The notes beneath the pieces are model-generated. The model did not search any database and was not told the origin of the DNA. It was given only the letters and a program-made list of their open reading frames with translations. From Oikopleura dioica (lineage: Eukaryota > Animalia > Chordata): a DNA stretch of 64,000 nt. How positions within the stretch are numbered: the stretch's first letter is position 1; the number at the start of each line of letters is the position of its first letter. Location: the NCBI GenBank assembly GCA_907165135.1, contig OU015568.1, positions 11,594,001-11,658,000 on the forward strand, in the 5' to 3' direction. The position numbers and the translations under genes were made by a program. Shown here piece by piece: positions 1 to 64,000 of the stretch.

Positions 1-828
1 CCCGCACGTGCAGTGTTTCTAGCGCCGGCAATTCAGGTAATTCGACGGTTTTGAGTCGATTCTTCGCCGCGTATAGCTTTTTCAACTTCGGGAACGAGTG
101 TAATCCCTGAAAATTTGCTTAAAAAAAGGTAACGAAGATTCTGTCACCTCAAAACTCTCCAAATTGTTGTCTCTTAGCGAGAGACTCTCCAAGTTTTCCA
201 TCGAAGGAAGAGTTGAAAGCTTCGTGTTGTTCGTGTTTAAATTCAAAGCTGAAAATCGAAAGATACTCTTTATATGATTTGCCTTACTTTTGAGCATTGG
301 AAAGTTACAATTCGTTAAATCGATCAATTTGTTGAAAGATAGATCCAGTAATTGAAGATACGAAAAGCTAAAAAATATTGGGAGGAGAGAATCCAGGATT
401 CTTACCTTGGCAAGTTCAAAGTCGATAAATTATTTCTGTTGCAATCGAGGGAGAGTAAGAATTTCATTTGTGATAGTGCGCTCAGATCGTCAAGCTTGTT
501 CGAGGAAAGTGTAGCGTACCGAATGTGGGAGTAATCGCTCAATACTGCAATGTCGTTTAAGTCACTCTTTAACACGATTATAAATAAGAACATTTTCATA
601 TTTCACCTTTGACGCGTCTAGCTTGACGTATGCATACGCTGATCCATCACCAGTTCGTTCTAACCGAGACAAGCATTTGGTGATTGTTTCTTAAGTGTTT
701 TTCATTCGCTCTTGTTTTATTTTCTACGACGTACCTTTTGTCAAGGGCACTCCCTTTTCTTCGACAGCATTTTCTTCGCCTTCTCCAGGCTGAATATCTC
801 CCTCGTGATTTTCTTCAACATCCGACAT
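1..828 (-). CDS. LRRC23: Leucine-rich repeat protein 23-like, multi-exon, 3' end runs off the window
   Basis: Splicing GT-AG introns gives MSDVEENHEGD...LTK/ETITKCLSRLERTGDGSAYAYVKLDASK/SDLNDIAVLSDYSHIRYATLSSNKLDDLSAL.... This matches the LRRC23 N-terminal motif (LxKTGNGLAHAYVKL...DLTDI..L.SY.HLRY). ATG at 828; TTTCAG acceptor-like site near 880. Confidence 0.8.
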
Positions 829-1149
829 TGTGTTCTTTCTCGTTTTCTTTTGTCACTTTTAATTTTTCCAAAACAGTCTGAAAAGAACTGACGCTAGAAA
901 AATCGCGCGGGTGGCTTTTTTTGAGCAAACACGATGTGCTCCTTTGTTATGAAAAGCTTGAACAGTAAATTCCAGTAGTTTTCATTATTCGAAGATGATC
1001 ATCGAAAATGCGGAAAGAAATTTAAAAACGATTCAGTGCCTTTTTGCAGAACTAGTACTAAAATTGAAAAACTGAGGGGAAATTTAATAGTTGCTAGGTA
1101 ACAAAAAGAATCTTATTTCAACCATAACCAGTGCCAGAGCTTTTTTTCG

Positions 1150-1790
1150 CGGTTATTTTTAAAGTTTCTCGTTATAAAATTTCTCTTTGATGCAGAAAAT
1201 GAGTTTGCCAGACTCTCATTATGTTGTTTTTTAAGTTCTAGAGATTCTCAACGGAACGTACAAATTCAAACTCTAATGCCAGGAGATAGTTATTTCGGAA
1301 ATTCAACCCATTTGCCGATAGATGATCCTAAAATACGATCCCTTTTCCACAGGCGCTTAGGCATATCAATGATCCTGGCGCAATTAGGGATAAAACTATT
1401 CCAACGGACTGACGTCACCAGACCGAATTGATTTATCCGAAATAATTTATCCCTCTTTGCCGAGAAAGAAATTATCCGATAAAATTTCATCTGTTTTGTT
1501 GCTGACAACTAACCTAAACGAAGAACTCGTGCTGACGATCTCGAACTCCAATTTCAAGCCCTTCATCCGCCATTTAATTCAGTGGGCTCGCCATCATATG
1601 ATCTCAAAGCGAAATCGAAGCCTCATTCCATGAGCTCACCCAACCTGGACTCTGAATTTCCGTTGAGCTTATTCCCACGCGAATAATATCCAATATAATA
1701 ATTTTCTCGTCAATCTTGTTTCTCTGTGACATTTCCATTGACTGTGGCTCATAATTTAGAAACTAAAGCCATTATTTCCCGCTTTTAGGC
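1150..1790 (-). CDS. Possible hypothetical multi-exon gene
   Basis: ORF 1290-1508 with a GTTAGT donor and AG nearby; no recognisable domain; exon structure unresolved. Confidence 0.22.
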
Positions 1791-1833
1791 TTCAAATTAT
1801 GTATCACGTTTTGCGAGCACGCGGTTGGTGCTG

Positions 1834-2035
1834 CGACGTCATCAAGAGTGGGTGTAGATTCCTCGGAAAGGTAGGCGAATACGTGACGTCAGGACTAAAC
1901 GTCATGGTGGTGCAATGCTATCGCCTCCACCAAGAGCAGCCGGCGGCGGTGCTGCGTCTCTGACGTGAAAATGACGTTCGCCCAGAGCTCAGGACGTCAC
2001 CACCAGAGCTGGATTTTCTTACATTTTTATAAAAA
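1834..2035 (+). promoter_or_regulatory. CRE/ATF-site cluster plus TATA box upstream of the zinc-finger gene
   Basis: Perfect TGACGTCA at 1884-1891; further ACGTCA/TGACGT cores at 1834, 1898, 1961, 1972 and 1993; TATAAAAA at 2028-2035. Confidence 0.6.
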
Positions 2036-2201
2036 GCTCAACGAGATCTGATCTAAACACAGATCAGGCTGATAATTAAAATTCCTTAAATAAAAATCTA
2101 CGCTTGGAAAATTTCTAGAGACCGCCAGAAGGCCGCAACGAGGAAAGAGCAGTTAAACAAGAAAAAATCCGCAGTTTATGATCCTTTTCACACTCCAGGA
2201 T

Positions 2202-3557
2202 ATGATGGAGTCTCTACCGGGATCATACCCATATGACGGTAAATACAAAAACAAAAAATAAAGCAAAGGGATCATCCAAAGGGAGGTCCCGGGGCCAAGT
2301 TTATTTTACCAAGACCAACCATGCATAAACTCTATAATTGAACACTGGCACCCACCGGTCAATTAAAGTGCCAGATTTCACTGGCCATGAAAGAAACAGG
2401 AGCTTTTGAGAAATTTTCTGCACCGAGATTTTTCGAAACTGTTTCGTAGAGAATTTCATGAAAATTGCGATGTTTTATTGCGAAGGTTTGTCAAAAAATA
2501 TACATTTTTCGGACCCTTATTCTTATTATTTTATGAATTTCAAAAGTCTAAGTGAAGTTTTAGATATCAAAATGGAGTTGGCCCGCGAAGATGAAAGCAT
2601 AACTTTGGTTCGTGCTGCCCTTGGGCCTCCAGATGACTCTGAATCGGACATTATTGAGACTGTTCTCCAGCTAGAATCTGACAGAAAATCTTCAATTCTT
2701 TCCAACACGAGCAATCCCCAATCGACTTCAAGCAGTATCAACCTTCCCGTCACGGTGCCAATGAAGTTAGAAACAGTCAAAATTGAAGAATACCAGCCAA
2801 CGGTAAGCAGCTAAAATATCGTTTTTGCAAGCGCTCCAAATACTTCGTTCGTCTAAGACATTTGAGCTGTTTTGCCATCAACTAGTTCTGTTTAACAATG
2901 CTCATGACGTTTTAGGTTCCCCAGCCTCCTCCACCACCACAAGGCGAGGGCTCAAGATGTGACGTGGTGCCCCAGCTGACCTTTCATGACATCACAACAG
3001 ACTTTTCGGTCAACCCACAGAAACCGCTACCCCCTCCGCTGGAGAAAGAGGACGAACAAAATGACTACGTCCTGCTCAAACTTGACGGAAAGTCCTCAAT
3101 CGGTAAAGAGCCACAAAGAAGAATTTCTCAAAGTATAAACCGGCCGAGTGGCTCATCAGAGATGATCACAGACAAGACACCGTCAGAGAATAAAAAACAC
3201 AAATGCGCCTATCCAGGTTGCGAGAGGTCGTTTGTTCGTCCGGCTGAACTTCTGAGACATAAAAGGTAAATTTAATCGAATCAAAGCGTTCTTCAATTTT
3301 GATCCAGGACACATACGAATGAACGCCCTTATGTGTGCCCAACTTGCAACCATGAGTTCAAGCGCAAAGACCATCTGAAGTCGCACATTCTGATCCACAC
3401 AGACGAGAAAAAGTACTCCTGCAAAAGATGCGATTACCGAACAAATCGCTTAGATACACTGAAGCGTCACTTCAAAACACGGCATCAAAAACTGGGAGGA
3501 CCTCCTGAGGACTGTCCATCAAAAGCGAAGAAAAATGACTTCCAATCTGAATACTAA
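2202..3557 (+). CDS. C2H2 zinc-finger transcription factor with three fingers, EGR/KLF-like
   Basis: Exons ~2202-2238, 2564-2801, 2916-3265, 3308-3557. Fingers: [82 protein letters not shown]. Confidence 0.85.
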
Positions 3558-4156
3558 AAGGTGAAGCCTAATCCCAATTAAACCGTACCCAAGCCAATAA
3601 GAACCTCACCAACTTCAAAAAAGAATCAAAACTCGTTATGAAACTCAGATTATATATTTTCTTTCTGCACGCAAAAGTTGAAAAACTACATTTCTCGGCC
3701 TTCATTTTTTGCTTTTAGCCTACACTCTAATACACTATCCTAATATATTTTCTTCTTTGCTATTTCTGAATATTCGCCCTTTTACACTAATCAATCTTTT
3801 TTTATTTCGAAGAGATAACTTAATATTCTTCTATGTCTTCCTATGGAAGTTCCATGCGAGAAACTATTTAAATATCTATTTACTAACACAATTTCCTAAT
3901 AAAATTCATATTGAAACGGAGTTTTTTCTATATAAAAATATGGAAAAGGAGGATCTTATTTTCAAGTTCGGAATATCAAATGTCGTCTGAAATGAGCGTC
4001 TACGGTTAGTGTCAAGGAAATTCAATTAATTGCCTCTTCGGTGAAACCTTACCCAAGGAAACTTAGCGGAGACTTGAGAGAGTTTACGTCACATTTGGTT
4101 AGGGGTTGAATGTTCATAATTTCAAGTGGACACTGATTGATGCATTTCAGGACGAA

Positions 4157-5530
4157 CTAAATTACGTGCAAGATGAAGGACTGAATTGCTGTCTGGCCGT
4201 AATTTTTCATTCTTAGAAGTTTTATTAGAAACACAGAAAGCAGAGAAAATTTTATACAAAGAATTTGCAGGATAGAATCACCAACTGTAAGGGTTGTTAT
4301 TAAATGATACAGGGCCGATTGTGAGTTGCGAAATACCCTCGGTAGAAGATCCCGTGCTTCTTCTTCGACGGCTGTTTTCACTACAGTCAGGCTCACACGT
4401 ACCAGTGCTACAAGTCCGAAGTAATAAATGCCATAAGTCTTTTGATCCTACCTGCTGTCGCAAACGCGAACATCACAATGGAAGAATACATCTGATGTTT
4501 GATCAATTGCAAATGTGAAAGAGGCCAAGCTAAAGGCTGCAAAGTTGCTCTGACCATTTTGAAACATTGTGAGTGTGTGGTAGGTGCTCATTTCTATCTC
4601 ATCTCCGCAGTAGTCGTTGATGAAATGGTAGCTTGGCTCTGAGTCTGGATCGTCACTAAAATAGTAGATATTTATAGTAATCCCGTTCAATATTATTTTA
4701 TCTTTGGATGATTAACAAAACTAAAAATAGAGATTTTTCGCCTCAGAAAATCACCTCGGCAGCCTGATGATAATCATTGATAAACTTACGTGGGAGTCGC
4801 CCAGCAATGTTCCAGTTGAATGACCAGATTCTGATGAGCTTCGAGCATCGTTACTCCGACAAAGAGTGGGTTGGGGACGTACAGGACAGCATCAGAGGGC
4901 ACAAACTCGGTGAAAGAGCTGTCTTTGTAAAGTGCCATTCCGATGTCAAACTCAGCCAGCTCGCCACCAAGGTCGACGTTGATTTCGTAAAGGGATGTGC
5001 GAGCGGGGTTGGCGGTCGAAACTCGAATGAGTTTTTCGAAGTCACAAGAAAAGTCAATTTGGAGAGAGCGTTCTCGGGTGATTTTGGCCGTCGAAATTCC
5101 AGCAGTTCCTGAATTATTATTTTATTTTTGCTGGACAATTCAAACAATTGTACCAGAAACGCTGTTTGAAAATAGAATCGTTGTATCATTAATGTCAATC
5201 GCTGTGTCGCAGTCTCGGACATCCCCTCCAACTTGAAAATTCCACAGATCATCCACCATCTCTCCCGTGCAGTTATTACTTGCAGTTGATGAGGGAGTGT
5301 CGACTATGCTACCAGGGCCGGAAAGAAAGGCCGTCGTGGGGTCCATTCGCAGCTCCTCAAAAACGCATTTATGAATACTTACCCCAAAGAGAGAAGGACT
5401 GCATGTGGTCGTAACTGGCTAAAGACAAGACTCAAAATTTGTTTTTCAAACACATTTTTATACATAAAAATTAATGAATGTGAATCTTTCCTGGGTTATT
5501 CCTTGCGTATCGCAAGCCACAGAGCTCATT
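4157..5530 (-). CDS. ZP (zona pellucida) domain protein with furin site and C-terminal hydrophobic segment
   Basis: TTCSPSLFGVSIHKCVFEEL (ZP-N start); LQIDFSCDF; VIQLEHCWATP; YHFINDYCG; FQNGQSNFAAFSL; VFFHCDVRVCDS; then RRRRS cleavage site. 5' end approximate. Confidence 0.85.
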
Positions 5531-6005
5531 TTCTTTTTTCTTCTCTTTTTTCTCTTTTAGTTTTTTGTCTTTTCGAGTAAGTCTTGAAAGTTTTTGATGA
5601 TTTCAAATAAGGAAAATTCAAATATAATGCTAGAAAATCAAATAAGCAGATGCGCAGTCTTCCAGAACCCTTTTTATATTGAGCGCTTTTTTCATTTAGA
5701 ACATGCATGTCGCGCCACCTACTTCAGTCGCCATGAGGGCTCGCTAGTCTAAAAACCGCCAAAGGTATCCTTTTTCATCGCATAAGGTAGACGAGTTTGA
5801 ACTGTAATTTGCTGATTTAGATAAGGCAGATCGTTCGCCCTTGAGAAAGAAGAAAGTTGGAATAATTATGGATGAGCCTGATTGATTATTAGCTATAATT
5901 AAAGTCGCGTGATTAGCGAACTTGGTGGTGAAGCTTGGGTGCACTTCAGATGCTCTCAAAGAAAACTCAGATTGAAACTGAGTAGATCGAGAACAGAGAG
6001 CGAGA

Positions 6006-6936
6006 ATGAACGATTTTATGGGCAACACAAAAGTCTTTATAAACGCTATTTCAAGTTGAAAATTACAATTTTAGTGCTTGAAAGAAGATTCTCCAAAGCC
6101 TGAGCCTGCTGTTGAAATACCAAGACTGTTTTCAAACCGATTTTGCCCTTATGCTAAGCGTGTGAAAGTAAGTTAGTACTTCTCTCTGAGTTTTTATGAA
6201 AGATTTTCCTCGCTCATTTGAAAATCGACCACGAAACGGTCAACATCGATCTGAACTCTAAGCCAAAATGGTTTCGCGAAGTGAGTCCTCTCGCTAAAGT
6301 ACCCGTCTACGAAAACAATGGCTCCTTTACTCCAGACTCGGTAGATATCATCAACCTTCTGGCGAAAGATAACAAATTTGAATTGTCGAAAATACTGAGT
6401 CAGGGAGAATTCAACGGATTTATGGAACAAATTGTCTCCCTCTGGTACAAGATCTGCTATTACAAAGGCATGCTCAAATATTTATTTAAAAACACTTACG
6501 CTTTCTTTATCAAGATCTATCTGTTATCGGCACGTTCGAAGAGGCTCTTAAAAATTTCGCGGCGCTGGAAAGTTTCGGAGTGTTATCTAAGTGCAAGACG
6601 CTAGAATTTGGTAAGCAAAGTATGCATTTTTTTAGATGCAGAATATTTTCAGATGACGTCCTTATTTGGCCTTGGATGGAGATGATCAACTTGACTCACT
6701 GGGAAGTAATTCAAAGACACGACGCTCTCAAGGATGGGGCTTTGATATTCAAGATCAACTGTATATTTCTCGTCACAGATTGTTCTGATTCAAGAGACAC
6801 GTTGACGGCGTTCATAGCCACGATTTAGACGTACATTTCTAACAAATCTCGATTGGAGCCCATGAAACTCACAAGGATCCCTGCCGATGTATTCAAGCGC
6901 TTTGCCAGTTCGCACGATTTTGACATCGACTTATGA
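6006..6936 (+). CDS. GSTO: Glutathione S-transferase, omega-class-like
   Basis: PRLFSNRFCPYAKRVK (omega CP[FY]A active-site motif); ETVNIDLNSKPKWF...PLAKVPVYE; DDVLIWPWME. Five introns, including a GC-AG and a probable GA-AG intron. Confidence 0.85.
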
Positions 6937-7099
6937 GCATTTATAACCTGCAAGAAGATAATAAACGCTGATTACAAAACTGATATCTCAGAATCGAAAT
7001 CGTTAGAATGTCCAATCGACTATTGCATTTTATTCACTATTTTTCACAAATATCATATTTTAATTATCACATTTTCACGGAAAAAACACAGTTATCTTG

Positions 7100-8813
7100 C
7101 GGGTAAGATTAAAAAAAGGAGATGGTACCTAACACAGACAGGATTCCCTACTTTGCAAAGGCTATCTAGACAAATAATCAACAATCATAGCGTTTTGGGA
7201 GTCGATCTTCGGACTCGATGGATGAAATACGGGGAAGGGGTCCCTAAAGCACGCAGTAACAAGAAACCGTACTTCATCCATTTGTGTTTAATCTTTTGAT
7301 GGGAGGCCTTGTAAGAGAATTGTCCCTTCATCCGCCTCGACCTAGAAGAACAGTTAGCAATTAAAAGAAGAATAAATTTTACCGTTTCACATTAATCGTA
7401 CAGGCACTGTTAGCAAGGGGATAGGATAAACCAAGTTCGCAATAAGCATTTTACGATCTCGAAGGTCCCCATCTTCATCGACGATCAGGCATCCGAAAGA
7501 TTTACGTACACGTCGGAATCATTCTTAAACGTTGAAATGTAAAAGATGTTTCTTCTATCTACAAGTCTTTATACTCAAAATTGAATGACAAAAACTGCGG
7601 GCACTCACATGAATTTTCACAACAAGATAAAGGTAAACAGCTAAAAATATTTTCTGCCTCACATTTTATAATAGTCTGATTTTGTTGACTATTCCTAAGA
7701 AATAAATTCAACATCACCTTACTAAGATAAATAGCAATAAATACATGTATTTCTTTGTTCAATATAACGATGTAAGAATCAAACTTCTCATCGACCACTG
7801 GAGAACCAGCGGACTCGTGTCGATGGAAGGCCTAGGAGCATTGAAATCTTCCTATAAAAGGTGCTAAAAAGGCGCAAAAAGTGTTTATGAGGAAATATGT
7901 TACATAAAAACTGTCGTGTGCCTTTCCTAAAGATATCAAGTCCGAGAAGAGTTGTCCGAGATCGACGCCACGGGGAAGGCTCCAGCCGATTGACGGTGTT
8001 ACTGGAAGCAATCTGAAACAAAAAGGCTTACTGTTGAGGATAAATGTATGAAGGGTGCAGCAAAGATCTATTCTGGGGGAAAGTCTCTTCTCTCGCTTTG
8101 GGTACTTATGTCTGAAAAATTAGAAAGGGTGTTGCCTCGATTCGGGCAATTGAACGAATGAAGCTGGTGAGCAGTCGGTCCACGTGTGCAGGAAAATCTT
8201 TACTGGAAGGTGATTCGTTGACAGCCAATTTTTGCATTAAAAAAGTCTCTAGATGGATGTTATCAGAGTCTGTCAGTCGCTGGCTGTTGCACCAAAAGAT
8301 CTCTAGACCAAATTGTTGATGCCACTGTTCTCGAAGCAGCAGCTTCGGAGCAGTTCCTGGGACACGAAGTAGTCAGTACGGTAAAATCCTCAGTCCGTGG
8401 TAGAGAGATCACTAAATCCGGAGATAGAAATGCGCAAAAGATAAAAACGCGTAAAGTCAAGTGAAGTTGTCAATCCAGAAAAGTGCCCTGGAACTCCAGC
8501 CGGATAAACGTGCACGGAGGAGATAAAATATTCCTTCCCCGTTTGCACAACACCATGTTTCATCGACTGTCTTTCAGACATTTGAATAGTAACTCTACCT
8601 CTGCAATTGTTTTTAATCATTTGCGTTTCCTAAACAGGTGTTGAAAAATATGAAACACCTGATAAGAAACCAGACGATGCGAAAAATTGTGAACCATCGA
8701 CAAATCTCGCAGCCAAAAAGTGTCAAACTTTGCTGAATTCTAGTGACTGCCTTGCGTATCCAGAATATATCTCCTGTCATAACTACCCGATCTCCCTTTA
8801 GAATAAATCTCAT
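7100..8813 (-). CDS. Probable fragmented multi-exon hypothetical gene
   Basis: Chain of short minus-strand ORFs separated by GT..AG intron-like segments (e.g. ~7342-7382); no recognisable domain. Confidence 0.25.
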
Positions 8814-9421
8814 GGTATGAGACCTGCTAATCGTATTGCTATACGACTTGTTGTGCTTTCATTTGATCATCATTTGACAATCAAAAACGCCGTACTTAGT
8901 TGACTTTGTTTATTGTTTATAACATGTACAGAAATAAAAATAAAAACCACGCCGACTTGTAGAATAAAAATATGTGAAGCTAAAACGTAAAAAAGGGAAA
9001 ATAAAAAACACACTCGGCAGTGAAACTAAAACTGAGAAGAGTAATGAAGCAACTGTGAAGAGGCTCCAGGGTTTAACACCAGTTCTCAAGTTGTAATGAT
9101 TTAGTATTGGTTTTAGCGAACGTTTTTGGTGGTGAGTGAACTTAGTGAAGCCTTCGTCAGGGGATCGTGAACATAACTTTGTGAGTTGTTTCGATAGAAA
9201 AAAATTGAAACTGTAAGTTTTCAAATGTATCGATTTCGTACTTTATCGTTTCATTTTTTAAGATGGAATGTGTGAAAAAACAAGAAGCTAAATATGGTAG
9301 GTACAAAAGGTAATTCAAAATGTACGGTTACTTTTCGTGTATCTGTAAAAAGTGAGTAAAAATTAAACCGGAACGGTGAAGCTTATTATTTCGATATCGT
9401 CTGATAAGAGGAACAAAAGCT

Positions 9422-9876
9422 CTAGTGAAGCTTAGAAGGCACCGTACGTGGTCGTTTGCTAAGCCAGCAATTCGGATTGAGACGAAAACCGTCAATTGCC
9501 GGGCTCAACGTCTTGCCATCCACGAGTTGGAAATTTTTCGCACCGCTGTTGAATTTTAGAAGCTCGGAGATCATCGTTTCTGTCACTTCTAAAGCAAACT
9601 CATTATTTTCTACTCATTTTGTTGAAACGAACCTTTGGGACCTGTGCCATGAATTTTCGATATCCTCATAAGCTCGTCGACTTGGTGGACTTCGTAAAGA
9701 CCGCGGTAGGCTTTTTCTTTGTAAAGCGCCATGTAGTGATTTGCGCCAGAGTTATTCATTGAGTCCAGTGCTTTCAGGCGCTCGTTTTTATTCACCTGGA
9801 TTTATGTTGAGCTAATCGAGATATAATTAAGCCCTACCGGTCCAGGAAGCGCGTGAAACTTGAGCGCCATTTCCAT
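9422..9876 (-). CDS. Small hypothetical protein (~120 aa, 3 exons)
   Basis: Two canonical ~44-46 nt GT-AG introns join MEMALKFHALPGP/VNKNERLKALDS...GTGPK/EVTETMISELLKF...PSKLH* in frame. Confidence 0.55.
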
Positions 9877-10677
9877 CAGTTGTTTGTTTGATTTGGTTGT
9901 TGGCTCCTTGAAAACTCGTGTGGTAGTAATCTGCGAGACGCAGCTAGAATTAAATGATTATCTACCGAAGTCGATTGCGTTTTTGGTTCGATTAGTAAGT
10001 TTTAGTTTCGACAGATAAACATGCGGTTAATCGTTTGTTTTATGAAAAAATGTTGAATTTCATAAGATATTCCAGGGTTTTCGACTGTTAGGCTTGCACA
10101 ACGTGTGTTTTATGGGTTATCTTTATAAGGGTCGCCAATTTTACTACGATGATAAGCACGTTAGTACGACAAGATACACTTAACACGTACATATTATCTG
10201 ATGATAAGGCCTGGGAGTGAAGGCTACTCCAGCCGCTACAAGAACTAAGAGTACAGAACTAGGAGTAAAAGATAAGAAGTTAATTCTACCTCATCGTATC
10301 CCAGTTTGTCGTAGATCGACCATCATAAAGCGTTGTGCTTTTGCTTCGAGACATTCTCGATGGCGATTCGCTCAAGTTTACGGCGCTACCGTAACGCTAG
10401 AAAGGACGTTATTTTCAATACAATCGACTGCGCAAAATCGAGCTGATAAATGAGCAAAGACGTTAATGGGGGATAAGTGACAACCTTTCTCAATATTTCT
10501 GATTCAAAATCTTTCTTGGTAAAGCTCTAAAAATACCAATTAAGAAAATCACTTTCCCCAAACTTACTTTATTGATCGATGGAGATTTTGATGTAGGACT
10601 TGGAATTCCTTTTTTCGCCTTGTGATTTTCAAGAATAATTTTTCTTCGCTCGCTTTCATGCTGCTTGGATTCGTTTT

Positions 10678-11754
10678 TCAGCTCATCCTGAACGATGTTT
10701 TAGAACAAACTCTAGCGCGTTTCACCAAAGATTTCAGTATTAGAATACACTTATCACCGCATACAAGTCTCCGCGTAATAATATTAACCTTTTTGAGAGA
10801 CCTCTTACTACAGGTAGTTGGATATTTAATAATTTTCGCCTGAACCGGCGACCTTCTGGTTACCGATGAAGCTCTCGCCTTTTTTGGTGGAGTTTTAGTA
10901 ACAGCTGTTTTGGCGCTTTTTTCTTCCGACTTTTTGCGGATCGCTTCGATTTTCATTTTACTAACCTCTGCGGCTCGTCTTCGCACTTCAAGTCGTTTCT
11001 GTTCTTCTCGCTGAAATCGCTTCTTGCGGATTTCTTGCTCTCGCTCAAGCTGCTTCATCGCAAAGGTATCTCGTTGCTTCGACGATAGTGTCTTCTTGTC
11101 TTTAGTCGGCGAAAGGGGTATTTCAAAAGCTGCGCCTTTTAGCTGATCCTAAAGAAAGAAGGATAAGACCGTTATTGTTTATCGAGGAGGAACTACCGGA
11201 GGCCTGTTTTCGTCTTGCTCGATTCCATCGGAACTTGGACTTCTGTTTGTTATGCTCGAAAGATTAGTCGAATCTCCTGTTCCGTCAACATGGATCGTAT
11301 GCGGTCGCGTTTTTGACGAGCAGAAGTCGCGCGCAGATTTGGCTTTGGCTTCGTTTTTGCTGGTGGTGTTATCTACGAATGGATGAGTCCCTTTAAAACT
11401 ACTGCTGCTTACTGGAATTTCAAAAGCTGTATTAGGTTGTTTGACATCTTGCGTATCCTTGGCGATGATAACCGGCGAACTTGATTGTGTCCATTTCGCC
11501 CTTGTACTTTTCAAACTTTCTTTATCAGGAGTTACTTCAGCACTTCCATTCAGGGATTTATAAAGGATGCTTTGATGCTCTTCAAGCGAGTAAGTTTCTG
11601 ATTCTAGCGCAGGTTTCTCTTCTTGGCCTCGATGTAAGACTGGGACGAACTTTCTGTCTTTCGACTTTTCGTCTTTTTGTGGCAATTTATCGACGGCGAT
11701 TTGAAGTCTTTCGGATAACTCGGTCACTTCTTTTACGAACCAATCGAGATCCAT
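10678..11754 (-). CDS. Hypothetical Ser/Lys-rich coiled-coil protein
   Basis: ORFs 11179-11754 and 10678-11058 linked by a short intron; charged helix KQLEREQEIRKKRFQREEQKRLE; TTCAG acceptor just upstream of the ATG. Confidence 0.55.
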
Positions 11755-11949
11755 CTGAATTATAAGAATTTATTGATGATTTTGAATGAAATGTTGGGTC
11801 AGATTTGCTTTGCTACAGAAGTACGTTAGGAAAGAAAATGATAAATTGCACTTGATACAGAAATTTTGCGACAGAAGATAGCACAAAAGCGGAGATAGTA
11901 GACAGAGTTCTTTGCGGTAAGAAATTATGCATATTGATTTAGTTTACAT

Positions 11950-13306
11950 TAGGGTCGGAAATTTCAGGGCCATGATCACGGTAGGCGCCGATATTTTTTT
12001 GGGTGAACCTATGGGAGGTACTCTTCCAGAAAATGCACATGGCCCTCGCTTAACCCAACATCGACAAGCAAAATTTAACCTGTTTTTGAAAATGGCCTTT
12101 TTACACAAAATTTATGTATTTTTACTATTAATTCCCCTTTTTTAAGCGTAAAAAATCAGAAATTTTTTTCAAAAATATATTTTTAACCCATAATCGGCGG
12201 TAAAAATTAAACCTATTTTTGGAAAAATTGTTATAATTCGCGAAAATCATGTTTTTATTGTTAAAACTTATAATTTATGCGGGCCGTCTCAGCCCCGTTC
12301 CTTGATTTTTGAATTTAAGGGGCTTGACGGCCCTTCGGGCCGTCTCAGCCCCGTTCCTTGATTTTTGAATTTAAGGGCTTGACGGCCCTTCGGGCCGTCT
12401 CAGCCCCGTTCCTTGATTTTTGAATTTAGGGCTTGACGGCCCTTCGGGCCGTCTCAGCCCCGTTCCTTGATTTTTGAATTTAAGGGGCTTGACGGCCCTT
12501 CGGGCCGTCTCAGCCCCGTTCCTTGATTTTTGAATTTAGGGGCTTGACGGCCCTTCGGGCCGTCTCAGCCCCGTTCCTTGATTTTTGAATTTAAGGGGCT
12601 TGACGGCCCTTCGGGCCGTCTCAGCCCCGTTCCTTGATTTTTGAATTTAAGGGGCTTGACGGCCCTTCGGGCCGTCTCAGCCCCGTTCCTTGATTTTTGA
12701 ATTTAAGGGGCTTGACAAAGGCTTGGATTTCTGAGTTGATCAATCTCAGTTTTGTCCCCAGCCCCACCCACATCCATCATTATAAAAATTTAATTTATGC
12801 TAGCTTTTAGCTTTATTATGGTTCTGATTTCAGGATTTATTTTTTCGAGAGTTTCTTTCAATTCTTTGATTTATATTCCCATGAACTCGCGGGGTCAATT
12901 TTATTGAAATTAGAATAAATATTACTGATATTTTTGCCTGTGAAAGGGCGTTTATTTCTTATATTGATTTGTTATGGATAATAATGCATTTTTTATTATA
13001 AATATATCATTTTTTTAAAGAAAAAATTTTTTTTTCGAAAATCCGTTAATTTTCCCCTGTCGAAAATAGGTTAATTATTATTTTTGATTTTATTTATTTG
13101 ATTTTACACGCATAAAATACTTTTAAAAATAATCTTAATAGATAATTTTAATGAAAAAAGCTATTTTCAAAAACAGGTTAAATTTTGCTTGTCGATGTTG
13201 GGTTAAGGGAGGGCCATGTGTATTTTCTGGAAGAGTACATCCCATTGGTTCACCCAAAAAAATATCGGCACCTACCGTGATCATGGCCCGGAAATTTCCG
13301 ACCCTA
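11950..13306. mobile_element. Non-autonomous hAT-like DNA transposon (MITE), 1357 bp
   Basis: Imperfect TIRs of ~150 bp: TAGGGTCGGAAATTTC at 11950 and GAAATTTCCGACCCTA ending at 13306. 8-bp TSD GTTTACAT at 11942-11949 and 13307-13314. No transposase ORF. Confidence 0.9.
12281..12716 (+). repeat. Tandem array, 8 copies of a 54-56 bp unit inside the MITE
   Basis: Unit GGGCCGTCTCAGCCCCGTTCCTTGATTTTTGAATTTAAGGGGCTTGACGGCCCTTC starts at 12281, 12337, 12392, 12446, 12502, 12557, 12613 and 12669. Confidence 0.95.
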
Positions 13307-14147
13307 GTTTACATAAATAGAAAAAATGGGATGAGAAATCCGTGACTTCACCGTGTTTTAGCATGCTGCTGATGAATTACGAGGAAAAAAAAAGAAACAC
13401 TCGGATTAAAAGTGAGGTAAAAATAAGTGGCATCCGAGTGGAGTACGAACGGTTTTTGGGAGTAAGCGGGGTTACTGTATATCCATTTTTGTCAACAAAA
13501 ATGAATGCCCAAAAATATTGTTGAATACGAAATTTAGAGGTAAGGAGATAAATTTCCTATTCAACAAGAAATTGGATGGGTAAGTTAGTTAAAAAAGGGA
13601 TAAGATCAATCATAAAATAAATTGAACTTGGAAGAAAGCAACGGATTTTCTGTAATTTTCAGTAATTGATGAAATAGGCTACGTTAGGCTATCATGGTGG
13701 TACTCGAGCAAGAACTCGAGAAATGAGAGCTTGCTCTGTGTTAGGTAAAGTGGTTGGAAGTTTTTTTGTTAAATATAATAATAATTAATTAGTTAACTAG
13801 GAAGGTAAGGACGTTAGAAGCTGGATTTTTCGCGGGCTTTTTTCTCCTTCTCACGAATCTTCTCTTTCAAGGTTCGCTTTTCAGTTGTTATATACATGCA
13901 TGTCAGTAGCAGTTAGTTTTTTGCTTATCTACATTTGTTATCCGTTCACAAATGTTCTTGAGGTGTTTTAGTAATTGTTCTAAATTTCTCTAGAAAGTAT
14001 AGTCGGCCTCCGACTTGACGCCCGGAATCAGCTAGCCCATATTAGAAGCTTCCGCATATCTCAAAAGCCAAGCGCCGCCTAAGGCCACACTCATGAATAC
14101 GTGCTGATTAAGGCCGCTGGACTAATAACTAGTTAGCTACTGTAGAG

Positions 14148-17100
14148 TTAGAATTTGTAGTTTGGCATATGAACAATGACTGTTGTTTTATAAATGTGTT
14201 TAGGGGTTGAGTTCACTATATAACCAGCCTTGATAACGGAGTCTTGGTGGCCAGTAGACAGGTCGATATGTTCAGTGTGGGTAATGCCGTCCGCAGAGAT
14301 CTTCGAACGGGACTGAATTGAATATGATGAAAATGATTCTAGAGAGCTAGAAGGGCTTACTTTGGATCTACTCCTCGAGCGGGTCTTTAGCACTTCAGTT
14401 TTGACAATTTCCTTTTGCACCTTTCCATTTTGATCGACAAACTGCCTCTCGGTCACATTTTCCTCGATATACTTTTCCGGCAAGTCAGAGTCCTCAGAGT
14501 TGTCGGAAATTCTAGCGTCTCCGCCATCGTCAGCTTTCTTTTTGAGAGTCTCTTTCTCTGCCTTTTTCTGTTGCTTGAGTTTCTTCTTGAGCTCTTTTTG
14601 ACGCTCTCGCATCTCTCGCTGGAGCTCATTGAAATCTCGGTAACCCTTAATTTTCGTGTCACTCTGGGCGGCTTTGGGAGGATCAGGTGTTGTTTTCCCC
14701 TCGCTTTTCGTGGTTGATTTTCGCGGTTTAGCGGACGAGGAGGAAGTGGAGGACTTTTTCTTTTCTTCTGTTTTCTTTTTGGATTCTGGGACAGCTGTTT
14801 TTGCAGTTTTCGGGACTATTTCCTTTGACTTCTCTGGCTCGGACTTCGGCGGTTTGGAGATCTTTTCTGGCTCCACTCTTGGTATTTTGTTGTTGTTGTT
14901 ATCGACTGATGCTTCCTCAACTAGAAAACAAATATTAGATAAAAGATAATGGGATGTTTTTACCTTTGGCAGGTTTTTTCTTCTTTTTCTTCCTCTTGAT
15001 AGTTCCCGCAATAGCCGACTCGTTCAGAATCGCCGATTTCGATTTTACCGTCATTTCCGCTGCTTCACGTGGTAAATTATCGTCGCTACTGTCATCTGGA
15101 ATGGCTCTGGCACGGGCGTCCTTGACTCTCTTCTTTCTCGTAGCAGTTTTGGTCGGAATCGATTCTACAGATTGATGTTGGATGTCAGGTTCGGAGCCAA
15201 GCTTCATGTCGCTAATGATTGTCGCTAAAAATAGCGAGCTTTATATTTTTAGAATTTTGGAAGCATTACCACATCTAAGCTAGTATATTGCCATAACAAA
15301 TCAAATTTGTTACGGCAGAGGGGTACTTAGGAATATAAACCGCGTGTTTTGAATATTGAATATTGTAAATCAGATTAATTTTAAACATCTTCGGAAAAAC
15401 TCGTTTTGAAAACATCGTTATTTACCTTGAGCGGCGCTTTTCGATCGTAAATCATTGTCACGTCCAGCGAGTAAATTGAGATGAGGTTGAGAAGACGAAA
15501 GACCTTGCGGAGTTGGACTTGACCTTGGCAGATTTCTACATGCAATAAATAGAAAACGCAAGGAATGAATTATTGCTTACTCATATAGATGTTTTCGCTT
15601 TTCATAATCATCGTTGAGTTTTTGCTCGTCAGATTGTTCATCTGGCGCTTCAGGCTGCTGATTCATATGTTGCTGGACCCATTCTTCTGTTCTCGGCTTC
15701 GGACTTGGCTGCCTCTTTGCTCCGCGGCTTTTGATGCCGCTCAACAGTCCCCCACCAAAGGAGGCTGATTTCATCGACGAGTCAGAGTGCGCCGAAGAGT
15801 TGCCTTTTTCTAACAAGTCTTTTTTCTCGCGCTCCCGATCGGCTTTCTGGAGCTCAGCTTCTTGCGTGGCGTAGCGCTCATTCAGCGCCTGAATTATTCA
15901 AAATTTCAGTTGGGGAGTTTCAACGCGTCTTTTAAATAATTAATTTGCTTTCAGAGGTTCTTGTTTGGTTCTTGATTCGGCTGAGTTACCTGAACATGAG
16001 GACTCGTGACTTTGGCTGTGATGACGACTGGCTTTTTCCCTTCGGTAGTTCCTTCTGGCTTGCTTAAAAGTTTGTCAGCGATTTCGTTTGATATTTGCGT
16101 TGTTCCTGGTGGAAGTTCTGGGTCTGCGGGATCGATAGGCTAAAATCGGCATGAGATAAAAGAATGAAAGACTGAGGTCTACCTTGAGACGATTATCAAC
16201 ATCGCGATAATTAACATCGACTCTTTTCGAAATAGGCTTTTGCGTGCCGTTTTCAAGCACTTTACTGGCAGAGGATGATTTGATTGCTGATGAGCTGGAA
16301 GTGGATTTTTTCTTAGGTTTGATCTCTTTTGGCTTGATGCCCGTCAAGGCACGGATTTGCTATGAAAAGATTTCATTCAAAAATATATATTTTCGACAAA
16401 ATATATTCGATAAAAAAAGTTACAAACAACATACTAACATAGTATGGAAGCAAATCTAGATTTTAAGAGATGTATCGCCTAACGGTTATTCCAGTAATCA
16501 CCTGTAGTTGCGCTGGATTGAGGGTGTTCGAAGGCACGGAGGATTTTTCACTCGATGAAATGCTTATTGTCGACTGATTATTTTGATTGAAGTTGTTTAG
16601 CGCTTCTAAGTTTGTCGTCAGCGTCGGGCTCACAACTGGCTCACGCGGCTTTGGCCTATGAATGGGGCTTTTCCAAGCGCTTTCAGTGACAGTGTGCGAT
16701 CTCGTGACAGTCACTTCTGACTGTGGCTTAGGCTCGAGTATGGAGGACTTTTCAGCTGCTGGCTTGGCGAATGAACTCGTGAAGTTACTCGATTCAAAAT
16801 CAATTGTGAGGCCTTTCGTTCCTGAAAAGTTGCAAATTCGAGAAGAAGGAACGTGATTCGTCTAACCTTCGACGACCTCTTTTAAAAACGAAATGGAATC
16901 GTTACGCTTGACCTCTGGAATCGGAGATGGAGGCTCAGACTTGACGTAGTTGAGTTTTTCTGCTTGGTCATCTTAAAAGAATAATTTGAGAAGCTACTAA
17001 TCAAATTAGACTTTGAAACCTTCCAAAGAGGAAAACGCGCTGAGTTTTGACGAATCTTCTTCAATCGGCGGTTTTGGCGTTACCAATTCATCCGCATATT

Positions 17101-17272
17101 TCCGCAACTTATTGAGCAATACTCGTTCTTGAATCAGCTGCGGCCGCATGAAAATATCTCTCCTGTCGTGTTCTTTGAAGCCTTTCCTAGAGTCCAGATC
17201 AGTCTCTAATCCCAACTGTCTACTTGACCTTGGCGGCCTTGGCGTGCCAGGAGGTTTTAAAAATTTAAACAT
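14148..17272 (-). CDS. Large low-complexity Lys/Ser/Glu-rich hypothetical protein (possibly two genes)
   Basis: Series of minus-strand ORFs (17006-17281, 16463-16714, 16075-16347, 15577-15816, 14935-15207, 14148-15011) separated by short introns; no recognisable globular domain. Confidence 0.5.
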
Positions 17273-17459
17273 GGTTATCAAAATATATTTTCAGCTCCAA
17301 TTTATCTCGAAAACGAAGGGATTAAGCTTGGCTTTGATGGAGAAAGGCGCGAATTTGTCAGAATGAATTGAATAATAGGATTAATTAAAGGCCGCAGGGG
17401 TCAAAACCGAAGTCGGCCAATTTTGGTTGAAGGAGATTTTAATTCCCACGAAATAGAAT

Positions 17460-19050
17460 CTAGCTGTTATTTTCTTCTTTTGAACTCATTCCTGCTGGTA
17501 CTGGCTCAACTGGAGGTAGTCTCTGTCGGCCCTCATTGAGAAGCCATTTTGCAAGAAGCATCCTTTTTAGTTCTTCCTTATCAAACTCGAATTTTTCCAG
17601 CACCTTTTCTTCGATCTTCGTGACTTCGTCCGGAACGAGTCGGCCGTTGTTTCTCATTGATCCTTCTGAGACGAGATTTTCAAAAGTCCAAACAAGCGAG
17701 TCAAGAAGTTCTTGGCAGTGAATATAGGCCGAGGCCGCTGCTGGCCGGGGAAGACGCACCAGTGATTTCAACAATGGGCGGAGCTTGAGAGGATCTCTCG
17801 AGAGCGGGTCCATCGAGCGAAGGAACCAGATATCCACGTGGTTTACATAAACTGGCTTTCGCTGGATCATCCCCTTCAGTTCTTTCACGGCGTCTTGGAA
17901 GAGCGACTGCACTGCGTTGAATCCGAGGTCGATCGAAGGACTCAAAGTACCCAAGGCTACTCCCATCGCGCCAAAGGCCTCAGAAATGTTTCCTTTTTCG
18001 TGCTCTTTGTTCAATTTGTGATTGATCAATCTTTTGAGTTCCTTGACCAGAAGAGGGCGGAGGGAACGTACTTCGACTTCCACGTCCGACTTTGATTTTT
18101 GATAAGAAGCATCGCCCGTGCCATTCATAACTACGTCCTTGGAGATGGCTTTGACTAGTTCAAATCCAGCTTCTATAGCGCGTTGCTTATCCGTGAACTT
18201 TTCAAATTTTAGTTTTTGACTCTCCCTCGCTAAAATTCCCAATTCGCCGAGTAATCGTTCGGCTACGACGTGATAGACAACGTCGATTTCATTTCCCGCC
18301 GCCACAAGATCTGGATCGCGCCACTGATGGAGCTTGCGCGTGCGTTCTACTGCTGCACCCAATGCGTGCTTTTGAATATCGTCTACTGCTTTCAACTCTG
18401 AAGTTCGCCGGATAAAATCACCTAGAATGAGGTTCCACACTTCCTTTTCCGCGGGTGTTTCTACGCCGATAAAGAGCGGTTCCATGATAGGATGCGACAA
18501 GCAGATCGTATAATCTGCTGGTGACGGTTTTTCTTTTATTTTCTCGGAAATTTCTTTCGGCGTATCTGTTTGCAACAAATACGCCGTCCGCTTGGTCCAC
18601 AGTTGCCGCCATTGCTCCGCAGCGTGGAGAATGCAGTAGCCGGACGGGCGCAAACTGTACTTGGGCTTGGCGGCGCTAGAATAATGCTCCTTCGTTTCGT
18701 AAGCTTCGAAGGAATAGTCCGGCCTGGCGACACAATAGAGTTTCTTCCATTTCTTGCCGAGCGTTGGCGCTTTTATCCAACACCACGATTCGTGAAGCGC
18801 TCGATTAAAAGACTTCCAGGTGCGTCGTTTTAGTTTCCAAGCTATGTCTGGTTCCTAGAAGGATTTAATGACACGCGTTGAATTCAACACTGACCTTAGT
18901 GGCTTCCTTTTCTTCGAGTACGGAGAGAAAGAGGGCTTGGGCCAGAGCAAGTCTGTATTCATTCGTGAGCGCTTTTACTTCTTGAGCTGCTGCCTGGCGC
19001 AAGAGTTCTTCAGTCGACGCAGAGACGAGCGACGACGCCACATCACCCAT
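17460..19050 (-). CDS. NIBAN: Niban/FAM129 family PH-domain protein
   Basis: N-terminus MGDVASSL; KKWKKLYCVARPDYSFEAYETKEHY...SGYCIL, TICLSHPIMEPLFI..ETPAEKEVWNLILGDFIR and GNEIDVVYHVV align by eye with FAM129B motifs. Intron ~18857-18892. Confidence 0.8.
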
Positions 19051-19099
19051 CCCATTGACGATCGAAAGATTACGACGACCTGATGATCTAAAAACTAGA

Positions 19100-19806
19100 A
19101 ATCATAAAACAGTGAATTATCAGGAAAAATGGTGTCAAATTTTGGATTCCACTGAAATGGGAATGAGGATAATTGGTTCTGCTGTTCACATTCAGACCTT
19201 GCTGGTGATCAACCTTGGAGAACTGACCCAAAATCAGAAGCCAAAGAAGCGTTCACTAAATTCTGTAAGCTACAGAATATGACTCAAAATTGACCATTAA
19301 AAAGAATACGCGTGAGGAGACCAAGTATGAGACTCTTAAAAGAGTAGAAATTTACTGAAAGTAAAAGCTCATTTTTAATTGTTGCTGCCAACAACTTAAT
19401 GTCGTAATAAAGAAAATTCTTGACTTGAATTCGACTAATTGGTAACTTGAACTATCATGATTTTTTTTTATTAATGGTATTTAAGTCGAAATCACGATAT
19501 GCAAATTTTCTCTAATTTTTCAATTTTGTGGTTTTCTTGAGTGACTGGCAAAAATGTGGAGTGGACTTTGATTGGCCGTTTGGGCGCACTCCACTGAGCG
19601 TCGCGTGGGATAAATTCCGCAGTTTTTTGCTGCTCAAAATAGCCAGTTAGCTCCTCAGAGGTCTTATGGCTTCCAGTTAGGCATGGGATCGAATGCGCCG
19701 CGGTTTGTAAGAGAAATCCCTGTTTAGAGAGATATTTTCTTCCAAATTTCAGAAAAAATTCGGATGTTTTATGGTCTTTCATTTTCGCGAGAAAAATTGC
19801 AAACAA
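19100..19806 (-). CDS. Possible small hypothetical gene
   Basis: 104-aa ORF at 19492-19806 plus a downstream exon-like segment; no recognisable family. Confidence 0.3.
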
Positions 19807-20094
19807 ACACGTGATTTCACATTCCTACAGTGGTTTTTGAAAATGAACCTCTTTAGCAGCTAAAGTTTAGCTAAAACAAAATTTCTCTAGAACGTCGATA
19901 ACCAGATCGATATCTAGAAACTTTTGGCCCAAAAATGGCCGCCAACTTTCAAATTTTCTACGGTTCTTCTCGAGAATCCATTTTCCATTCCAAAATCTCA
20001 TCATTTCGATTTTCATTTTAGAGAAACATTTAACTTCATTTATCGATCCTATTTACCGTAAAATTTCCGCAAAGTTCACCCCAGGCTTCAAGCC

Positions 20095-23000
20095 ATGGAC
20101 CTCAACACCCTAGACAATCACCATCCTGGTACTCTTGAAGTACTCCAGGAGCTCAATTTGAGCAACAACCCGCTAGCTGGCTATGCACCCGAGTTCGAAG
20201 AGGAAGACGAAGAAAATGAGAACCAAGTTGTTTATGAAAGCAAGGTCTGCATTCCATCCGGTATTCTTTTATTAATCTACTTAGGTGGACACCAGTCAAA
20301 ACACCCAAAATGCAGAGGATATGTTCATGCTCCAGAAAACTGAAGACTCAGAAGGCAATTCCGCTCCTTCCGCTTCAGATGAGCTTTCAGTTGAGAATTC
20401 TACCGGAAGCGACTCCCAGAGCATCCAATACGACCAGAAACCAATCCTATCCCTAGAACCTCAGCAAGCTTCAGTTCCTTCTGTTCCCTCAGTTGCATCC
20501 TCTATCCCATCAGCGAACGGGAATTTCGTCGTTTACGACGATGAAAACAACGTCTTTGATGTCAAAACACATACAGAGCAAATCGATGATGTCCAGAGTT
20601 ACGAACTTGCTCCAGTTGATGATAGGAAAGCGTCAAAAATATTCATATAAAAATTTATCTTCAGATGACCTTAGCTTCTTGTTTTTGACGTCAAAAAAAG
20701 ACAAGTGATTTCTATTCCCGATAATATGGAAATTCAAAAGACAGCAGAGGAACTCAATGACAGTAAATTCCATGTCTTTCAGCTCCAGGATGTCATCGAA
20801 AACGTCCACCGCACCGAAAACTTCAGAGAACAAATGATCGGCTCTCTGAAGCTTAATATGGCGAGCCAACAGAGAATAAAAGATGTCATCAAGAGACTTG
20901 GCATTCGACTATCGGCGGTCAAAGAGCGTCACATGGTCGTCTTTGGGATGATTAACGGTGTTTCGGACAGAAATCGGGGGAGGAAGAGCATGAATTTGCC
21001 GATGTTCAGCAATGGCTACTTTTGTCAGTCGGATACCGGTTGGCGCGTCCCACCGGGCGTAAGCGATAACGACTTGGAGAAACAGAAGATATGTGAGCCC
21101 TTCGAGTCGGTCAACCAAGATCCTCCAAGAAAATGGTCGCCGGAAGAAGACAGAGCCTTGAAGAAGGGTGTTATCGAGGCAGCTTCAAGACCCGTCCTGA
21201 GAACAGTAAGGCAGTCAATGAAAAAGGCTCAGAAAGAATCGATGGACTCGAAGCTCAAAAAACTCAACACAGATCTCCACAAGCTCAGCAAACAATCCGA
21301 AAGAGATCTGATCGGTGGAAGACATCAGGAATACGATTGGGAAGTCACTTCGATTACCCATCTAAAGAGTCTGAGAACTCCTGACGAGTGTCGATTAAGA
21401 TGGTCAAACGCGGCACATTTAGATATCAAGCGATCGCACTGGTCAAGCGATGAGAAAAAGAACCTGCGAAAGTGGGTTAAGAAATTCGGCGAAACTGGAT
21501 GTTGGAGGAAAATCTCCGAAAAGATGGTCAGCAGAACTGCCATTCAGTGTTGCGTCCAGTGGACTAAAATGCAGCAGGACGAAGAAAAGGGAAGACCGTG
21601 GACGAAAGAAGAAGATAGAATTCTGCTCAAAGCAGTTGAAGAAAGTCAACTTCATGAAGACGGTCATTTGGGAGTTAGCTGGAACACGGTAGCTGCTCAA
21701 ATCAACGGAAGAACACCGCAGGTATAATTACACTGACGATAACTAAACTAACAATATTTCTAGCAATGTACACACCGCTGGAAGAAGTCTGTCGATCCAA
21801 AGATCAAGCGAGGCGGCTGGGACATTAGGGAGGACGTGAAACTCCTCCGCGCTGTTCAAGAAATGGGAGAAGAGTGGGCGCGGATCCGAGACTCAAAAGT
21901 GCTCGAAGATGCGGATGGGAGCTTCAGAACTGACATGCAGATGCGTGATCGTTATCACAACGCTCTGAGCCATGGGCATATTCGAGGACCTTGGACGCAA
22001 GAGGAAGATAAACTTCTTGAAGAAGGCCATAAAATTTATGGAAATCAGGTATTTCGAGATGTTGTTTCTCTTTTTTATTCATTTTTAGTGGACGATGGTT
22101 GCTTTGCATGTACAAACGCGTAACGATGGTCAGTGCCTGAAACGATGGCATCTAAGAGAAGATCATATTGCGAGGAAAAAGCCCATCCCGTACATAAAAT
22201 CGACAAAAGCATGTAAAGTTGAGAAGATTCGCACGCTCAAGAAAGCGATCGCACTGGAAGCTCACGAAAAAGCCTGCCACAAGCAAGTCGCTCGTGATCC
22301 AAATCTTGTCATCTTGAACAGGGACATTTATCATAAAGATCCTGCTAGTAAGTTATCACACTTTTTCTCTCGTAATTATTATTTTTAGCACTTGTGGAGC
22401 AGAACAAAGATGCGATGTTCAACATGTATCCAGACCTTTATGGAAGAGAAAAGAACCCTCTACCTGCGCTTCTGGCACCTGAGAATACTGACAATTCGTG
22501 CACAGCGCTGGTACCCAAGAAGCTGGATGACAAGGGCTACCAGCCAGATACATTCAAACGCTTCCAGGATGTCATCTCTCGAATGCGTAACAAGGGCAAA
22601 GCGGCAGAAAACGGGCTTTTCTTCAAACACATCATCGGAAATCTCAAATTCAAGAACTGGAAAGGACAGCATTTTGGGAAACTTTTACGAACTGCTGACA
22701 AATGCAAGGACCCAAACGTCTGGATTCCCCCCTCTGCTGTACCGATGAAACTCACTGAGATGCTCTTTGATTCGGTGGAGAGAAAGAAGATTGAAACAAG
22801 AGCGCAATTTTTAAGTAACCGACCTAGTGTCGAGAGAAGGAAAGGATAACAGAAATTTCAAGATTGTTTTAAAGTAAAAAACTTTTATTATCCACTGAAG
22901 ACGACGAAATCAACTAAAGGCAATTCTAAAAATGACACTTTCGGCCTCTGTTGCCTTGCGAACAGCGGCTCCAGAAGTAACGATGATGGAAGGTGATCCT

Positions 23001-23324
23001 GAAACACTAGAGGCCGAGCTAAACTCAGCCATGCAGAGCGGTGGCAACGAATATGCTGAGCCTCGAATGGCTTCTGAACAACCCGACCCCACATACGAGA
23101 ATTATTCCAACTTTTCCGGAAACTTACCCATTCCAATGAATCACTATACACCGCTTGCTTGTTTGCCAGGGCCGAGTTCCAGACCTGATTTCGAGGCTGA
23201 ACCTCTCTCGAATGAAACTCTCCGCGTTGGAGGTCGATATGTACTCCTCGATGAAAGAGATCAAGAACGCACTGCTGTTGAGCTGGATCAAATGTTCGAC
23301 GCCGTGATGGTAGATGCCCCTTAG
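20095..23324 (+). CDS. SNAPC4: snRNA-activating protein complex subunit 4 (SNAP190), Myb repeats
   Basis: PMFSNGYF...PP motif; WSPEEDRALKKGV; YDWEVTSITHLKSLRTPDECRLRW; four further Myb repeats (WSSDE, WTKEED, WDIRED, WTQEED) in the same order as SNAP190. The last exon (22932-23324) is tentatively assigned. Confidence 0.85.
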
Positions 23325-23608
23325 AATGTAGGCCGATAACTATGGCTACTGTATTATAAAAACTCCTGACTGAAAAGAACTTCGAGTGCGAAGGGGCTGT
23401 AAAATAAATTAATAAAAAACAAATCACAAAACTTGAGTTTGAATTTTCTCGAATTCGGTTATTATCTTTGATATATTTTCGCAAAAATAGACATAAAATG
23501 CGCAGGATTTCTCCCCTAGTTTGTCAGAATAATGCAGGTCACAGAAAGGTCAACGAATGAATCTTATCCCATGTGAGAGCCCGCTTTTGATTTTTCGCAC
23601 AGAGAGCC

Positions 23609-26600
23609 ATGTTGGCGAAGGCAGGAACTTTATCCTTTTTGGCCTCGGTCAGCGCAGTAAACGTCGATGTATCTTCTTGCGTTGGATATACTGTCGAAGT
23701 AGATAATAACTACCGTTTCATTCATGAAGACGACTCATCAGTCACTATCCAGATTTTGAATGTGTTCAGCACTGATCCTCAGGTGAATTTCATCCACGTT
23801 AATTTTATATTTATTGACTAAGGACCCATCTTATCTCGGAGCAGATGGTGTTCTTCGCCTCACATTTCCATCCCTTCCAGCTATCGATTCTTATTCCTTT
23901 GGATACCCTATTGATAGCGTCACAGAGGACGGAAACTCTCTCAATTTCGAGCTAGCGGATGCTGCCGTAGGAAGCTTCATCCTCGCGTCTAGCTTTACTG
24001 CAAACTACGTTCTTCCTCGACCCCAGGAGCAACTAGTTCCATCAACAATGGAATACTGCCAGAGTACCGTGGAACCAACAGATCCACCACTGACCATCGA
24101 TTCTTGTATTCAGGAGAAAATGGACGCAAAATGTGCCCAAACAAATAAAGCTGCTTGTCCCAACTTTGAATACGCTAGGTTTAATATCGAGACCGGAAAA
24201 TATCGATGCTATGAAAGTGTTTCGAACGATTTCATCGTCAGCTCTTGCTTCGACTCTGAGAATAACCGAGTTGATTGCGCTTCTTATGGACCGGACACTC
24301 CATTTTGCAACCTTCCTAATCTCGCTGATATTCGAACAGAGGGTTGTGATGCTCCCCCAGAAGAGTGCTGTGTTGACCACACCGATGATATCACCATCTC
24401 CAACACTTGGGCATCCCAGTCTTGCAATAATCAGTGTATGACTTTGACCAGTACAAACACAGATTCATCTGCTGGAAAGAAAATCACTGTTCAGTTTGAT
24501 GATCTGGTCGAATTTCCATCCGTTCTTCCTTATCCAATCGACTTCGTTTCAAATCTAGGTGGTAACAAGTTTGAGATCAACTTCCTCGCCGACCAAGACA
24601 ATCCGATGTCATTCAACATCAATTTGGATGGACTTGCTTCTCAAGTAATTGAAGTCTTCGTTTGCGGTGAATGCGTTGAGACAACAACATCAACAACTGT
24701 TGCGTCGACAACAACGACTACTGAAGCTGGTCAGACAACTACTACAGGTGCGCCAAGTCCAGTTGGATGCTTCCCAGTTCCTGGGTTCAGTTACACGCAG
24801 GTCGAAAAGTGGCTCGAGGGAGAACAGTTCAAAATCTCAGCTGAGTTTGATGATGATGTTCATGCCAACTCTGGAATTCGAGATGAGAGCTACTTGAAAG
24901 TGACTTTTGACAATATTCCCGACGGAACAGATCTTCAAGCATACTGGCCATTCGAAACTGGTACCATCAGTGGAAATTCCATCGACTTTTCTGTGGTCGA
25001 TTATGTTTCAGGAACAAATGTCGCCAACCTTGAGTTTCAGCTTCGATTTTCCAGCCAAATTTCTGAATCTTTGACTCTGAACTCATTGGAAATTTGCCAC
25101 GAGAGCAGTCCAACTGAAGGGCCACCGATTACATCTCCCCTTACTGATAGTTCTTTCTGTGAGGATGCAACGCTTTCTATGAAACAAGCGTGGACTGCTC
25201 GCGGTTTCATGGATCTCTATCTTAATCACAATGTCCAAGAGACCTATGTCACTGGTGATTACATTGAAGTTGGTTTTGATGGACCTATTGGAGTCCAACA
25301 GGTCTACTATCCATGGTCTCAAGACCAGTTTGAGGATATGGGAAACAATATCTATCGATTTTTCATTGTTAACGGAGTAACCAACTGGACGGGATCAAAA
25401 GTCGATCATGTTTTCGGACAATTTAGTTTTGTTGGATCGGCAGAGCATTACCCTGACGTTCTCTGGACGCAGATCTGCGACAAAAATGGAGTTGATGGTA
25501 GCACAACGACAACTGTTGAACCCACGGGCCCACCCACTGGATGCCAAGAAGTAACAGTTACGCTCGAATCATCCTGGAGATCTTCTACTGGCGAATTCAA
25601 TATCGAGCCTTTTGTCGCTGATCCACCTATCACAAAAGATGGCTATCTTGATATTCAGTTCTCTGGCCCACTAACATTCACTTCGGTTTATGATCCCTTC
25701 AATGCAAATAATATGGAGGATCTCGGAAACAACAAATATCGCTTCTTCATGGATAGTAACGAATGGTTCCAAGGATGGTCAGGCGCCTTTGCAGGCATGG
25801 ATCCCATGGGCCAAGCGACTTTCTCAGGCGCGGCTGGTAATTTCCCTACTGCTGTCAGCGCTTCTATCTGTACTGGTACTGATCCAACAACTACTACACC
25901 TACTACAACAACCACAACTCCGACGACAACAACTACTACCACTACTACCACAACCACCTCAACTACTACTAAAACAACAACTACGACTCCAACAACCACG
26001 ACAACGACTCCAACAACCACGACAACCACGCCAACAACTACGACGACCACACCAACAACGACTTCAACGACAGATGAATCAACAACGCCATCTCCAGATC
26101 TTGTCTGCCAAGACGTTCTTGTTGCCGCCCAAAACTTCTGGACAGATGCAGGCATCGGCCAGGCGCAGTTTTACATCCAGTCTCGGGTTTTGGAACATGC
26201 TATTCCTAGTGATGGCTATCTTGAAATTGAGTTCAGCAAGGCAGTAACCGTTGAGGATTTGTCTCATCCTTTCGAAGAATCCGATCCAGCTGGACTTTAC
26301 AGCTACCTATCCGACTCCAAAATCAGAGCTCACTTCGACTCTACTGATTTCCCCGGCTGGACTGGTGAAGTTCCAGATACTTACTTTGGACTGATGAGCT
26401 TCGCTGGTGAAGCAACCCCAGAAAATCTTCCCTCCGTTCTTTCCGCAAAACTTTGTTTTGGTGATGATTCTTCTACTTCAACAACTGTTGGCTCAACGAC
26501 TACGAATGAACCACCAACGAATCCCCCAGGAATGACAGATGCTTCTCTCTGCGATTCCCTCGAGGTCTGGGTAGATTCATCTTGGGTCCAACGTGGATGG

Positions 26601-26915
26601 ATGAACATTCGCATGTCTAGCGATGCTCTCACAAGAAACTACGAACCGAACGACTATATCGAGATCCTTTTCTCTAAAGGCGTAACATTTGAGAGGGTAT
26701 GGAATCCACTGAAGGAAAGCCTCAATAAAGTTGAAGATCTTGGGGACTTCGCTCATCGATTGTTTTTCTGGTGGCAATTTCATGGATACACTGCACCTTC
26801 CTTTGAACCGGTATCTATTGCTCAACTGAGCTACACAGGTAACGCAGCGAATTACCCGGAAATTATTGCTGCTCAAATCTGCCCTAAATCCGCACTCCCT
26901 CCAGGTATTTTATAA
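23609..26915 (+). CDS. Large secreted modular protein (~1088 aa) with repeated Cys-bounded ~110-aa domains and Thr/Pro-rich linkers; candidate extracellular matrix or house protein
   Basis: Signal peptide MLAKAGTLSFLASVSA; single 40-nt intron at 23783-23822; four clear repeats (25158-25478, 25542-25871, 26106-26456, 26550-26882) and three more divergent N-terminal ones. Confidence 0.85.
25885..26085 (+). repeat. Coding ACN-rich repeat, poly-Thr/PTTTTTT mucin-type linker
   Basis: Direct translation gives PTTTTPTTTTTTPTTTT.... Confidence 0.9.
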
Positions 26916-27134
26916 CAAAATATTTTTATATTTTCGAAATTTTCGGTCAAAGAATTGCACAATGTTCATGTTCAAATTTAATGAGTAGTCAGAATTTTCT
27001 GAAAAAGACATCAAGTTCAGTAAATATGCGTTTACTCAAGGTAAGTAAATAAACACTCGCGGGCCTTAAAGTGTTCTGCTTGATCTTCGGCACTACAGAA
27101 TAAACTCGAGACTCGGGATTGATTCTACAGAAGA

Positions 27135-28287
27135 ATGAAAGTTTTCGGAGGAGTTTTCGCCGCTGTTTCAGCTCAGTACTACCCAACTAATCAGTGGGGA
27201 AACCAATACCAAGGTACGAATACAGGATCAATAGGAGTAGTTCAACAACAACAGCAAGGTACGAGATAATACTAGTTAGACTTGTCGTATATTCATTTTC
27301 TAAATTTTTCCGTGATATATCCGTTTAGGTTCTCAAAACAGATGGGGTCAAGGTATGGGTAGCCATCTTCAGGAAGTCGTCGGTCCACATATCCCCGAAA
27401 AATGCTTCATGCGAGATGTTGACATTGACGGAAACATCTGGAGAAGCAACGTTGTTGCCGATGCTACTCGAGTTTATTCCGCTGCTGCTTGCCAGCAATC
27501 CTGCAAAGAATTCGTCAACGCCGGCTGCGAGTGGTTCGTCTGGGAGCGCGACTCAAACGAATGCACTTTGTACAAGGATATCGAGGAGATTGAACATGAT
27601 GTCGACAGCGACGTTAAGTTCACTGGCCCACGAGATGGTTGCCTTGGTTGCCACTTGGAAGGTTTCGATTTTTACCAACGACATGGACGTAACAGCCTCG
27701 TTGGCTATCAAAGAATCGAGACTGTCCAGGTAACACAGAAAGTGTGGAACGGCTCCTAAGAGATTCTAGAGCGTTTTTGAATGCGCGGAAATTTGTGAAT
27801 ACGCTGATGAGTGCGAATATGTGACCTTTGACAAGTCGCGCAAGTTTTGCTACCTTAAATCACCCGAAGCCCGCCGCTACCAAGAATCCAATCCCGATTT
27901 TGATAGCGCCGAAAGTGGATGCAGCAATTCTTACTGCGTCATGATGGTAAAATTGATATGTCAAGGCAATAGCGGTTTTATGAACGGTATTTTTAGAATT
28001 CTGAGCTCACCGATAGCATGTGGTCTAACTTTGACGTTGTAACTCGAGCACCAAATGGTGGTGTTGAAGGTGTCCGAAGCGTAAGTGTCTATATTATGAT
28101 GATGTAGAAATACTAATTTAAGGACGATGATTGCCACCGAATCTGCAGAAATGTGATGGACTGTGAATTCTGGACCTACGACACTGATGATCGTATTTGC
28201 TACCTTCTCAAAAATGCGGACATGCTCGAATATTCCTCGGACAAGATTTCTGGCAAGAAAGACTGCATCGTTCGACATGGACATTGA
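27135..28287 (+). CDS. Secreted PAN/apple-domain protein (three domains)
   Basis: Signal peptide MKVFGGVFAAVSAQ; CQQSCKEFVNAGCEWFVWERDSNECTLY; ECAEICEYADECEYVTFDKSRKFCYLK; CHRICRNVMDCEFWTYDTDDRICYLLK. Confidence 0.85.
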
Positions 28288-28457
28288 ACTGTTTTTACAA
28301 CAATTAATTAGAGTCAATAAAAGGCAAATTTGAGGAAGTGGCTTGGCTGTGTATTGGGATCAGAGACAGTACGGATAGGTTGTTTAGTTTAAATAAGGTT
28401 TGAAATTAAGACTGTGATTTACAGGGCATAATTTGTTTGACATTTTGGAAATCTGGC

Positions 28458-28918
28458 TTAGCCGACAATGTCGCCAGTGAAGTCGAATCGGACGGGCTGA
28501 TCATTGGGGTAGTCGTGGAGGAATTCAAATTCATTGTCCAAACTGGGTTCGAAGTACGGGTCAATGCTCTGATCAGGCCAATATTGTACAGCTGGGGTTC
28601 GGAGGCGGCGGGCATCTCGGCGCTTTTTCTTGAGCAATTTCTGAAGAAATAATGTTAATGCTTGTTTGTAGTGTTATAAGATTAGCTTCGAAAAATTTTT
28701 TAAATTATTACCTTCAATTGTCGAATTGAGAGTGATTCGGGATCGACGCAATCGTTTGTTTTGCGAACTAAATATAAAATAAGTATTTTGTTCATATCCT
28801 TTATCAAATCTCTTGTCTTCTTCTTTCAATCTCTTTACTTACTTTCTTTTTTGCTTCTGCTTCTGTGCGGATAGGCTTGAGCTGTGAGCGCGAGAGTCAA
28901 AATGAGCAAGATGTTCAT
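28458..28918 (-). CDS. Small secreted protein (104 aa, 3 exons), possible peptide precursor
   Basis: Canonical splicing gives MNILLILTLALTAQAYPHRSRSKKEIRKTNDCVDPESLSIRQLKKLLKKKRRDARRLRTPAVQYWPDQSIDPYFEPSLDNEFEFLHDYPNDQPVRFDFTGDIVG*. Confidence 0.7.
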
Positions 28919-29556
28919 TTTGTTTAAATATCTTTTAAATAAAGGGAAGGTTGGTTAATTTAAATAATGAGTCTTCTGAAGAAGAAAATTGGTTTTATAC
29001 CCGCGCCAAAAGGTCAGTAGTCGTAACAGTGGCGCTTTCGATAATTTCAATCGGCGAGGTGGCGTAATTAGGTAGTCAAAGATGCTGCACTTCACCATTT
29101 ATTTGGCGCCAGGCAACTCCTAATAACTATTTTTATTTACGTCAAAGGAATGCTGATCTTTTGTTATAAGACACGATACATATAATCATTATATCATGAT
29201 TATCATTCGTGTGACCTCACGCGACTTCAAAATTGTAAAGAAGAAGTAAATCTTCTTGTCTTCTGGAGAGGTAAATATTTTCAAGTTTCAGGAATTTATA
29301 GCGTCTCCTCGAAAATACTCGAAAATCGGTGAGCCTTGCGCAGCGCAATAACGGAAGAATCGCATAAGAACTGGAATTTATTGAGAAAGAATCACCCGCT
29401 TTCTCCGAAGACTCGTCAAAACCTTCTTCGATAAGCTCGCGGTTCTTATCTCTAACGTCACATGTCGGACATCTTTGGTGATATAAATTCATCCCGTTGC
29501 GGAAATAGCTTAATTGAACAACGATAAGTTGGTAATAACAGAGAATTTGTATAATT

Positions 29557-31683
29557 ATGCGTTGTGCGTTAATTTCTACGTTCATAGCAGCCAGTGATGT
29601 ACTGGCAGATACAGATTGCGGAAAACTCCAAGGGCCACTTTCAGGACTTGAATGTGGAGAGGAAAGGTGGTGTTCGAATGGTTTTACTTGCAATATTCAA
29701 GGTACGTGTACTTGTAACCGAAAATAACCGTGAATTATTTACTGCTTTGTCCTCTTTTCGAATCAATCAATCAATTAAGCGGACTCCTGCGACTACACAT
29801 GCGAAGAAAATTGCCCTTCGGTGATCTTAATAGGAAATGCTCCCACTGATGAAGATTTACCCGGGCGCCAGGAGACCTCCGTTCTTGGGGAAGTTTGTCA
29901 AAGCTCTGCCTTTGAAGACCGGAGAAAGGACCTCGAGCATTATAAGTGCTCAATGAGGTAGGGAAGAGCTTGATTTAATCGTGTTCTATTGATGTTCTTT
30001 TAAGTAATGAGGGCTTGATAGTCAGTGTCACCGTTCCGGATGTCGTCAGATTGTACGACTGGGACACGCGCAAGATTACTCTTATTCCAAAGTCTGTAGC
30101 GGACAAACAGGAACAGTTGACAAAAATACTTCTGCATTCCGTTCTCTCAAGAATTTCAGTAAGTCAACTCGCTCTCAGGATCCTAAGAAGCCAACAACTG
30201 TATTTGAAAGCATCGGCGCTACTGATCAGAATGCCTGCATCGGAATCGCTAGTAATGGTTTCGTCCATTTTAACGTCTCGCAAAACGAAAACTGTCGATT
30301 TGACAAATCCGATTTTGACAATGGAATGCATGAGTACAAGTTCACCGTGGGATACGATGATTTAGTCGACGATACAAATCCCTTGAAAGACGGCACATTT
30401 CCGGTTATTAAATACGGTCGTCAATGGGATCTTAGGTTAGTTTGACACTAGCAATATCCGGCGGATATTGGCCGGATGAAACATTCTGGCGGGTTTTTTC
30501 ATGCCTTGAACTTCAAGGTTAAGATTATGTAATATGATAATAGCTTATAAGTAGTTAGCTAGAAAGCATATGCTGCTATAGCAAAAGAATTCAACTTGTT
30601 GTATTTTAGCTGCTCTCTCGATGGGCTCGGAGCTAACTCAGTCGAGGTCTCCGCTAGCGGTGATAGACTGCTGGACCTAATGGATGACACCGAAAAAATC
30701 GACTTCGATCTTGAAGTTTTCGGCGCAAATGACTTTAAAACTCCCTTCACGACGAAAAACATTGATCCAATGGTGGAAGAAATTCCGTATGCTTACTTCA
30801 AAGCGTCCGCTTTTATCAAGAATGAATTCCCAGACGACGAAACTGATCATTTTCTGCATATAAAAAGATGTAACGCAGAGCTCATTGATACTTCTGGACA
30901 GTCGCTGCAGACACAGCGATTACTATTCAAGGGGTGCAAAGAAGACAATGCCTTTGCAGATAGAAATGTTCTCCGTAAGAAACGATTATCATCTTCTTTT
31001 TAATGAAAAGCATTCAGAATACGATCGAGTTCTTATGGACGCATACAACAGCGATTATTTCCGTCTTCATCTGTGGAAGCCACACGGGTACGGAGAGTAT
31101 GAATTCTCCGTGACATGCCACATGTCTGTCTGCACGATGGCGGATGTTCTAGCTGGAAATAAACATTGCATTGATAATTGCGATCGCTACGATGCATTTA
31201 AAAGGTAAACGTATTAACTCTTTACAAAATTGCAAACCGTTTTTCAGTAATGGTAGAAAGCGAAGATCTACTACCTTTGATGAGTCCTTGATCCCTCGAC
31301 ATGAAGTTTCGAAAACCATCCGTATAAAATTTCTTGAGCACGGCAGCGCCCCCTCTCCCAAGATAATTCATATTAGCGATGATATCATTTCCCTCCCAGA
31401 CATAGAAGTTCTTGATAATAAGAACCGTTTCGTCCCCCTCGATGTATATTATCACGAAAATAATGTAGAATCTAGTGGGGAAGAATTCAAGCCGGAAATA
31501 ACCCTCAAAATTTCACCCGATAATTCTGTTGATGATGAGCATCGCTTTCCAACAGAAATCAGGAATATCCCGGAGAATAATTTCCAATTGAACAACAGAA
31601 ACATCGCTCTTATTTCAATCGGGATTATTTGCATCAACGCGTTTGTCCTTATTTTAATCATATCAAGATGCAAACAAAACTAG
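29557..31683 (+). CDS. ZP-domain membrane protein with N-terminal Cys-rich module
   Basis: Signal MRCALISTFIAASDVLA; Cys-rich start; ZP motifs HFLHIKRCNA, LLFKGC, YFRLHLW, FSVTCHMSVC; furin site RKRRS; TM IALISIGIICINAFVLILII. Confidence 0.8.
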
Positions 31684-32705
31684 ATGTTGTGCTCAACCTG
31701 CTGATTATTTCTCACCTTCACTGCCAATTTACGTTAAATGCCCCTATAAACTGCTGTACGACAATAAACCTCTACTATCTCCTCTGAAAATGCCACTCGA
31801 ATATATAGCTGTAAATTCAAGACATAAAAATATCAGCTACGGCGCCATGAGGTGACATAAATGCGCCTAATAAACGACTTTTTGACGTCGCTTGATTGCT
31901 AAGTTAGCTAACAACTTGCAAGTCGGGAGACTCACGAGTCGTGCTCGTGGGTAAGCCGTGAATGGTGTTTTCTATTGACGTAAAAATCGTAAGGTCAATT
32001 GCTACTTCGTCTAAATTGCTGGTCTAAGAACGCGGGAATTTAGTGATCTTCAATTCCTTGGAATAAGATCACAACAACTCTCTTGTTTGAGCCATTTCGT
32101 ATTGTATTGAAGATAGAACACGTAGATAGTGTTGTTAGCTAGTCGACTACTCACTATATCAGTCACCGCAGATATAAACGCAGGATAGCACTTCAAATTT
32201 GTAAGGGGCAGAAGTTGAAAAGGAAATAAGGAATAAAAACGATCCAAGTCATTCGCGAAGTAAAATAACCATTCGTTGCCAACATAAATTTTACCAAAAT
32301 GCAGCAAGCGCTATTTGAAAGTACTATATTTCAAACCGCGCAGGCAAATATTGGCAAAGGAAACTCAAAAACTTTCGAAAACTGAAAACAAGCGACCTAA
32401 GAAATCAACGCAAGAATAAACAATTTGTCGGGTTTAGTGCAGCGTTAAAAGATTGTTCGACAAACGATTACTTTTTCAAGGAGATATGCTAGAAACATGA
32501 GACTCTCATGATGAGAGAAGCTCCGCCACGATTTAAGGGGTGATTTGGCTATTCTTTTAGTAGATTTGATCTTCTATTCAAAGATGGACATAACAAAAAG
32601 AGCCTCCAGTGAAGGAGAAAAAAAGATTGGTTTAAAGATTTAGTTTTGACAGAAATAGAATTGTTTGATGAAACGGTAAAGATGAGTGCCACGAATTCAG
32701 CGCCA

Positions 32706-33753
32706 TTAGTGAGGTCTCTTTTGATCAGCGTCTCCGTTCGTGCAGGCAGCTCCGTTTTGCGTCTCGAACATCTCGCCTGATTGTTTCAGGATATCCTAAA
32801 GGCGGGTGAAGGAAAGATAGAAGGAATAGGGAGAGTACCTGGATATGGCAAATGATCAAATTAATAGCGACTTCATTTTCAACACCACGGGGCACGATGA
32901 CATCAGCATACTTCTTCGTAGGCGCGCAGAACTCATCGTATGACGGTTTCACAAAGCTGAATGATTCTTACGAAGAAGGAACTAAACTGAATAATCTTAC
33001 GAAGTATACTGCTTGATGATTGAGTCGATCGTTCTCCCTCTTTCGGCCGTATCTCGTCTAACTCTTCTTGCCAATCTCGTATCGGCGTCGCAGTCGATAA
33101 ATAGCTTCATGTCGCAAATCTCTCTAATCTTTCTGTAGTAGAAGAGCATAATTCCCTCCAGAAGAATGACTTCAGCGGGCTGAACGGGCTCAAACTCGCC
33201 AGTGCTCCTGTGAGTCTAGTAAAACGAGTTACAGTATACTTTCGGTTGCAAAAAGTATACTTTGAAGTCGTAAATGGGGATCTTCCCAGGTCGACCTTCG
33301 CACAGATCGATCAGCAGTTCGTAGATGGCAGCGTCGTCGATAGACTTTGGATGATCGAAGTTGTATTCGGATTTGTGCGCCAGCTCCAGATCATCCGGTT
33401 CAAGATCGCGGTAGAAGCTGTCTTGCGAGATGGAGACCACAGACATGGCGCCCAATGTATTCAGCTGAAAATATTTTTGAGTGAACTGGGATTATATTCT
33501 AAAGATCTCAACTTTAACGAAAAAAATGATAACCAACTAAAAGCCAGTGATTATAAACTTATATGATCACTTTTAAAAACGCGAAAGAGAAAAACAGTTA
33601 GCTGAGATACTGTACCTCGGAGTCGATCTTACTTACCTCTGTAATGATCTTCTTACAGACGCTGGACTTCCCCGAGTTTGTGCCCCCAACGACGCCGATG
33701 ATGTACGGTTTTGGCTTGGTTCCGTTCGGTCGTTGAATCTGTGCGCTTGGCAT
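32706..33753 (-). CDS. UCK: Uridine-cytidine kinase
   Basis: [18 protein letters not shown]-loop; [10 protein letters not shown]; YNFDHP; VILLEGI; DADTRLARR; [24 protein letters not shown]. Confidence 0.95.
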
Positions 33754-35302
33754 GCTAATGGAACGCGTTATCTTTCGGCTTTGGAAACGGAAGTTCCGGC
33801 GCGGTAGAAATGGTGCGGGATTATGAATTTCTAGTTTACGCTTTTTACTACTGCGGTGCGTGTATGGCAAGTCTGAGAATGGCTTAGTACATACTCATAA
33901 AGGTAGTTATGATTGGATATTTCCCCTTGAAGAATGCGTGCGTTCCGTTCGCGCTGCAACCGCTCAACTGTACTCAAAAGTCGAATGAAAATGCCCCTGG
34001 AGATGGATTTCAAACCTTTTGAAACAGGAGCCGACATAAAGATAAATGAATAAATGCGAATGAAATAATTGAGTTTTAAAACTGAGCTTGATAACTGAAG
34101 CAGGATAACATGCATTAAAAGATTCTAGAAATAAACGTCCCCTGGTCGTTTTTGCTTTGCCCCCGAGCGTGAGAGAATATCCTATCTGCTGCGTGAAATT
34201 ATAAAAGCCTTGCTTGATTATTTTGGTCTATTTTGCGGTCTGTTTGAGTGTTTGCAATGATCGGTGCATCCATCAGGTTCTCCATGCTTGGTCTTTACTG
34301 CTACAAGAAGTTATAAGTCAAATACCTGCTGGTAACGGTCATACGGGCGAGATTACCGCTCGATCGCGAAATCAGCTGAAATATCACTCGACTTACACTA
34401 ATTGTGTGCTTGCCACGTTCTCCTTCACTCTGAAAATAAACGCCCTTCAGTCTCTCTTACTGAAATTACAGTCGTAAAAAGTATTCAGTTGCAAAAGGAC
34501 AATAATTTAGCAGCTGCAATTATAGTTACATAATATCATGTGCTTGAGGAGAATTTAACAGGCTGTTTAAATTGTTTTATGCGAGAGCAAATATTAGTGT
34601 CTGTTCAGGCAAAATAGTGCACTTTGAACGAGGGTTCAAAATTTCGCTTGAATAGTTTTACCTTGCTAGATAATCGTTGATACCTACAGTGTTACAGCTA
34701 CTTGAGGGTCTAAAAAAGAAATTACACTTTCTCTTTTTTTTAGAATGAGGCCAATCTTATCCAGCCGCGGTTTTATACGGTACGCGCTGGGTGATCGCCT
34801 GTGAACGCAAATCCTAACAAAACGTCACTTTGACCTCATTGATATGGAACGAACTGCATTTTTCAATTTCTCAGCCCTCCTTATCTCTCTTCGCACAGAC
34901 AGTATTTTCGAACAGCGCATGCTAAATTGTTGACTTGTTTGGAAATTGTTTTTGAAACGAACTTTTGTTGTAGAAAACAACTTTAAAGAACAAGTTTTCT
35001 GTAAGAAACAGAAACGTAAAACTGAACTCACGCAAGTCAAATTGAAACCGACAAAAAACGCCTTCTAGAGACATAGAAAAATTTGCTGGAAAATAAAATA
35101 AAATGGCAAGAAAATAATAAAGTAGAAAAAATATGTAGAAAAGAACAAAGATTCTAGCGTAGCAGTAAATTTATTTCAGTAACTCTATTCGAATATTCTA
35201 GGTTTGTATTTTGGTTATCCATTATTTTGATAGACTATCATTTGTTTTCACCACGGGAATTTTTCAGGACAGATTTTTTGAACACAGCTCTTATCGGCGA
35301 GG

Positions 35303-38300
35303 CTAATCGTCGGCAAGTTTGACCTTGACTCTGTAGAATTTCGTGTGCGACGGAAGATTGTAGCGGTTTTTGCTCCGTCGAGTTACACATAGAACGGGTT
35401 TCTCTGCGATTTCACACTAGGCATTTTAATGAGTCTTCCATGATTTCAAAGATACAAATTTACCTCAAGACAAATTTCAGTATCAGTGCATTTATCAGGC
35501 TTCTCCAATCCAAGGGAATCAAAGCATCCTTCGTGGACAAAATAGAACCTTAATCCGGTCGTGTGCAAAACGTACTGCTTCTTGTCTTTGTTGAAAATGA
35601 CCAAAACAGAGTCGCCAACTTGAAAGTGATCGCGCTCATCGGCGTCTTTTGAACCTTCTGGAACTGGGGATTGATTGGCGGGGGAGTCACTGGATAGGCC
35701 TGGGTGACACGATTGCGTCATTAAGTTCGATCCGCTTCCGCCGTGGCTTTTTATCGGAATAGGAGAGGGCGAGCTCGGCCAAATTGGGCCAATCGCGATG
35801 CTTTGCTCCATCAAGCCAACATTGGGCTGATGCGCTTTAAGACTTTCCGCAAGTGATCTGTACTCGTCGCGCTCGTCGGTAACACGAGCGATGTCGATCT
35901 TTATTCTTTCATAAGAACGCTCAAGCTCGTTTTGCCGCGTTTTAGCTGCTTCATTGAGTTCGAGCTTTTGACGGAGCTCGAGAAGCTGTTCTTCGAGATC
36001 CATGTTCGTGCGCTCGAGCTCATGGACGGAGGAGCGCTGGTTTGAAAGCTCAAGCTCGAGTGAGGTGATTTTCTGATCGCGCTGGAACATCTCTGATTTC
36101 ACTATTGCAAATTTTAAATAAATCGATGTAAAACTTTGACATACCTTCATCAAGTTCACATTTGAACTGATCTCGCTCTGTCGACACTTCTTCTATACTC
36201 TCTTCAAGCTCCTTTTCCTTTGATAACGTGCGATCTTCGTGCGCGTGGTATTTTGCTTCAAGAATTTCGAAGAGCTTGACAAGCATGGCCAAATGCTCCG
36301 AGTTTTCTTTCGCCAGTTGCTCAGCATCGACGACTTTCTTAGCCAAGAGGATTTCAACTTCACTTTCGACATCGTCTGTTTGCGAAAAGGATTCGGTACG
36401 TCGAGGTCGAGAAGTTTGTATTTCAATGGATCGAAGTGATGAGGACTCTGTTTGGACTTCTAGATCCGAGACAGGTGATTTCGGTGAGTCGAATTGAAGA
36501 CCAAAAGAAGCACTAGAATTCCTTGAGAAGGATGCACGGACGCTATCTTACCTCAGAGGAATGGCCTGCCCAGAAAAGTCATCAACTTCTTTTGAAGGTG
36601 TTTGTGAAGATATAGAGCTCGAAGTTTTAGGTACAGAAAATTCAGAGGACGAGATTTGAAGAGCTTTACTTTCCGTCTTCGTCAGGACAGTCTCGACTGC
36701 TGCCTCGGCGGATCCCACCGTGGAAGTCTGCAAGCAGGCGTTTTCGAACTCTGGCGCGTCAAAGAACTCGTCCTCTTTCTCGGGCTCGGGATCAGTTTGG
36801 AAGGCACTGTCCTGGAACCAAGGCAGCGGGGGAGGTAAAAATGAGGGCGAAGCGGGATGAGGTAATTCGTGACTTGACAGTTCGGGGGTTAGACGTTCAA
36901 TGTTTGAGCTTTGGATTGTTGAAAATGAAAGGTTCTGCCTGATTCTATAAGACTTATTTGGTCAACAATTTCCTTTGGTTCGGAAGAGGGCTCCTGGGCA
37001 GAAATTTTACAAGCGCTGGACATTCAATATCTAGTTCATCTCTTCGTTCCCTCTCTTTTGAGCATACTCGTTCAGCGAAAACTCGTTGTCTCTCATGCCA
37101 CTTGCTGTACTTTTCTCCAAAATGCTTCCTCGAGTGGATCTCCTCAATCACATGGCCGAAGTCATCCGCTCTCGGGATTTCCTTGAGCACTCCACTGAGC
37201 TTCATGATTCTTTGGACGCGCCGGCGATTTTGAATGAAGCCAACGTCCGCCTGATACAAATCGTTTTGGCGCTGAAAGACCTCCCCGATTATCCGACGGG
37301 TCGAAAGAAGGAGCTTCTTTTTGTACTCGAAGCAACTTTCTGTGAATCGTTTTACTTCCATATGATTGTGGAGCATTATCCGAAGATTGTTCGTCCCCGA
37401 TGCTCCTTGCCCCCTGAAAACATACTCAAAATAATGTTTTCTTTGACAAAAATTACATGGAACGCTCCATCGAATGATAAATCTGCTCTTGCTGCTTGAA
37501 ATTCTCCGTTACGGCTTCGTAGTTTTCTTCCAGCGATGCGATCGTTTTTTCTGCATTCGTCAAGTTTCTGCAACATGATTTAATGGGAATGTGTGTTTCT
37601 TTTTTACCTGATAGGTGTGTTGAGTAAATTACCAAGACGATTTTTGGAGTCGATGATGATTTTCAATGATACCTTTGAAATTGTAGCTTCCAAACTAAAG
37701 AAAATCGGTGAAGAACGGTATACGATTTACGAAAGGAGACTATTACCTTTCAAGAATTTTCTGGTACGAGTTTGTCGTGTCGAGTTCGATGAAGTCAATC
37801 ATCTTGATTTTACTGGGCGACATGCATTCAGGGACGTAATCAGTCTTCAGCCTTTCCATGCGTTGACGAGCTGTGGCAATGAGGGATGAGATGTTGGCGA
37901 AGTTGCGCTCGAACTCGGGGAATAAATCTTCGTTGGCAACCAAATGGGCGCGGTACTTGGCCTGGACAGAGTCCAGATTCTTGAGCGCGACGTCGAGAGC
38001 GTACAGAATGAGGCGGTAGCTTTGGATTGTTGTTTTTGCTTTTGAAAACCACTGAAAAGAACAATTTTAATCACAGCAAAAGATGTAAGAGTAAAGAATT
38101 ACCTCTCGGTCATATTTGAGGATGGACTCGGCCACTTTGGCGAATTGATCGGCCGAAAACTGCGATGGGTCCAAATTGATAAACTAAAAATATTTTTCTA
38201 ACCTTGTTTTTCTTCTCAAATGAAAATATTTACCTCGTAGAATTCATCCTCCACATCTGGCAAGGGACCTAACTCGGCGTAGGACACTTCCGGGAGGCGA

Positions 38301-38967
38301 ATATCGAATAAACATAATGGCCTGCTATCGGAGTTTTGAAAGCCGCTGATTCTTATTCCATTTTCAAGGGCACATCCTAAATCAGCAATTTAGAAATTTG
38401 ATCGTTGCGCAATCAGAAGCAGCAGGGCGAACACAAGATTGTGTTGCCTCGTGACTTGTGGTTTTATGAGTACTTCTTGTGACTCCCTCGAGAGTCATAA
38501 CTTTTAGCCACAAACAATTCAGAGTTAAACATGACTGTAGCTCTCGGCGCTCGGCTCAGCATCCTGCTACAGGATTGCTGTGTAGAAACCTGAGTCAGGG
38601 TCCTAAAAGAAATTGAATGAAAAGCCGTACAGCGGCTGTCTTGAAAACCAGCCGCGAAGCGGCTTCGCTAAAAAATGTAAATAAAGATTGAGATGGTTAT
38701 TTTACCCTCACTCAGGTTTAAATACAGGCTGCTAAGCCCAGTTCTGGAGATTCCGTATACTTATAAAAACTCGAATTGATACTGCTGATTTGGTTTGCTA
38801 TAATAAGACTAAAGAAGCTGAAATATACCTTGTTCATCAAGGAGAATCTGTCTTTCCGGAGGAACATTTGTGTGATTGAAGAGGGAGTTTTTGAGCCCGT
38901 CGACAGTACCAGATTCTGCTCCCAGCGCACGAAGGGTCCCTGTCGACGCTTCAAACACAAAATACAT
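35303..38967 (-). CDS. RB1CC1: RB1-inducible coiled-coil 1 / FIP200 (Atg11-like)
   Basis: N-terminal MYFVFEASTGT...TVDGLK...RQILL; central coiled coil; C-terminal Claw domain FQVGDSVLVIF...YVL...YFVH and KNRYNLPSHTKFYRVK. Confidence 0.85.
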
Positions 38968-39689
38968 AAACTCGTCTTCTTCTTCCTTCTTTTTTCTCTC
39001 CTCTTCTCAAAAGAGCAAGATCATAACTCTTCGGTGCTGAAACGACCGTCTGAAAAAAATAATACGCTGAGACACGGTATCAGGCTGAGACTGGCCACGC
39101 GATTCACGATATGACAAAATAACAGTTTTGAATTGAAAAGAGTCTTGTCCGTTATTTTTTCGCTGGAAAATATGATCTTATTTTATTGTGGAGACAGAGG
39201 CAGAAAAGGGAAATTTCGAGGTGACTAGCATTGATTTTCAGCGTGATGAGAATCAATAGACGTCATCAAGTAAATGTTTGAATAGTCACTAGTGATGGAT
39301 TTTTTCTTTATTGGGGATGGAATAGAGTAATTTAAAGGCAGCAGGAACAATTTATGTAGATTGAAAGTGTAAGCATTTCAGTGTTAGGGATCAGTTTACA
39401 CGATTTAAGAATGTTGTTGATGCATTTTATAAAGTCATTTTCAATTTCTTCATTATTAGGGAACCCTATGATAAAGGTTTTGCAGATATACTTGATTCAT
39501 TATACAAAAGCGTTTTGCAAGTTTTCATCATTTAAAATTTTTAATTTTGAGAAGGAACAAAATATGAATTTTCACCCGTGTGCGCGGTCTTTCGATTCAT
39601 TTTAAAAATAGTATTATAGTCACATGTTAATAGAATTTTAAAAATAAGAGCAATAAAAAAGGTATGATCATTCTAAAGGACTTGTAGAT

Positions 39690-40050
39690 GCTTTTCATAC
39701 ATAAGAGTTCATTTTACGTTTATATATATCATATCATATATTGATAAATCAGACTTACAATCTTTAAAACTGACAAAGGTAGTAGATTATGCGCTTCATT
39801 TTATCAAAATATAAAAACTTCAACAATTTTTTGACAGATCAAAGTACCATGTATCATGGTAAAAGTTTCATAGATACTTATCATTCATAAGAGTTCATTT
39901 TAAAGTCATAAATTATGAGTAACAAATTGATATCACGGGAAGTCTATAATTGACAGTTATCAAATAGTTTTCATTTTATAAAATTAAAAAAGTCAAGGTC
40001 TTTTCAAGACTGATCTGGGAAGTAGGTTATAAGTAAATTCATTTTATAAG
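39690..40050. repeat. Degenerate AT-rich repeat region
   Basis: Near-identical ~32-mers (TAGATGCTTTTCATACATAAGAGTTCATTTTA and TAGATACTTATCATTCATAAGAGTTCATTTTA) 186 bp apart; recurrent TTCATTTTA. Confidence 0.45.
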
Positions 40051-41287
40051 TCAATTTCGACTAATTTGAGTTTATGACAGTTCTCTACGTCGAAAAAACG
40101 AAAAAAAAATAAGTCGATTTGCCTCTGGCAAAAGTGTTTTATTTTCTTCATTTCTTTCTTCTTCTTTTGAGTGCTCTTTCAGACAGGGAGGATCAACATA
40201 GGGGCTCAAAAAGCGAGAATAGATAAATTTATCAAGTTGAGTCACATTTTCGAGTTTTATTCAATTTTGACGAAGCGCGCGATTGGCTCCTGGAAAGCCA
40301 GAGCTTCAGCGCCCCAGCGCAATTTTCTGCTCCTCATTTTGCGCTTCGAGGGACATTCCTCGAGCACACATGGCGATCAGCTGTTTTTAGGTCACATGAC
40401 CTGATATTGTTGATGAACTTTTGCTTATGTAATTGAGCGTTGAAGTAAAAATCGTATCAAAAATTGTAATAAAAATATATTTCAATTTCGATATTTTTTG
40501 CAACATGATTTTTCCCAAAAGTATTGACAATACTAATTTTCCTTGAATTTTTGATTCGTTAGATAGTGTGTTCTATATTCGAATTGATCTTTCACTCCAA
40601 AAAGTGATTTTAGATCGCTCAATTTAGGAAACACTGATCGAGTAATCAAATCAGGCTTGATAATAAATAATCCAGTATCGTTGTGGTTAGCCGATAACTC
40701 CAAAATTTTTTCATTGGAACATGTCACGCATTAGTTTGGTGGTGCACCGTGGCGAGCACCATTGGTCAAAGTACACCAAAACCTCCCGCGGCGATAACGG
40801 AGCTTATACCATTCAGCGCTAGAATTTTAACTCCCTGGCGTACTTGCTCTTCAATTTGTTGGTGCGGATCTGGCCAGTTATAATTGAAAAATGTAAATAA
40901 ATAATTCGCTTTGTCATTTAAAAATGAGGTCTTCTATGATTTCGAAATGAGCCGACATTTAGATCTAAAATTTAACATGATTTCAGTGCGTTACAGAGCC
41001 TTTTTAACATAAAAAAGACTAAGCAAGCATTCTTTATCGTCCGGCAAATAATTAATTATTCCTTTCGCCACCGGAAATGGCGGAAAAAGCACTAATAAAA
41101 GCCCCAAATGAGCCCTTCTAACACGTCTTGACGCGAGACAGTTAAATTGCATCGGCGCTAGGGAGCGCGCTTTTCGCGAAAAAAACCTTCCTCCATGCAG
41201 AAAACTGTCATCCCATTCTGAAAGTAATCCACCAGAATACGAGCGTGTTTTTATTCATAAAGAGAAACTTTTGAATAAAACGAGAAA

Positions 41288-41997
41288 ATGTCGAAAGCTG
41301 TCGTCGATGAAAATTTCTGGCATACATTCCAGATGACTGAAGAGTAAGTATTTTTGCCATTCATAAAATTATAACTTGATAATTGCTGAAACAAATAAGA
41401 TTCGGACGTGTCTGTAATTTATTTTCAAGGGATTTCCGGATGCGAGTCGCAGTCAGTCCTCATCACACAAACCCCCGATCCGCCACATTGGATTTCTGGA
41501 GAAAAACTACTCCGTACAACCAATATCGAGTGATCCAGGATCGAAGAAGAAAACAGATGAACCAGCCTACCAGGTAAATGAAACCTCTGATTATTCATTT
41601 TACGTTTTTTTTCTAGTTCTTCTCATACGAAAGAAGAGCACATGATCATTGCCCAAGCTCTTGCTTCGATGGAAAAACGACGTGTCGGTACTCGTTTCCT
41701 TGATAGAGAGGTAAGAAAGCGACGATGCATGAAGAGTCTGATCTTATTAACCGTCGGAGAACGAGATTATCTCGCCATAATTACCCTCCGTTCGTGTTCA
41801 TAGTGCCATAAAACGGAAAGGCGCTACCAATCATTTGGAATTATGCTCTTTTAGAAGACGGAATTTCTAAAAAAAAGGCTCCGCCCTTTACGTCACTTCG
41901 CATTCCTAATCAACGTTTTAAGGTCACCGAAGACGATCACGAAAAGCCCTTGATGGTCATTCTCCAAGAACAGACGGAGAAGTGCTCCCTCATGTAA
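41288..41997 (+). CDS. Small hypothetical protein (~120 aa, 4 exons)
   Basis: GT-AG splicing gives MSKAVVDEISGHTFQMTEE/DFRMRVAVSPHH...QPTS/SSHTKEEHMII...FLDRE/VTEDDHEKPL...CSLM*. Confidence 0.5.
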
Positions 41998-42373
41998 ATC
42001 CATTTTTCCGACAAGAAACAAAAAGTCCTGCTGGATCGTCCAGACCGGATGTTTTCTTATTGTACCTTTCGCCTTTTTGCATCCTTCCAGAACAAAAAAT
42101 AATAAATCTTAACTATTTTGAATTGTGTTCAGTCATTTAATGCTGTTTTGTATTTTTTTCCGATACTTGAACTTTTACAAACAGGTGTCGACAGGTTTAG
42201 AGCGATTGAAAGAGATAAAGATTGCTATAGGCAGACTTTACATTAATTAAAAATTAAAAACAGAATTTCGTATTTACAAAGATGAATTGAATTAACTTGG
42301 AAATATTATCCAAAAATCACTTGGAAACATTTGAGGCAGTTTTCGTCGATTATCTAGTCTTGTAGGCAAGTGA

Positions 42374-44963
42374 TTAGTTTTGAGGATCTTCAGAAGAGGG
42401 GAGCATTACCGCCACTTCAGGAGCAACGCGATTTTGAAAGACTGGCCTCCGCTCGCTGACAGGGGAAGGTGGAATCGTAAGGACATTTTGAGTGTCGCTC
42501 GGGGCTTCTTTTAGAGAACTTAGTGCGCCAAGGATCTTGTCCAGTTTATCATCTGCAAAAAAATTAATTGAGAAAAGCGCTCTATTACTTACCGATGTCG
42601 GAAACCTTCTTTTCGAGAGTTATCAGCCTCCCATTCATTGAACTTCTTGAAATGTAACCAGCAGAAGATCCGTTTTTTCGATCAAGTTCAACTGTTGACG
42701 CCACGCCGAGGATGTTTTCCATTCTAGCGACCCAAATTAGATTTCGTTGCTGCGATGATTCTAACCTGTTTTGCAAGAGTTTCACGCGAGCGAGCATGTC
42801 AACATGGCCAGCAGAGTATTGTTCGATGACGTCTTTGACATCATAAGGCCGCAGTGCTTCCTTGAATTTCCTCTTCGCAACGCAGAATTTCATCATTCGA
42901 ATGAATCGTAATGCAATCTTTTGCTTCTCGGTCAGCTGATTGTCTGCCGCTAAATATTCGTCGTCGTCGATTTCTGTGATGCCATTTTGGTTTACGTCTA
43001 AAACATTGAAGTCGGTGATTTTATCTCGACAAGTTACCTGATTTCAATCCGGGTGAGTTGAGTTGATGATGTTTCGTAGCAGAAACGCGGCGAACAGGAA
43101 ACAAGTCTTCACTCGCGAGCTGTGGAGAAAATGAAAACAGATTCTTGATGTTATTTTTGGTCTCATCTTTCGACTTCTCGATCGATTTCTTGCAGCTAAA
43201 GTCGATCAAAACATGTTCAAAAACGGGTTTCACTTACAGAGCAGTTCTAGCTTGATTCCAAGTAGCTATTGAGCTTGACTCTTCATCGGCTGCGTAGTTT
43301 CTCCAAACCGCCTGTATCAACAACGCAGCTGGGTTTCGTCGTCTCGCAAAGTGCTTCTGGCGATGCTGCTCCTGAACTTTCAAGGCGAATCCAGTACCGA
43401 GGATTCCCGCTGGCAACGCAAAGAATGCCATTCCAACAACGGCGAAAAACGACGCAATCGCTTGACCAGTTGTTGTTGCTGGAACTTTGTCTCCATAACC
43501 AATCGTCGTTAGGGTTATAAAACCCCACCAGAGGGAGTCCCCAAATGTCAAAAAATGGCAAGTCGGAGCACTTCCATCCTCAAAGATTGTTCTATTGGCG
43601 GCCATTTTGCATTCATCGGTCGTAAACTCAACTTGCCAGATGATGTAGCTGACGAAGATCAAGACAAGAAAAGCAATATAGATTGCCGTCAAAAGTTCCT
43701 TGAGTAAGGCTGTGAAAGAAAAATTATTTTCGTTTGTTCGTAAAAACATGGCGATCTATGTAAATTTTTCAACGGATTTTGACAAGATCAGTGCGTCAAT
43801 TTTGTAATATTCTCGCAATGGCTGTCCTGAGCATTTATCGTCTAATTTCATTCGCGATCAAAAGTACGTCAAAAATAATTTGCGAGAAAATAAATAAAAA
43901 AAAATCCACAACCCTTTCCTTGGAGTGAGCATAGACAACGGATCCCAGTAGTTTCCATGTTCCGCCTCTTCTATCGACTCTCACCATTCGTATAATCTGG
44001 AGGAAACGCAGTGCTCTGAGAGCGGAAGCGGCGAAGAGACCCTTCTCGATCGTTAGGTTTCCAAAGATCAGAATCCAGGAAGCAATAACAACCATCAAGT
44101 CGATGATGCAAAAAGGCCGTCGCGCGAAGTGAAGGCGCCCGAGTAGACCTTGATACCTGGGAGTCTCGGTTATGGAAATGAAGAGAAAAAACGTGACAAG
44201 ATACATGGAAACATCTGGTTTCCCCAATGCTCACCTTGATCTACAGCCAGCCGACCAGAGACGAAGGATGTATTCGAATGTGAATTGCACCATTATGATC
44301 TTTTCCAGAATGTTCAGCACGTATTCCGAAGTCGAGGAGATTCGGTCTTCGTTGTCGTCGTATACATCTCCAGTGATGAACATTGTGAGGATGAGACATG
44401 CAAAAACAAGGAGAAACCTTAATCTTTTGTTTACAAGAACTAAGCCCAAAGTGTGTTGTTTACGTATAAATGTGATAATAAGTACTGATGTGGTGCCTGT
44501 TAAGCACCGGGCGTTCGAGGATATTATAGAGATTTGGCTGGAGGTAGTGATAAAAGAAGGAATATCTGGTGCCCGAATAATTGGAGTTGGAGCCGAAAGA
44601 GCGCATCCGAGATCTTCCCTTCCCGCTTCCCCGTTGCAAGCGTTTGAGTTTTTGCTCATGATACTGAGTATCTCTTATTCCGCCGACTGTTCCGTCTCGG
44701 TTCAGGACATTTCTATCAAGCCCCGGAAGGCTGGCTCTCTGACCGTAGCTTCCAGAACCGTATCTTAGCTTTGGCTCGGCATTACGCCTGAAAATAGGAG
44801 CCCCACTATGCGTGGTACTGTGCGATTGCCAGAACGGGTTAGAAATCTCATCCACGGTATCGCTCGAACCAGTGACTGAGCATGTCAGTCCAGAATCGTC
44901 GGTCACTTGTAAAGCAGGCGTTACAGCGAATCTTTCGTTGGTTGAAGAACTCAAATTTTCCAT
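42374..44963 (-). CDS. KCNQ: KCNQ (Kv7) voltage-gated potassium channel
   Basis: [13 protein letters not shown]; S4 [37 protein letters not shown]; pore [18 protein letters not shown]; [25 protein letters not shown]; [21 protein letters not shown]. Confidence 0.97.
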
Positions 44964-46889
44964 TTTGACAAGATGGCTTGATTATTTTTTCCAAGCTTTT
45001 ATATGGCTACCTTAGTGGTGGCATCAAAGGGGCTGATATTGCGGAAGAAGAAGGGTGCAGCTTTCGCCTGCTGCACCTGCTTTTATATTAGGGCGCGAAC
45101 GGCCCAATAAAATGCTAGTTTTGACAATTTTAGGAGCCTTATCGGCGTCAGTCCGTGAACTTCTTGAGCATTCCCGACAATATTAGCGCAGGAAAAATCT
45201 AAAACCCCATTTTAGAATGAACCAAGATAACCAAACTTTAAGAGTTATGGCATTTTCTTGTCAGTACTTGTCAGCCATTAAATCACCCTAACGAGTGAAA
45301 ATGAATATTCAACCCAACTCTGTATCGCTGTTTGTATTCTAGCGCCTGTTGCGCGTGCCGTGTGTCTTCCATAACTCAGTTTCACAAAAAATATAGCGAA
45401 AAAAAGCGAAAAGGGATGAAAAGAGGCACCTCTCTTTGCGGATTGTGGCTCATTAACGCAGCAGCTGGGGAAGTTGGGGAAGTGAGCTTGCAACGAGCAG
45501 GCCTCGACTCACCTCGTCACACCCTTCACTCAACTCCCTGACACTTACATACACGGTATTCAGAATCTGACACACATTTAGGTAAAATGGTTTGAGTACT
45601 CACACTGTCATATGATAACATGCAGCAATCTTTGAAGTCTTGAAATTCGGCCGCTCAAGAATATCTGTATCAGGTTTTAACTACCCCTTTAGATCGACAG
45701 AATCAATGATCGAGAGACTTTGAAACCCTTTTCAAAGATGAAATTCATCGCTTGGAAGTAGCAAGTGCTCCTAGAATGCCGAATCTGGAAGCTCTTGATC
45801 TGCTTTCCATGAAGTGATTTTCGCATAAGCGCTTCTCTGATGTAAGAGTCTTTGCTGCTCATTTTGCAGATTTAAAGTTAAAAATATGAGATTTACGAAA
45901 TGCTTTTTTAGTGTGGTAGTTAATTGAGTTGAAAGAAATCCGAAAGCGATAAATTCGAGTAACATTTTACGATTAATTTCAAGCTGTCAGCTAAAACTTT
46001 AAAGAGGGTTTGATTTAATACGTTTTGTAAAATAGACCGCACAGTGGACCCTTTTAATAAAGCCGTACATTGTCTCTTATACTTTTTTGGGAAAAAATTC
46101 TCAACAAAATAAATAATATTGATGATTTTTTAGCGAACTAATTTAGCGGTACTTTTGACAACGCTAAGAAAGACGAGCAATAAAGGATAAAATTGACCCA
46201 ATCCGAACAGGACGTTTCCCATAGATCCATTCCGACGCAGAATCGCGAATACTCTTTTTACGGCGATATTATTGTAAACACGTTTATGATGATAAATGGA
46301 CATTGGCGTGTTTTTGCCTGTTAGCAATTTATTCGCTGGGAAACGAAAGTGTCGTTTTATCGCCTTCCCCGCGTCACTCGTCTTTTGAGAAATCGTTTTT
46401 TGTCCAGGAAAATCCGCCTTCGAAATCGAGCATGTGTAGGCTTCCCGCGGCTGTTTTCATTTTCCAGGTTCTTTTGCAGAGACACACCAAACTTACAGAA
46501 TATATGCACCATGACACGCCTTACAAAACTGCACTAGCCGATTTTTCGAAACGGCTCATTTTTGTGCCTTTTTTGGCGATTTTTGATGAGAAAAATGTAT
46601 ATAGATGAATTGTTCCAAAATTTAAGGGTGTTCCCACATACCGATTATTATCATTTTTGGATATGTTGTAGAAGAGGGTTCGCTGATTCTTTGGACCACT
46701 GGACGAATTCTGCAGACCTCGATTTCGGTACTTTCTAGAGCTTCAAAGTCGACAAAGTCTGCCAGATATGAAATTTCAAAATTTGCAACTTTTGATCTAC
46801 GCATTCTACGGTGACGATTTATAGCTCATCTTGGAGCTTATGAACCACTGAATTCAGTAAGGTGTTTTTTCTGAACCAGCTGGTCATTC

Positions 46890-47600
46890 TGGCGGTTCGT
46901 CGCGGTTCAAGCATTTAAAAGAGCCGGGATCCGGAAATATGTATATCAAAATGCATATTTTTTGACGACGAGTCGTTTCAACACATTTTCGAACCGAACC
47001 ACTTGGCTAACCGCCCGGTTCACAGCGGTTCAAAGCGGTTCAAGGTCTGAATGTTCACAAAATATTGAAATATGTATATCAAAATGCTTGTCTAGTCAAA
47101 AGGAGTCTTTTGGACAGATTTTCGAACCGAACCACTTGGCTAACCGCCCGGTTCACAGCGGTTCAAAACGGTTCAAGGTCTGAATATTCACAAAATATTA
47201 AAATATGTATATCAAAATGCTTGTCTAATCAAAAGGAGTCTTTTGAACAGATTTTTGAACTAAACCGGACAGCTAACCGCCCGGTTCACAGCGGTTCAAA
47301 GCGGTTCAAGAACTGAATGTTCACAAAATATTGAAATATATATATCAAAATGCTTGTCTAGTCAAAAGGAATTAATTCAACAGGTTTTCATACCAAACCG
47401 CTCGGTTGACCGCCCGATTCACAGCGGTTCGAGGCGGTTCAAGCTCTTTTAAATTGCAAAATGCTGAAATATGTACATCAAAATGCTTCTCTACTTATGA
47501 AAAATCATTAAAACAGGTTTTCGAACCAGACCGCTTGGTTGACCGCCCGGTTCACAGCGGTTCAGGGCAGTTCTAGCTCATAATACTCACAAATTGCTGA
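46890..47600 (+). repeat. Subterminal array of 133-bp units (5 plus 1 degenerate), left arm
   Basis: CCCG(G/A)TTCACAGCGGTTC recurs at 47014, 47147, 47280, 47413 and 47546, an exact 133-bp period. Confidence 0.9.
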
Positions 47601-47655
47601 AAAAAATAAATCAAAATGCTTCTTTACTCATAAGAAATTGTACGTTTGTACAATG

Positions 47656-49385
47656 AAGTCTGAGACGGGGCCAAGCCGACCCGAAGGGGAGGCCAGGACC
47701 ATTTGAACAATTGAGTCTGAGACAGGGCCAAGCCGACCCGAAGGGGAGGCCAGGCCATGTTATACAATCAAGTCTGAGACGGGGCAAAGCCGACCCGAAG
47801 GGGAGGCCAGGCCCGTTTGAACAATTTAGTCTGAGACAGGGCAAAGCCGACCTGAAGGGGAGGCCAGGCCCGATTGTACAATCCAGTCTGAGACAGGGCC
47901 AAGCCGACCCGAGGAAGAGACGAGGCAAGTTTGAACAATTAAGTCTGAGACGGGGCAAAGCCGACCCGAAGGAGAGGCCAGGCCTGTTTGAACAATTGAG
48001 TCTGAGACAGGGCCAAGCCGACCCGAAGGGGAGGCCAGGCCCATTTGAACAATTGAGTCTGAGACAGGGCCAAGCCGACCCGAAGGGGAGGCCAGGCCCG
48101 GTTGTACAATCAAGTCTGAGACGGGGCAAAGCCGACCCGAAGGGGAGGCAAGGCCCGTTTGAACAATTTAGTCTGAGACAGGGCCAAGCCGACCCGAAGG
48201 AGAGGCCAGGCCCGTTTGAACAATTGAGTCTGAGACAGGGCCAAGCCGACCCGAAGGCGAGGCCAGGCCCGAATGTACAATGAAGTCTGAGACGGGGCCA
48301 AGCCGACCCGAAGGGGAGGCCAGGCCCATTTGAACAATTGAGTCTGAGACAGGGCCAAGCCGACCCGAAGGGGAGGCCAGGCCCGGTTGTACAATCAAGT
48401 CTGAGACGGGGCAAAGCCGACCCGAAGGGGAGGCCAGGCCCGTTTGAACAATTTAGTCTGAGACAGGGCAAAGCCGACCTGAAGGGGAGGCCAGACCCGA
48501 TTGTACAATCCAGTCTGAGACAGGGCCAAGCCGACCCGAGGAAGAGACGAGGCCCGTTTGAACAATTAAGTCTGAGACGGGGCCAAGCCGACCCGAAGGG
48601 GAGGCCAGGCCCGGTTGTACAATTCAGTCTGAGACGGGGCCCACCCGACCCGAAGGGGAGGTCAGGCCCGATTGTACAATCCAGTCTGAGACAGGCCCAA
48701 GCCGACCCGAAGAGGAGGCCAGGCCTGTTTGTGCATTTTAGTCTGAGACGGGGCTAAGCCGACCCGAAGGGGAAGCCAGGCCCGTTTGAACAATTTAGTC
48801 TGAGACAGGGCCAAGCCGACCCGAAGGGGAGGCCAGGCCCGATTGTACAATCCAAACTGAGACGGGGCCAAGCCGACCCGAAAGGGAGGCCAGGCCCGTT
48901 TTTACAATTTATTCTGAGACGGGGCCAAGCCGACCCGAAGGATGGGCCAGGCCCGTATGTACATTTTAGTCTGAGACGGGGCCAAGCCGACCCGAAGGGG
49001 AGGCCACGCCCGATTGTACAATCCAGTCTGAGACAGGCCCAAGCCGACCCGAAGAGGAGGCCAGGCCCGTTTTACAATTTAATCTGAGACGGGGCCAAGC
49101 CGACCCGAAGGATGGGCCAGGCCCGTATGTACATTTTACTCTAAGACGGGGCCAAGCCGACCCGAAGGGAGGCCAGGCCCGTTTGTACATTTAAGTCTGA
49201 GACGGGGCCAAGCCGACCCGAAGGGGAGGCCAGGCCCGTTTTTACAATTTAATCTGAGACGGGGCCAAGCCGACCCGAAGGATGGGCCAGGCCCGTATGT
49301 ACATTTTAGTCTGAGACAGGGCCAAGCCGACCCGAAAGGGAGGCCAGTCCCGTTTATCAATTCAGTCAGAGTAAGGACCAAGGCG
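47656..49385 (+). repeat. 57-bp satellite, left arm (~30 units)
   Basis: Unit AGTCTGAGACGGGGCCAAGCCGACCCGAAGGGGAGGCCAGGCCCGTTTGAACAATTT, e.g. at 47828 and 47885. Confidence 0.95.
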
Positions 49386-49514
49386 ACCCGAAAATGATGT
49401 TTTCCTTGCACCGTTATCGATAATTATCTCTGTAAATCGGGAACAAATTCAAATTTTCTAACATTATCTCCTTAAAAACAACAATTCAACAAAGAACTAA
49501 GACAAAAATAGGAA

Positions 49515-52500
49515 AAGCCTCCCCTTCGGATCCTCTTAGCCCCGACTCAGACTTAATTGTACAAACGGGCTTAGCCTCCCCTTCGGGTCGGCTTTGCCCC
49601 GACTAAGACTGAATTGTACACTCGGGCCTGGCCTCCCTTCGGGTCGGCTTGGCCCCGTCTCAGACTAAATAAACGAACGAGCCTGGCCTCCCCTTTGGGT
49701 CGGCTTGGCCCCGTCTCAGACTGAATTGTACAACCGGGCCTGGTCTCCCTTCGGGTCGGCTTGGCCCCGTCTCAGACTTAATGTACAAACGAGCCTGGCC
49801 TCCCTTCGGGTCAGCTTGGCCCCGTCTCAGACTGAATTGTTCAAACGGGCCTGGCCTCCCTTCGGGTCGGCTTGGCCCTGTCCGAGACTGGATTGTTCAA
49901 TCGGGCTTGGCCTCCCTTCGGGTCGGCTTGGCCCTGTCTCAGACTAAATTGTTCAAACGGGCCTGGCCTCCCCTTCGGGTCGGCTTGGCCCTGTCCCAGA
50001 CTGGATTGTTCAATCGGGCTTGGCCTCCCTTCAGGTCGGCTTTGCCCTGTCTCAGACTTAATTGTTCAAACGGGCCTGGCCTCCCTTCGGGTCGGCTTGG
50101 CCCCGTCTCAGACTTAGATGCACAGACGGGCCTGGCCTCCCCTTCGGGTCGGCTTGGCCCCGTCTCAGACTTTATTGTACAATCGGGCCTGGCCTCCCTT
50201 CAGGTCGGCTTTGCCCTGTCTCAGACTAAATTGTTCAAACGGGCCTGGCCTCCCCTTCGGGTCGGCTTGGCTCCGTCTCAGACTTAAATGCACAAACGGG
50301 CCTGGCCTCACCTTCGGGTCGGCTTAGCCCCGTCTCAGACTAAAATGCACAAACAGGCCTGGCCTGCTCTTCGGGACGGCTTGGCCCTGTCTCAGACTAA
50401 ATTGTTCAAACGGGCCTGTCCTCCCCTTCGGATCGGGTGGGCCCCGTCTCAGACTGAATTGTACAACCGGGCCTGGCCTACCCTTCGGGTCGGCTTGGCC
50501 CTGTCTCAGACTAAATTGTTCAAACGGGCCTGTCCTCCCCTTCGGATCGGGTGGGCCCCGTCTCAGACTGAATTGTACAACCGGGCCTGGCCTCCCCTTC
50601 GGGTCGGCTTGGCCCCGTCTCAGACTAAATTGTTCAAACGGGCCTCGTCTCTTCCTCGGGTCGGCTTGGCCCTGTCTCAGACTGGATTGTACAATCGGGC
50701 CTGGCCTCCCCTTCGGGTCGGCTTTGCCCCGTCTCAGACTTGATTGTACAACCGGGCCTCAGACTAAAATGCACAAACAGGCCTGGCCTCCTCTTCGGGT
50801 CGGCTAGGGCCTGTCTCAGACTGGATTGTACAATCGGGCCTGGCCTCCCCTTCAGGTCGGCTTTGCCCTGTCTCAGACTTAATTGTTCAAACGGGCCTGG
50901 CCTCCCCTTCGGGTCGGCTTGGCCCCGTCTCAGACTTGATTGTACAATCGGGCCTGGCCTCCCCTTCAGGTCGGCTTTGCCCTGTCTCAGACTAAATTGT
51001 TCAAACGGGCCTGGCCTCCCCTTCGGGTCGGCTTGGCTCCGTCTCAGACTTAAATGCACAAACGGGCCTGGCCTCACCTTCGGGTCGGCTTAGCCCCGTC
51101 TCAGACTAAAATGCACAAACAGGCCTGGCCTCCTCTTCGGGTCGGCTAGGGCCTGTCTCAGACTGGATTGTACAATCGGGCCTGGCCTCCCCTTCGGGTC
51201 GGCTTGGCCCTGTCTCAGACTAAATTGTTCAAACGGGCCTGTCCTCCCCTTCGGGTCGGGTGGGCCCCGTCTCAGACTTAATTGTTCAAACGGGCCTCGT
51301 CTTTTCCTCGGGTCGGCTTGGCCCCGTCTCAGACTGAATTGTACAACCGGGCCTGGCCTCCCCTTCGGGTCGGCTTGGCCCCGTCTCAGACTAAATTGTT
51401 CAAACGGGCCTCGCCTCTTCCTCGGGTCGGCTTGGCCCTGTCTCAGACTGGATTGTTCAATCGGGCCTGGCCTCCCCTTCAGGTCGGCTTTGTCCTGTCT
51501 CAGACTTAATTGTTCAAGGGCCTGGCCTCCCCTTCGGGTCGGCTTGGCCCCGTCTCAGACTTGATTGTACAATCGGGCCTGGCCTCCCCTTCAGGTCGGC
51601 TTTGCCCTGTCTCAGACTAAATTGTTCAAACGGGCCTGGCCTCCCCTTCGGGTCGGCTTGGCTCCGTCTCAGACTTAAATGCACAAACGGGCCTGGCCTC
51701 ACCTTCGGGTCGGCTTAGCCCCGTCTCAGACTAAAATGCACAAACAGGCCTGGCCTCCTCTTCGGGTCGGCTAGGGCCTGTCTCAGACTGGATTGTACAA
51801 TCGGGCCTGGCCTCCCCTTCGGGTCGGCTTGGCCCTGTCTCAGACTAAATTGTTCAAACGGGCCTGTCCTCCCCTTCGGGTCGGGTGGGCCCCGTCTCAG
51901 ACTGAATTGTACAACCGGGCCTGGCCTCCCCTTCGGGTCGGCTTGGCCCCGTCTCAGACTCAATTGTTCAAACGGGCCTCGTCTTTTCCTCGGGTCGGCT
52001 TGGCCCCGTCTCAGACTGAATTGTACAACCGGGCCTGGCCTCCCCTTCGGGTCGGCTTGGCCCCGTCTCAGACTAAATTGTTCAAACGGGCCTCGTCTCT
52101 TCCTCGGGTCGGCTTGGCCCTGTCTCAGACTGGATTGTACAATCGGGCCTGGCCTCCCCTTCAGGTCGGCTTTGCCCTGTCTCAGACTAAATTGTTCAAA
52201 CGGGCCTGGCCTCCCCTTCGGGTCGGCTTTGCCCCGTCTCAGACTTGATTGTACAACCGGGCCTGGCCTCCCCTTCGGGTCGGCTTGGCCCTGTCTCAGA
52301 CTCAATTGTTCAAATGGGCCTGGCCTCCCCTTCGGGTCGGCTTGGCCCCGTCTCAGACTTGATTGTACAATCGGGCCTGGCCTCCCCTTCAGGTCGGCTT
52401 TGCCCTGTCTCAGACTAAATTGTTCAAACGGGCCTGGCCTCCCCTTCGGGTCGGCTTGGCTCCGTCTCAGACTTAAATGCACAAACGGGCCTGGCCTCAC

Positions 52501-53045
52501 CTTCGGGTCGGCTTAGCCCCGTCTCAGACTAAAATGCACAAACAGGCCTGGCCTCCTCTTCGGGTCGGCTAGGGCCTGTCTCAGACTGGATTGTACAATC
52601 GGGCCTGGCCTCCCCTTCGGGTCGGCTTGGCCCTGTCTCAGACTAAATTGTTCAAACGGGCCTGTCCTCCCCTTCGGGTCGGGTGGGCCCCGTCTCAGAC
52701 TGAATTGTACAACCGGGCCTGGCCTCCCCTTCGGGTCGGCTTGGCCCCGTCTCAGACTTAATTGTTCAAACTTGCCTCGTCTCTTCCTCGGGTCGGCTTG
52801 GCCCTGTCTCAGACTGGATTGTACAATCGGGCCTGGCCTCCCCTTCAGGTCGGCTTTGCCCTGTCTCAGACTAAATTGTTCAAACGGGCCTGGCCTCCCC
52901 TTCGGGTCGGCTTTGCCCCGTCTCAGACTTGATTGTACAACATGGCCTGGCCTCCCCTTCGGGTCGGCTTGGCCCTGTCTCAGACTCAATTGTTCAAATG
53001 GGCCTGGCCTCCCCTTCGGGTCGGCTTGGCCCCGTCTCAGACTAA
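49515..53045 (-). repeat. 57-bp satellite, right arm (~62 units), inverted relative to the left arm
   Basis: Plus-strand unit GGGCCTGGCCTCCCCTTCGGGTCGGCTTGGCCCCGTCTCAGACTAAATTGTTCAAAC. Confidence 0.95.
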
Positions 53046-53099
53046 ATTGTACAAACGTACAATTTCTTATGAGTAAAGAAGCATTTTGATTTATTTTTT

Positions 53100-53810
53100 T
53101 CAGCAATTTGTGAGTATTATGAGCTAGAACTGCCCTGAACCGCTGTGAACCGGGCGGTCAACCAAGCGGTCTGGTTCGAAAACCTGTTTTAATGATTTTT
53201 CATAAGTAGAGAAGCATTTTGATGTACATATTTCAGCATTTTGCAATTTAAAAGAGCTTGAACCGCCTCGAACCGCTGTGAATCGGGCGGTCAACCGAGC
53301 GGTTTGGTATGAAAACCTGTTGAATTAATTCCTTTTGACTAGACAAGCATTTTGATATATATATTTCAATATTTTGTGAACATTCAGTTCTTGAACCGCT
53401 TTGAACCGCTGTGAACTGGGCGGTTAGCTGTCCGGTTTAGTTCAAAAATCTGTTCAAAAGACTCCTTTTGATTAGACAAGCATTTTGATATACATATTTT
53501 AATATTTTGTGAATATTCAGACCTTGAACCGTTTTGAACCGCTGTGAACCGGGCGGTTAGCCAAGTGGTTCGGTTCGAAAATCTGTCCAAAAGACTCCTT
53601 TTGACTAGACAAGCATTTTGATATACATATTTCAATATTTTGTGAACATTCAGACCTTGAACCGCTTTGAACCGCTGTGAACCGGGCGGTTAGCCAAGTG
53701 GTTCGGTTCGAAAATGTGTTGAAACGACTCGTCGTCAAAAAATATGCATTTTGATATACATATTTCCGGATCCCGGCTCTTTTAAATGCTTGAACCGCGA
53801 CGAACCGCCA
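53100..53810 (-). repeat. Subterminal array of 133-bp units, right arm (mirror of 46890-47600)
   Basis: Reverse-complement copies; the ORF track gives identical spurious peptides at 46962/47065 (+) and 53517/53384 (-). Confidence 0.9.
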
Positions 53811-54399
53811 GAATGACCAGCTGGTTCAGAAAAAACACCTTACTGAATTCAGTGGTTCATAAGCTCCAAGATGAGCTATAAATCGTCACCGTAGAATGCG
53901 TAGATCAAAAGTTGCAAATTTTGAAATTTCATATCTGGCAGACTTTGTCGACTTTGAAGCTCTAGAAAGTACCGAAATCGAGGTCTGCAGAATTCGTCCA
54001 GTGGTCCAAAGAATCAGCGAACCCTCTTCTACAACATATCCAAAAATGATAAGAATCGGTATGTGGGAACACCCTTAAATTTTGGAACAATTCATCTATA
54101 TACATTTTTTCTCATCAAAAATCGCCAAAAAATGCACAAAAATGAGCCGTTTCGAAAAATCGGCTAGTGCAGTTTTGTAAGGCGTGTCATGGTGCATATA
54201 TTCTGTAAGTTTGGTGTGTCTCTGCAAAAGAACCTGGAAAATAGTTTTCAGCCGCGGTAAGCCTAAGCATGTGCGGCCTGGTTTAGAGCAGGGTTGAAAT
54301 AAAAATCAATAAAAATGTTCTGTTAGAATATCGAGAACGCTTTCAAGTAAAGATATAGGTAGGTCTGTTGACCTTTTAAGAGTCGTCGACAGGAAAACA

Positions 54400-57200
54400 T
54401 AAGTGTCGGCCGTGCAGCCTGTCATTTTCCTCCTTGATTTCAACCCTGTTATCTGACTGCATCTCGCAACCGTAAACTCTACGGCCCATTATTCTTGTGT
54501 CTCTATACTTTCTCTTCGATGGCCTATCTCTCTGCTTCTATTTCGAGCTGCGCGAAAAAGTGACCAACTCAATGATGGATATCGCTTTAGTATTCCAAAA
54601 GGTTGAAAATGTTAACGATGGAGCTTTTAGCGCGTCTCAAATCTTCAAAACGGACGACACGGTCCAGAGGGGTGTAATCTCTGATAACAGCCGATCAGAT
54701 ACAAAATTGATCATCATGAATCGACATCTAGGCAGCTCTCTAGAGCAGGAATTCAAAATCAAAATCACCTGTTACAGTGTGTCTAGATTTATGCCTGCCG
54801 TGGAAGTGATAACGGCTTCACCTACTGAGATTCATGGGTTTGGCTCATTTCGAGCTTTGGGAAGTTTTCTCGCTCGTTTGCGTACTCACGCGATTTAATA
54901 TCTATCAATGACTTCACTTCAGTGTGGGGTTTACACAATAACTAACAATTACCGGCACAATATTGAGGATTTTCATCAACCTTGACATTTGAAAACAGAC
55001 AGCGCGGTGAACAAATATGAGATAATTTAGACACATGTTCGAACTTTGAAAATAATTCCTTCTTTTAAAACTATCCTCCAGCTCATTATCGAAGATTTCT
55101 CTCACAAATCGCCCCTCGTTAGATTCTTTCTATTCAAAAGATATCACCGCCGCCGCAAGCAACCGGTGATAAGTAACAACCCTTTCCCACCAGACTCGTT
55201 GTTGTTACTTACGAAGATATGTGGTAAATACTGCATGCTATCGTCCATCTATCTCTCAGTGAAAAAGTCGGTCTCTCGAAGAAATTGTAAAGTTTCGTCT
55301 TTCCGGGGTTGAAATCTTTTGCTGGGTAAATTTCTTTACTCGAATAAAAGTTCATTTCTTTATTTGAAAACCGGTAAAGTTTCAAGTGTTCCTTTTTTTG
55401 CCATGGCCCATGGGAGGGTACCGACGCTAATCGAATTTAAACCCCGTGTCCTGTAATCGCTGAATCCGGAGGGCAGAGCTACCGAGTGGTCTTTCGTTCG
55501 AGTTTTGAAAAAATTTGATTGTCTCTTGCATCCGTGCTTTATCTTCCGATGGGTTAGCGAGAATGTATTTGTTTACCACGATTGGCAACGCTTTAATATC
55601 ATAAAAAATCATTCTCAAAAAGTTACTTATAAAAGCCCTTTTCGGAGCTGATCAAGGAAGACGACGACAATACTCCTCTGAAAAGGGAGTTGGCAGTTGG
55701 CCTTTTCAATTCCAGCGCTGCCAGCACTAAAATCTGTCAAGCTCTGTTTTGTTGTTTTCTGAAAATAACAAAAAAAAAAAATCGTAACCCGATCATATAC
55801 TAAAGATGTGCTACTAGAGCTTGAGCAATGAAAAAACGGTCTCAAACAGAAATTATATAGTTCACGATGATTTATCGGTCAAGAAAGCTAATTAGTAATT
55901 ACTAAAATATTGGTCTCTCGTTTAGTGTGAAAAACTTGCTGACCCTGCTCGTGCATAAACCCACGGCTCATCTTCCTGACGCTCATTCTGATATTCTCTA
56001 TAGACGCAATGTCTTCCATGTTCTCTTATATCTCCTTATATACTGATTCGATGCGCAAAAGACAGGGTTTGTTAATTCTGAGGAGATTGTAGCTTCCTCC
56101 GATCGCTGTACATTCATTTATCAAAGTCAGAAGAAATCACCGACGCGGACAAATTTTATCCCTCCTCATTCGACCTCCGGTCATATCTCTCTCTCTCTGA
56201 GATAAAAGATCAGAAACTTGTCAAACTTGGAATGGATAAAGATTGGGCGAGAATAATTAATTGGAATCGTAAATATCGGGAGTACGCGCTAGTTTATTGT
56301 TAAGACAAGTTATAAATTACCGCGTTAAACTTATTTTTCTCTATCACTTTTTTTTTCTCAAAACACGTTCCTTACGTTAACAACTTTCCCATGAAGCGAA
56401 ATTCGTCTCATTTGGTGTTGGATTGAGTCAGGAAGCGTTTCCGCAGTTGGCCCAGTGAGCAAATCGATGATGTACGAGCTGGCTATGCTGAAGGTTGATG
56501 ATTTCCGACGCGTCTCGTCGTCTTTTGCAAAGAACTTTCGACTGGAACTGGTAAAATGGGTTCTTGTCTTTCGAGAAATTGTTTTTCAGACATCATAATG
56601 AGCTTTTGTTTACATGAAAATATAAATTTTACGAACCATGCGTGGCTATGACAATGATGATTGTCTTCATTTACCTCTCTTCCTACTATACAGTATAATC
56701 CCCCTTGCACACTTATCAAGTCTTGAAAAAACAATGTGTACATGTATTTCAATGCCGATACAGGGGTACCAGTGAAGATAGGCTTTGGAGGAAATCTAAA
56801 CTGCCCCCTTTATTGGGATTAATTTTTGAAGGAGAAGCCCTGACCTCCTCGTTTGACTGAGCCACTCATTGAGCCTCTTGAGAAAACTCGCAATGACAAG
56901 AACCTTTCCTACTCGATATGATGGGCTTATTTTTCTCTCGCTGAAACTCCTCGTTTGCTTTCTGAATTTCAAAATTCAATTCAACATTTATGAACGCCAT
57001 TTAATATAACTGACGCGGTATTTCTCATAAATTTGGGACTCCTACGCTTATATGGAAATCAGTACAAAAATCAATCAAATTTCCGGGCATGGAAGAATGT
57101 TTTTTTTTCCAAAAGACTTACGCGCATGTTTTCTGGTATTCTGAAGATGGACATCTTCCGCGACTCTAAAAATAAATCACAATTGTTTAGGAAAGCTCAT
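54400..57200 (-). CDS. Probable fragmented hypothetical gene(s)
   Basis: Several short minus-strand ORFs (54914, 55427, 55627, 56483) with intron-like gaps; no recognisable domain and strand partly uncertain. Confidence 0.25.
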
Positions 57201-57599
57201 CAGCATAAAGTTGATGAGCTGGGACAAGCCTCGTAACAACCTCTAATGGAGCCCCTTGCAAATTTTACGGTTTTCTCATTCTCTCTTCTTGGCGCCATTA
57301 TTTGAGAAAATATGAAAGTTCCCTAAATTGAAGAAAACCTTATTTTGAATAACAAATTTTCCTTTGTGATATTTACTCGAATGCCAGGCATAATCTATTT
57401 GAGAACTTTTTATGACGCCAACTGGGTACTCCTGTTTCTCAACACCATTTTTTCGCTGATATTCAATAATAATATCGTATTTATTGCCCAAAAAATTGAT
57501 TAATGGGAACATAATTGTAAATCAAAATCTTAGAAAAACCGCAGTAACAGATACTAAACGGATATTTATTCATTTGATGAAACAGATCATTTTTAAACT

Positions 57600-59111
57600 A
57601 GTTCTAAGCTACATCATACAAAGTTGCCCGAAAGCGGTCATACAGTCGGTGCATTTGAATTCGCATTCTTCTCCCTCTTCTTCTCGTTCTTGTTGGGCTT
57701 TGAGTCTCTCTTTTTCGTATCGTATGAGGTCGCTTTCAGTGTCTTCTCCTTCCAACTCTTGAGACAATTGGTCAATGTCTTTCATGAAAAGCTGTTTTTA
57801 CCTTTAGCAAAGGAAGATTTCGGGTCATAAGCGTCCTTGTAAAAGCAAGTACAGCCAATAAAATTGGCGATAAAGAAACACAAAAAGTAACGGCCATCGA
57901 TGAGAACAACTGAAGGACAAGTCCTAAGCCAAATGCATAGGTCAGCATTGGAGGACCAAGTGGAATGTCGCCAACGTAGCTCTCGCAAGGATCGACGTAT
58001 TCAGGTTTTGGTGTGCGCACTTTTGCTTTGTAAGTCGTCGGTTTGCGTGTCTTTCAATCGGATCAAATGATTTGTTAAAAACACGACAATAACTTATTGT
58101 CAATAAGTGTATTATCGTCCAAAGTTCAATGTGATCCCGTTTCGTTCTGACGCCTCCCCATCGGATGTACGTCGGGTAATTTTCTGTTACAAACTCGTCT
58201 TGGCCGAATGAATGGTAGCTCCATTCAAATTTCGTGTCGATATGAATGTCCGCCTTTCCACCCCAGCCCCAGTTAACTACCGGCACACTGATTAAATGTT
58301 TTTTACTTATTCGATTTATCAACAATTAGCTGAGTTGTAAAACGCTTTCTTGGTATTTCTGCGTCCGTGCGATCTGAATCTACATTTTGAAGTCGAGGAT
58401 TTGGATCTGCTGTTGGAGCTGCCTCAGTCATGTTCACTGTGGTCGACGGAATCATAGTTGTGTACACATCTTCTTCATCAGCTGATCTAGCTGTTCTTAC
58501 ATTAGTCTCGAGTTCACGGAAATCCTCATCAGAATCAACCACAACTTCTAACGCCATTGATTCGGATTGAAAAACGTCAAACGTTAGGGTTTTATTAATC
58601 TCGATTTCCTTCAAAGATATTAAAAAAATTATGATTTTTTACAAATTTACCAAATCAGCTGAGCGCCTCATCTTTTTGAAAAGCACATGTGTCTGGAAGT
58701 CATGTTATATCTCCCTGAGAACAAAAGATATCCATTGATTCCGACAATCCAAATCGTCCAGAGTAAGTTGACAATGGAAACGATTCCTGTTCCAGAGGCC
58801 TAAAAATAAAATAGGCCGACAATTACTCACAGTACCATCATAGTGTTCAAATTTCTATTCTCTCTGTACGCTCGCCCATATCTTTTGGAAGCATTAAATC
58901 CGAAGTAACCAGTTGCCAGGCCGAGGAGTCCGATGATCAGACCGAAGCCCCACGAAATATGAAAAATACCTCTAACAGTTCTGTACTCATCGAATCTGTG
59001 GCGCTCTAAAAACTCCATTCCACAGTTAAGCACTTCTGTAATAATAAGCGTAAACGAGAAAGCTATCAAAGCAATATTCGATCCTTTCAGAACACCTCGT
59101 ATATTTTTCAT
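57600..59111 (-). CDS. Multi-pass membrane protein (CD20/MS4A-like N-terminal TM cluster), multi-exon
   Basis: Hydrophobic segments NIALIAFSFTLIITEVL, ISWGFGLIIGLLGLATGYFG, GIVSIVNLLWTIWIVGINGYLL; large luminal region; late TM YFLCFFIANFIGC; acidic tail. Family assignment is weak. Confidence 0.45.
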
Positions 59112-59235
59112 TATTTCAATTTCATTCGCTTTTCTCTTGTTTGTGATACGCGATACGAGTACGAGGGGCTTTCCCAAAAAGGTCAGGAGAAACGCAAAGG
59201 ACAAAAAGCTCAGAGATAATGTGACAACTCTTTTA

Positions 59236-60423
59236 TTAGCAGGTAAGGAATGATTTCGGAATCAGCTCCGTGAAGATTTTGTACTCTAACTTCGACTGGA
59301 GTTCCCTAAATAGACCATACACTACCAGATAACACAGTAAAAACTTACGTCACACCACCTTCGGGAAGGTTAAAAGCTTCAAATGGAAGATCACCATAAC
59401 CGCCAGCAATAAAAACTGTGTTCCCAACAACAGCGGATGCGTGATTATGCCTAGCTAAAAATGAAAAATTGATTTGAGAAAAGTATCGACCTTTTGTTCG
59501 CCAGAAATCCTGCAGCTCCCCAAGAATGAGTTTCAGGAAAGTACTTGTTGATTTTCGTTATGTAATCTTGCTGCAAAGCCGAATATCCGCCAAACGTGTA
59601 GATGTGATTTTCAAAGACGACTGTAGTGAAACCATTGATGAAGTCAGTCAAGTGAGCACCGAAATCTTCCCACTCTCCCGCTGGCGAAGAGAGGCTTTCT
59701 ACTTGATTGGTGTATCCAGCGATTCGTAAGAGAGTATCATTATAATTAACAAGCCCTCCGAAACGATGATCCAATGTTGATTCGGGCCCCTCATCGAACT
59801 TATCTAAAATCACTAAAAAATCATTATTTCCATCTGCCACTGACGTAAATCATAATGGTAGCACTTTTTAGGATCGTCCGCGTTTCCACACATCCAAATG
59901 TCATTCTCCCACACAGTGCACCGATGCTGATACATTTCGATTGGTAGTCTCGCGACAGTTTTGAACTGACAGCCATTCGCTTTTGATACACGGTACTCGT
60001 CGTAAAATCCACCGATCACATAGAAATCCCCTTCATATTCAACTGTACACACCATGTCAATTTCATGGTCGCGGAAGTCAAACGAAGCATTTTCTTGAAT
60101 GGTATCAAGTTTAAAGTTCACATCCCAGGCATCTGTCTTCAAATAAGCATTACAACACGTACACTATTAATAACACATACTCCGACTACAAGTGCAAACT
60201 CAGAAGCAGCGCATTCAATGTCACAGGAAGCATTTTCTCTAAGACAGGTTCTGGGGACCTTCATTTCATGAAACCTAGCACAATACCTAGCACAGATTGA
60301 TGGGCAGCTTGCATCTTCCGGTGGACAGGCAGAAATACAGCTCTCTAGTTCAGCAAGACAAAAAGAATCGCAACTATTCTGAGCTTTAGCAGCTCCTATT
60401 ATTCCTAAGTAAAACCCCCTCAT
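59236..60423 (-). CDS. Secreted protein with Cys-rich N-terminus and kelch-like beta-propeller
   Basis: MRGFYLGIIGAAKAQNSCDSFC...; kelch-type motifs FYVIGG, IYTFGG, HNHASAVVGNTVFIAGG. Confidence 0.75.
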
Positions 60424-60483
60424 AATAATGCTCTTCAATTAACGAGCAATGCTGGACACATTATGAAAAACATCTGGTTTCTC

Positions 60484-61565
60484 TCATGATCGAGGGTCAA
60501 ATATGAATTCATCACCTTGAACCATTGATATCATTTTCGTCATGCTTTGTATTAGTAGATTGATGCAAAATAAACAGTAAAAATAGCAATCATTTGTTGT
60601 TCTTCTAAAAATCTCGGACGATTTCTTTGAAAGCACTCTTGAGATCTCGCTCGAAGTATTTGTCAGAGAGGCGGAAAAAGTTTCGTGGACTAGACGCCAG
60701 AGTATTTTTGAAGAAAGCTTCGTCTTCTGCAGTCGATCCTTTTGGTCGGACGATGATAGGATAGGTTGTGTAATTCTCGTTCGTTTTAGCAACAATCTAA
60801 AGTGGCTCGATCATTTGCTCAAAGTTTCAAAAGAACCTCCTCGGCAGTAGCGATTCCGTCACTTGTTGTGCTCTGAAGATTTCCAATGTCGGATTCACCG
60901 TCAGAAATAATGAACATAGAGCGTCGTCTTGGACCATCATCGTATGCAATCTTCCTTGAAAATTCTTCCAGGTAGCTTTCGAGGTTCAAATCTTGCAAAC
61001 AAAGAAAGAGCTGGCTATTACCATCAAGTCCTTCTGCGAATTCGCTTTCCTTCGAAAAAATAAAAAGTGAACGGGTAAGAATCAATCACCTCTCGGACAG
61101 CGTTTTCCAAAGGAACGCAATCTTGCTCGACAATGTAGTGCATGTAGTCAGAGTTAGTGTCTTTTCCCCCGGATCCGGGCTTGTATGAGCTTGTTCCAGC
61201 TTTGATGCCGGAGAACTGAATAATGGTCACGCTTGCCCGGCTTCCAAGTTTATTCTGGAGCATTGGAATCAGATCGGAGTTAATCAAACGTTGAGCATCA
61301 GCGAATCCATTTTGATCATTGAAGCTGTCAGACCCATCGATAAGGATGATGATATCGTGGAAAGTGGAAGGAGGTGGAGGAGGGACGTCTGTAAAGCAGG
61401 TACTGTCGTGAACGTACTTAATATCATCGAGCGAAGCGTAATTCCAGACTCGTGTTGTTGTACCAATCGATAGGCTATTGACATTAATTTCATAGCACTG
61501 GGATTTGCTTACGTTGTGATGGACTCTATCGACGGAATGTCCAAGCAAAGCGTTTCCTCCGACAT
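60484..61565 (-). CDS. von Willebrand factor A domain protein
   Basis: DIIILIDGSDS (MIDAS DxSxS); VTIIQFSG; MFIISDGES. Confidence 0.75.
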
Positions 61566-62154
61566 GATTTTGTCCGTCTTTTGAACTCTCTGACTGGCGA
61601 AAAAAGCCGCGTCTGTTTTCTTTTTTATATTTATGAGCTTATTATTTTCGATACGGTCTTTGAATTTTAAAGAGAATGCCCAGCGATTATCAAATAAGTT
61701 TGTTTTCATGACTACTGAAGCTTTTAGCGACAATGTATTTTATTTCAGCTCGAAAGCATCTACCATAAACGTGGCATATTTTTCATTGAATATATAAACT
61801 TGTTTAATTTATTGACAGATAAATGTTGAAAGGGCTTAAACTTGTGCTTTATTGAATTCTGCAAGTGCGCGTTCAAAGGAGTCGTACGGGTTCCCTGAAG
61901 AATCCACAAAGTTTGAGTTGCTGATTCGGCTTTTCTTGATTTCGAACATCGTTAATGCGATTTTATGACATCATAACTATGTCCTAGAAGTGACTCATGA
62001 GCTTAAAACTTGCACCACCATTATTTGCACCAGATTCTCAATGAATCACGGGCCCCGAGGCTATTGCAGTCATCACTAGAGCTTATAAAATGCACTTCGA
62101 ACTGGCTCAATCCATCACTTTCACAATCGCGATCGAAAATTTACTTTTTCCAGC

Positions 62155-62745
62155 ATGAAAAACGTATCCACCATGCTTTTCCTTGGCTCCTCCTTCGCAA
62201 GGCCTGCTGAAGACTTAGGAGGAAATCTTTTAGATAAGATCGCAAGCGAAGTTAGAACGGAAACGCGAGTGTACGAGATGAATTCCAGCAACGAGGAGGA
62301 TCCGTCTCCCGTCTTTTTACTCGACAGGCCGGCCTTTAAGAAATTCCTTGAGAGCCACCAGTCACGAGAACGTCGATTCATCGAGACATCAACGAGCGAG
62401 ACTACTTCCACCACTGAGCAACTAACAACGACTACTGCCCCCGATGAGACTTCGACCGTCCACGACCCCGACTGGACTCCCGACACCACAATTGACACTA
62501 CCTCCACTCACTTTCCGACTACAACGCAAACGATCGAAGGTGACCCGACTTCAACGGTTGCTGATCCTACCACAAGCACTAGCACCAATTCAGCAAACGA
62601 CCCTGATTGGGAGCCCAGCTCAACTGTAGACACGACATCGACTCAGTTCCCGACGACTACGACTACTACAACCACTACCTCTACGAAAACGACAAAACGA
62701 AACTGGTTTCTCGAATTTCTCGATATTTTCGGTTTCAATTGGTAA
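62155..62745 (+). CDS. Small secreted Thr-rich (mucin-like) protein, single exon
   Basis: 196-aa ORF with hydrophobic N-terminus; two DPDWxPxxTxDTTSTxFPTTT repeats. Confidence 0.65.
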   Translation: MKNVSTMLFLGSSFARPAEDLGGNLLDKIASEVRTETRVYEMNSSNEEDPSPVFLLDRPAFKKFLESHQSRERRFIETSTSETTSTTEQLTTTTAPDETSTVHDPDWTPDTTIDTTSTHFPTTTQTIEGDPTSTVADPTTSTSTNSANDPDWEPSSTVDTTSTQFPTTTTTTTTTSTKTTKRNWFLEFLDIFGFNW

Positions 62746-62794
62746 AGCTTACACTGCAAAACTCTCCGCTGTTTACCTAGAAAGATAATTTTGA

Positions 62795-64000
62795 TCAATA
62801 AACTAAAAAAAAAAAGCCGCTCCTAGTAGCTTCTTCCGCATCTGGTCCAACGAACGCAAAGTTCATAAAGGGGAACAGGTCAATGTTTCCTCTTAGATCG
62901 ATCTTTTCCAAGAAACCGGATTTGTACAACTCCTCCAAATCTTTGTTATCAGCATCCGCGATTCTCGTTATTTCATTGTTCGAAAAATCAACGTCGCGGA
63001 GCTTTGGTTTTCCATAAAGTAAAGCCCTCGGGAAAGAGCTAAGATTATTTCTATGCATGTAAACGTGACGAAGGTAATCTCCGTAATCGGAAAAGTCATC
63101 AGCAATCTCGGGAATATCGTTGTAGCTGAAGTCGATAATACGAGAGTTAATGTTGACCAAATCAGTGGGAATCGACGTAAGCTTGTTTCGTCCGAATAAA
63201 ATGTGATTGAGGCTTTGATTATCTCAAAATTATATTCTAGGAGTTGATTCTATCTGAGTTGATACACGTGTAAATTTTGAAATCGTTCCTTTCGCATGCA
63301 AGTTCATCATTTGCAAGTTCGGTTAATCCATTTTCTTTGAAATTGATAAGTTTCAGAACGTCGCATTTTTCTGGTAAAAAGGTAGCGGGCAGACTTGTGA
63401 TTTGATTTCTTGCAAGATTTAGTTTTTCCAATAAGGGCATCTTCACAGCAAGATTTTCACTGCCTGATAGCTTTATTTTGTTTCCACTCAACTCGGCTCG
63501 TCGAAGATTCGGGTATTTCTTCGTCGGAAATCTTTCGAGAAGATTGTTGTCAACATTCAGTCCGACAAGGTTAGGAGCACCTTTGAATGATTCTTCGAAA
63601 TCGTCCTTTAGAAGATTATTTGAAAGATCGATGTTGTAAAGCGCAAACGGAAAGATATTGGGCGACATTTTAGAGATCCTGTTATTTTGGAGATGGAGGT
63701 ACTCCACGCTTCCAGGGAGGACAAGATCATTTTCATCGACTTCTTCAAGGTTGTTGAATGATAAACTTATATCGATCAGCTTGAAGAGGCTGCTCATATC
63801 TTGATTGATCTTCTTCAAATTATTGTGTGAGAGGTCGAGAACTTCAAGCTTGCCCAGGTTGTCAAAGATTCCTGACGGAAGAAAAGAAATCTGATTGAAG
63901 CTGAGGTCGATATTTGTCACCAAATCTGTTTTACGAAATAGTTCGACAGGGACAGTTTTCAGAAAATTGTTTGAAAAGTCAACGTAGATAAGCTTGTAGG
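62795..64000 (-). CDS. Extracellular-type leucine-rich repeat protein, 5' end beyond the window
   Basis: Repeated LxxLxLxxNxL motifs (IDLSFNQISFLP, LDLSHNNLKKI, LHLQNNRISKM, LNLARNQITSLP); LRRNT-like CVSTQI...SLNHILFGRNKLTSIP. Confidence 0.85.

Follow-up and report, generated by a model that had tools for sequence, protein, structure and literature searches.

A 56/57-bp hairpin minisatellite carried by divergent hAT-type elements in Oikopleura dioica: a probable passenger

Satellites borne by transposons are known; the entry of a short repeat into mobile elements and its movement between families have rarely been caught. The question considered here is how two transposons in one window of Oikopleura dioica DNA (assembly OKI2018_I69; the window is the whole stretch analysed, 64,000 nucleotides) came to carry tandem arrays of almost the same unit length, 56 bp in one and 57 bp in the other. 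A first-pass annotation of the sequence had described both elements, with their TAGG ends, 8-bp target-site duplications (TSDs) and internal arrays, and all of these were recovered at the same positions. It had also called the bodies of their terminal inverted repeats unrelated, and the non-array parts of the two elements indeed have nothing significant in common (best BLAST E-value 0.14).

Two array-bearing elements in one window

The smaller element comprises the following features:

11942-11949, unstranded: left TSD of the mini-element, GTTTACAT, the same 8 bp again at 13307-13314
11950-13306, plus strand: 1.36-kb non-autonomous hAT-type mini-element with TAGGGTCGG ends; deletion derivative of the 5-kb ORF-bearing L002/L003
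11950-12112, plus strand: left terminal inverted repeat (TIR), 92% complementary to its partner at 13144-13306
12280-12716, plus strand: type A 56-bp hairpin minisatellite, 7.9 units, 98% matches
12717-12850, plus strand: conserved tail of the type A module, with a near-palindrome (12731-12749) and a C-rich motif (12754-12772), G4-type on the other strand
13307-13314, unstranded: right TSD, GTTTACAT, copy of 11942-11949

The inverted ends extend over ~163-168 nt at this 92% complementarity. By sequence comparison, the mini-element consists of both L002 ends plus 648 bp of foreign filler, and L001 retains exactly one unit at the site that matches the mini-element array. The element is non-coding and has TIRs and TSDs, but its length (1.36 kb) and the small size of its family (~4-6 members genome-wide) led to rejection of the label of a classical MITE; low-copy deletion derivative is the better name.

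The larger element is organised as follows:

46429-46436, unstranded: left TSD of the foldback element, AGCATGTG, the same 8 bp again at 54266-54273
46437-54265, unstranded: 7.8-kb foldback element with TAGGCTT ends and no ORF, from a family of at least 15 copies
46437-46933, plus strand: outer unique part of the left arm, 98% identical to its mirror at 53767-54265
46934-47621, plus strand: 133-bp subterminal repeats (x5.2), three 10-bp CGGTTCA-type motifs per repeat, mirrored at 53079-53766
47643-49392, minus strand: type B 57-bp hairpin minisatellite of the left arm, 30.8 units
49393-49516, unstranded: non-repeated centre, ~124 bp
49517-53057, plus strand: type B 57-bp hairpin minisatellite of the right arm, ~62 units, with a 228-bp higher-order periodicity
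54266-54273, unstranded: right TSD, AGCATGTG, copy of 46429-46436

Its arms measure 2.96 and 4.75 kb, each with ~500 bp of unique sequence followed by the 133-bp and 57-bp repeats. The long inverted arms of tandem repeats, the tiny centre and the lack of an ORF fit the foldback structural class. At least nine copies of the family are flanked by perfect 8-bp duplications, and the 57-bp arrays stand in mirror arrangement in every copy seen.

The 56- and 57-bp units

Resemblance between the two units might arise by chance or by compositional convergence of GC-rich hairpins, and the first-pass annotation had given only two short motifs for it, one of them at positions that are not homologous. Both of these 9-mers do occur in both units. 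In alignment A4, CCGTCTCAG occupies columns 24-32 of the 56-bp unit but columns 34-42 of the 57-bp unit and is therefore not positionally homologous; the part of the proposed common design that stands is the ~38-nt hairpin core around CCCTTCGGG. A4 itself needs no gaps and keeps the units in phase; 18 of its 57 columns are invariant across 23 arrays (10 type A and 13 type B), and the period of the two types is equal (56/57 bp). Local alignment of the units gave z = 6-10 (1,000 shuffles), and the best circular ungapped match, 33/56, was reached by none of 5,000 shuffles (23.0 +/- 1.6, maximum 31). Chance or convergence, which we consider extremely unlikely, was rejected on A4 and the shuffle tests. 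On this alignment evidence the units are homologous, with one ancestral minisatellite as their presumed source. The combined-motif search suggested by the first-pass annotation returned 2,446 occurrences in the 64.3-Mb genome (64,281,565 bases in 19 contigs), against 0 in the reversed control.

Each unit joins a GC-rich imperfect hairpin core of ~36-38 nt to an AT-rich spacer of 19-21 nt, and identity between types A and B is 70% in the core and 38% in the spacer. The predicted hairpin (dG -16.2 kcal/mol, z -6.7 for type A; -10.7, z -2.25 for type B) falls in identical columns in both types, with 85% of cells paired; at pair 11-27, 9 rows have AU and 12 have CG. Between type A arrays, 4/36 core columns vary versus 16/21 spacer columns (Fisher p = 1e-6); between type B arrays the figures are 11/36 and 17/21 (p = 3e-4). 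Inside single arrays, core and spacer are about equally variable, so the case for core constraint rests on the comparison between arrays, 10 + 13 only. The most variable part within type B arrays is the left hairpin arm.

Hosts of the array and their transposase

The type A module, an array followed by a conserved tail of ~110-130 nt, has discrete boundaries. The tail is conserved beside 8/10 type A arrays (alignment A3), is present at five of the six in the first 2.8 Mb of contig C1, and has a motif with 243 genome-wide matches versus 0 in the control; many tails adjoin arms of the CAGGGATG family. In a sample of 40 loci, partly picked by similarity, four or more TIR families contain the module, which also occurs at some places with no TIR around it. 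The end families that carry it are:

TAGGGTCGG: the window mini-element, clean 8-bp duplications
TAGGGTCAGG: L034 and L035, clean 8-bp duplications
TAGGGTCC: L032, clean 8-bp duplications
CAGGGATG: L030, clean 8-bp duplications

Identity between host ends is 0.47-0.60 against a shuffle baseline of ~0.54, with L030 and L032 at baseline against the others; the exception is the window mini-element versus L034/L035, at 70-75%. Between the hosts, tails are 79-84% and cores ~96% identical, but the tail of L032 reaches 61-65% and that of L030 ~80%. For the 56-bp type, these values beside unalignable ends support the first-pass alternative in which a satellite passes from element to element and is dispersed by its carriers. 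The arrays begin in nearly identical phase in three families, and homology stops at one tail position.

Unit number ranges from ~1 to 41 within one family and from 1 to ~70 overall, and copies of the L034 family measure 728 bp, 1.8 kb and 3.0 kb. Three copies share essentially identical 635-bp flanks, and by their search coordinates only, one has ~31 units and another 9.7. The host families are small, one having ~4 copies. The first-pass annotation would have been refuted by arrays mostly outside TIR elements, a pattern that the sample does not show but does not cleanly exclude either: 5 of 10 sampled 56-bp arrays sit in YAGGG-ended elements with an 8-bp duplication, 2 lie inside other inverted-repeat elements without YAGGG ends or such a duplication, and around 3 no inverted repeat was detectable. 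Array L027 (3.8 kb, 68 units) has neither inverted repeats nor tail, and L029 and L040 also lack inverted repeats, L029 with the tail.

ORF-bearing relatives with matching ends, as the first-pass annotation had envisaged, were found for the mini-element in L002 and L003 (5 kb each); for the TAGGCTT foldback, no autonomous partner was found among the elements sampled. Searches of L002 and L003 for the 56-bp unit and the tail found neither. The AlphaFold model of the L002 ORF (pLDDT >90 over ~residues 220-570) matches the Hermes structure with Z 18.5 and rmsd 3.1 A over 295 residues (model 203-583; Foldseek E = 5.8e-7), the next-best fold being the P element (Z 10.5). In the model, an all-alpha insertion domain interrupts an RNase-H-like DDE core, and CxxH follows the second D; D237, D303, C332 and H335 are near-invariant across 31 homologues, and the third acidic residue of the DDE was not pinned down. 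The ORF had no sequence-level match in the PDB, and no Pfam hits (E <= 0.01-1), including hAT dimerisation (PF05699), BED and DUF659, were obtained for 11 ORFs from 6 elements or for 16 homologues. The hAT assignment implied by the first-pass annotation is supported by the Hermes-like fold and not by a Pfam hAT or BED domain. A canonical PF05699 hAT is present elsewhere in the genome, as a separate element.

The L002 ORF family recurs in seven more elements (L003, L022, L024, L025, L026, a nested copy and the metagenome contig L042), all of which are TAGGGT-ended. Five have exact 8-bp duplications, that of L003 matches at 6/8 positions and L042 has one end on its contig. The mini-element, the foldback and 20 or more related elements are bordered by exact 8-bp duplications, and the ends of all defined elements (TAGGG, TAGGC or CAGGG) fit 5'-YARNG. 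Target sites of the TAGGGT/CAGGG families have T2 in 11/12 and A7 in 12/12 cases (compare nTnnnnAn), whereas the TAGGCTT foldback family, including the window copy, has A4-T5 (nnnATnnn) in 8/8 and no T2/A7. This difference in target-site pattern suggests different transposases for the two window families. The view that the carriers are divergent hAT-type elements is supported at the level of the modelled fold, not by Pfam.

Origin of the arrays and comparable systems

The reading we favour, and consider reasonably probable, is that the two window elements are non-autonomous and belong to a diverse group of divergent hAT-type elements with recent activity, which captured, resized and dispersed a passenger minisatellite. 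One ancestral 56/57-bp minisatellite would have left descendants in both elements, its hairpin core kept and its AT-rich spacer free to evolve, and it would have stood outside the transposition machinery. The type A cassette (array plus tail) would have entered several unrelated TIR families, and type B would have come to form the inner section of the foldback family's long inverted arms. The capture step, which we infer, as we do the reason for core conservation, may have been template switching while the double-strand gap left by an excision was repaired, which would copy in filler DNA; alternatively, elements may have recombined ectopically. Within its host element, the array would expand and contract as a result of slippage or unequal exchange. 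Cut-and-paste transposition of the hAT type would bring it to further loci, and some arrays would outlast or escape their carrier.

The near-invariant core beside diverging tails and ends could reflect selection for function; such a core is not expected if the satellite is purely a passenger. One way to accommodate it, which we hold to be possible but rather doubtful, is that core and tail form a selected, exchangeable cassette, with purifying selection holding ~36 nt across at least six transposon families, either through self-driven capture and amplification (hairpin-induced template switching) or through an advantage to the carrier (host-factor binding, silencing escape or better excision). 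If so, the selected hairpin core and its tail would resemble an integron-type cassette for eukaryotic hAT elements. The other alternative in the first-pass annotation was a cis-module kept across a transposon family, an array of transposase or host-factor binding sites. Such an array would be retained for promoting transposition or protecting the element. The almost invariant ~36-nt core amid diverged spacers, tails and host ends would fit this reading, as would the hairpin potential retained in both types with one compensatory pair, and the arrays in every foldback-family copy seen. The proposal is weakened by the ORF-bearing L002 and L003 without unit or tail, by unit numbers that vary as widely as given above, by a cassette in families with unalignable ends, by the differing target patterns of the window families (11/12 nTnnnnAn versus 8/8 nnnATnnn) and by the variable left hairpin arm of type B. 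We regard it as unlikely overall, and a transposase-binding role for the 56-bp type in particular as unlikely.

Just as improbable, in our judgement, is that the type A cassette is an independent non-autonomous mobile element, for example a hairpin-dependent, Helitron/Helentron-like one, nested in or near hAT elements. Non-autonomous Helitrons and Helentrons make no TSD, insert at A/T or T-rich sites and have a 3' hairpin near a CTRR-type end. The discrete, reproducible boundaries, with near-identical phase in three families and one shared tail end point, would agree with independent mobility, as would the palindrome within the tail, the 243 tail matches set against small host families and tail-bearing arrays without a host inverted repeat, such as L029. 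However, neither a target-site signature nor an empty site was detected for the cassette, Helitron-type ends were not recognised and no coding partner was identified; moreover, ordinary MITE amplification accounts for part of the tail copy number, because many tails adjoin CAGGGATG arms. Vertical descent of all carriers from one array-bearing ancestor, with ends that diverged faster than the interior and no movement between elements, would suit the mini-element and L034/L035, whose ends are 70-75% identical and whose arrays lie at comparable distances from the end. It is very unlikely given the baseline-level ends of L030 and L032 beside tails of ~80% (L030) and only 61-65% (L032) identity to the others, the autonomous relatives without the cassette, and the constraint on ends, for which slower divergence than in a non-coding interior would be expected.

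The passenger reading has parallels in known systems. The Tetris foldback of Drosophila virilis, which has the DAIBAM MITE as its companion, carries internal tandem repeats (~220 bp unit) in long inverted arms (PMC4079207). Tetris, like the elements described here, is a non-autonomous foldback with tandem repeats inside long inverted arms and a companion MITE in one genome, and its repeats also form longer arrays outside intact elements, comparable to the 3.8-kb L027 of O. dioica; arrays both inside and outside intact elements are the Tetris-type criterion for a TE-derived satellite, and the O. dioica repeat has both. However, Tetris and DAIBAM have common termini and not a common satellite, whereas the O. 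dioica pair has a common satellite and not termini, with a 56/57-bp unit, a hairpin core, 8-bp duplications and relatives that encode a Hermes-fold transposase. Cg_HINE elements of Crassostrea gigas are non-autonomous Helentrons with satellite-like central repeats (PMC7492417). They likewise disperse short satellite-like arrays inside non-autonomous DNA transposons and form mosaics of flanking and repeat modules, with related repeats in differently flanked elements, but they are rolling-circle Helentrons, while the O. dioica carriers are of cut-and-paste type, with inverted ends, 8-bp duplications and a repeat with a fixed tail. With hAT elements of the Hermes/Ac type the carriers share 8-bp duplications, YAGGG-type ends, nTnnnnAn in the TAGGGT families and D, D and CxxH motifs; they differ in an ORF without Pfam hAT dimerisation, BED or DUF659 and in the nnnATnnn target pattern of the foldback. 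Drosophila Foldback (FB) and Galileo also have long arms of tandem sub-repeats, little or no central domain and array lengths that vary between copies and arms. FB makes 9-bp duplications and belongs to a MULE-like superfamily, and Galileo makes 7-bp duplications and belongs to the P superfamily; the O. dioica foldback differs from both in its 8-bp duplication and hAT-like ends. The O. dioica case clearly adds an example to the known association of transposons with satellites and is not a new type of system; Tetris/DAIBAM and the oyster Helentron satellites are the closest to it.

The 64-Mb, nearly gap-free genome of O. dioica offers a small, tractable system. It contains ~240 cassettes and several host families of low copy number whose boundaries are clean; there are copies that differ in array length between identical flanks, and the autonomous relatives are cassette-free. 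A comparison of the O. dioica assemblies now available could therefore test satellite capture, resizing and escape directly. The hAT lineage to which most of these elements belong is too divergent for Pfam, which bears on the annotation of transposons in larvaceans, a group in which transposons have been linked to new introns.

Two window elements with related satellites

The two elements of the window, with the ends, target-site duplications and arrays ascribed to them in the first-pass annotation, are all present as described:

11950-13306, mini-element (1.36 kb, non-autonomous, hAT-type): TAGGGTCGG-type ends, GTTTACAT duplication on either side
12280-12716, 56-bp (type-A) hairpin array of the mini-element: 7.9 copies, 98% matches
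46437-54265, foldback (7.8 kb): TAGGCTT-type ends, AGCATGTG duplication on either side

The inverted ends of the mini-element show 92% complementarity over ~165 nt. Each foldback arm holds ~500 bp of unique sequence and 5.2 copies of a 133-bp repeat, and the 57-bp (type-B) hairpin repeats number 30.8 in the left arm and ~62 in the right, with a 124-bp centre between them. Outside their arrays, the two elements show no significant similarity (best E 0.14), and scanning the mini-element against Rfam yielded sub-threshold chance matches only. Genome-wide counts refer to a 64,281,565-base assembly of 19 contigs and locus-level comparisons to 40 loci; the OKI2018_I69 assembly of Oikopleura dioica has 19 scaffolds and 64.3 Mbp (PMC8008620).

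The 56-bp and 57-bp units are related, and more simply than had been proposed. One representative unit per array, from 10 type-A and 13 type-B arrays at different loci, was aligned with MAFFT; the alignment has no gaps across 57 columns, 18 of them invariant. Types A and B are 70% identical over the GC-rich core (first 38 columns) and 38% identical over the AT-rich spacer (last 19). The equal period of the units reflects plain homology, not compensating indels. Of the two motifs thought to be shared, CCCTTCGGG is homologous and CCGTCTCAG is offset by ten columns between the types. Relative to 1,000 shuffles, local alignment scores are higher by 6-10 standard deviations, and the best circular ungapped match of 33/56 (null 23.0 ± 1.6) exceeds all 5,000 shuffled controls. 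The core hairpin occupies the same columns in both unit types, with a 6+8-bp stem in type A (-16.2 kcal/mol, z -6.7) and a 5+4+3-bp stem in type B (-10.7 kcal/mol, z -2.25), and its columns are paired in 85% of cells across the 23 units. One pair is A-T in 9 rows and C-G in 12 rows; this switch amounts to one event that distinguishes the two types.

Between arrays, variable columns number 4/36 in the core vs 16/21 in the spacer for type A (p = 1e-6), and 11/36 vs 17/21 for type B (p = 3e-4). Within single arrays, column variation fails as a discriminator of core and spacer: the two vary about equally (ratios mostly ~1), and the most variable stretch in type B is the left hairpin arm. The constraint signal between arrays is therefore real, on a sample of 23 arrays; any cause named for it, maintenance of pairing included, would be conjectural.

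The type-A cassette and its hosts

A common tail of ~110-130 nt follows 8/10 type-A arrays, and homology stops at one common point in all tails aligned. The tail contains a near-palindrome centred on TGATCA, followed by a C-rich run with a four-run G-tract on its complement:

12754-12772 in the window, also in tails at L028-L035: C-rich run, canonical G-quadruplex-type motif on the complement

The array starts in nearly identical phase across three families. A degenerate 19-nt tail motif has 243 matches in the genome and 0 in the reversed control, and this array-plus-tail cassette is heavily enriched on the 2.9-Mb contig C3, which holds 45 of the first 100 matches listed. The size of C3 is that of the Y-specific scaffold. 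In the first 2.8 Mb of contig C1, an unselected stretch of the contig that carries the window, the tail accompanies 5/6 type-A arrays and the array 5/7 tails.

Arrays are usually 97-100% homogeneous internally and differ in length between family members. The left parts (635 bp) of the L032 family are essentially identical at three loci; by coordinates only, the distance from left part to tail motif is 588 bp at one locus vs 1,762 bp at another, a gap of 21 units. Copy lengths in the L034 family are 728 bp (roughly 1 unit), 1.8 kb (roughly 21 units) and 3.0 kb (roughly 41 units). A 156-bp piece of the L032 left part (L032:1752-1907, positions 364-519 of that part) is itself a repeat with at least 30 copies genome-wide at 80-83% identity.

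Five cassette carriers, in four end families, have exact ends and 8-bp duplications:

Window mini-element: ends TAGGGTCGG, exact 8-bp duplication
L034 and L035: ends TAGGGTCAGG, exact 8-bp duplication
L032: ends TAGGGTCC, exact 8-bp duplication
L030: ends CAGGGATG, exact 8-bp duplication

Of 10 type-A arrays sampled, these five lie in YAGGG-ended elements with an 8-bp duplication and the other five do not. At L028 and L031 the cassette sits within another inverted-repeat element, without the host-type ends or duplication, and L027, L029 and L040 have no detectable inverted repeats; an inverted-repeat search around L027, L029, L031 and L040 returned junk alignments only. Host families comprise ~4 copies (L034 type) and ~4-6 copies (window type), and at least 20 arms belong to the CAGGGATG group, with tails adjoining many of them. 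Inverted tRNA-like sequences flank the cassette-bearing elements of L030 (L030:1604-1669 and 4136-4201) and L034 (L034:2827-2940 and 7092-7203).

The ends are the constrained part of a transposon. Over their first 150 nt, the ends of L030 and L032 match those of other hosts at 0.47-0.60 (shuffle baseline ~0.54), and their tails are identical to other hosts' tails at 0.79-0.83 (L030) and 0.61-0.65 (L032). An interior less diverged than the constrained ends argues, on sequence comparison, that the cassette may have been transferred between transposon families, or may be under selection. The first-pass annotation had offered two explanations for the shared units, a satellite spread by transposons and an array binding the transposase or a host factor; the former is supported and the latter weakened.

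The foldback family and its target sites

The outer 497 bp of the window foldback has 55 matches in the genome, pairing into at least 15 elements. All copies examined carry 57-bp arrays in mirror orientation, and exact 8-bp duplications flank the window foldback and eight further copies. Sub-families are set apart by subterminal repeats of 133, 141 or 266-276 bp and by variation in the 57-bp unit that affects its spacer but leaves the core intact. Foldback relatives with TAGGGTCGG-type ends (L020, L033 and a composite on contig C5) have ~200 bp of internal arm sequence in common with the window foldback.

TAGGCTT-type duplications, the window's included, have A-T at positions 4-5 in 8/8 cases and are without T2/A7; those of TAGGGT/CAGGG elements follow nTnnnnAn in 11/12 (T2) and 12/12 (A7). 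Given these differing patterns, the mini-element and the foldback were probably moved by different enzymes. A search for an ORF-bearing element with TAGGCTT ends found none. The C5 composite (L021 and L040) was rejected as an autonomous foldback partner because its ORF belongs to a separate nested element:

C5:8579950-8593421, C5 composite: 13.5 kb, TAGGGTCGG ends, exact 8-bp duplication

The outer element is non-autonomous and built of three tandem foldback modules, and the nested one (TAGGGTTGG, 5.0 kb) has an 8-bp duplication of its own.

A literature search found no account of these Oikopleura elements (Repbase and Dfam lay outside it). The closest parallel is Tetris/DAIBAM of Drosophila virilis, a foldback with tandem repeats in its arms and a related MITE, whose repeats escaped to form arrays (PMC4079207); however, Tetris and DAIBAM have common ends, whereas the mini-element and the foldback have a common satellite. 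The Cg_HINE elements are likewise mosaics of flanks and repeat modules, but their carriers are Helentrons in oyster (PMC7492417). According to one comparative study, DNA transposons of Oikopleura underwent a burst very recently (PMC4350176).

Origin of the mini-element and its transposase lineage

Over 332 bp at its start and 377 bp at its end, the mini-element matches, at 81-87%, the two ends of an ORF-bearing element on C1:

C1:6501301-6506272, L002: 4,972 bp, ends as in the mini-element
C1:6503352-6505100 (L002:2553-4301), L002 ORF: open frame of 583 codons

In place of the 4.26-kb L002 interior, the mini-element has 648 bp (array, tail and 76 other bases), an arrangement typical of internal-deletion derivatives that contain filler DNA. 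Neither the type-A unit nor the tail is present in L002 or its relative L003. L001, a 4.4-kb ORF-less relative with 95% identical ends, contains a single 56-bp unit in the same position, without the tail. The cassette may have been captured by template switching during gap repair, a mechanism suggested by analogy with Ac/Ds and P elements, for which it is established. The duplication GTTTACAT occurs at window 11942-11949 and at L002:494-501 in independent insertions with unrelated flanks; this coincidence suggests a strong target preference.

The L002 ORF and its relatives gave zero matches to Pfam, PDB sequences and profile-PDB, and the family was placed by fold search only. The AlphaFold model is confident for residues 220-570 and poor for the N-terminal 200, and the BED domain presumed in the first-pass annotation was not seen in the family. 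The model matches the Hermes transposase (Foldseek E = 5.8e-7; VIA-align Z 18.5, rmsd 3.1 Å, 295 residues), followed by the P element (Z 10.5) and integrases (~8-9). A profile search among 1.8 billion representatives found 44 relatives, and D237, D303, C332, H335, R405 and N412 are near-invariant in a 31-sequence alignment. By predicted structure, the family represents a highly divergent lineage of hAT transposases. The anticipated hAT ORFs with matching ends were found for the mini-element and not for the TAGGCTT foldback.

The family also occurs in L003, L022, L024, L025, L026, the C5 nested copy and metagenome contig L042, always with TAGGGT ends. Duplications are exact in L022, L024, L025, L026 and the C5 nested copy and match at 6/8 positions in L003; only one element end lies on L042, and another metagenome contig, L041, has no element ends. 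One element-borne ORF has an annotated homologue, Oidioi.mRNA.OKI2018_I69.chr1.g10.

A canonical hAT with a PF05699 match is present in ~7 copies (L036, L037, L038; C1:634000-643900 and others) and has its own 21-, 30-, 62- and 84-bp tandem repeats around it; thus, tandem sub-repeats are common in DNA transposons of this genome. A 40/41-bp CACC/GGTG-rich tandem repeat with local palindromes occurs at two unrelated loci (L018:4317-4763 and L037:5468-5686). The L002-type lineage is a Pfam orphan, which standard domain-based annotation would overlook.

Follow-up and report, generated by a model that had tools for sequence, protein, structure and literature searches.

A two-exon gene lies on the forward strand of the window, the 64,000-nucleotide stretch of the Oikopleura dioica genome that was analyzed (contig OU015568.1, positions 11,594,001 to 11,658,000). 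The earlier note on this DNA had singled out an uninterrupted exon of about 3.1 kb. The open reading frame of this exon indeed runs without a break to a TAA stop codon, and it is preceded by a short first exon and a small intron (Table 1). The first Cys of module D1 is encoded at 23678, within exon 1. The two exons together encode a product of 1088 amino acids, and the mature protein has a mass of ~117 kDa and a pI of 4.05. Numbering, mass, and pI refer to the joined translation; searches were run on the separate exons, and D1 was therein treated exon by exon. Thr accounts for 13% of the residues, and the protein contains a single N-glycosylation sequon. The earlier note described the product as secreted. 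The signal-peptide-like start, the secreted-looking modular layout, and the mucin-like linkers agree with this description; from these features of the sequence we infer secretion and glycosylation themselves. O-glycosylation of this acidic, presumably extracellular protein is probably heavy.

Table 1 Features of the gene in the window and of the insertions in its Norwegian ortholog.
Feature	Position	Strand	Residues	Description
Exon 1	23609..23782	+		ATG; 58 codons; signal-peptide-like N-terminus (MLAKAGTLSFLASVSAV...); start of module D1
Intron	23783..23822	+		GT...AG, 40 nt; joins exon 1 in frame to 23823
Exon 2	23823..26915	+		3.09-kb uninterrupted coding exon; TAA stop at 26913-26915
Module D1	23678..24059	+	C24-C137	Type A; spans intron
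Cys-rich insert	24060..24365	+	~138-239	~100 aa, about 10 Cys; between D1 and D2
Module D2	24366..24674	+	C240/241-C339/342	Divergent type B
Thr-rich linker	24675..24767	+		Between D2 and D3
Module D3	24768..25097	+	C374-C483	Type A
Module D4	25158..25478	+	C504-C610	Type B; the modelled module, predicted CBM2-like β-sandwich (pLDDT 92.9)
Module D5	25542..25871	+	C632-C741	Type B
Mucin-like linker	25872..26105	+	742-819	Long Thr/Pro linker, 78 aa; longest of the linkers
Module D6	26106..26456	+	C820-C936	Type B
Module D7	26550..26882	+	C968-C1078	Type B; fastest-evolving
MITE-like insertion 1, Norwegian locus	L011:7439-7684			246 bp; within D5 (window 25790s); TIR CAGGCATATA; 8-bp TSD GTCTGGTC
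MITE-like insertion 2, Norwegian locus	L011:8350-8794			445 bp; end of D6 (window 26430s); TIR CTGGGCTCGG; 8-bp TSD GCCTTCAG

Twenty-six Cys residues delimit seven modules of 100–117 amino acids and one Cys-rich insert. Modules D4–D7 share 26–32% pairwise identity over 111–120 amino acids (34–59 bits), which is well beyond chance, and D1–D3 are recovered as more distant modules. This agrees with the four well-conserved repeats and three divergent N-terminal copies that had been described from the sequence. An HMM built from family modules of the D4–D7 type, without D2, finds D2 at an iE of 2e-5, and jackhmmer agrees; the same HMM does not find D1 or D3. These two modules match each other (31 bits), and in relatives they match the modules that are placed in alternation with those of the D4 type. 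When the profiles of the two groups were aligned with hhalign, they matched with a P value of 2e-5. The score over the 97 co-linear columns was 33, whereas none of 30 column-shuffled controls exceeded 13.6. The two groupings and the match between their profiles therefore define two related module types, A (D1 and D3) and B (D2 and D4–D7), which follow one another along the protein in the order A, Cys-rich insert, B', A, B, B, mucin linker, B, B. The linkers between modules are rich in Thr and Pro, as had been noted. The Cys-rich insert returned no family match; it is 87% conserved in the ortholog from the Norwegian O. dioica reference, which is described below.

The repeat motif recorded in the earlier note is likewise conserved in 26 non-redundant members of the family. 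It comprises C1, W12, D34-Y35-x-E37-I/V38-x-F40, P52, L61-G62-x-N64, and R67, followed in the C-terminal half of the module by G76-W/F/Y77, G87-Q88-x-x-F91-x-G93, P99, and C107. The terminal Cys residues occur in 17 of 18 (C1) and 22 of 24 (C107) non-redundant members and would be expected to form a disulfide bond. The bacterial CBM2 domains with which we compared the family also begin and end with Cys, which bears out the resemblance to bacterial CBM2 that the terminal Cys pairs had called to mind.

The family is rare. When 1.84 billion representative proteins were searched with a profile built from the seven modules, 25 clusters matched at E ≤ 1e-3. The relatives are O. dioica proteins together with short pieces from marine metagenomes and from a marine eukaryote transcript catalogue; no ascidian and no clearly bacterial protein is found among the 25. 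In one relative of 1025 amino acids, the modules are arranged in the order A-B-A-B-A-B. A Tara Oceans contig encodes at least six B modules and one A module in different frames, which indicates a gene with introns. One candidate, a prokaryote-like adhesin with repeated 'VIKVTFSEP' modules (P0024; E 4e-4), matches only 28 profile positions and was rejected as a relative. A word-indexed protein search with the whole exon returned only a fragment of the Norwegian ortholog because it was swamped by poly-Thr words. A JGI metagenome contig (P0022; L051:68-1204) encodes two A/B-type modules with a von Willebrand factor D (VWD) domain (PF00094, E 1.7e-10) immediately after them, a fusion that suggests some members of the family multimerize.

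The earlier note had proposed that a single repeat be modelled with AlphaFold and compared with CBM2 through Foldseek. An AF2 model based on an alignment of the seven window modules only reached a pLDDT of 74, and CBM2 was already overrepresented among its weak Foldseek matches. When the alignment comprised 30 sequences of the family, the AF2 model of D4 reached a pLDDT of 92.9 and a pTM of 0.83 and contained eight strands. The best PDB matches of this model in Foldseek are all CBM2: 6bt9 (E 0.014), 2rtt, 3ndy_E, 2cwr, and 6qfs, each with a probability of 1.0. TM-scores of the top matches are 0.5–0.6 (0.57/0.61 for 2cwr and 0.59/0.60 for 6qfs), and no Foldseek match of the D4 model reaches E < 1e-3. 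Comparison of the model with the whole PDB revealed that the top 10–12 neighbors are all CBM2, are aligned end to end, and lie ~2 Z units above unrelated entries. Identity in the structural alignments with CBM2 is 7–15%. The B module, for which D4 served as the model, is thus predicted with high confidence to adopt a β-sandwich that can be superposed on CBM2 over the whole domain.

The designation of the modules as CBM2-like fared differently at the levels of fold and of sequence. The predicted fold and the Cys at each end speak for it, whereas neither the 1030-aa exon product nor any of 30 family members matches Pfam CBM_2 (PF00553) at E ≤ 10. Pfam searches with the exon products and the 30 members returned nothing relevant, and sequence searches of the PDB, with single sequences as well as with profiles, returned only low-complexity linker noise or nothing. 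The Pfam CBM_2 model does detect canonical CBM2 elsewhere in the same genome, at 43 and 34.8 bits. Canonical CBM_2 loci are present at G000:C4:13489252-13489545 (L012), G000:C2:8044730-8044978 (L013), and G000:C4:11454403-11454600 (L014). One of the three domains is N-terminal in a GH9 cellulase, with a signal peptide ahead of it and an acidic linker after it; another follows an LPMO-like domain, and the third scores weakly (22.6 bits). None of the three has the pair of terminal Cys residues seen in bacterial CBM2.

Profile–profile comparison with CBM2 was carried out against a reference alignment of 30 sequences, composed of 28 of 34 bacterial CBM2 loci and two O. dioica domains. Type B aligned to this reference with a score of 13.3 (P 0.09), a value reached by 2 of 30 shuffled controls. 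Type A gave a score of 17.1 (P 0.023; probability ≤2%) that none of 40 shuffled controls reached, and this weak signal is co-linear over strands 1–3. Merging of A and B resulted in a score of 16.1 (probability ≤2%), again unmatched in 40 shuffled controls, and comparison with the O. dioica CBM2 domains only gave a P value of 0.035. No significant link to CBM2 was found in the global mode of hhalign or with the reversed-profile control. These marginal scores, none with a probability above 2%, leave CBM2 homology and a bacterial origin of the modules unproven. In a separate comparison, the nearest clusters in the ESM Atlas were C-type-lectin-like (0.91); they share few features with the modules and were treated as chance matches.

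The paths of the hhalign alignments are co-linear with the structural match. The Trp of the CBM2 sequence W-x-x-G-F pairs with W12, the terminal Cys pairs of the two families align with each other, and the CBM2 sequence W-N-G ... F-G-F-x-G ... P ... C pairs with W-T/S-G ... F-G-x-x-x-F-x-G ... P ... C of the family. Judged by spacing, the order of secondary-structure elements, and the hhalign path, W12 and W77 correspond to W17 and W72 of C. fimi CBM2a, whereas position 53 falls opposite W54 by spacing alone. Position 12 is aromatic in 100% of family members, position 77 in 84%, and position 53 in 56%. W17, W54, and W72 are the cellulose-binding residues of CBM2a. The assignment to CBM2 is partly supported, namely by fold and layout and not by family membership.

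Together, these features suggest a model in which the protein is a secreted, multi-module protein with B modules of the CBM2 fold that acts as a multivalent coat or cross-linker of polysaccharide fibrils, a reading to which we give an even chance. An aromatic-rich face of each module would rest on a crystalline β-1,4 polysaccharide (cellulose, or chitin), and the presence of several modules on extended, glycosylated spacers would allow the protein to coat or cross-link fibrils in an extracellular matrix of the animal. Both the ligand and the tissue assigned to the protein here are what we infer from this model.

The strongest competitor of this model holds that the modules are generic, Cys-clamped β-sandwich blocks of a matrix or adhesive glycoprotein that mediate protein–protein contacts or serve as spacers. 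Their likeness to CBM2 would then reflect a shared strand arrangement and would have nothing to do with glycan binding. The sequence and profile searches, which do not establish CBM2 homology, are compatible with such generic blocks, as is the fusion of P0022 to a domain that mediates multimerization. However, the top 10–12 structural neighbors are all CBM2, match over the whole domain, and stand apart from unrelated entries. The terminal Cys pair and the aromatic residues at CBM2-equivalent positions also argue against generic blocks, as does the Thr/Pro-linked multi-module layout that is typical of glycan-binding proteins. We consider this alternative unlikely, although it retains appreciable weight.

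A further possibility is that the ligand of the modules is chitin and not cellulose. The majority of their nearest neighbors of known structure come from chitinases, whose CBM2 domains bind chitin (6bt9, 8ose, 5xsv, 2rtt, 2cwr, and 5dhe). In O. dioica, chitin synthases are expressed in perioral and giant Eisen cells (bioRxiv 10.64898/2026.03.31.715263). The lack of a match to those catalogued oikosins with which the gene was compared (see below) also fits this alternative. Cellulose-binding CBM2a domains, however, score equally well with the D4 model (8.9 for 3ndy_E, 8.8 for 6qfs, and 7.4 for 1exg), and we judge specificity for chitin to be improbable.

The gene is conserved between two lineages of O. 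dioica. An 84%-identical fragment and a syntenic locus are found in the Norwegian reference (GCA_000209535.1, scaffold FN653099.1), in which exon 1, its signal-peptide-like sequence, and the position of the GT-AG intron are all conserved. Synteny includes both neighbors: upstream lies a Myb-domain gene, and downstream a PAN-domain gene whose product looks secreted. The latter gene (window 27136-27760, + strand) begins with a signal-peptide-like exon (MKVFGGVFAAVSAQ...) and contains a PAN/Apple domain (PF00024, 27 bits); it is likewise syntenic in the Norwegian reference and may encode another secreted matrix protein. Synonymous sites are saturated between the two lineages, and overall Ka/Ks is about 0.03, from which we conclude that the gene is under purifying selection. 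Ka ranges from 0.08 to 0.14 in most modules and rises to 0.30 in D7, which shares 61% amino acid identity with its Norwegian counterpart.

The annotation of the Norwegian reference contains only a 301-aa fragment of the protein, listed as "unnamed protein product" (CBY11890.1 / E4XQ04). Examination of the locus revealed that the coding exon of the ortholog is interrupted by two MITE-like insertions, both of which are absent from the window (Table 1). These insertions explain why the exon of 3.1 kb is uninterrupted in the window while the Norwegian reference model is fragmentary. Splicing of each MITE, together with one copy of its TSD, as a non-canonical intron (GG-AG 7441-7694 and GC-AG 8342-8794) could keep the reading frame. 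No second full copy turned up in a search of the gene's own genome. Another chromosome carries a partial D7 copy (G000:C4:5767114-5767415; L007:1498-1889) that is frameshifted, corresponds to the last ~100 codons of the gene, and has no upstream modules; it is probably a pseudogene fragment. The fragmentary annotation, the twice-interrupted Norwegian locus, and the frameshifted D7 copy could be taken to mean that the reading frame represents a decaying or mis-modelled gene whose repeats have no present function, but the intact frame of 1088 codons with conserved exon 1 and intron, the low Ka/Ks at saturated Ks, the in-frame removability of both MITEs, and the occurrence of relatives in a eukaryotic transcript catalogue make this highly improbable.

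The earlier note had put the gene forward as a candidate house protein. The house proteome published in 2012 lists 80 oikosins, 32 of which are without known domains (Hosp et al. 2012, PMC3390340). For comparison with these proteins, the first 9 nucleotides of 41 forward in-situ primers, which represent oikosins 9–51 (Table S3), were checked by eye against a sense-strand 9-mer index of the Norwegian ortholog; the comparison covers oikosins 9–51 without their b–h paralogs and, of the reverse primers, that of Oik41a. None of the 41 forward primers matches the Norwegian ortholog; the one shared 9-mer, that of Oik36a, does not extend to the tenth base. Oik41a had been a candidate on account of the poly-Thr encoded by its forward primer, but neither of its primers gave a match at ≤3 mismatches in the window or in the Norwegian locus. 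The mass of 117 kDa does not fit those of oikosins 1, 2, 3, 8, 18, and 32 (256, 84, 67, 34, 26, and 47 kDa, respectively). With no match among these primers and no fit to these six masses, the gene is probably absent from the 2012 house proteome, and its designation as a house protein is an unsupported guess. The limitation of the reference annotation to a 301-aa fragment could have hidden the protein from mass spectrometry. In the literature searched, we found no mention of CBY11890 or E4XQ04 and none of a CBM2-like module in larvacean house proteins.

To our knowledge, tunicates are the only animals that make cellulose. The gene described here bears on the question of how larvaceans pattern cellulose fibrils into a house. 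Since the modelled module is predicted to fold like a bacterial domain that grips cellulose or chitin, the protein is a testable candidate for a factor that ties fibers together. An unannotated, lineage-restricted family of modules with a predicted CBM2 fold, present in seven copies on mucin linkers, offers a concrete and cheaply testable candidate for protein–fibril attachment. Confirmation of binding would establish a new and very divergent branch of a classic CBM family and would raise anew the question of what bacteria contributed to the cellulose system of tunicates; should binding fail, the family would constitute a new larvacean matrix module. One may speculate that the A and B modules are true, extremely diverged descendants of bacterial-type, Cys-clamped CBM2 that the tunicate or larvacean lineage acquired alongside the bacterial cellulose synthase and amplified into a non-catalytic, multivalent 'scaffoldin' that organizes cellulose fibrils. 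We regard this origin as doubtful and well short of probable. If it is true, the cellulose toolkit of animals would include a second component obtained by horizontal transfer.

Several known systems share part of this architecture. CBM2 domains, exemplified by C. fimi Cex CBM2a (1exg and 6qfs), C. cellulovorans EngD (3ndy_E), and the chitin-binding domains (ChBDs) of chitinases (2rtt, 2cwr, and 6bt9), have in common with the modules the Cys at each terminus, aromatic residues at the positions equivalent to W17 and W72, the tail motif W-x-G ... F-G-x-x-x-G ... P ... C, and the stringing of modules on Thr/Pro linkers. The protein, which is that of an animal, differs from them in having no Pfam match, only marginal profile similarity, no catalytic domain, and seven copies of the module. 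Canonical CBM2 domains from this genome, which are found in GH9 and LPMO-like genes, differ from the modules described here in being recognized by Pfam and in having no terminal Cys pair. Oikosins come from the same organism and resemble the protein in being secreted-looking, glycosylation-rich, modular, and lineage-restricted; like 32 of the 80 oikosins, it contains no Pfam domain (PMC3390340). However, its Norwegian ortholog is unmatched by the forward primers for oikosins 9–51, and its mass is unlike those of the six oikosins compared. Bacterial scaffoldins and other cellulose-binding proteins with multiple CBMs differ from this animal gene, which contains an intron, encodes mucin-like linkers, and has no cohesin or dockerin system. 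They share with it a series of tandem, glycan-binding-type sandwiches on flexible Thr/Pro linkers, an arrangement that would confer multivalent avidity.

Follow-up and report, generated by a model that had tools for sequence, protein, structure and literature searches.

A young foldback element of 7.8 kb in Oikopleura dioica, probably derived from a hAT-type transposon

The 64,000-nucleotide stretch of Oikopleura dioica DNA analysed here (the window) contains a 7,829-bp element (46437–54265), which begins with TAGG, finishes with CCTA, and most likely represents (with a probability of roughly 0.78) a young foldback element that is non-autonomous and derives from a cut-and-paste transposon of the hAT type. 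It entered the locus by a recent, precise insertion that duplicated 8 bp. As a rule, foldbacks descend from Mutator or P elements; the family described here points to a hAT origin, and its relatives, in which ends, arrays, part of a gene and the satellite are preserved together, would be intermediates that show how a foldback forms.

Structure of the element

Each arm is built of three tiers, as a sequence-only reading of the window had described: a terminus of ~497 bp, a 133-bp array (5.2 copies), and a 57-bp satellite. On the left, the target-site duplication (TSD) AGCATGTG (46429–46436; AT at positions 4–5), which is present as a single copy in the empty allele, is followed by the terminal segment of the long TIR (46437–46933, + strand), which begins TAGGCTTCCCGCGG and is unlike the right end at nt 8–23. 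The left 133-bp array (46934–47621, + strand) contains repeated GGTTCA motifs, which are candidate transposase-binding subterminal repeats. The left satellite (47643–49392, + strand) has 30.8 units as assembled, each containing an imperfect hairpin with a TTCG loop closing it on the other strand. The AT-rich, non-coding core, correctly anticipated to be small, comprises 124 bp (49393–49516). Its homologue is the core (130 bp) of locus L046, a copy with different ends (alignment score 117; 500 shuffles gave 38 ± 8.5, maximum 65). The right arm is inverted (− strand) and consists of the satellite (49517–53057; about 62 units as assembled, with block duplications and one truncated unit of 25 bp near 50750), the 133-bp array (53079–53766; 5.2 copies, one mismatch relative to the left array), and the terminal segment (53767–54265), which gives TAGGCTTACCGCGG when read inward. 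The right TSD (54266–54273) matches the left 8-mer exactly, bearing out the earlier report of TAGG..CCTA ends within an intact 8-bp duplication.

The ORFs within the element are read-through of the repeats; coding capacity was rejected on this basis, in agreement with the initial description of the element as non-coding. No structured RNA was matched in Rfam across 40000–64000 of the window. The insertion adjoins a KCNQ potassium-channel gene of O. dioica.

The initial description as a near-perfect palindrome does not hold, since the arms are lopsided (2,956 vs 4,749 bp) and the satellites stay in mirror register over the first five units only. The outer ~1.2 kb of the arms is 99% identical (10 differences across 1,208 aligned columns). 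The two satellite arrays have 7 of 57 distinct unit sequences in common; the right one has been enlarged via block duplications of 6–7 units each, and the innermost units are degenerate, with 3–8 differences from the best unit of the opposite arm. The estimate of ~98% inverted repeat is right insofar as the sequence on either side of the core makes up 98.4% of the element and is related between the arms, but mirror register is quickly lost. On general grounds, cruciform extrusion from duplex DNA is unlikely because of the 124-bp spacer and the degenerate innermost units; fold-back in single-stranded DNA or RNA is plausible.

A family with a near-invariant central AT in its target sites

The terminal 14-mer has 34 exact matches in the O. 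dioica Okinawa assembly, where 18 facing pairs of 581–7,829 bp were found (nine of them known from coordinates alone), the window element being the longest. The paired copies sum to ~79 kb; the family is thus small, and its genome-wide weight is modest. The genome of O. dioica is known for extreme rearrangement. Several features typical of foldback elements are evident: long modular TIRs with internal tandem repeats in the window element and, across the family, dispersed copies with TSDs, variable copy length (0.6–7.8 kb), and a variable non-coding middle, with cores ranging from none up to about 760 bp.

The termini recur in other copies, each with its own 8-bp TSD, as the first reading had anticipated; the duplication is exact in all eight intact pairs read. 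In each of these eight, TSD positions 4–5 read AT (p about 1e-9 against a background of 0.077); so do 12 of another 13 independent flanks, which brings the total to 20 of 21 insertion sites. None of the eight complete TSDs has both T at base 2 and A at base 7. Members of the family have TAGGCTT termini, TSDs of 8 bp and, at the TSD centre, a near-invariant AT; the last of these, if true, would add a new rule to the target preferences of hAT enzymes. Literature searches, with subscription papers (e.g. Naville 2019) and Repbase outside their scope, returned no paper on Oikopleura and foldback elements, nor one on nnnATnnn, a weak form of absence.

Transposase relics in relatives and superfamily assignment

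Decayed relatives contain 5′ and 3′ exons of a DDE transposase, placed either beside the 133-bp array or in the interval that separates it from the 57-bp satellite. In L044 the order is a TAGGCTTATCGC end, the 133-bp array, an exon ending YFTLCLD, and the satellite; in L049 a TAGGCTTGCCGC end and the array precede 3′ exons which are 51–76% identical to those of L051, a metagenome contig. The order in L051 is satellite, an exon bearing CLDG..MSDT..CxxH, the motifs GSRF and NxxxESAF further on, and the array; identity between P0002, which comes from L051, and the L044 exon is 49%. These coding relatives belong to sister subfamilies, with ends about 70% identical to those of the window element.

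The spliced transposase was searched one exon at a time. No intact transposase or autonomous copy was found in the Okinawa assembly, the L044 fragment being the best match and others 25–34% identical. Pfam recognised neither P0002 nor the 3′ exons, PF05699 (hAT dimerisation) had no match at the L049 or L051 exons, which are short and were searched separately, and no BED finger was recognised in the L044 ORFs scanned. A protein-guided scan of JGI metagenomes and a sequence search of the PDB each gave no match, a terminus scan gave four short matches, none with a transposase, and an Atlas search with the 3′ exon gave no usable match; a word-based homologue search, length-limited and thus uninformative on full-length kin, returned P0004 only. 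A 474-aa transposase-like frame at C3:2188703 was rejected as a partner, being 26% identical to P0002 and lying inside an insertion of 8.5 kb by which a family end is interrupted (query 1–229 and 224–410 are 8.5 kb apart). PF05699-positive hAT copies were likewise rejected, as they have other ends.

We consider the family to be probably hAT, because the DDE transposase fold predicted for the relatives is closest to Hermes/ZBED; the exons thus lend support to the hAT assignment first suggested by the ends. The structure model is weak (pLDDT 57.6); the family-annotated neighbours among those listed by the Atlas are all hAT types (ZBED1, Hermes, DUF659, DUF4371; TM 0.62–0.70), and the top solved structure is Hermes (Z 9.0 over 115 residues), with which unrelated RNase H/actin-like folds tie (Z 8.3–8.6). 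The combination of DDE residues, CxxH and a Hermes-like fold is seen in L044, L049 and L051 only, with a weak model and no Pfam match. hAT ends begin (C/T)AG, and DD-CxxH-E is found in both MULE and hAT transposases. The published hAT end consensus, (C/T)AG (PMC6004678), accommodates TAGG..CCTA, and the TSDs have the 8-bp length seen in hATs; the TAGGCTT termini differ from the TAGGGTG ends of hATm (PMC6004678), and AT at positions 4–5 departs from both the Buster consensus nnnTAnnn (PMC3517528) and the T2, A7 bias of the Hermes/Ac type (PMC8721813). Typical hATs have 5–27-bp TIRs and are <4 kb (PMC3517528), as against kb-long arms and 7.8 kb here, but that norm describes typical hATs and is exceeded by any foldback derivative.

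It is unlikely that the family is instead a Mutator (MULE) foldback, with the transposase relic being a divergent MULE enzyme. Most foldbacks are MULEs (PMC4079207), which combine 8–9-bp TSDs, repeat-filled TIRs and flank-hairpin chemistry (PMC5499845), and the first Foldseek match by E-value is ISCth4 (IS256/MULE-type). Against this, the TSDs are strictly 8 bp and the ends TAG..CTA, no MULE cluster occurs among the Atlas neighbours listed, and ISCth4 is the poorer structural match (Z 6.7; TMq 0.32 vs 0.41 for Hermes). In both L031 and L033, one end has an odd TSD palindrome, a hairpin-type scar that fits flank-hairpin cleavage by a hAT enzyme; MULEs, too, use this chemistry.

Slightly less probable still is that the exons are passengers and that an unrelated enzyme moves the family, for example the TAGGGTCGG-ended hAT that Pfam does recognise. 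The only multi-copy matches to the hAT dimerisation domain genome-wide include two situated 1.8 kb in from TAGGGTCGGACCC ends, and TAGGGTCGG-ended elements have the same arrays, satellite and core as the family. However, the TSD centre of the latter is TA rather than AT in all five copies read, so they were made by a different enzyme; moreover, 5′ and 3′ exons are oriented as in a resident gene across independent lineages (L044, L049, L051, L053–57).

The insertion is polymorphic

The element is a recent insertion polymorphism, and not an artefact, because a precise empty site is present in the four public DNA runs examined (4/4; two studies); empty-site alleles in other individuals had been proposed as a check. 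Contigs of X1–X4 depart from the window at 46436 and resume with the sequence that follows 54273, and the filled allele was not seen among the four runs. The exact 8-bp TSD and the precise rejoining of the flanks in the empty allele uphold the view that the element was inserted as one unit. Since copies are polymorphic among animals, the cut-and-paste system is probably still active.

An assembly fold-back artefact was rejected on the grounds of the empty site in all four runs and of arrays unlike in their units; sister copies with TSDs of their own likewise speak against chance or a chimera. That the true element is shorter, its internal layout (length, lopsided arrays) being in part a product of fold-back in Nanopore reads, is very improbable: the assembly is based on Nanopore reads (PMC8008620), the unit counts are those of the assembly, and the window element is the longest copy found, but a fold-back chimera is expected to mirror the flanks and to yield identical arms, whereas the flanks of this element are unique and join up exactly in the empty allele, the arrays of the two arms differ in unit content and order, and sister copies have the same plan with likewise unequal arrays.

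Apparent arm homogenisation, end asymmetry, and proposed origin

The arms appear to be homogenised within copies. Private mutations common to both arms of one copy occupy 18 alignment columns vs six fixed left/right columns, all within nt 21–34, and fixed left/right differences are limited to ~nt 16–34. Most of the private shared mutations belong to a single copy, L037, and the arms of an inverted repeat could also be evened out by polishing. In the window element, six of the ten arm differences are concentrated within nt 1–35 of the 1,208 (p 1e-7). Near-identical arms that differ only at nt 16–34 would constitute a natural test of the Hermes end-asymmetry model.

For a hAT-type origin, we propose a parent in which a spliced transposase gene was flanked on each side by a 133-bp array and, outermost, an end. 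The 57-bp satellite would have ended up within the gene, the coding part then being lost, and the arms may have been copied onto each other by template switching or gene conversion, in gap repair or fold-back. Slippage or unequal exchange would expand and contract the satellite in each arm separately. The 7.8-kb element presumably moved as one unit with transposase supplied in trans; the enzyme would cut via a hairpin on the flanking DNA, impose the nnnATnnn target, and tell left from right by a code within the first 35 bp, in the way that Hermes distinguishes its unequal ends.

A more elaborate version, which we regard as tentative and rather doubtful as a whole, is of an undescribed hAT lineage with strict nnnATnnn targets and foldbacks active to 7.8 kb, in which arm-to-arm copying keeps kb-long arms identical, a one-base-offset left/right code at nt 16–34 persists because a left and a right end are both required for transposition, and hAT families that differ in their ends pass a satellite cassette from one to another.

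Comparison with known systems

Foldbacks with satellite arms are already known (FB, Tetris, Galileo). The earlier view of the architecture as unusual is overstated: the plan is that of a whole family in this genome and has close precedents in Tetris, Galileo and FB. Tetris of Drosophila virilis (PMC4079207) is likewise non-autonomous, with a non-coding middle and long modular TIRs composed of an outer domain and internal tandem repeats of variable copy number, and is a source of satellite arrays. It differs in its TSDs (8–10 bp, vs strictly 8 bp with a central AT here), in its TIRs (to 1,735 bp with 220-bp repeats, vs two tiers of repeats and arms of 3.0 and 4.7 kb here), and in its tentative assignment to Mutator, its transposase not having been found (PMC4079207), in contrast to the hAT-like transposase relics here. 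As far as they are described via PMC4079207, Galileo (P superfamily) and the FB/TU foldbacks belong to other superfamilies, and the TIR repeats of Galileo are shown transposase-binding sites, a role for which those here are candidates.

With the hAT superfamily the family has in common unequal left and right ends, besides the TSD length, TAG..CTA ends, perhaps the hairpin-type flank scars and, in relatives, a DDE transposase with CxxH and a Hermes-like fold; nnnATnnn, matching neither the Hermes/Ac nor the Buster pattern, sets it apart, and no Pfam hAT domain was detected in the short exons searched. As in Xmix/Xstir and miDNA4 of Xenopus (PMC9659126), a tandem repeat was born or amplified in a non-autonomous TIR element and spread by it. 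Those elements are small MITEs of other superfamilies (PMC9659126), whereas here two multi-kb arrays are opposed and, unlike in Xmix/Xstir and miDNA4, the satellite unit is common to elements with unrelated ends.

Structure and insertion of the foldback element

The element occupies 46437-54265 (7,829 bp) and is flanked by two identical copies of the 8-mer AGCATGTG (46429-46436 and 54266-54273), the outer limits being exactly those proposed in the sequence-only reading. Its left end starts with TAGGCTTCCCGCGG, whilst its right end, read inward, is TAGGCTTACCGCGG. The three-tier arms and short core described from the sequence were recovered: in each arm a terminus of 497 bp is followed by a 133-bp unit in 5.2 copies and then by a 57-bp satellite, and the core measures 124 bp. 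The description of a near-perfect palindrome holds in part: almost all of the sequence is related to that of the opposite arm, and the arms differ at 10 positions in the outer 1,208 aligned columns, but the satellite arrays are unequal in the assembly (30.8 versus about 62 units), as are the arm lengths (2,956 versus 4,749 bp). Since, in addition, the arrays are in mirror register over the first five units only, the element is a foldback with lopsided arms, not a near-perfect palindrome. Seven of the 57 distinct satellite unit sequences are common to both arms, and a block of 6-7 units is present three times in the right array. An imperfect hairpin closed by a TTCG loop is predicted for each 57-bp unit (z -2.9).

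Contigs from four public DNA runs (two studies) leave the window sequence at 46436 and resume after 54273, and thus contain the 8-mer once and lack the element. This precise empty site in other individuals bears out the proposal that the element moved as a unit; the movement was recent. No filled allele was seen in the contigs of the four runs, which drop rare variants. A closely related terminus is joined to other flanks in two of the runs (in one, X1, the consensus is weak, with 0.58 agreement), so copies are located elsewhere in other animals.

A KCNQ voltage-gated potassium channel gene (42585-44963, minus strand; Pfam Ion_trans and KCNQ_channel) neighbours the element, which is ~1.5 kb upstream of that gene's first ORF. 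Other ORFs in the window encode Myb DNA-binding repeats (20705-21727), a 1,033-residue product that includes a CAA-rich stretch of low complexity and matches nothing in Pfam (23814-26915), and Kelch repeats (59451-59840). In the published work on genome scrambling, transposons are raised only as a possible source of microhomology (PMC11067885).

Family copies and target sites

The Okinawa assembly (64,281,565 bases, divided among 19 contigs of up to 17.09 Mb) contains 34 exact matches to the terminal 14-mer of the element. A looser pattern gave 18 facing end pairs that range from 581 to 7,829 bp and together amount to 79 kb, the window element being the longest. The sequence of half of these was read; all eight intact pairs have exact 8-bp target-site duplications (TSDs), confirming that other copies share the termini and carry TSDs of their own. 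This TAGGCTT family comprises at least four subfamilies, whose ends share only about 70% identity.

AT occupies positions 4-5 of every complete TSD (background 0.077; p about 1e-9). It is also present in 12 out of 13 additional independent flanks; the one that lacks it is a metagenome match that otherwise bears no resemblance to the family. Buster elements have the TSD pattern nnnTAnnn (PMC3517528), and Hermes prefers T2 and A7 (PMC8721813). A literature search covering few subscription journals found no paper on an AT-centred pattern.

Transposase relics and classification

L044, a half element, contains in order a TAGGCTTATCGC end, a 133-bp array, exon-like pieces over 1.7 kb that terminate in YFTLCLD, and the 57-bp satellite. 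A search of 1.8 billion representatives matched its exon to three proteins, P0001 (86%), P0002 (49%) and P0004 (47%). P0002 comes from a marine metagenome contig, L051, on which satellite is followed by an exon containing CLDG, MSDT and CxxH, then by pieces that carry GSRF and NxxxESAF, and finally by a 133-type array. These 3′ pieces are 51-76% identical to pieces in a second half element of the assembly, L049, where they are immediately internal to a TAGGCTTGCCGC end with its array. Because the L044 exon lies beside its own end and array, and the L049 3′ pieces inside theirs, both the 5′ and 3′ halves of a transposase gene are linked to TAGGCTT ends and are oriented as a resident gene would be. 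An exon-by-exon search of the assembly found no intact transposase gene. A Tara metagenome contig (L058:1-802) has the same transposase region as P0002 (65%), with no satellite and two in-frame stops upstream.

Pfam search of P0002 gave no match. The family-annotated Atlas neighbours listed for P0002 are all hAT types (TM 0.62-0.70), and the best solved structure for its model is Hermes (Z 9.0, rmsd 3.2, 115 residues). We put the probability that the family is hAT at about 80%, since the P0002 model is weak and Foldseek, ranked by E-value, places a MULE-type (Mutator) enzyme first.

By every feature tested the window element is a foldback, with the same architecture as Tetris and other known foldbacks. 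In Tetris, the modular terminal inverted repeats (TIRs) include a tandem-repeat domain that is variable, and the element is a source of satellite DNA; Mutator accounts for most foldbacks, Galileo being among the exceptions (PMC4079207). In keeping with the earlier suggestion of hAT-like ends, the element is probably hAT, judged by its ends, its TSD and the transposase relics, but it matches neither the Buster nor the Hermes-type nor the hATm signature.

Proposed exchange between arms and possible hairpin scars

Comparison of 14 arms from seven copies of the commonest subfamily revealed 18 variable columns common to both arms of one copy, mostly in L037, and six fixed left/right differences, all within columns 21-34. 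A one-base length difference between the ends, at nt 16-23, is kept in each subfamily with paired copies, and in the window element six of the ten positions at which the arms differ are within the first 35 nt (p 1e-7). The simplest reading is that arms are copied onto each other whilst the end asymmetry is protected. Clustering of differences near the ends might instead arise if conversion tracts simply fade there. Protection of the asymmetry would agree with the unequal treatment that Hermes gives its two ends (bioRxiv 2022.09.16.508221).

In two copies that remain at their insertion sites, one end carries an odd palindrome of the TSD (L031:5319-5333 and L033:2720-2740), as expected of one end cut through a flank hairpin and then rejoined. 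Such cleavage is performed by both hAT and MULE enzymes (PMC5499845).

Shared cargo and nested copies

Four loci (L039-L041 and L046) have TAGGGTCGG ends and TA-centred TSDs, and share both the 133-bp arrays and the 57-bp satellite with the TAGGCTT family; L046 additionally has a core homologous to that of the window element. The main stretch that these loci have in common with the TAGGCTT terminus does not begin until nt 296-365. They resemble shells of a second hAT family that acquired the TAGGCTT interior. The window itself has a 1,357-bp element with TAGGGTCGG ends (11950-13306; TSD GTTTACAT; imperfect TIRs of a few hundred bp), inside which 7.9 copies of a 56-bp hairpin unit (12280-12716) are distantly related to the 57-bp unit (score 52 versus a shuffle maximum of 43). 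Two near-identical PF05699-positive hAT copies (C1:635096-641973 and C1:730810-737685 of the Okinawa assembly), located from coordinates alone at 1.8 kb inside TAGGGTCGGACCC ends, are candidates for driving the TA-centred family.

A different element with inverted ends (L031:222-5839; candidate TSD TTGGTAAC) encloses the L031 copy. On a 2.9-Mb contig, an 8.5-kb insertion with a 474-aa transposase-like frame splits a TAGGCTT-family terminus (C3:2185001-2193463). The half elements at L044:1498-6156 and L049:9143-9899, which lie near the starts of contigs C5 and C4, border on a 163/170-bp satellite array; a gypsy-type retrotransposon also interrupts L049. At L050:535-9288, about 30 kb from the end of C4, a TAGGCTT-family end with three satellite units is followed by 110 identical copies of a 72-bp TTAGGG-containing repeat, and then by an assembly gap.
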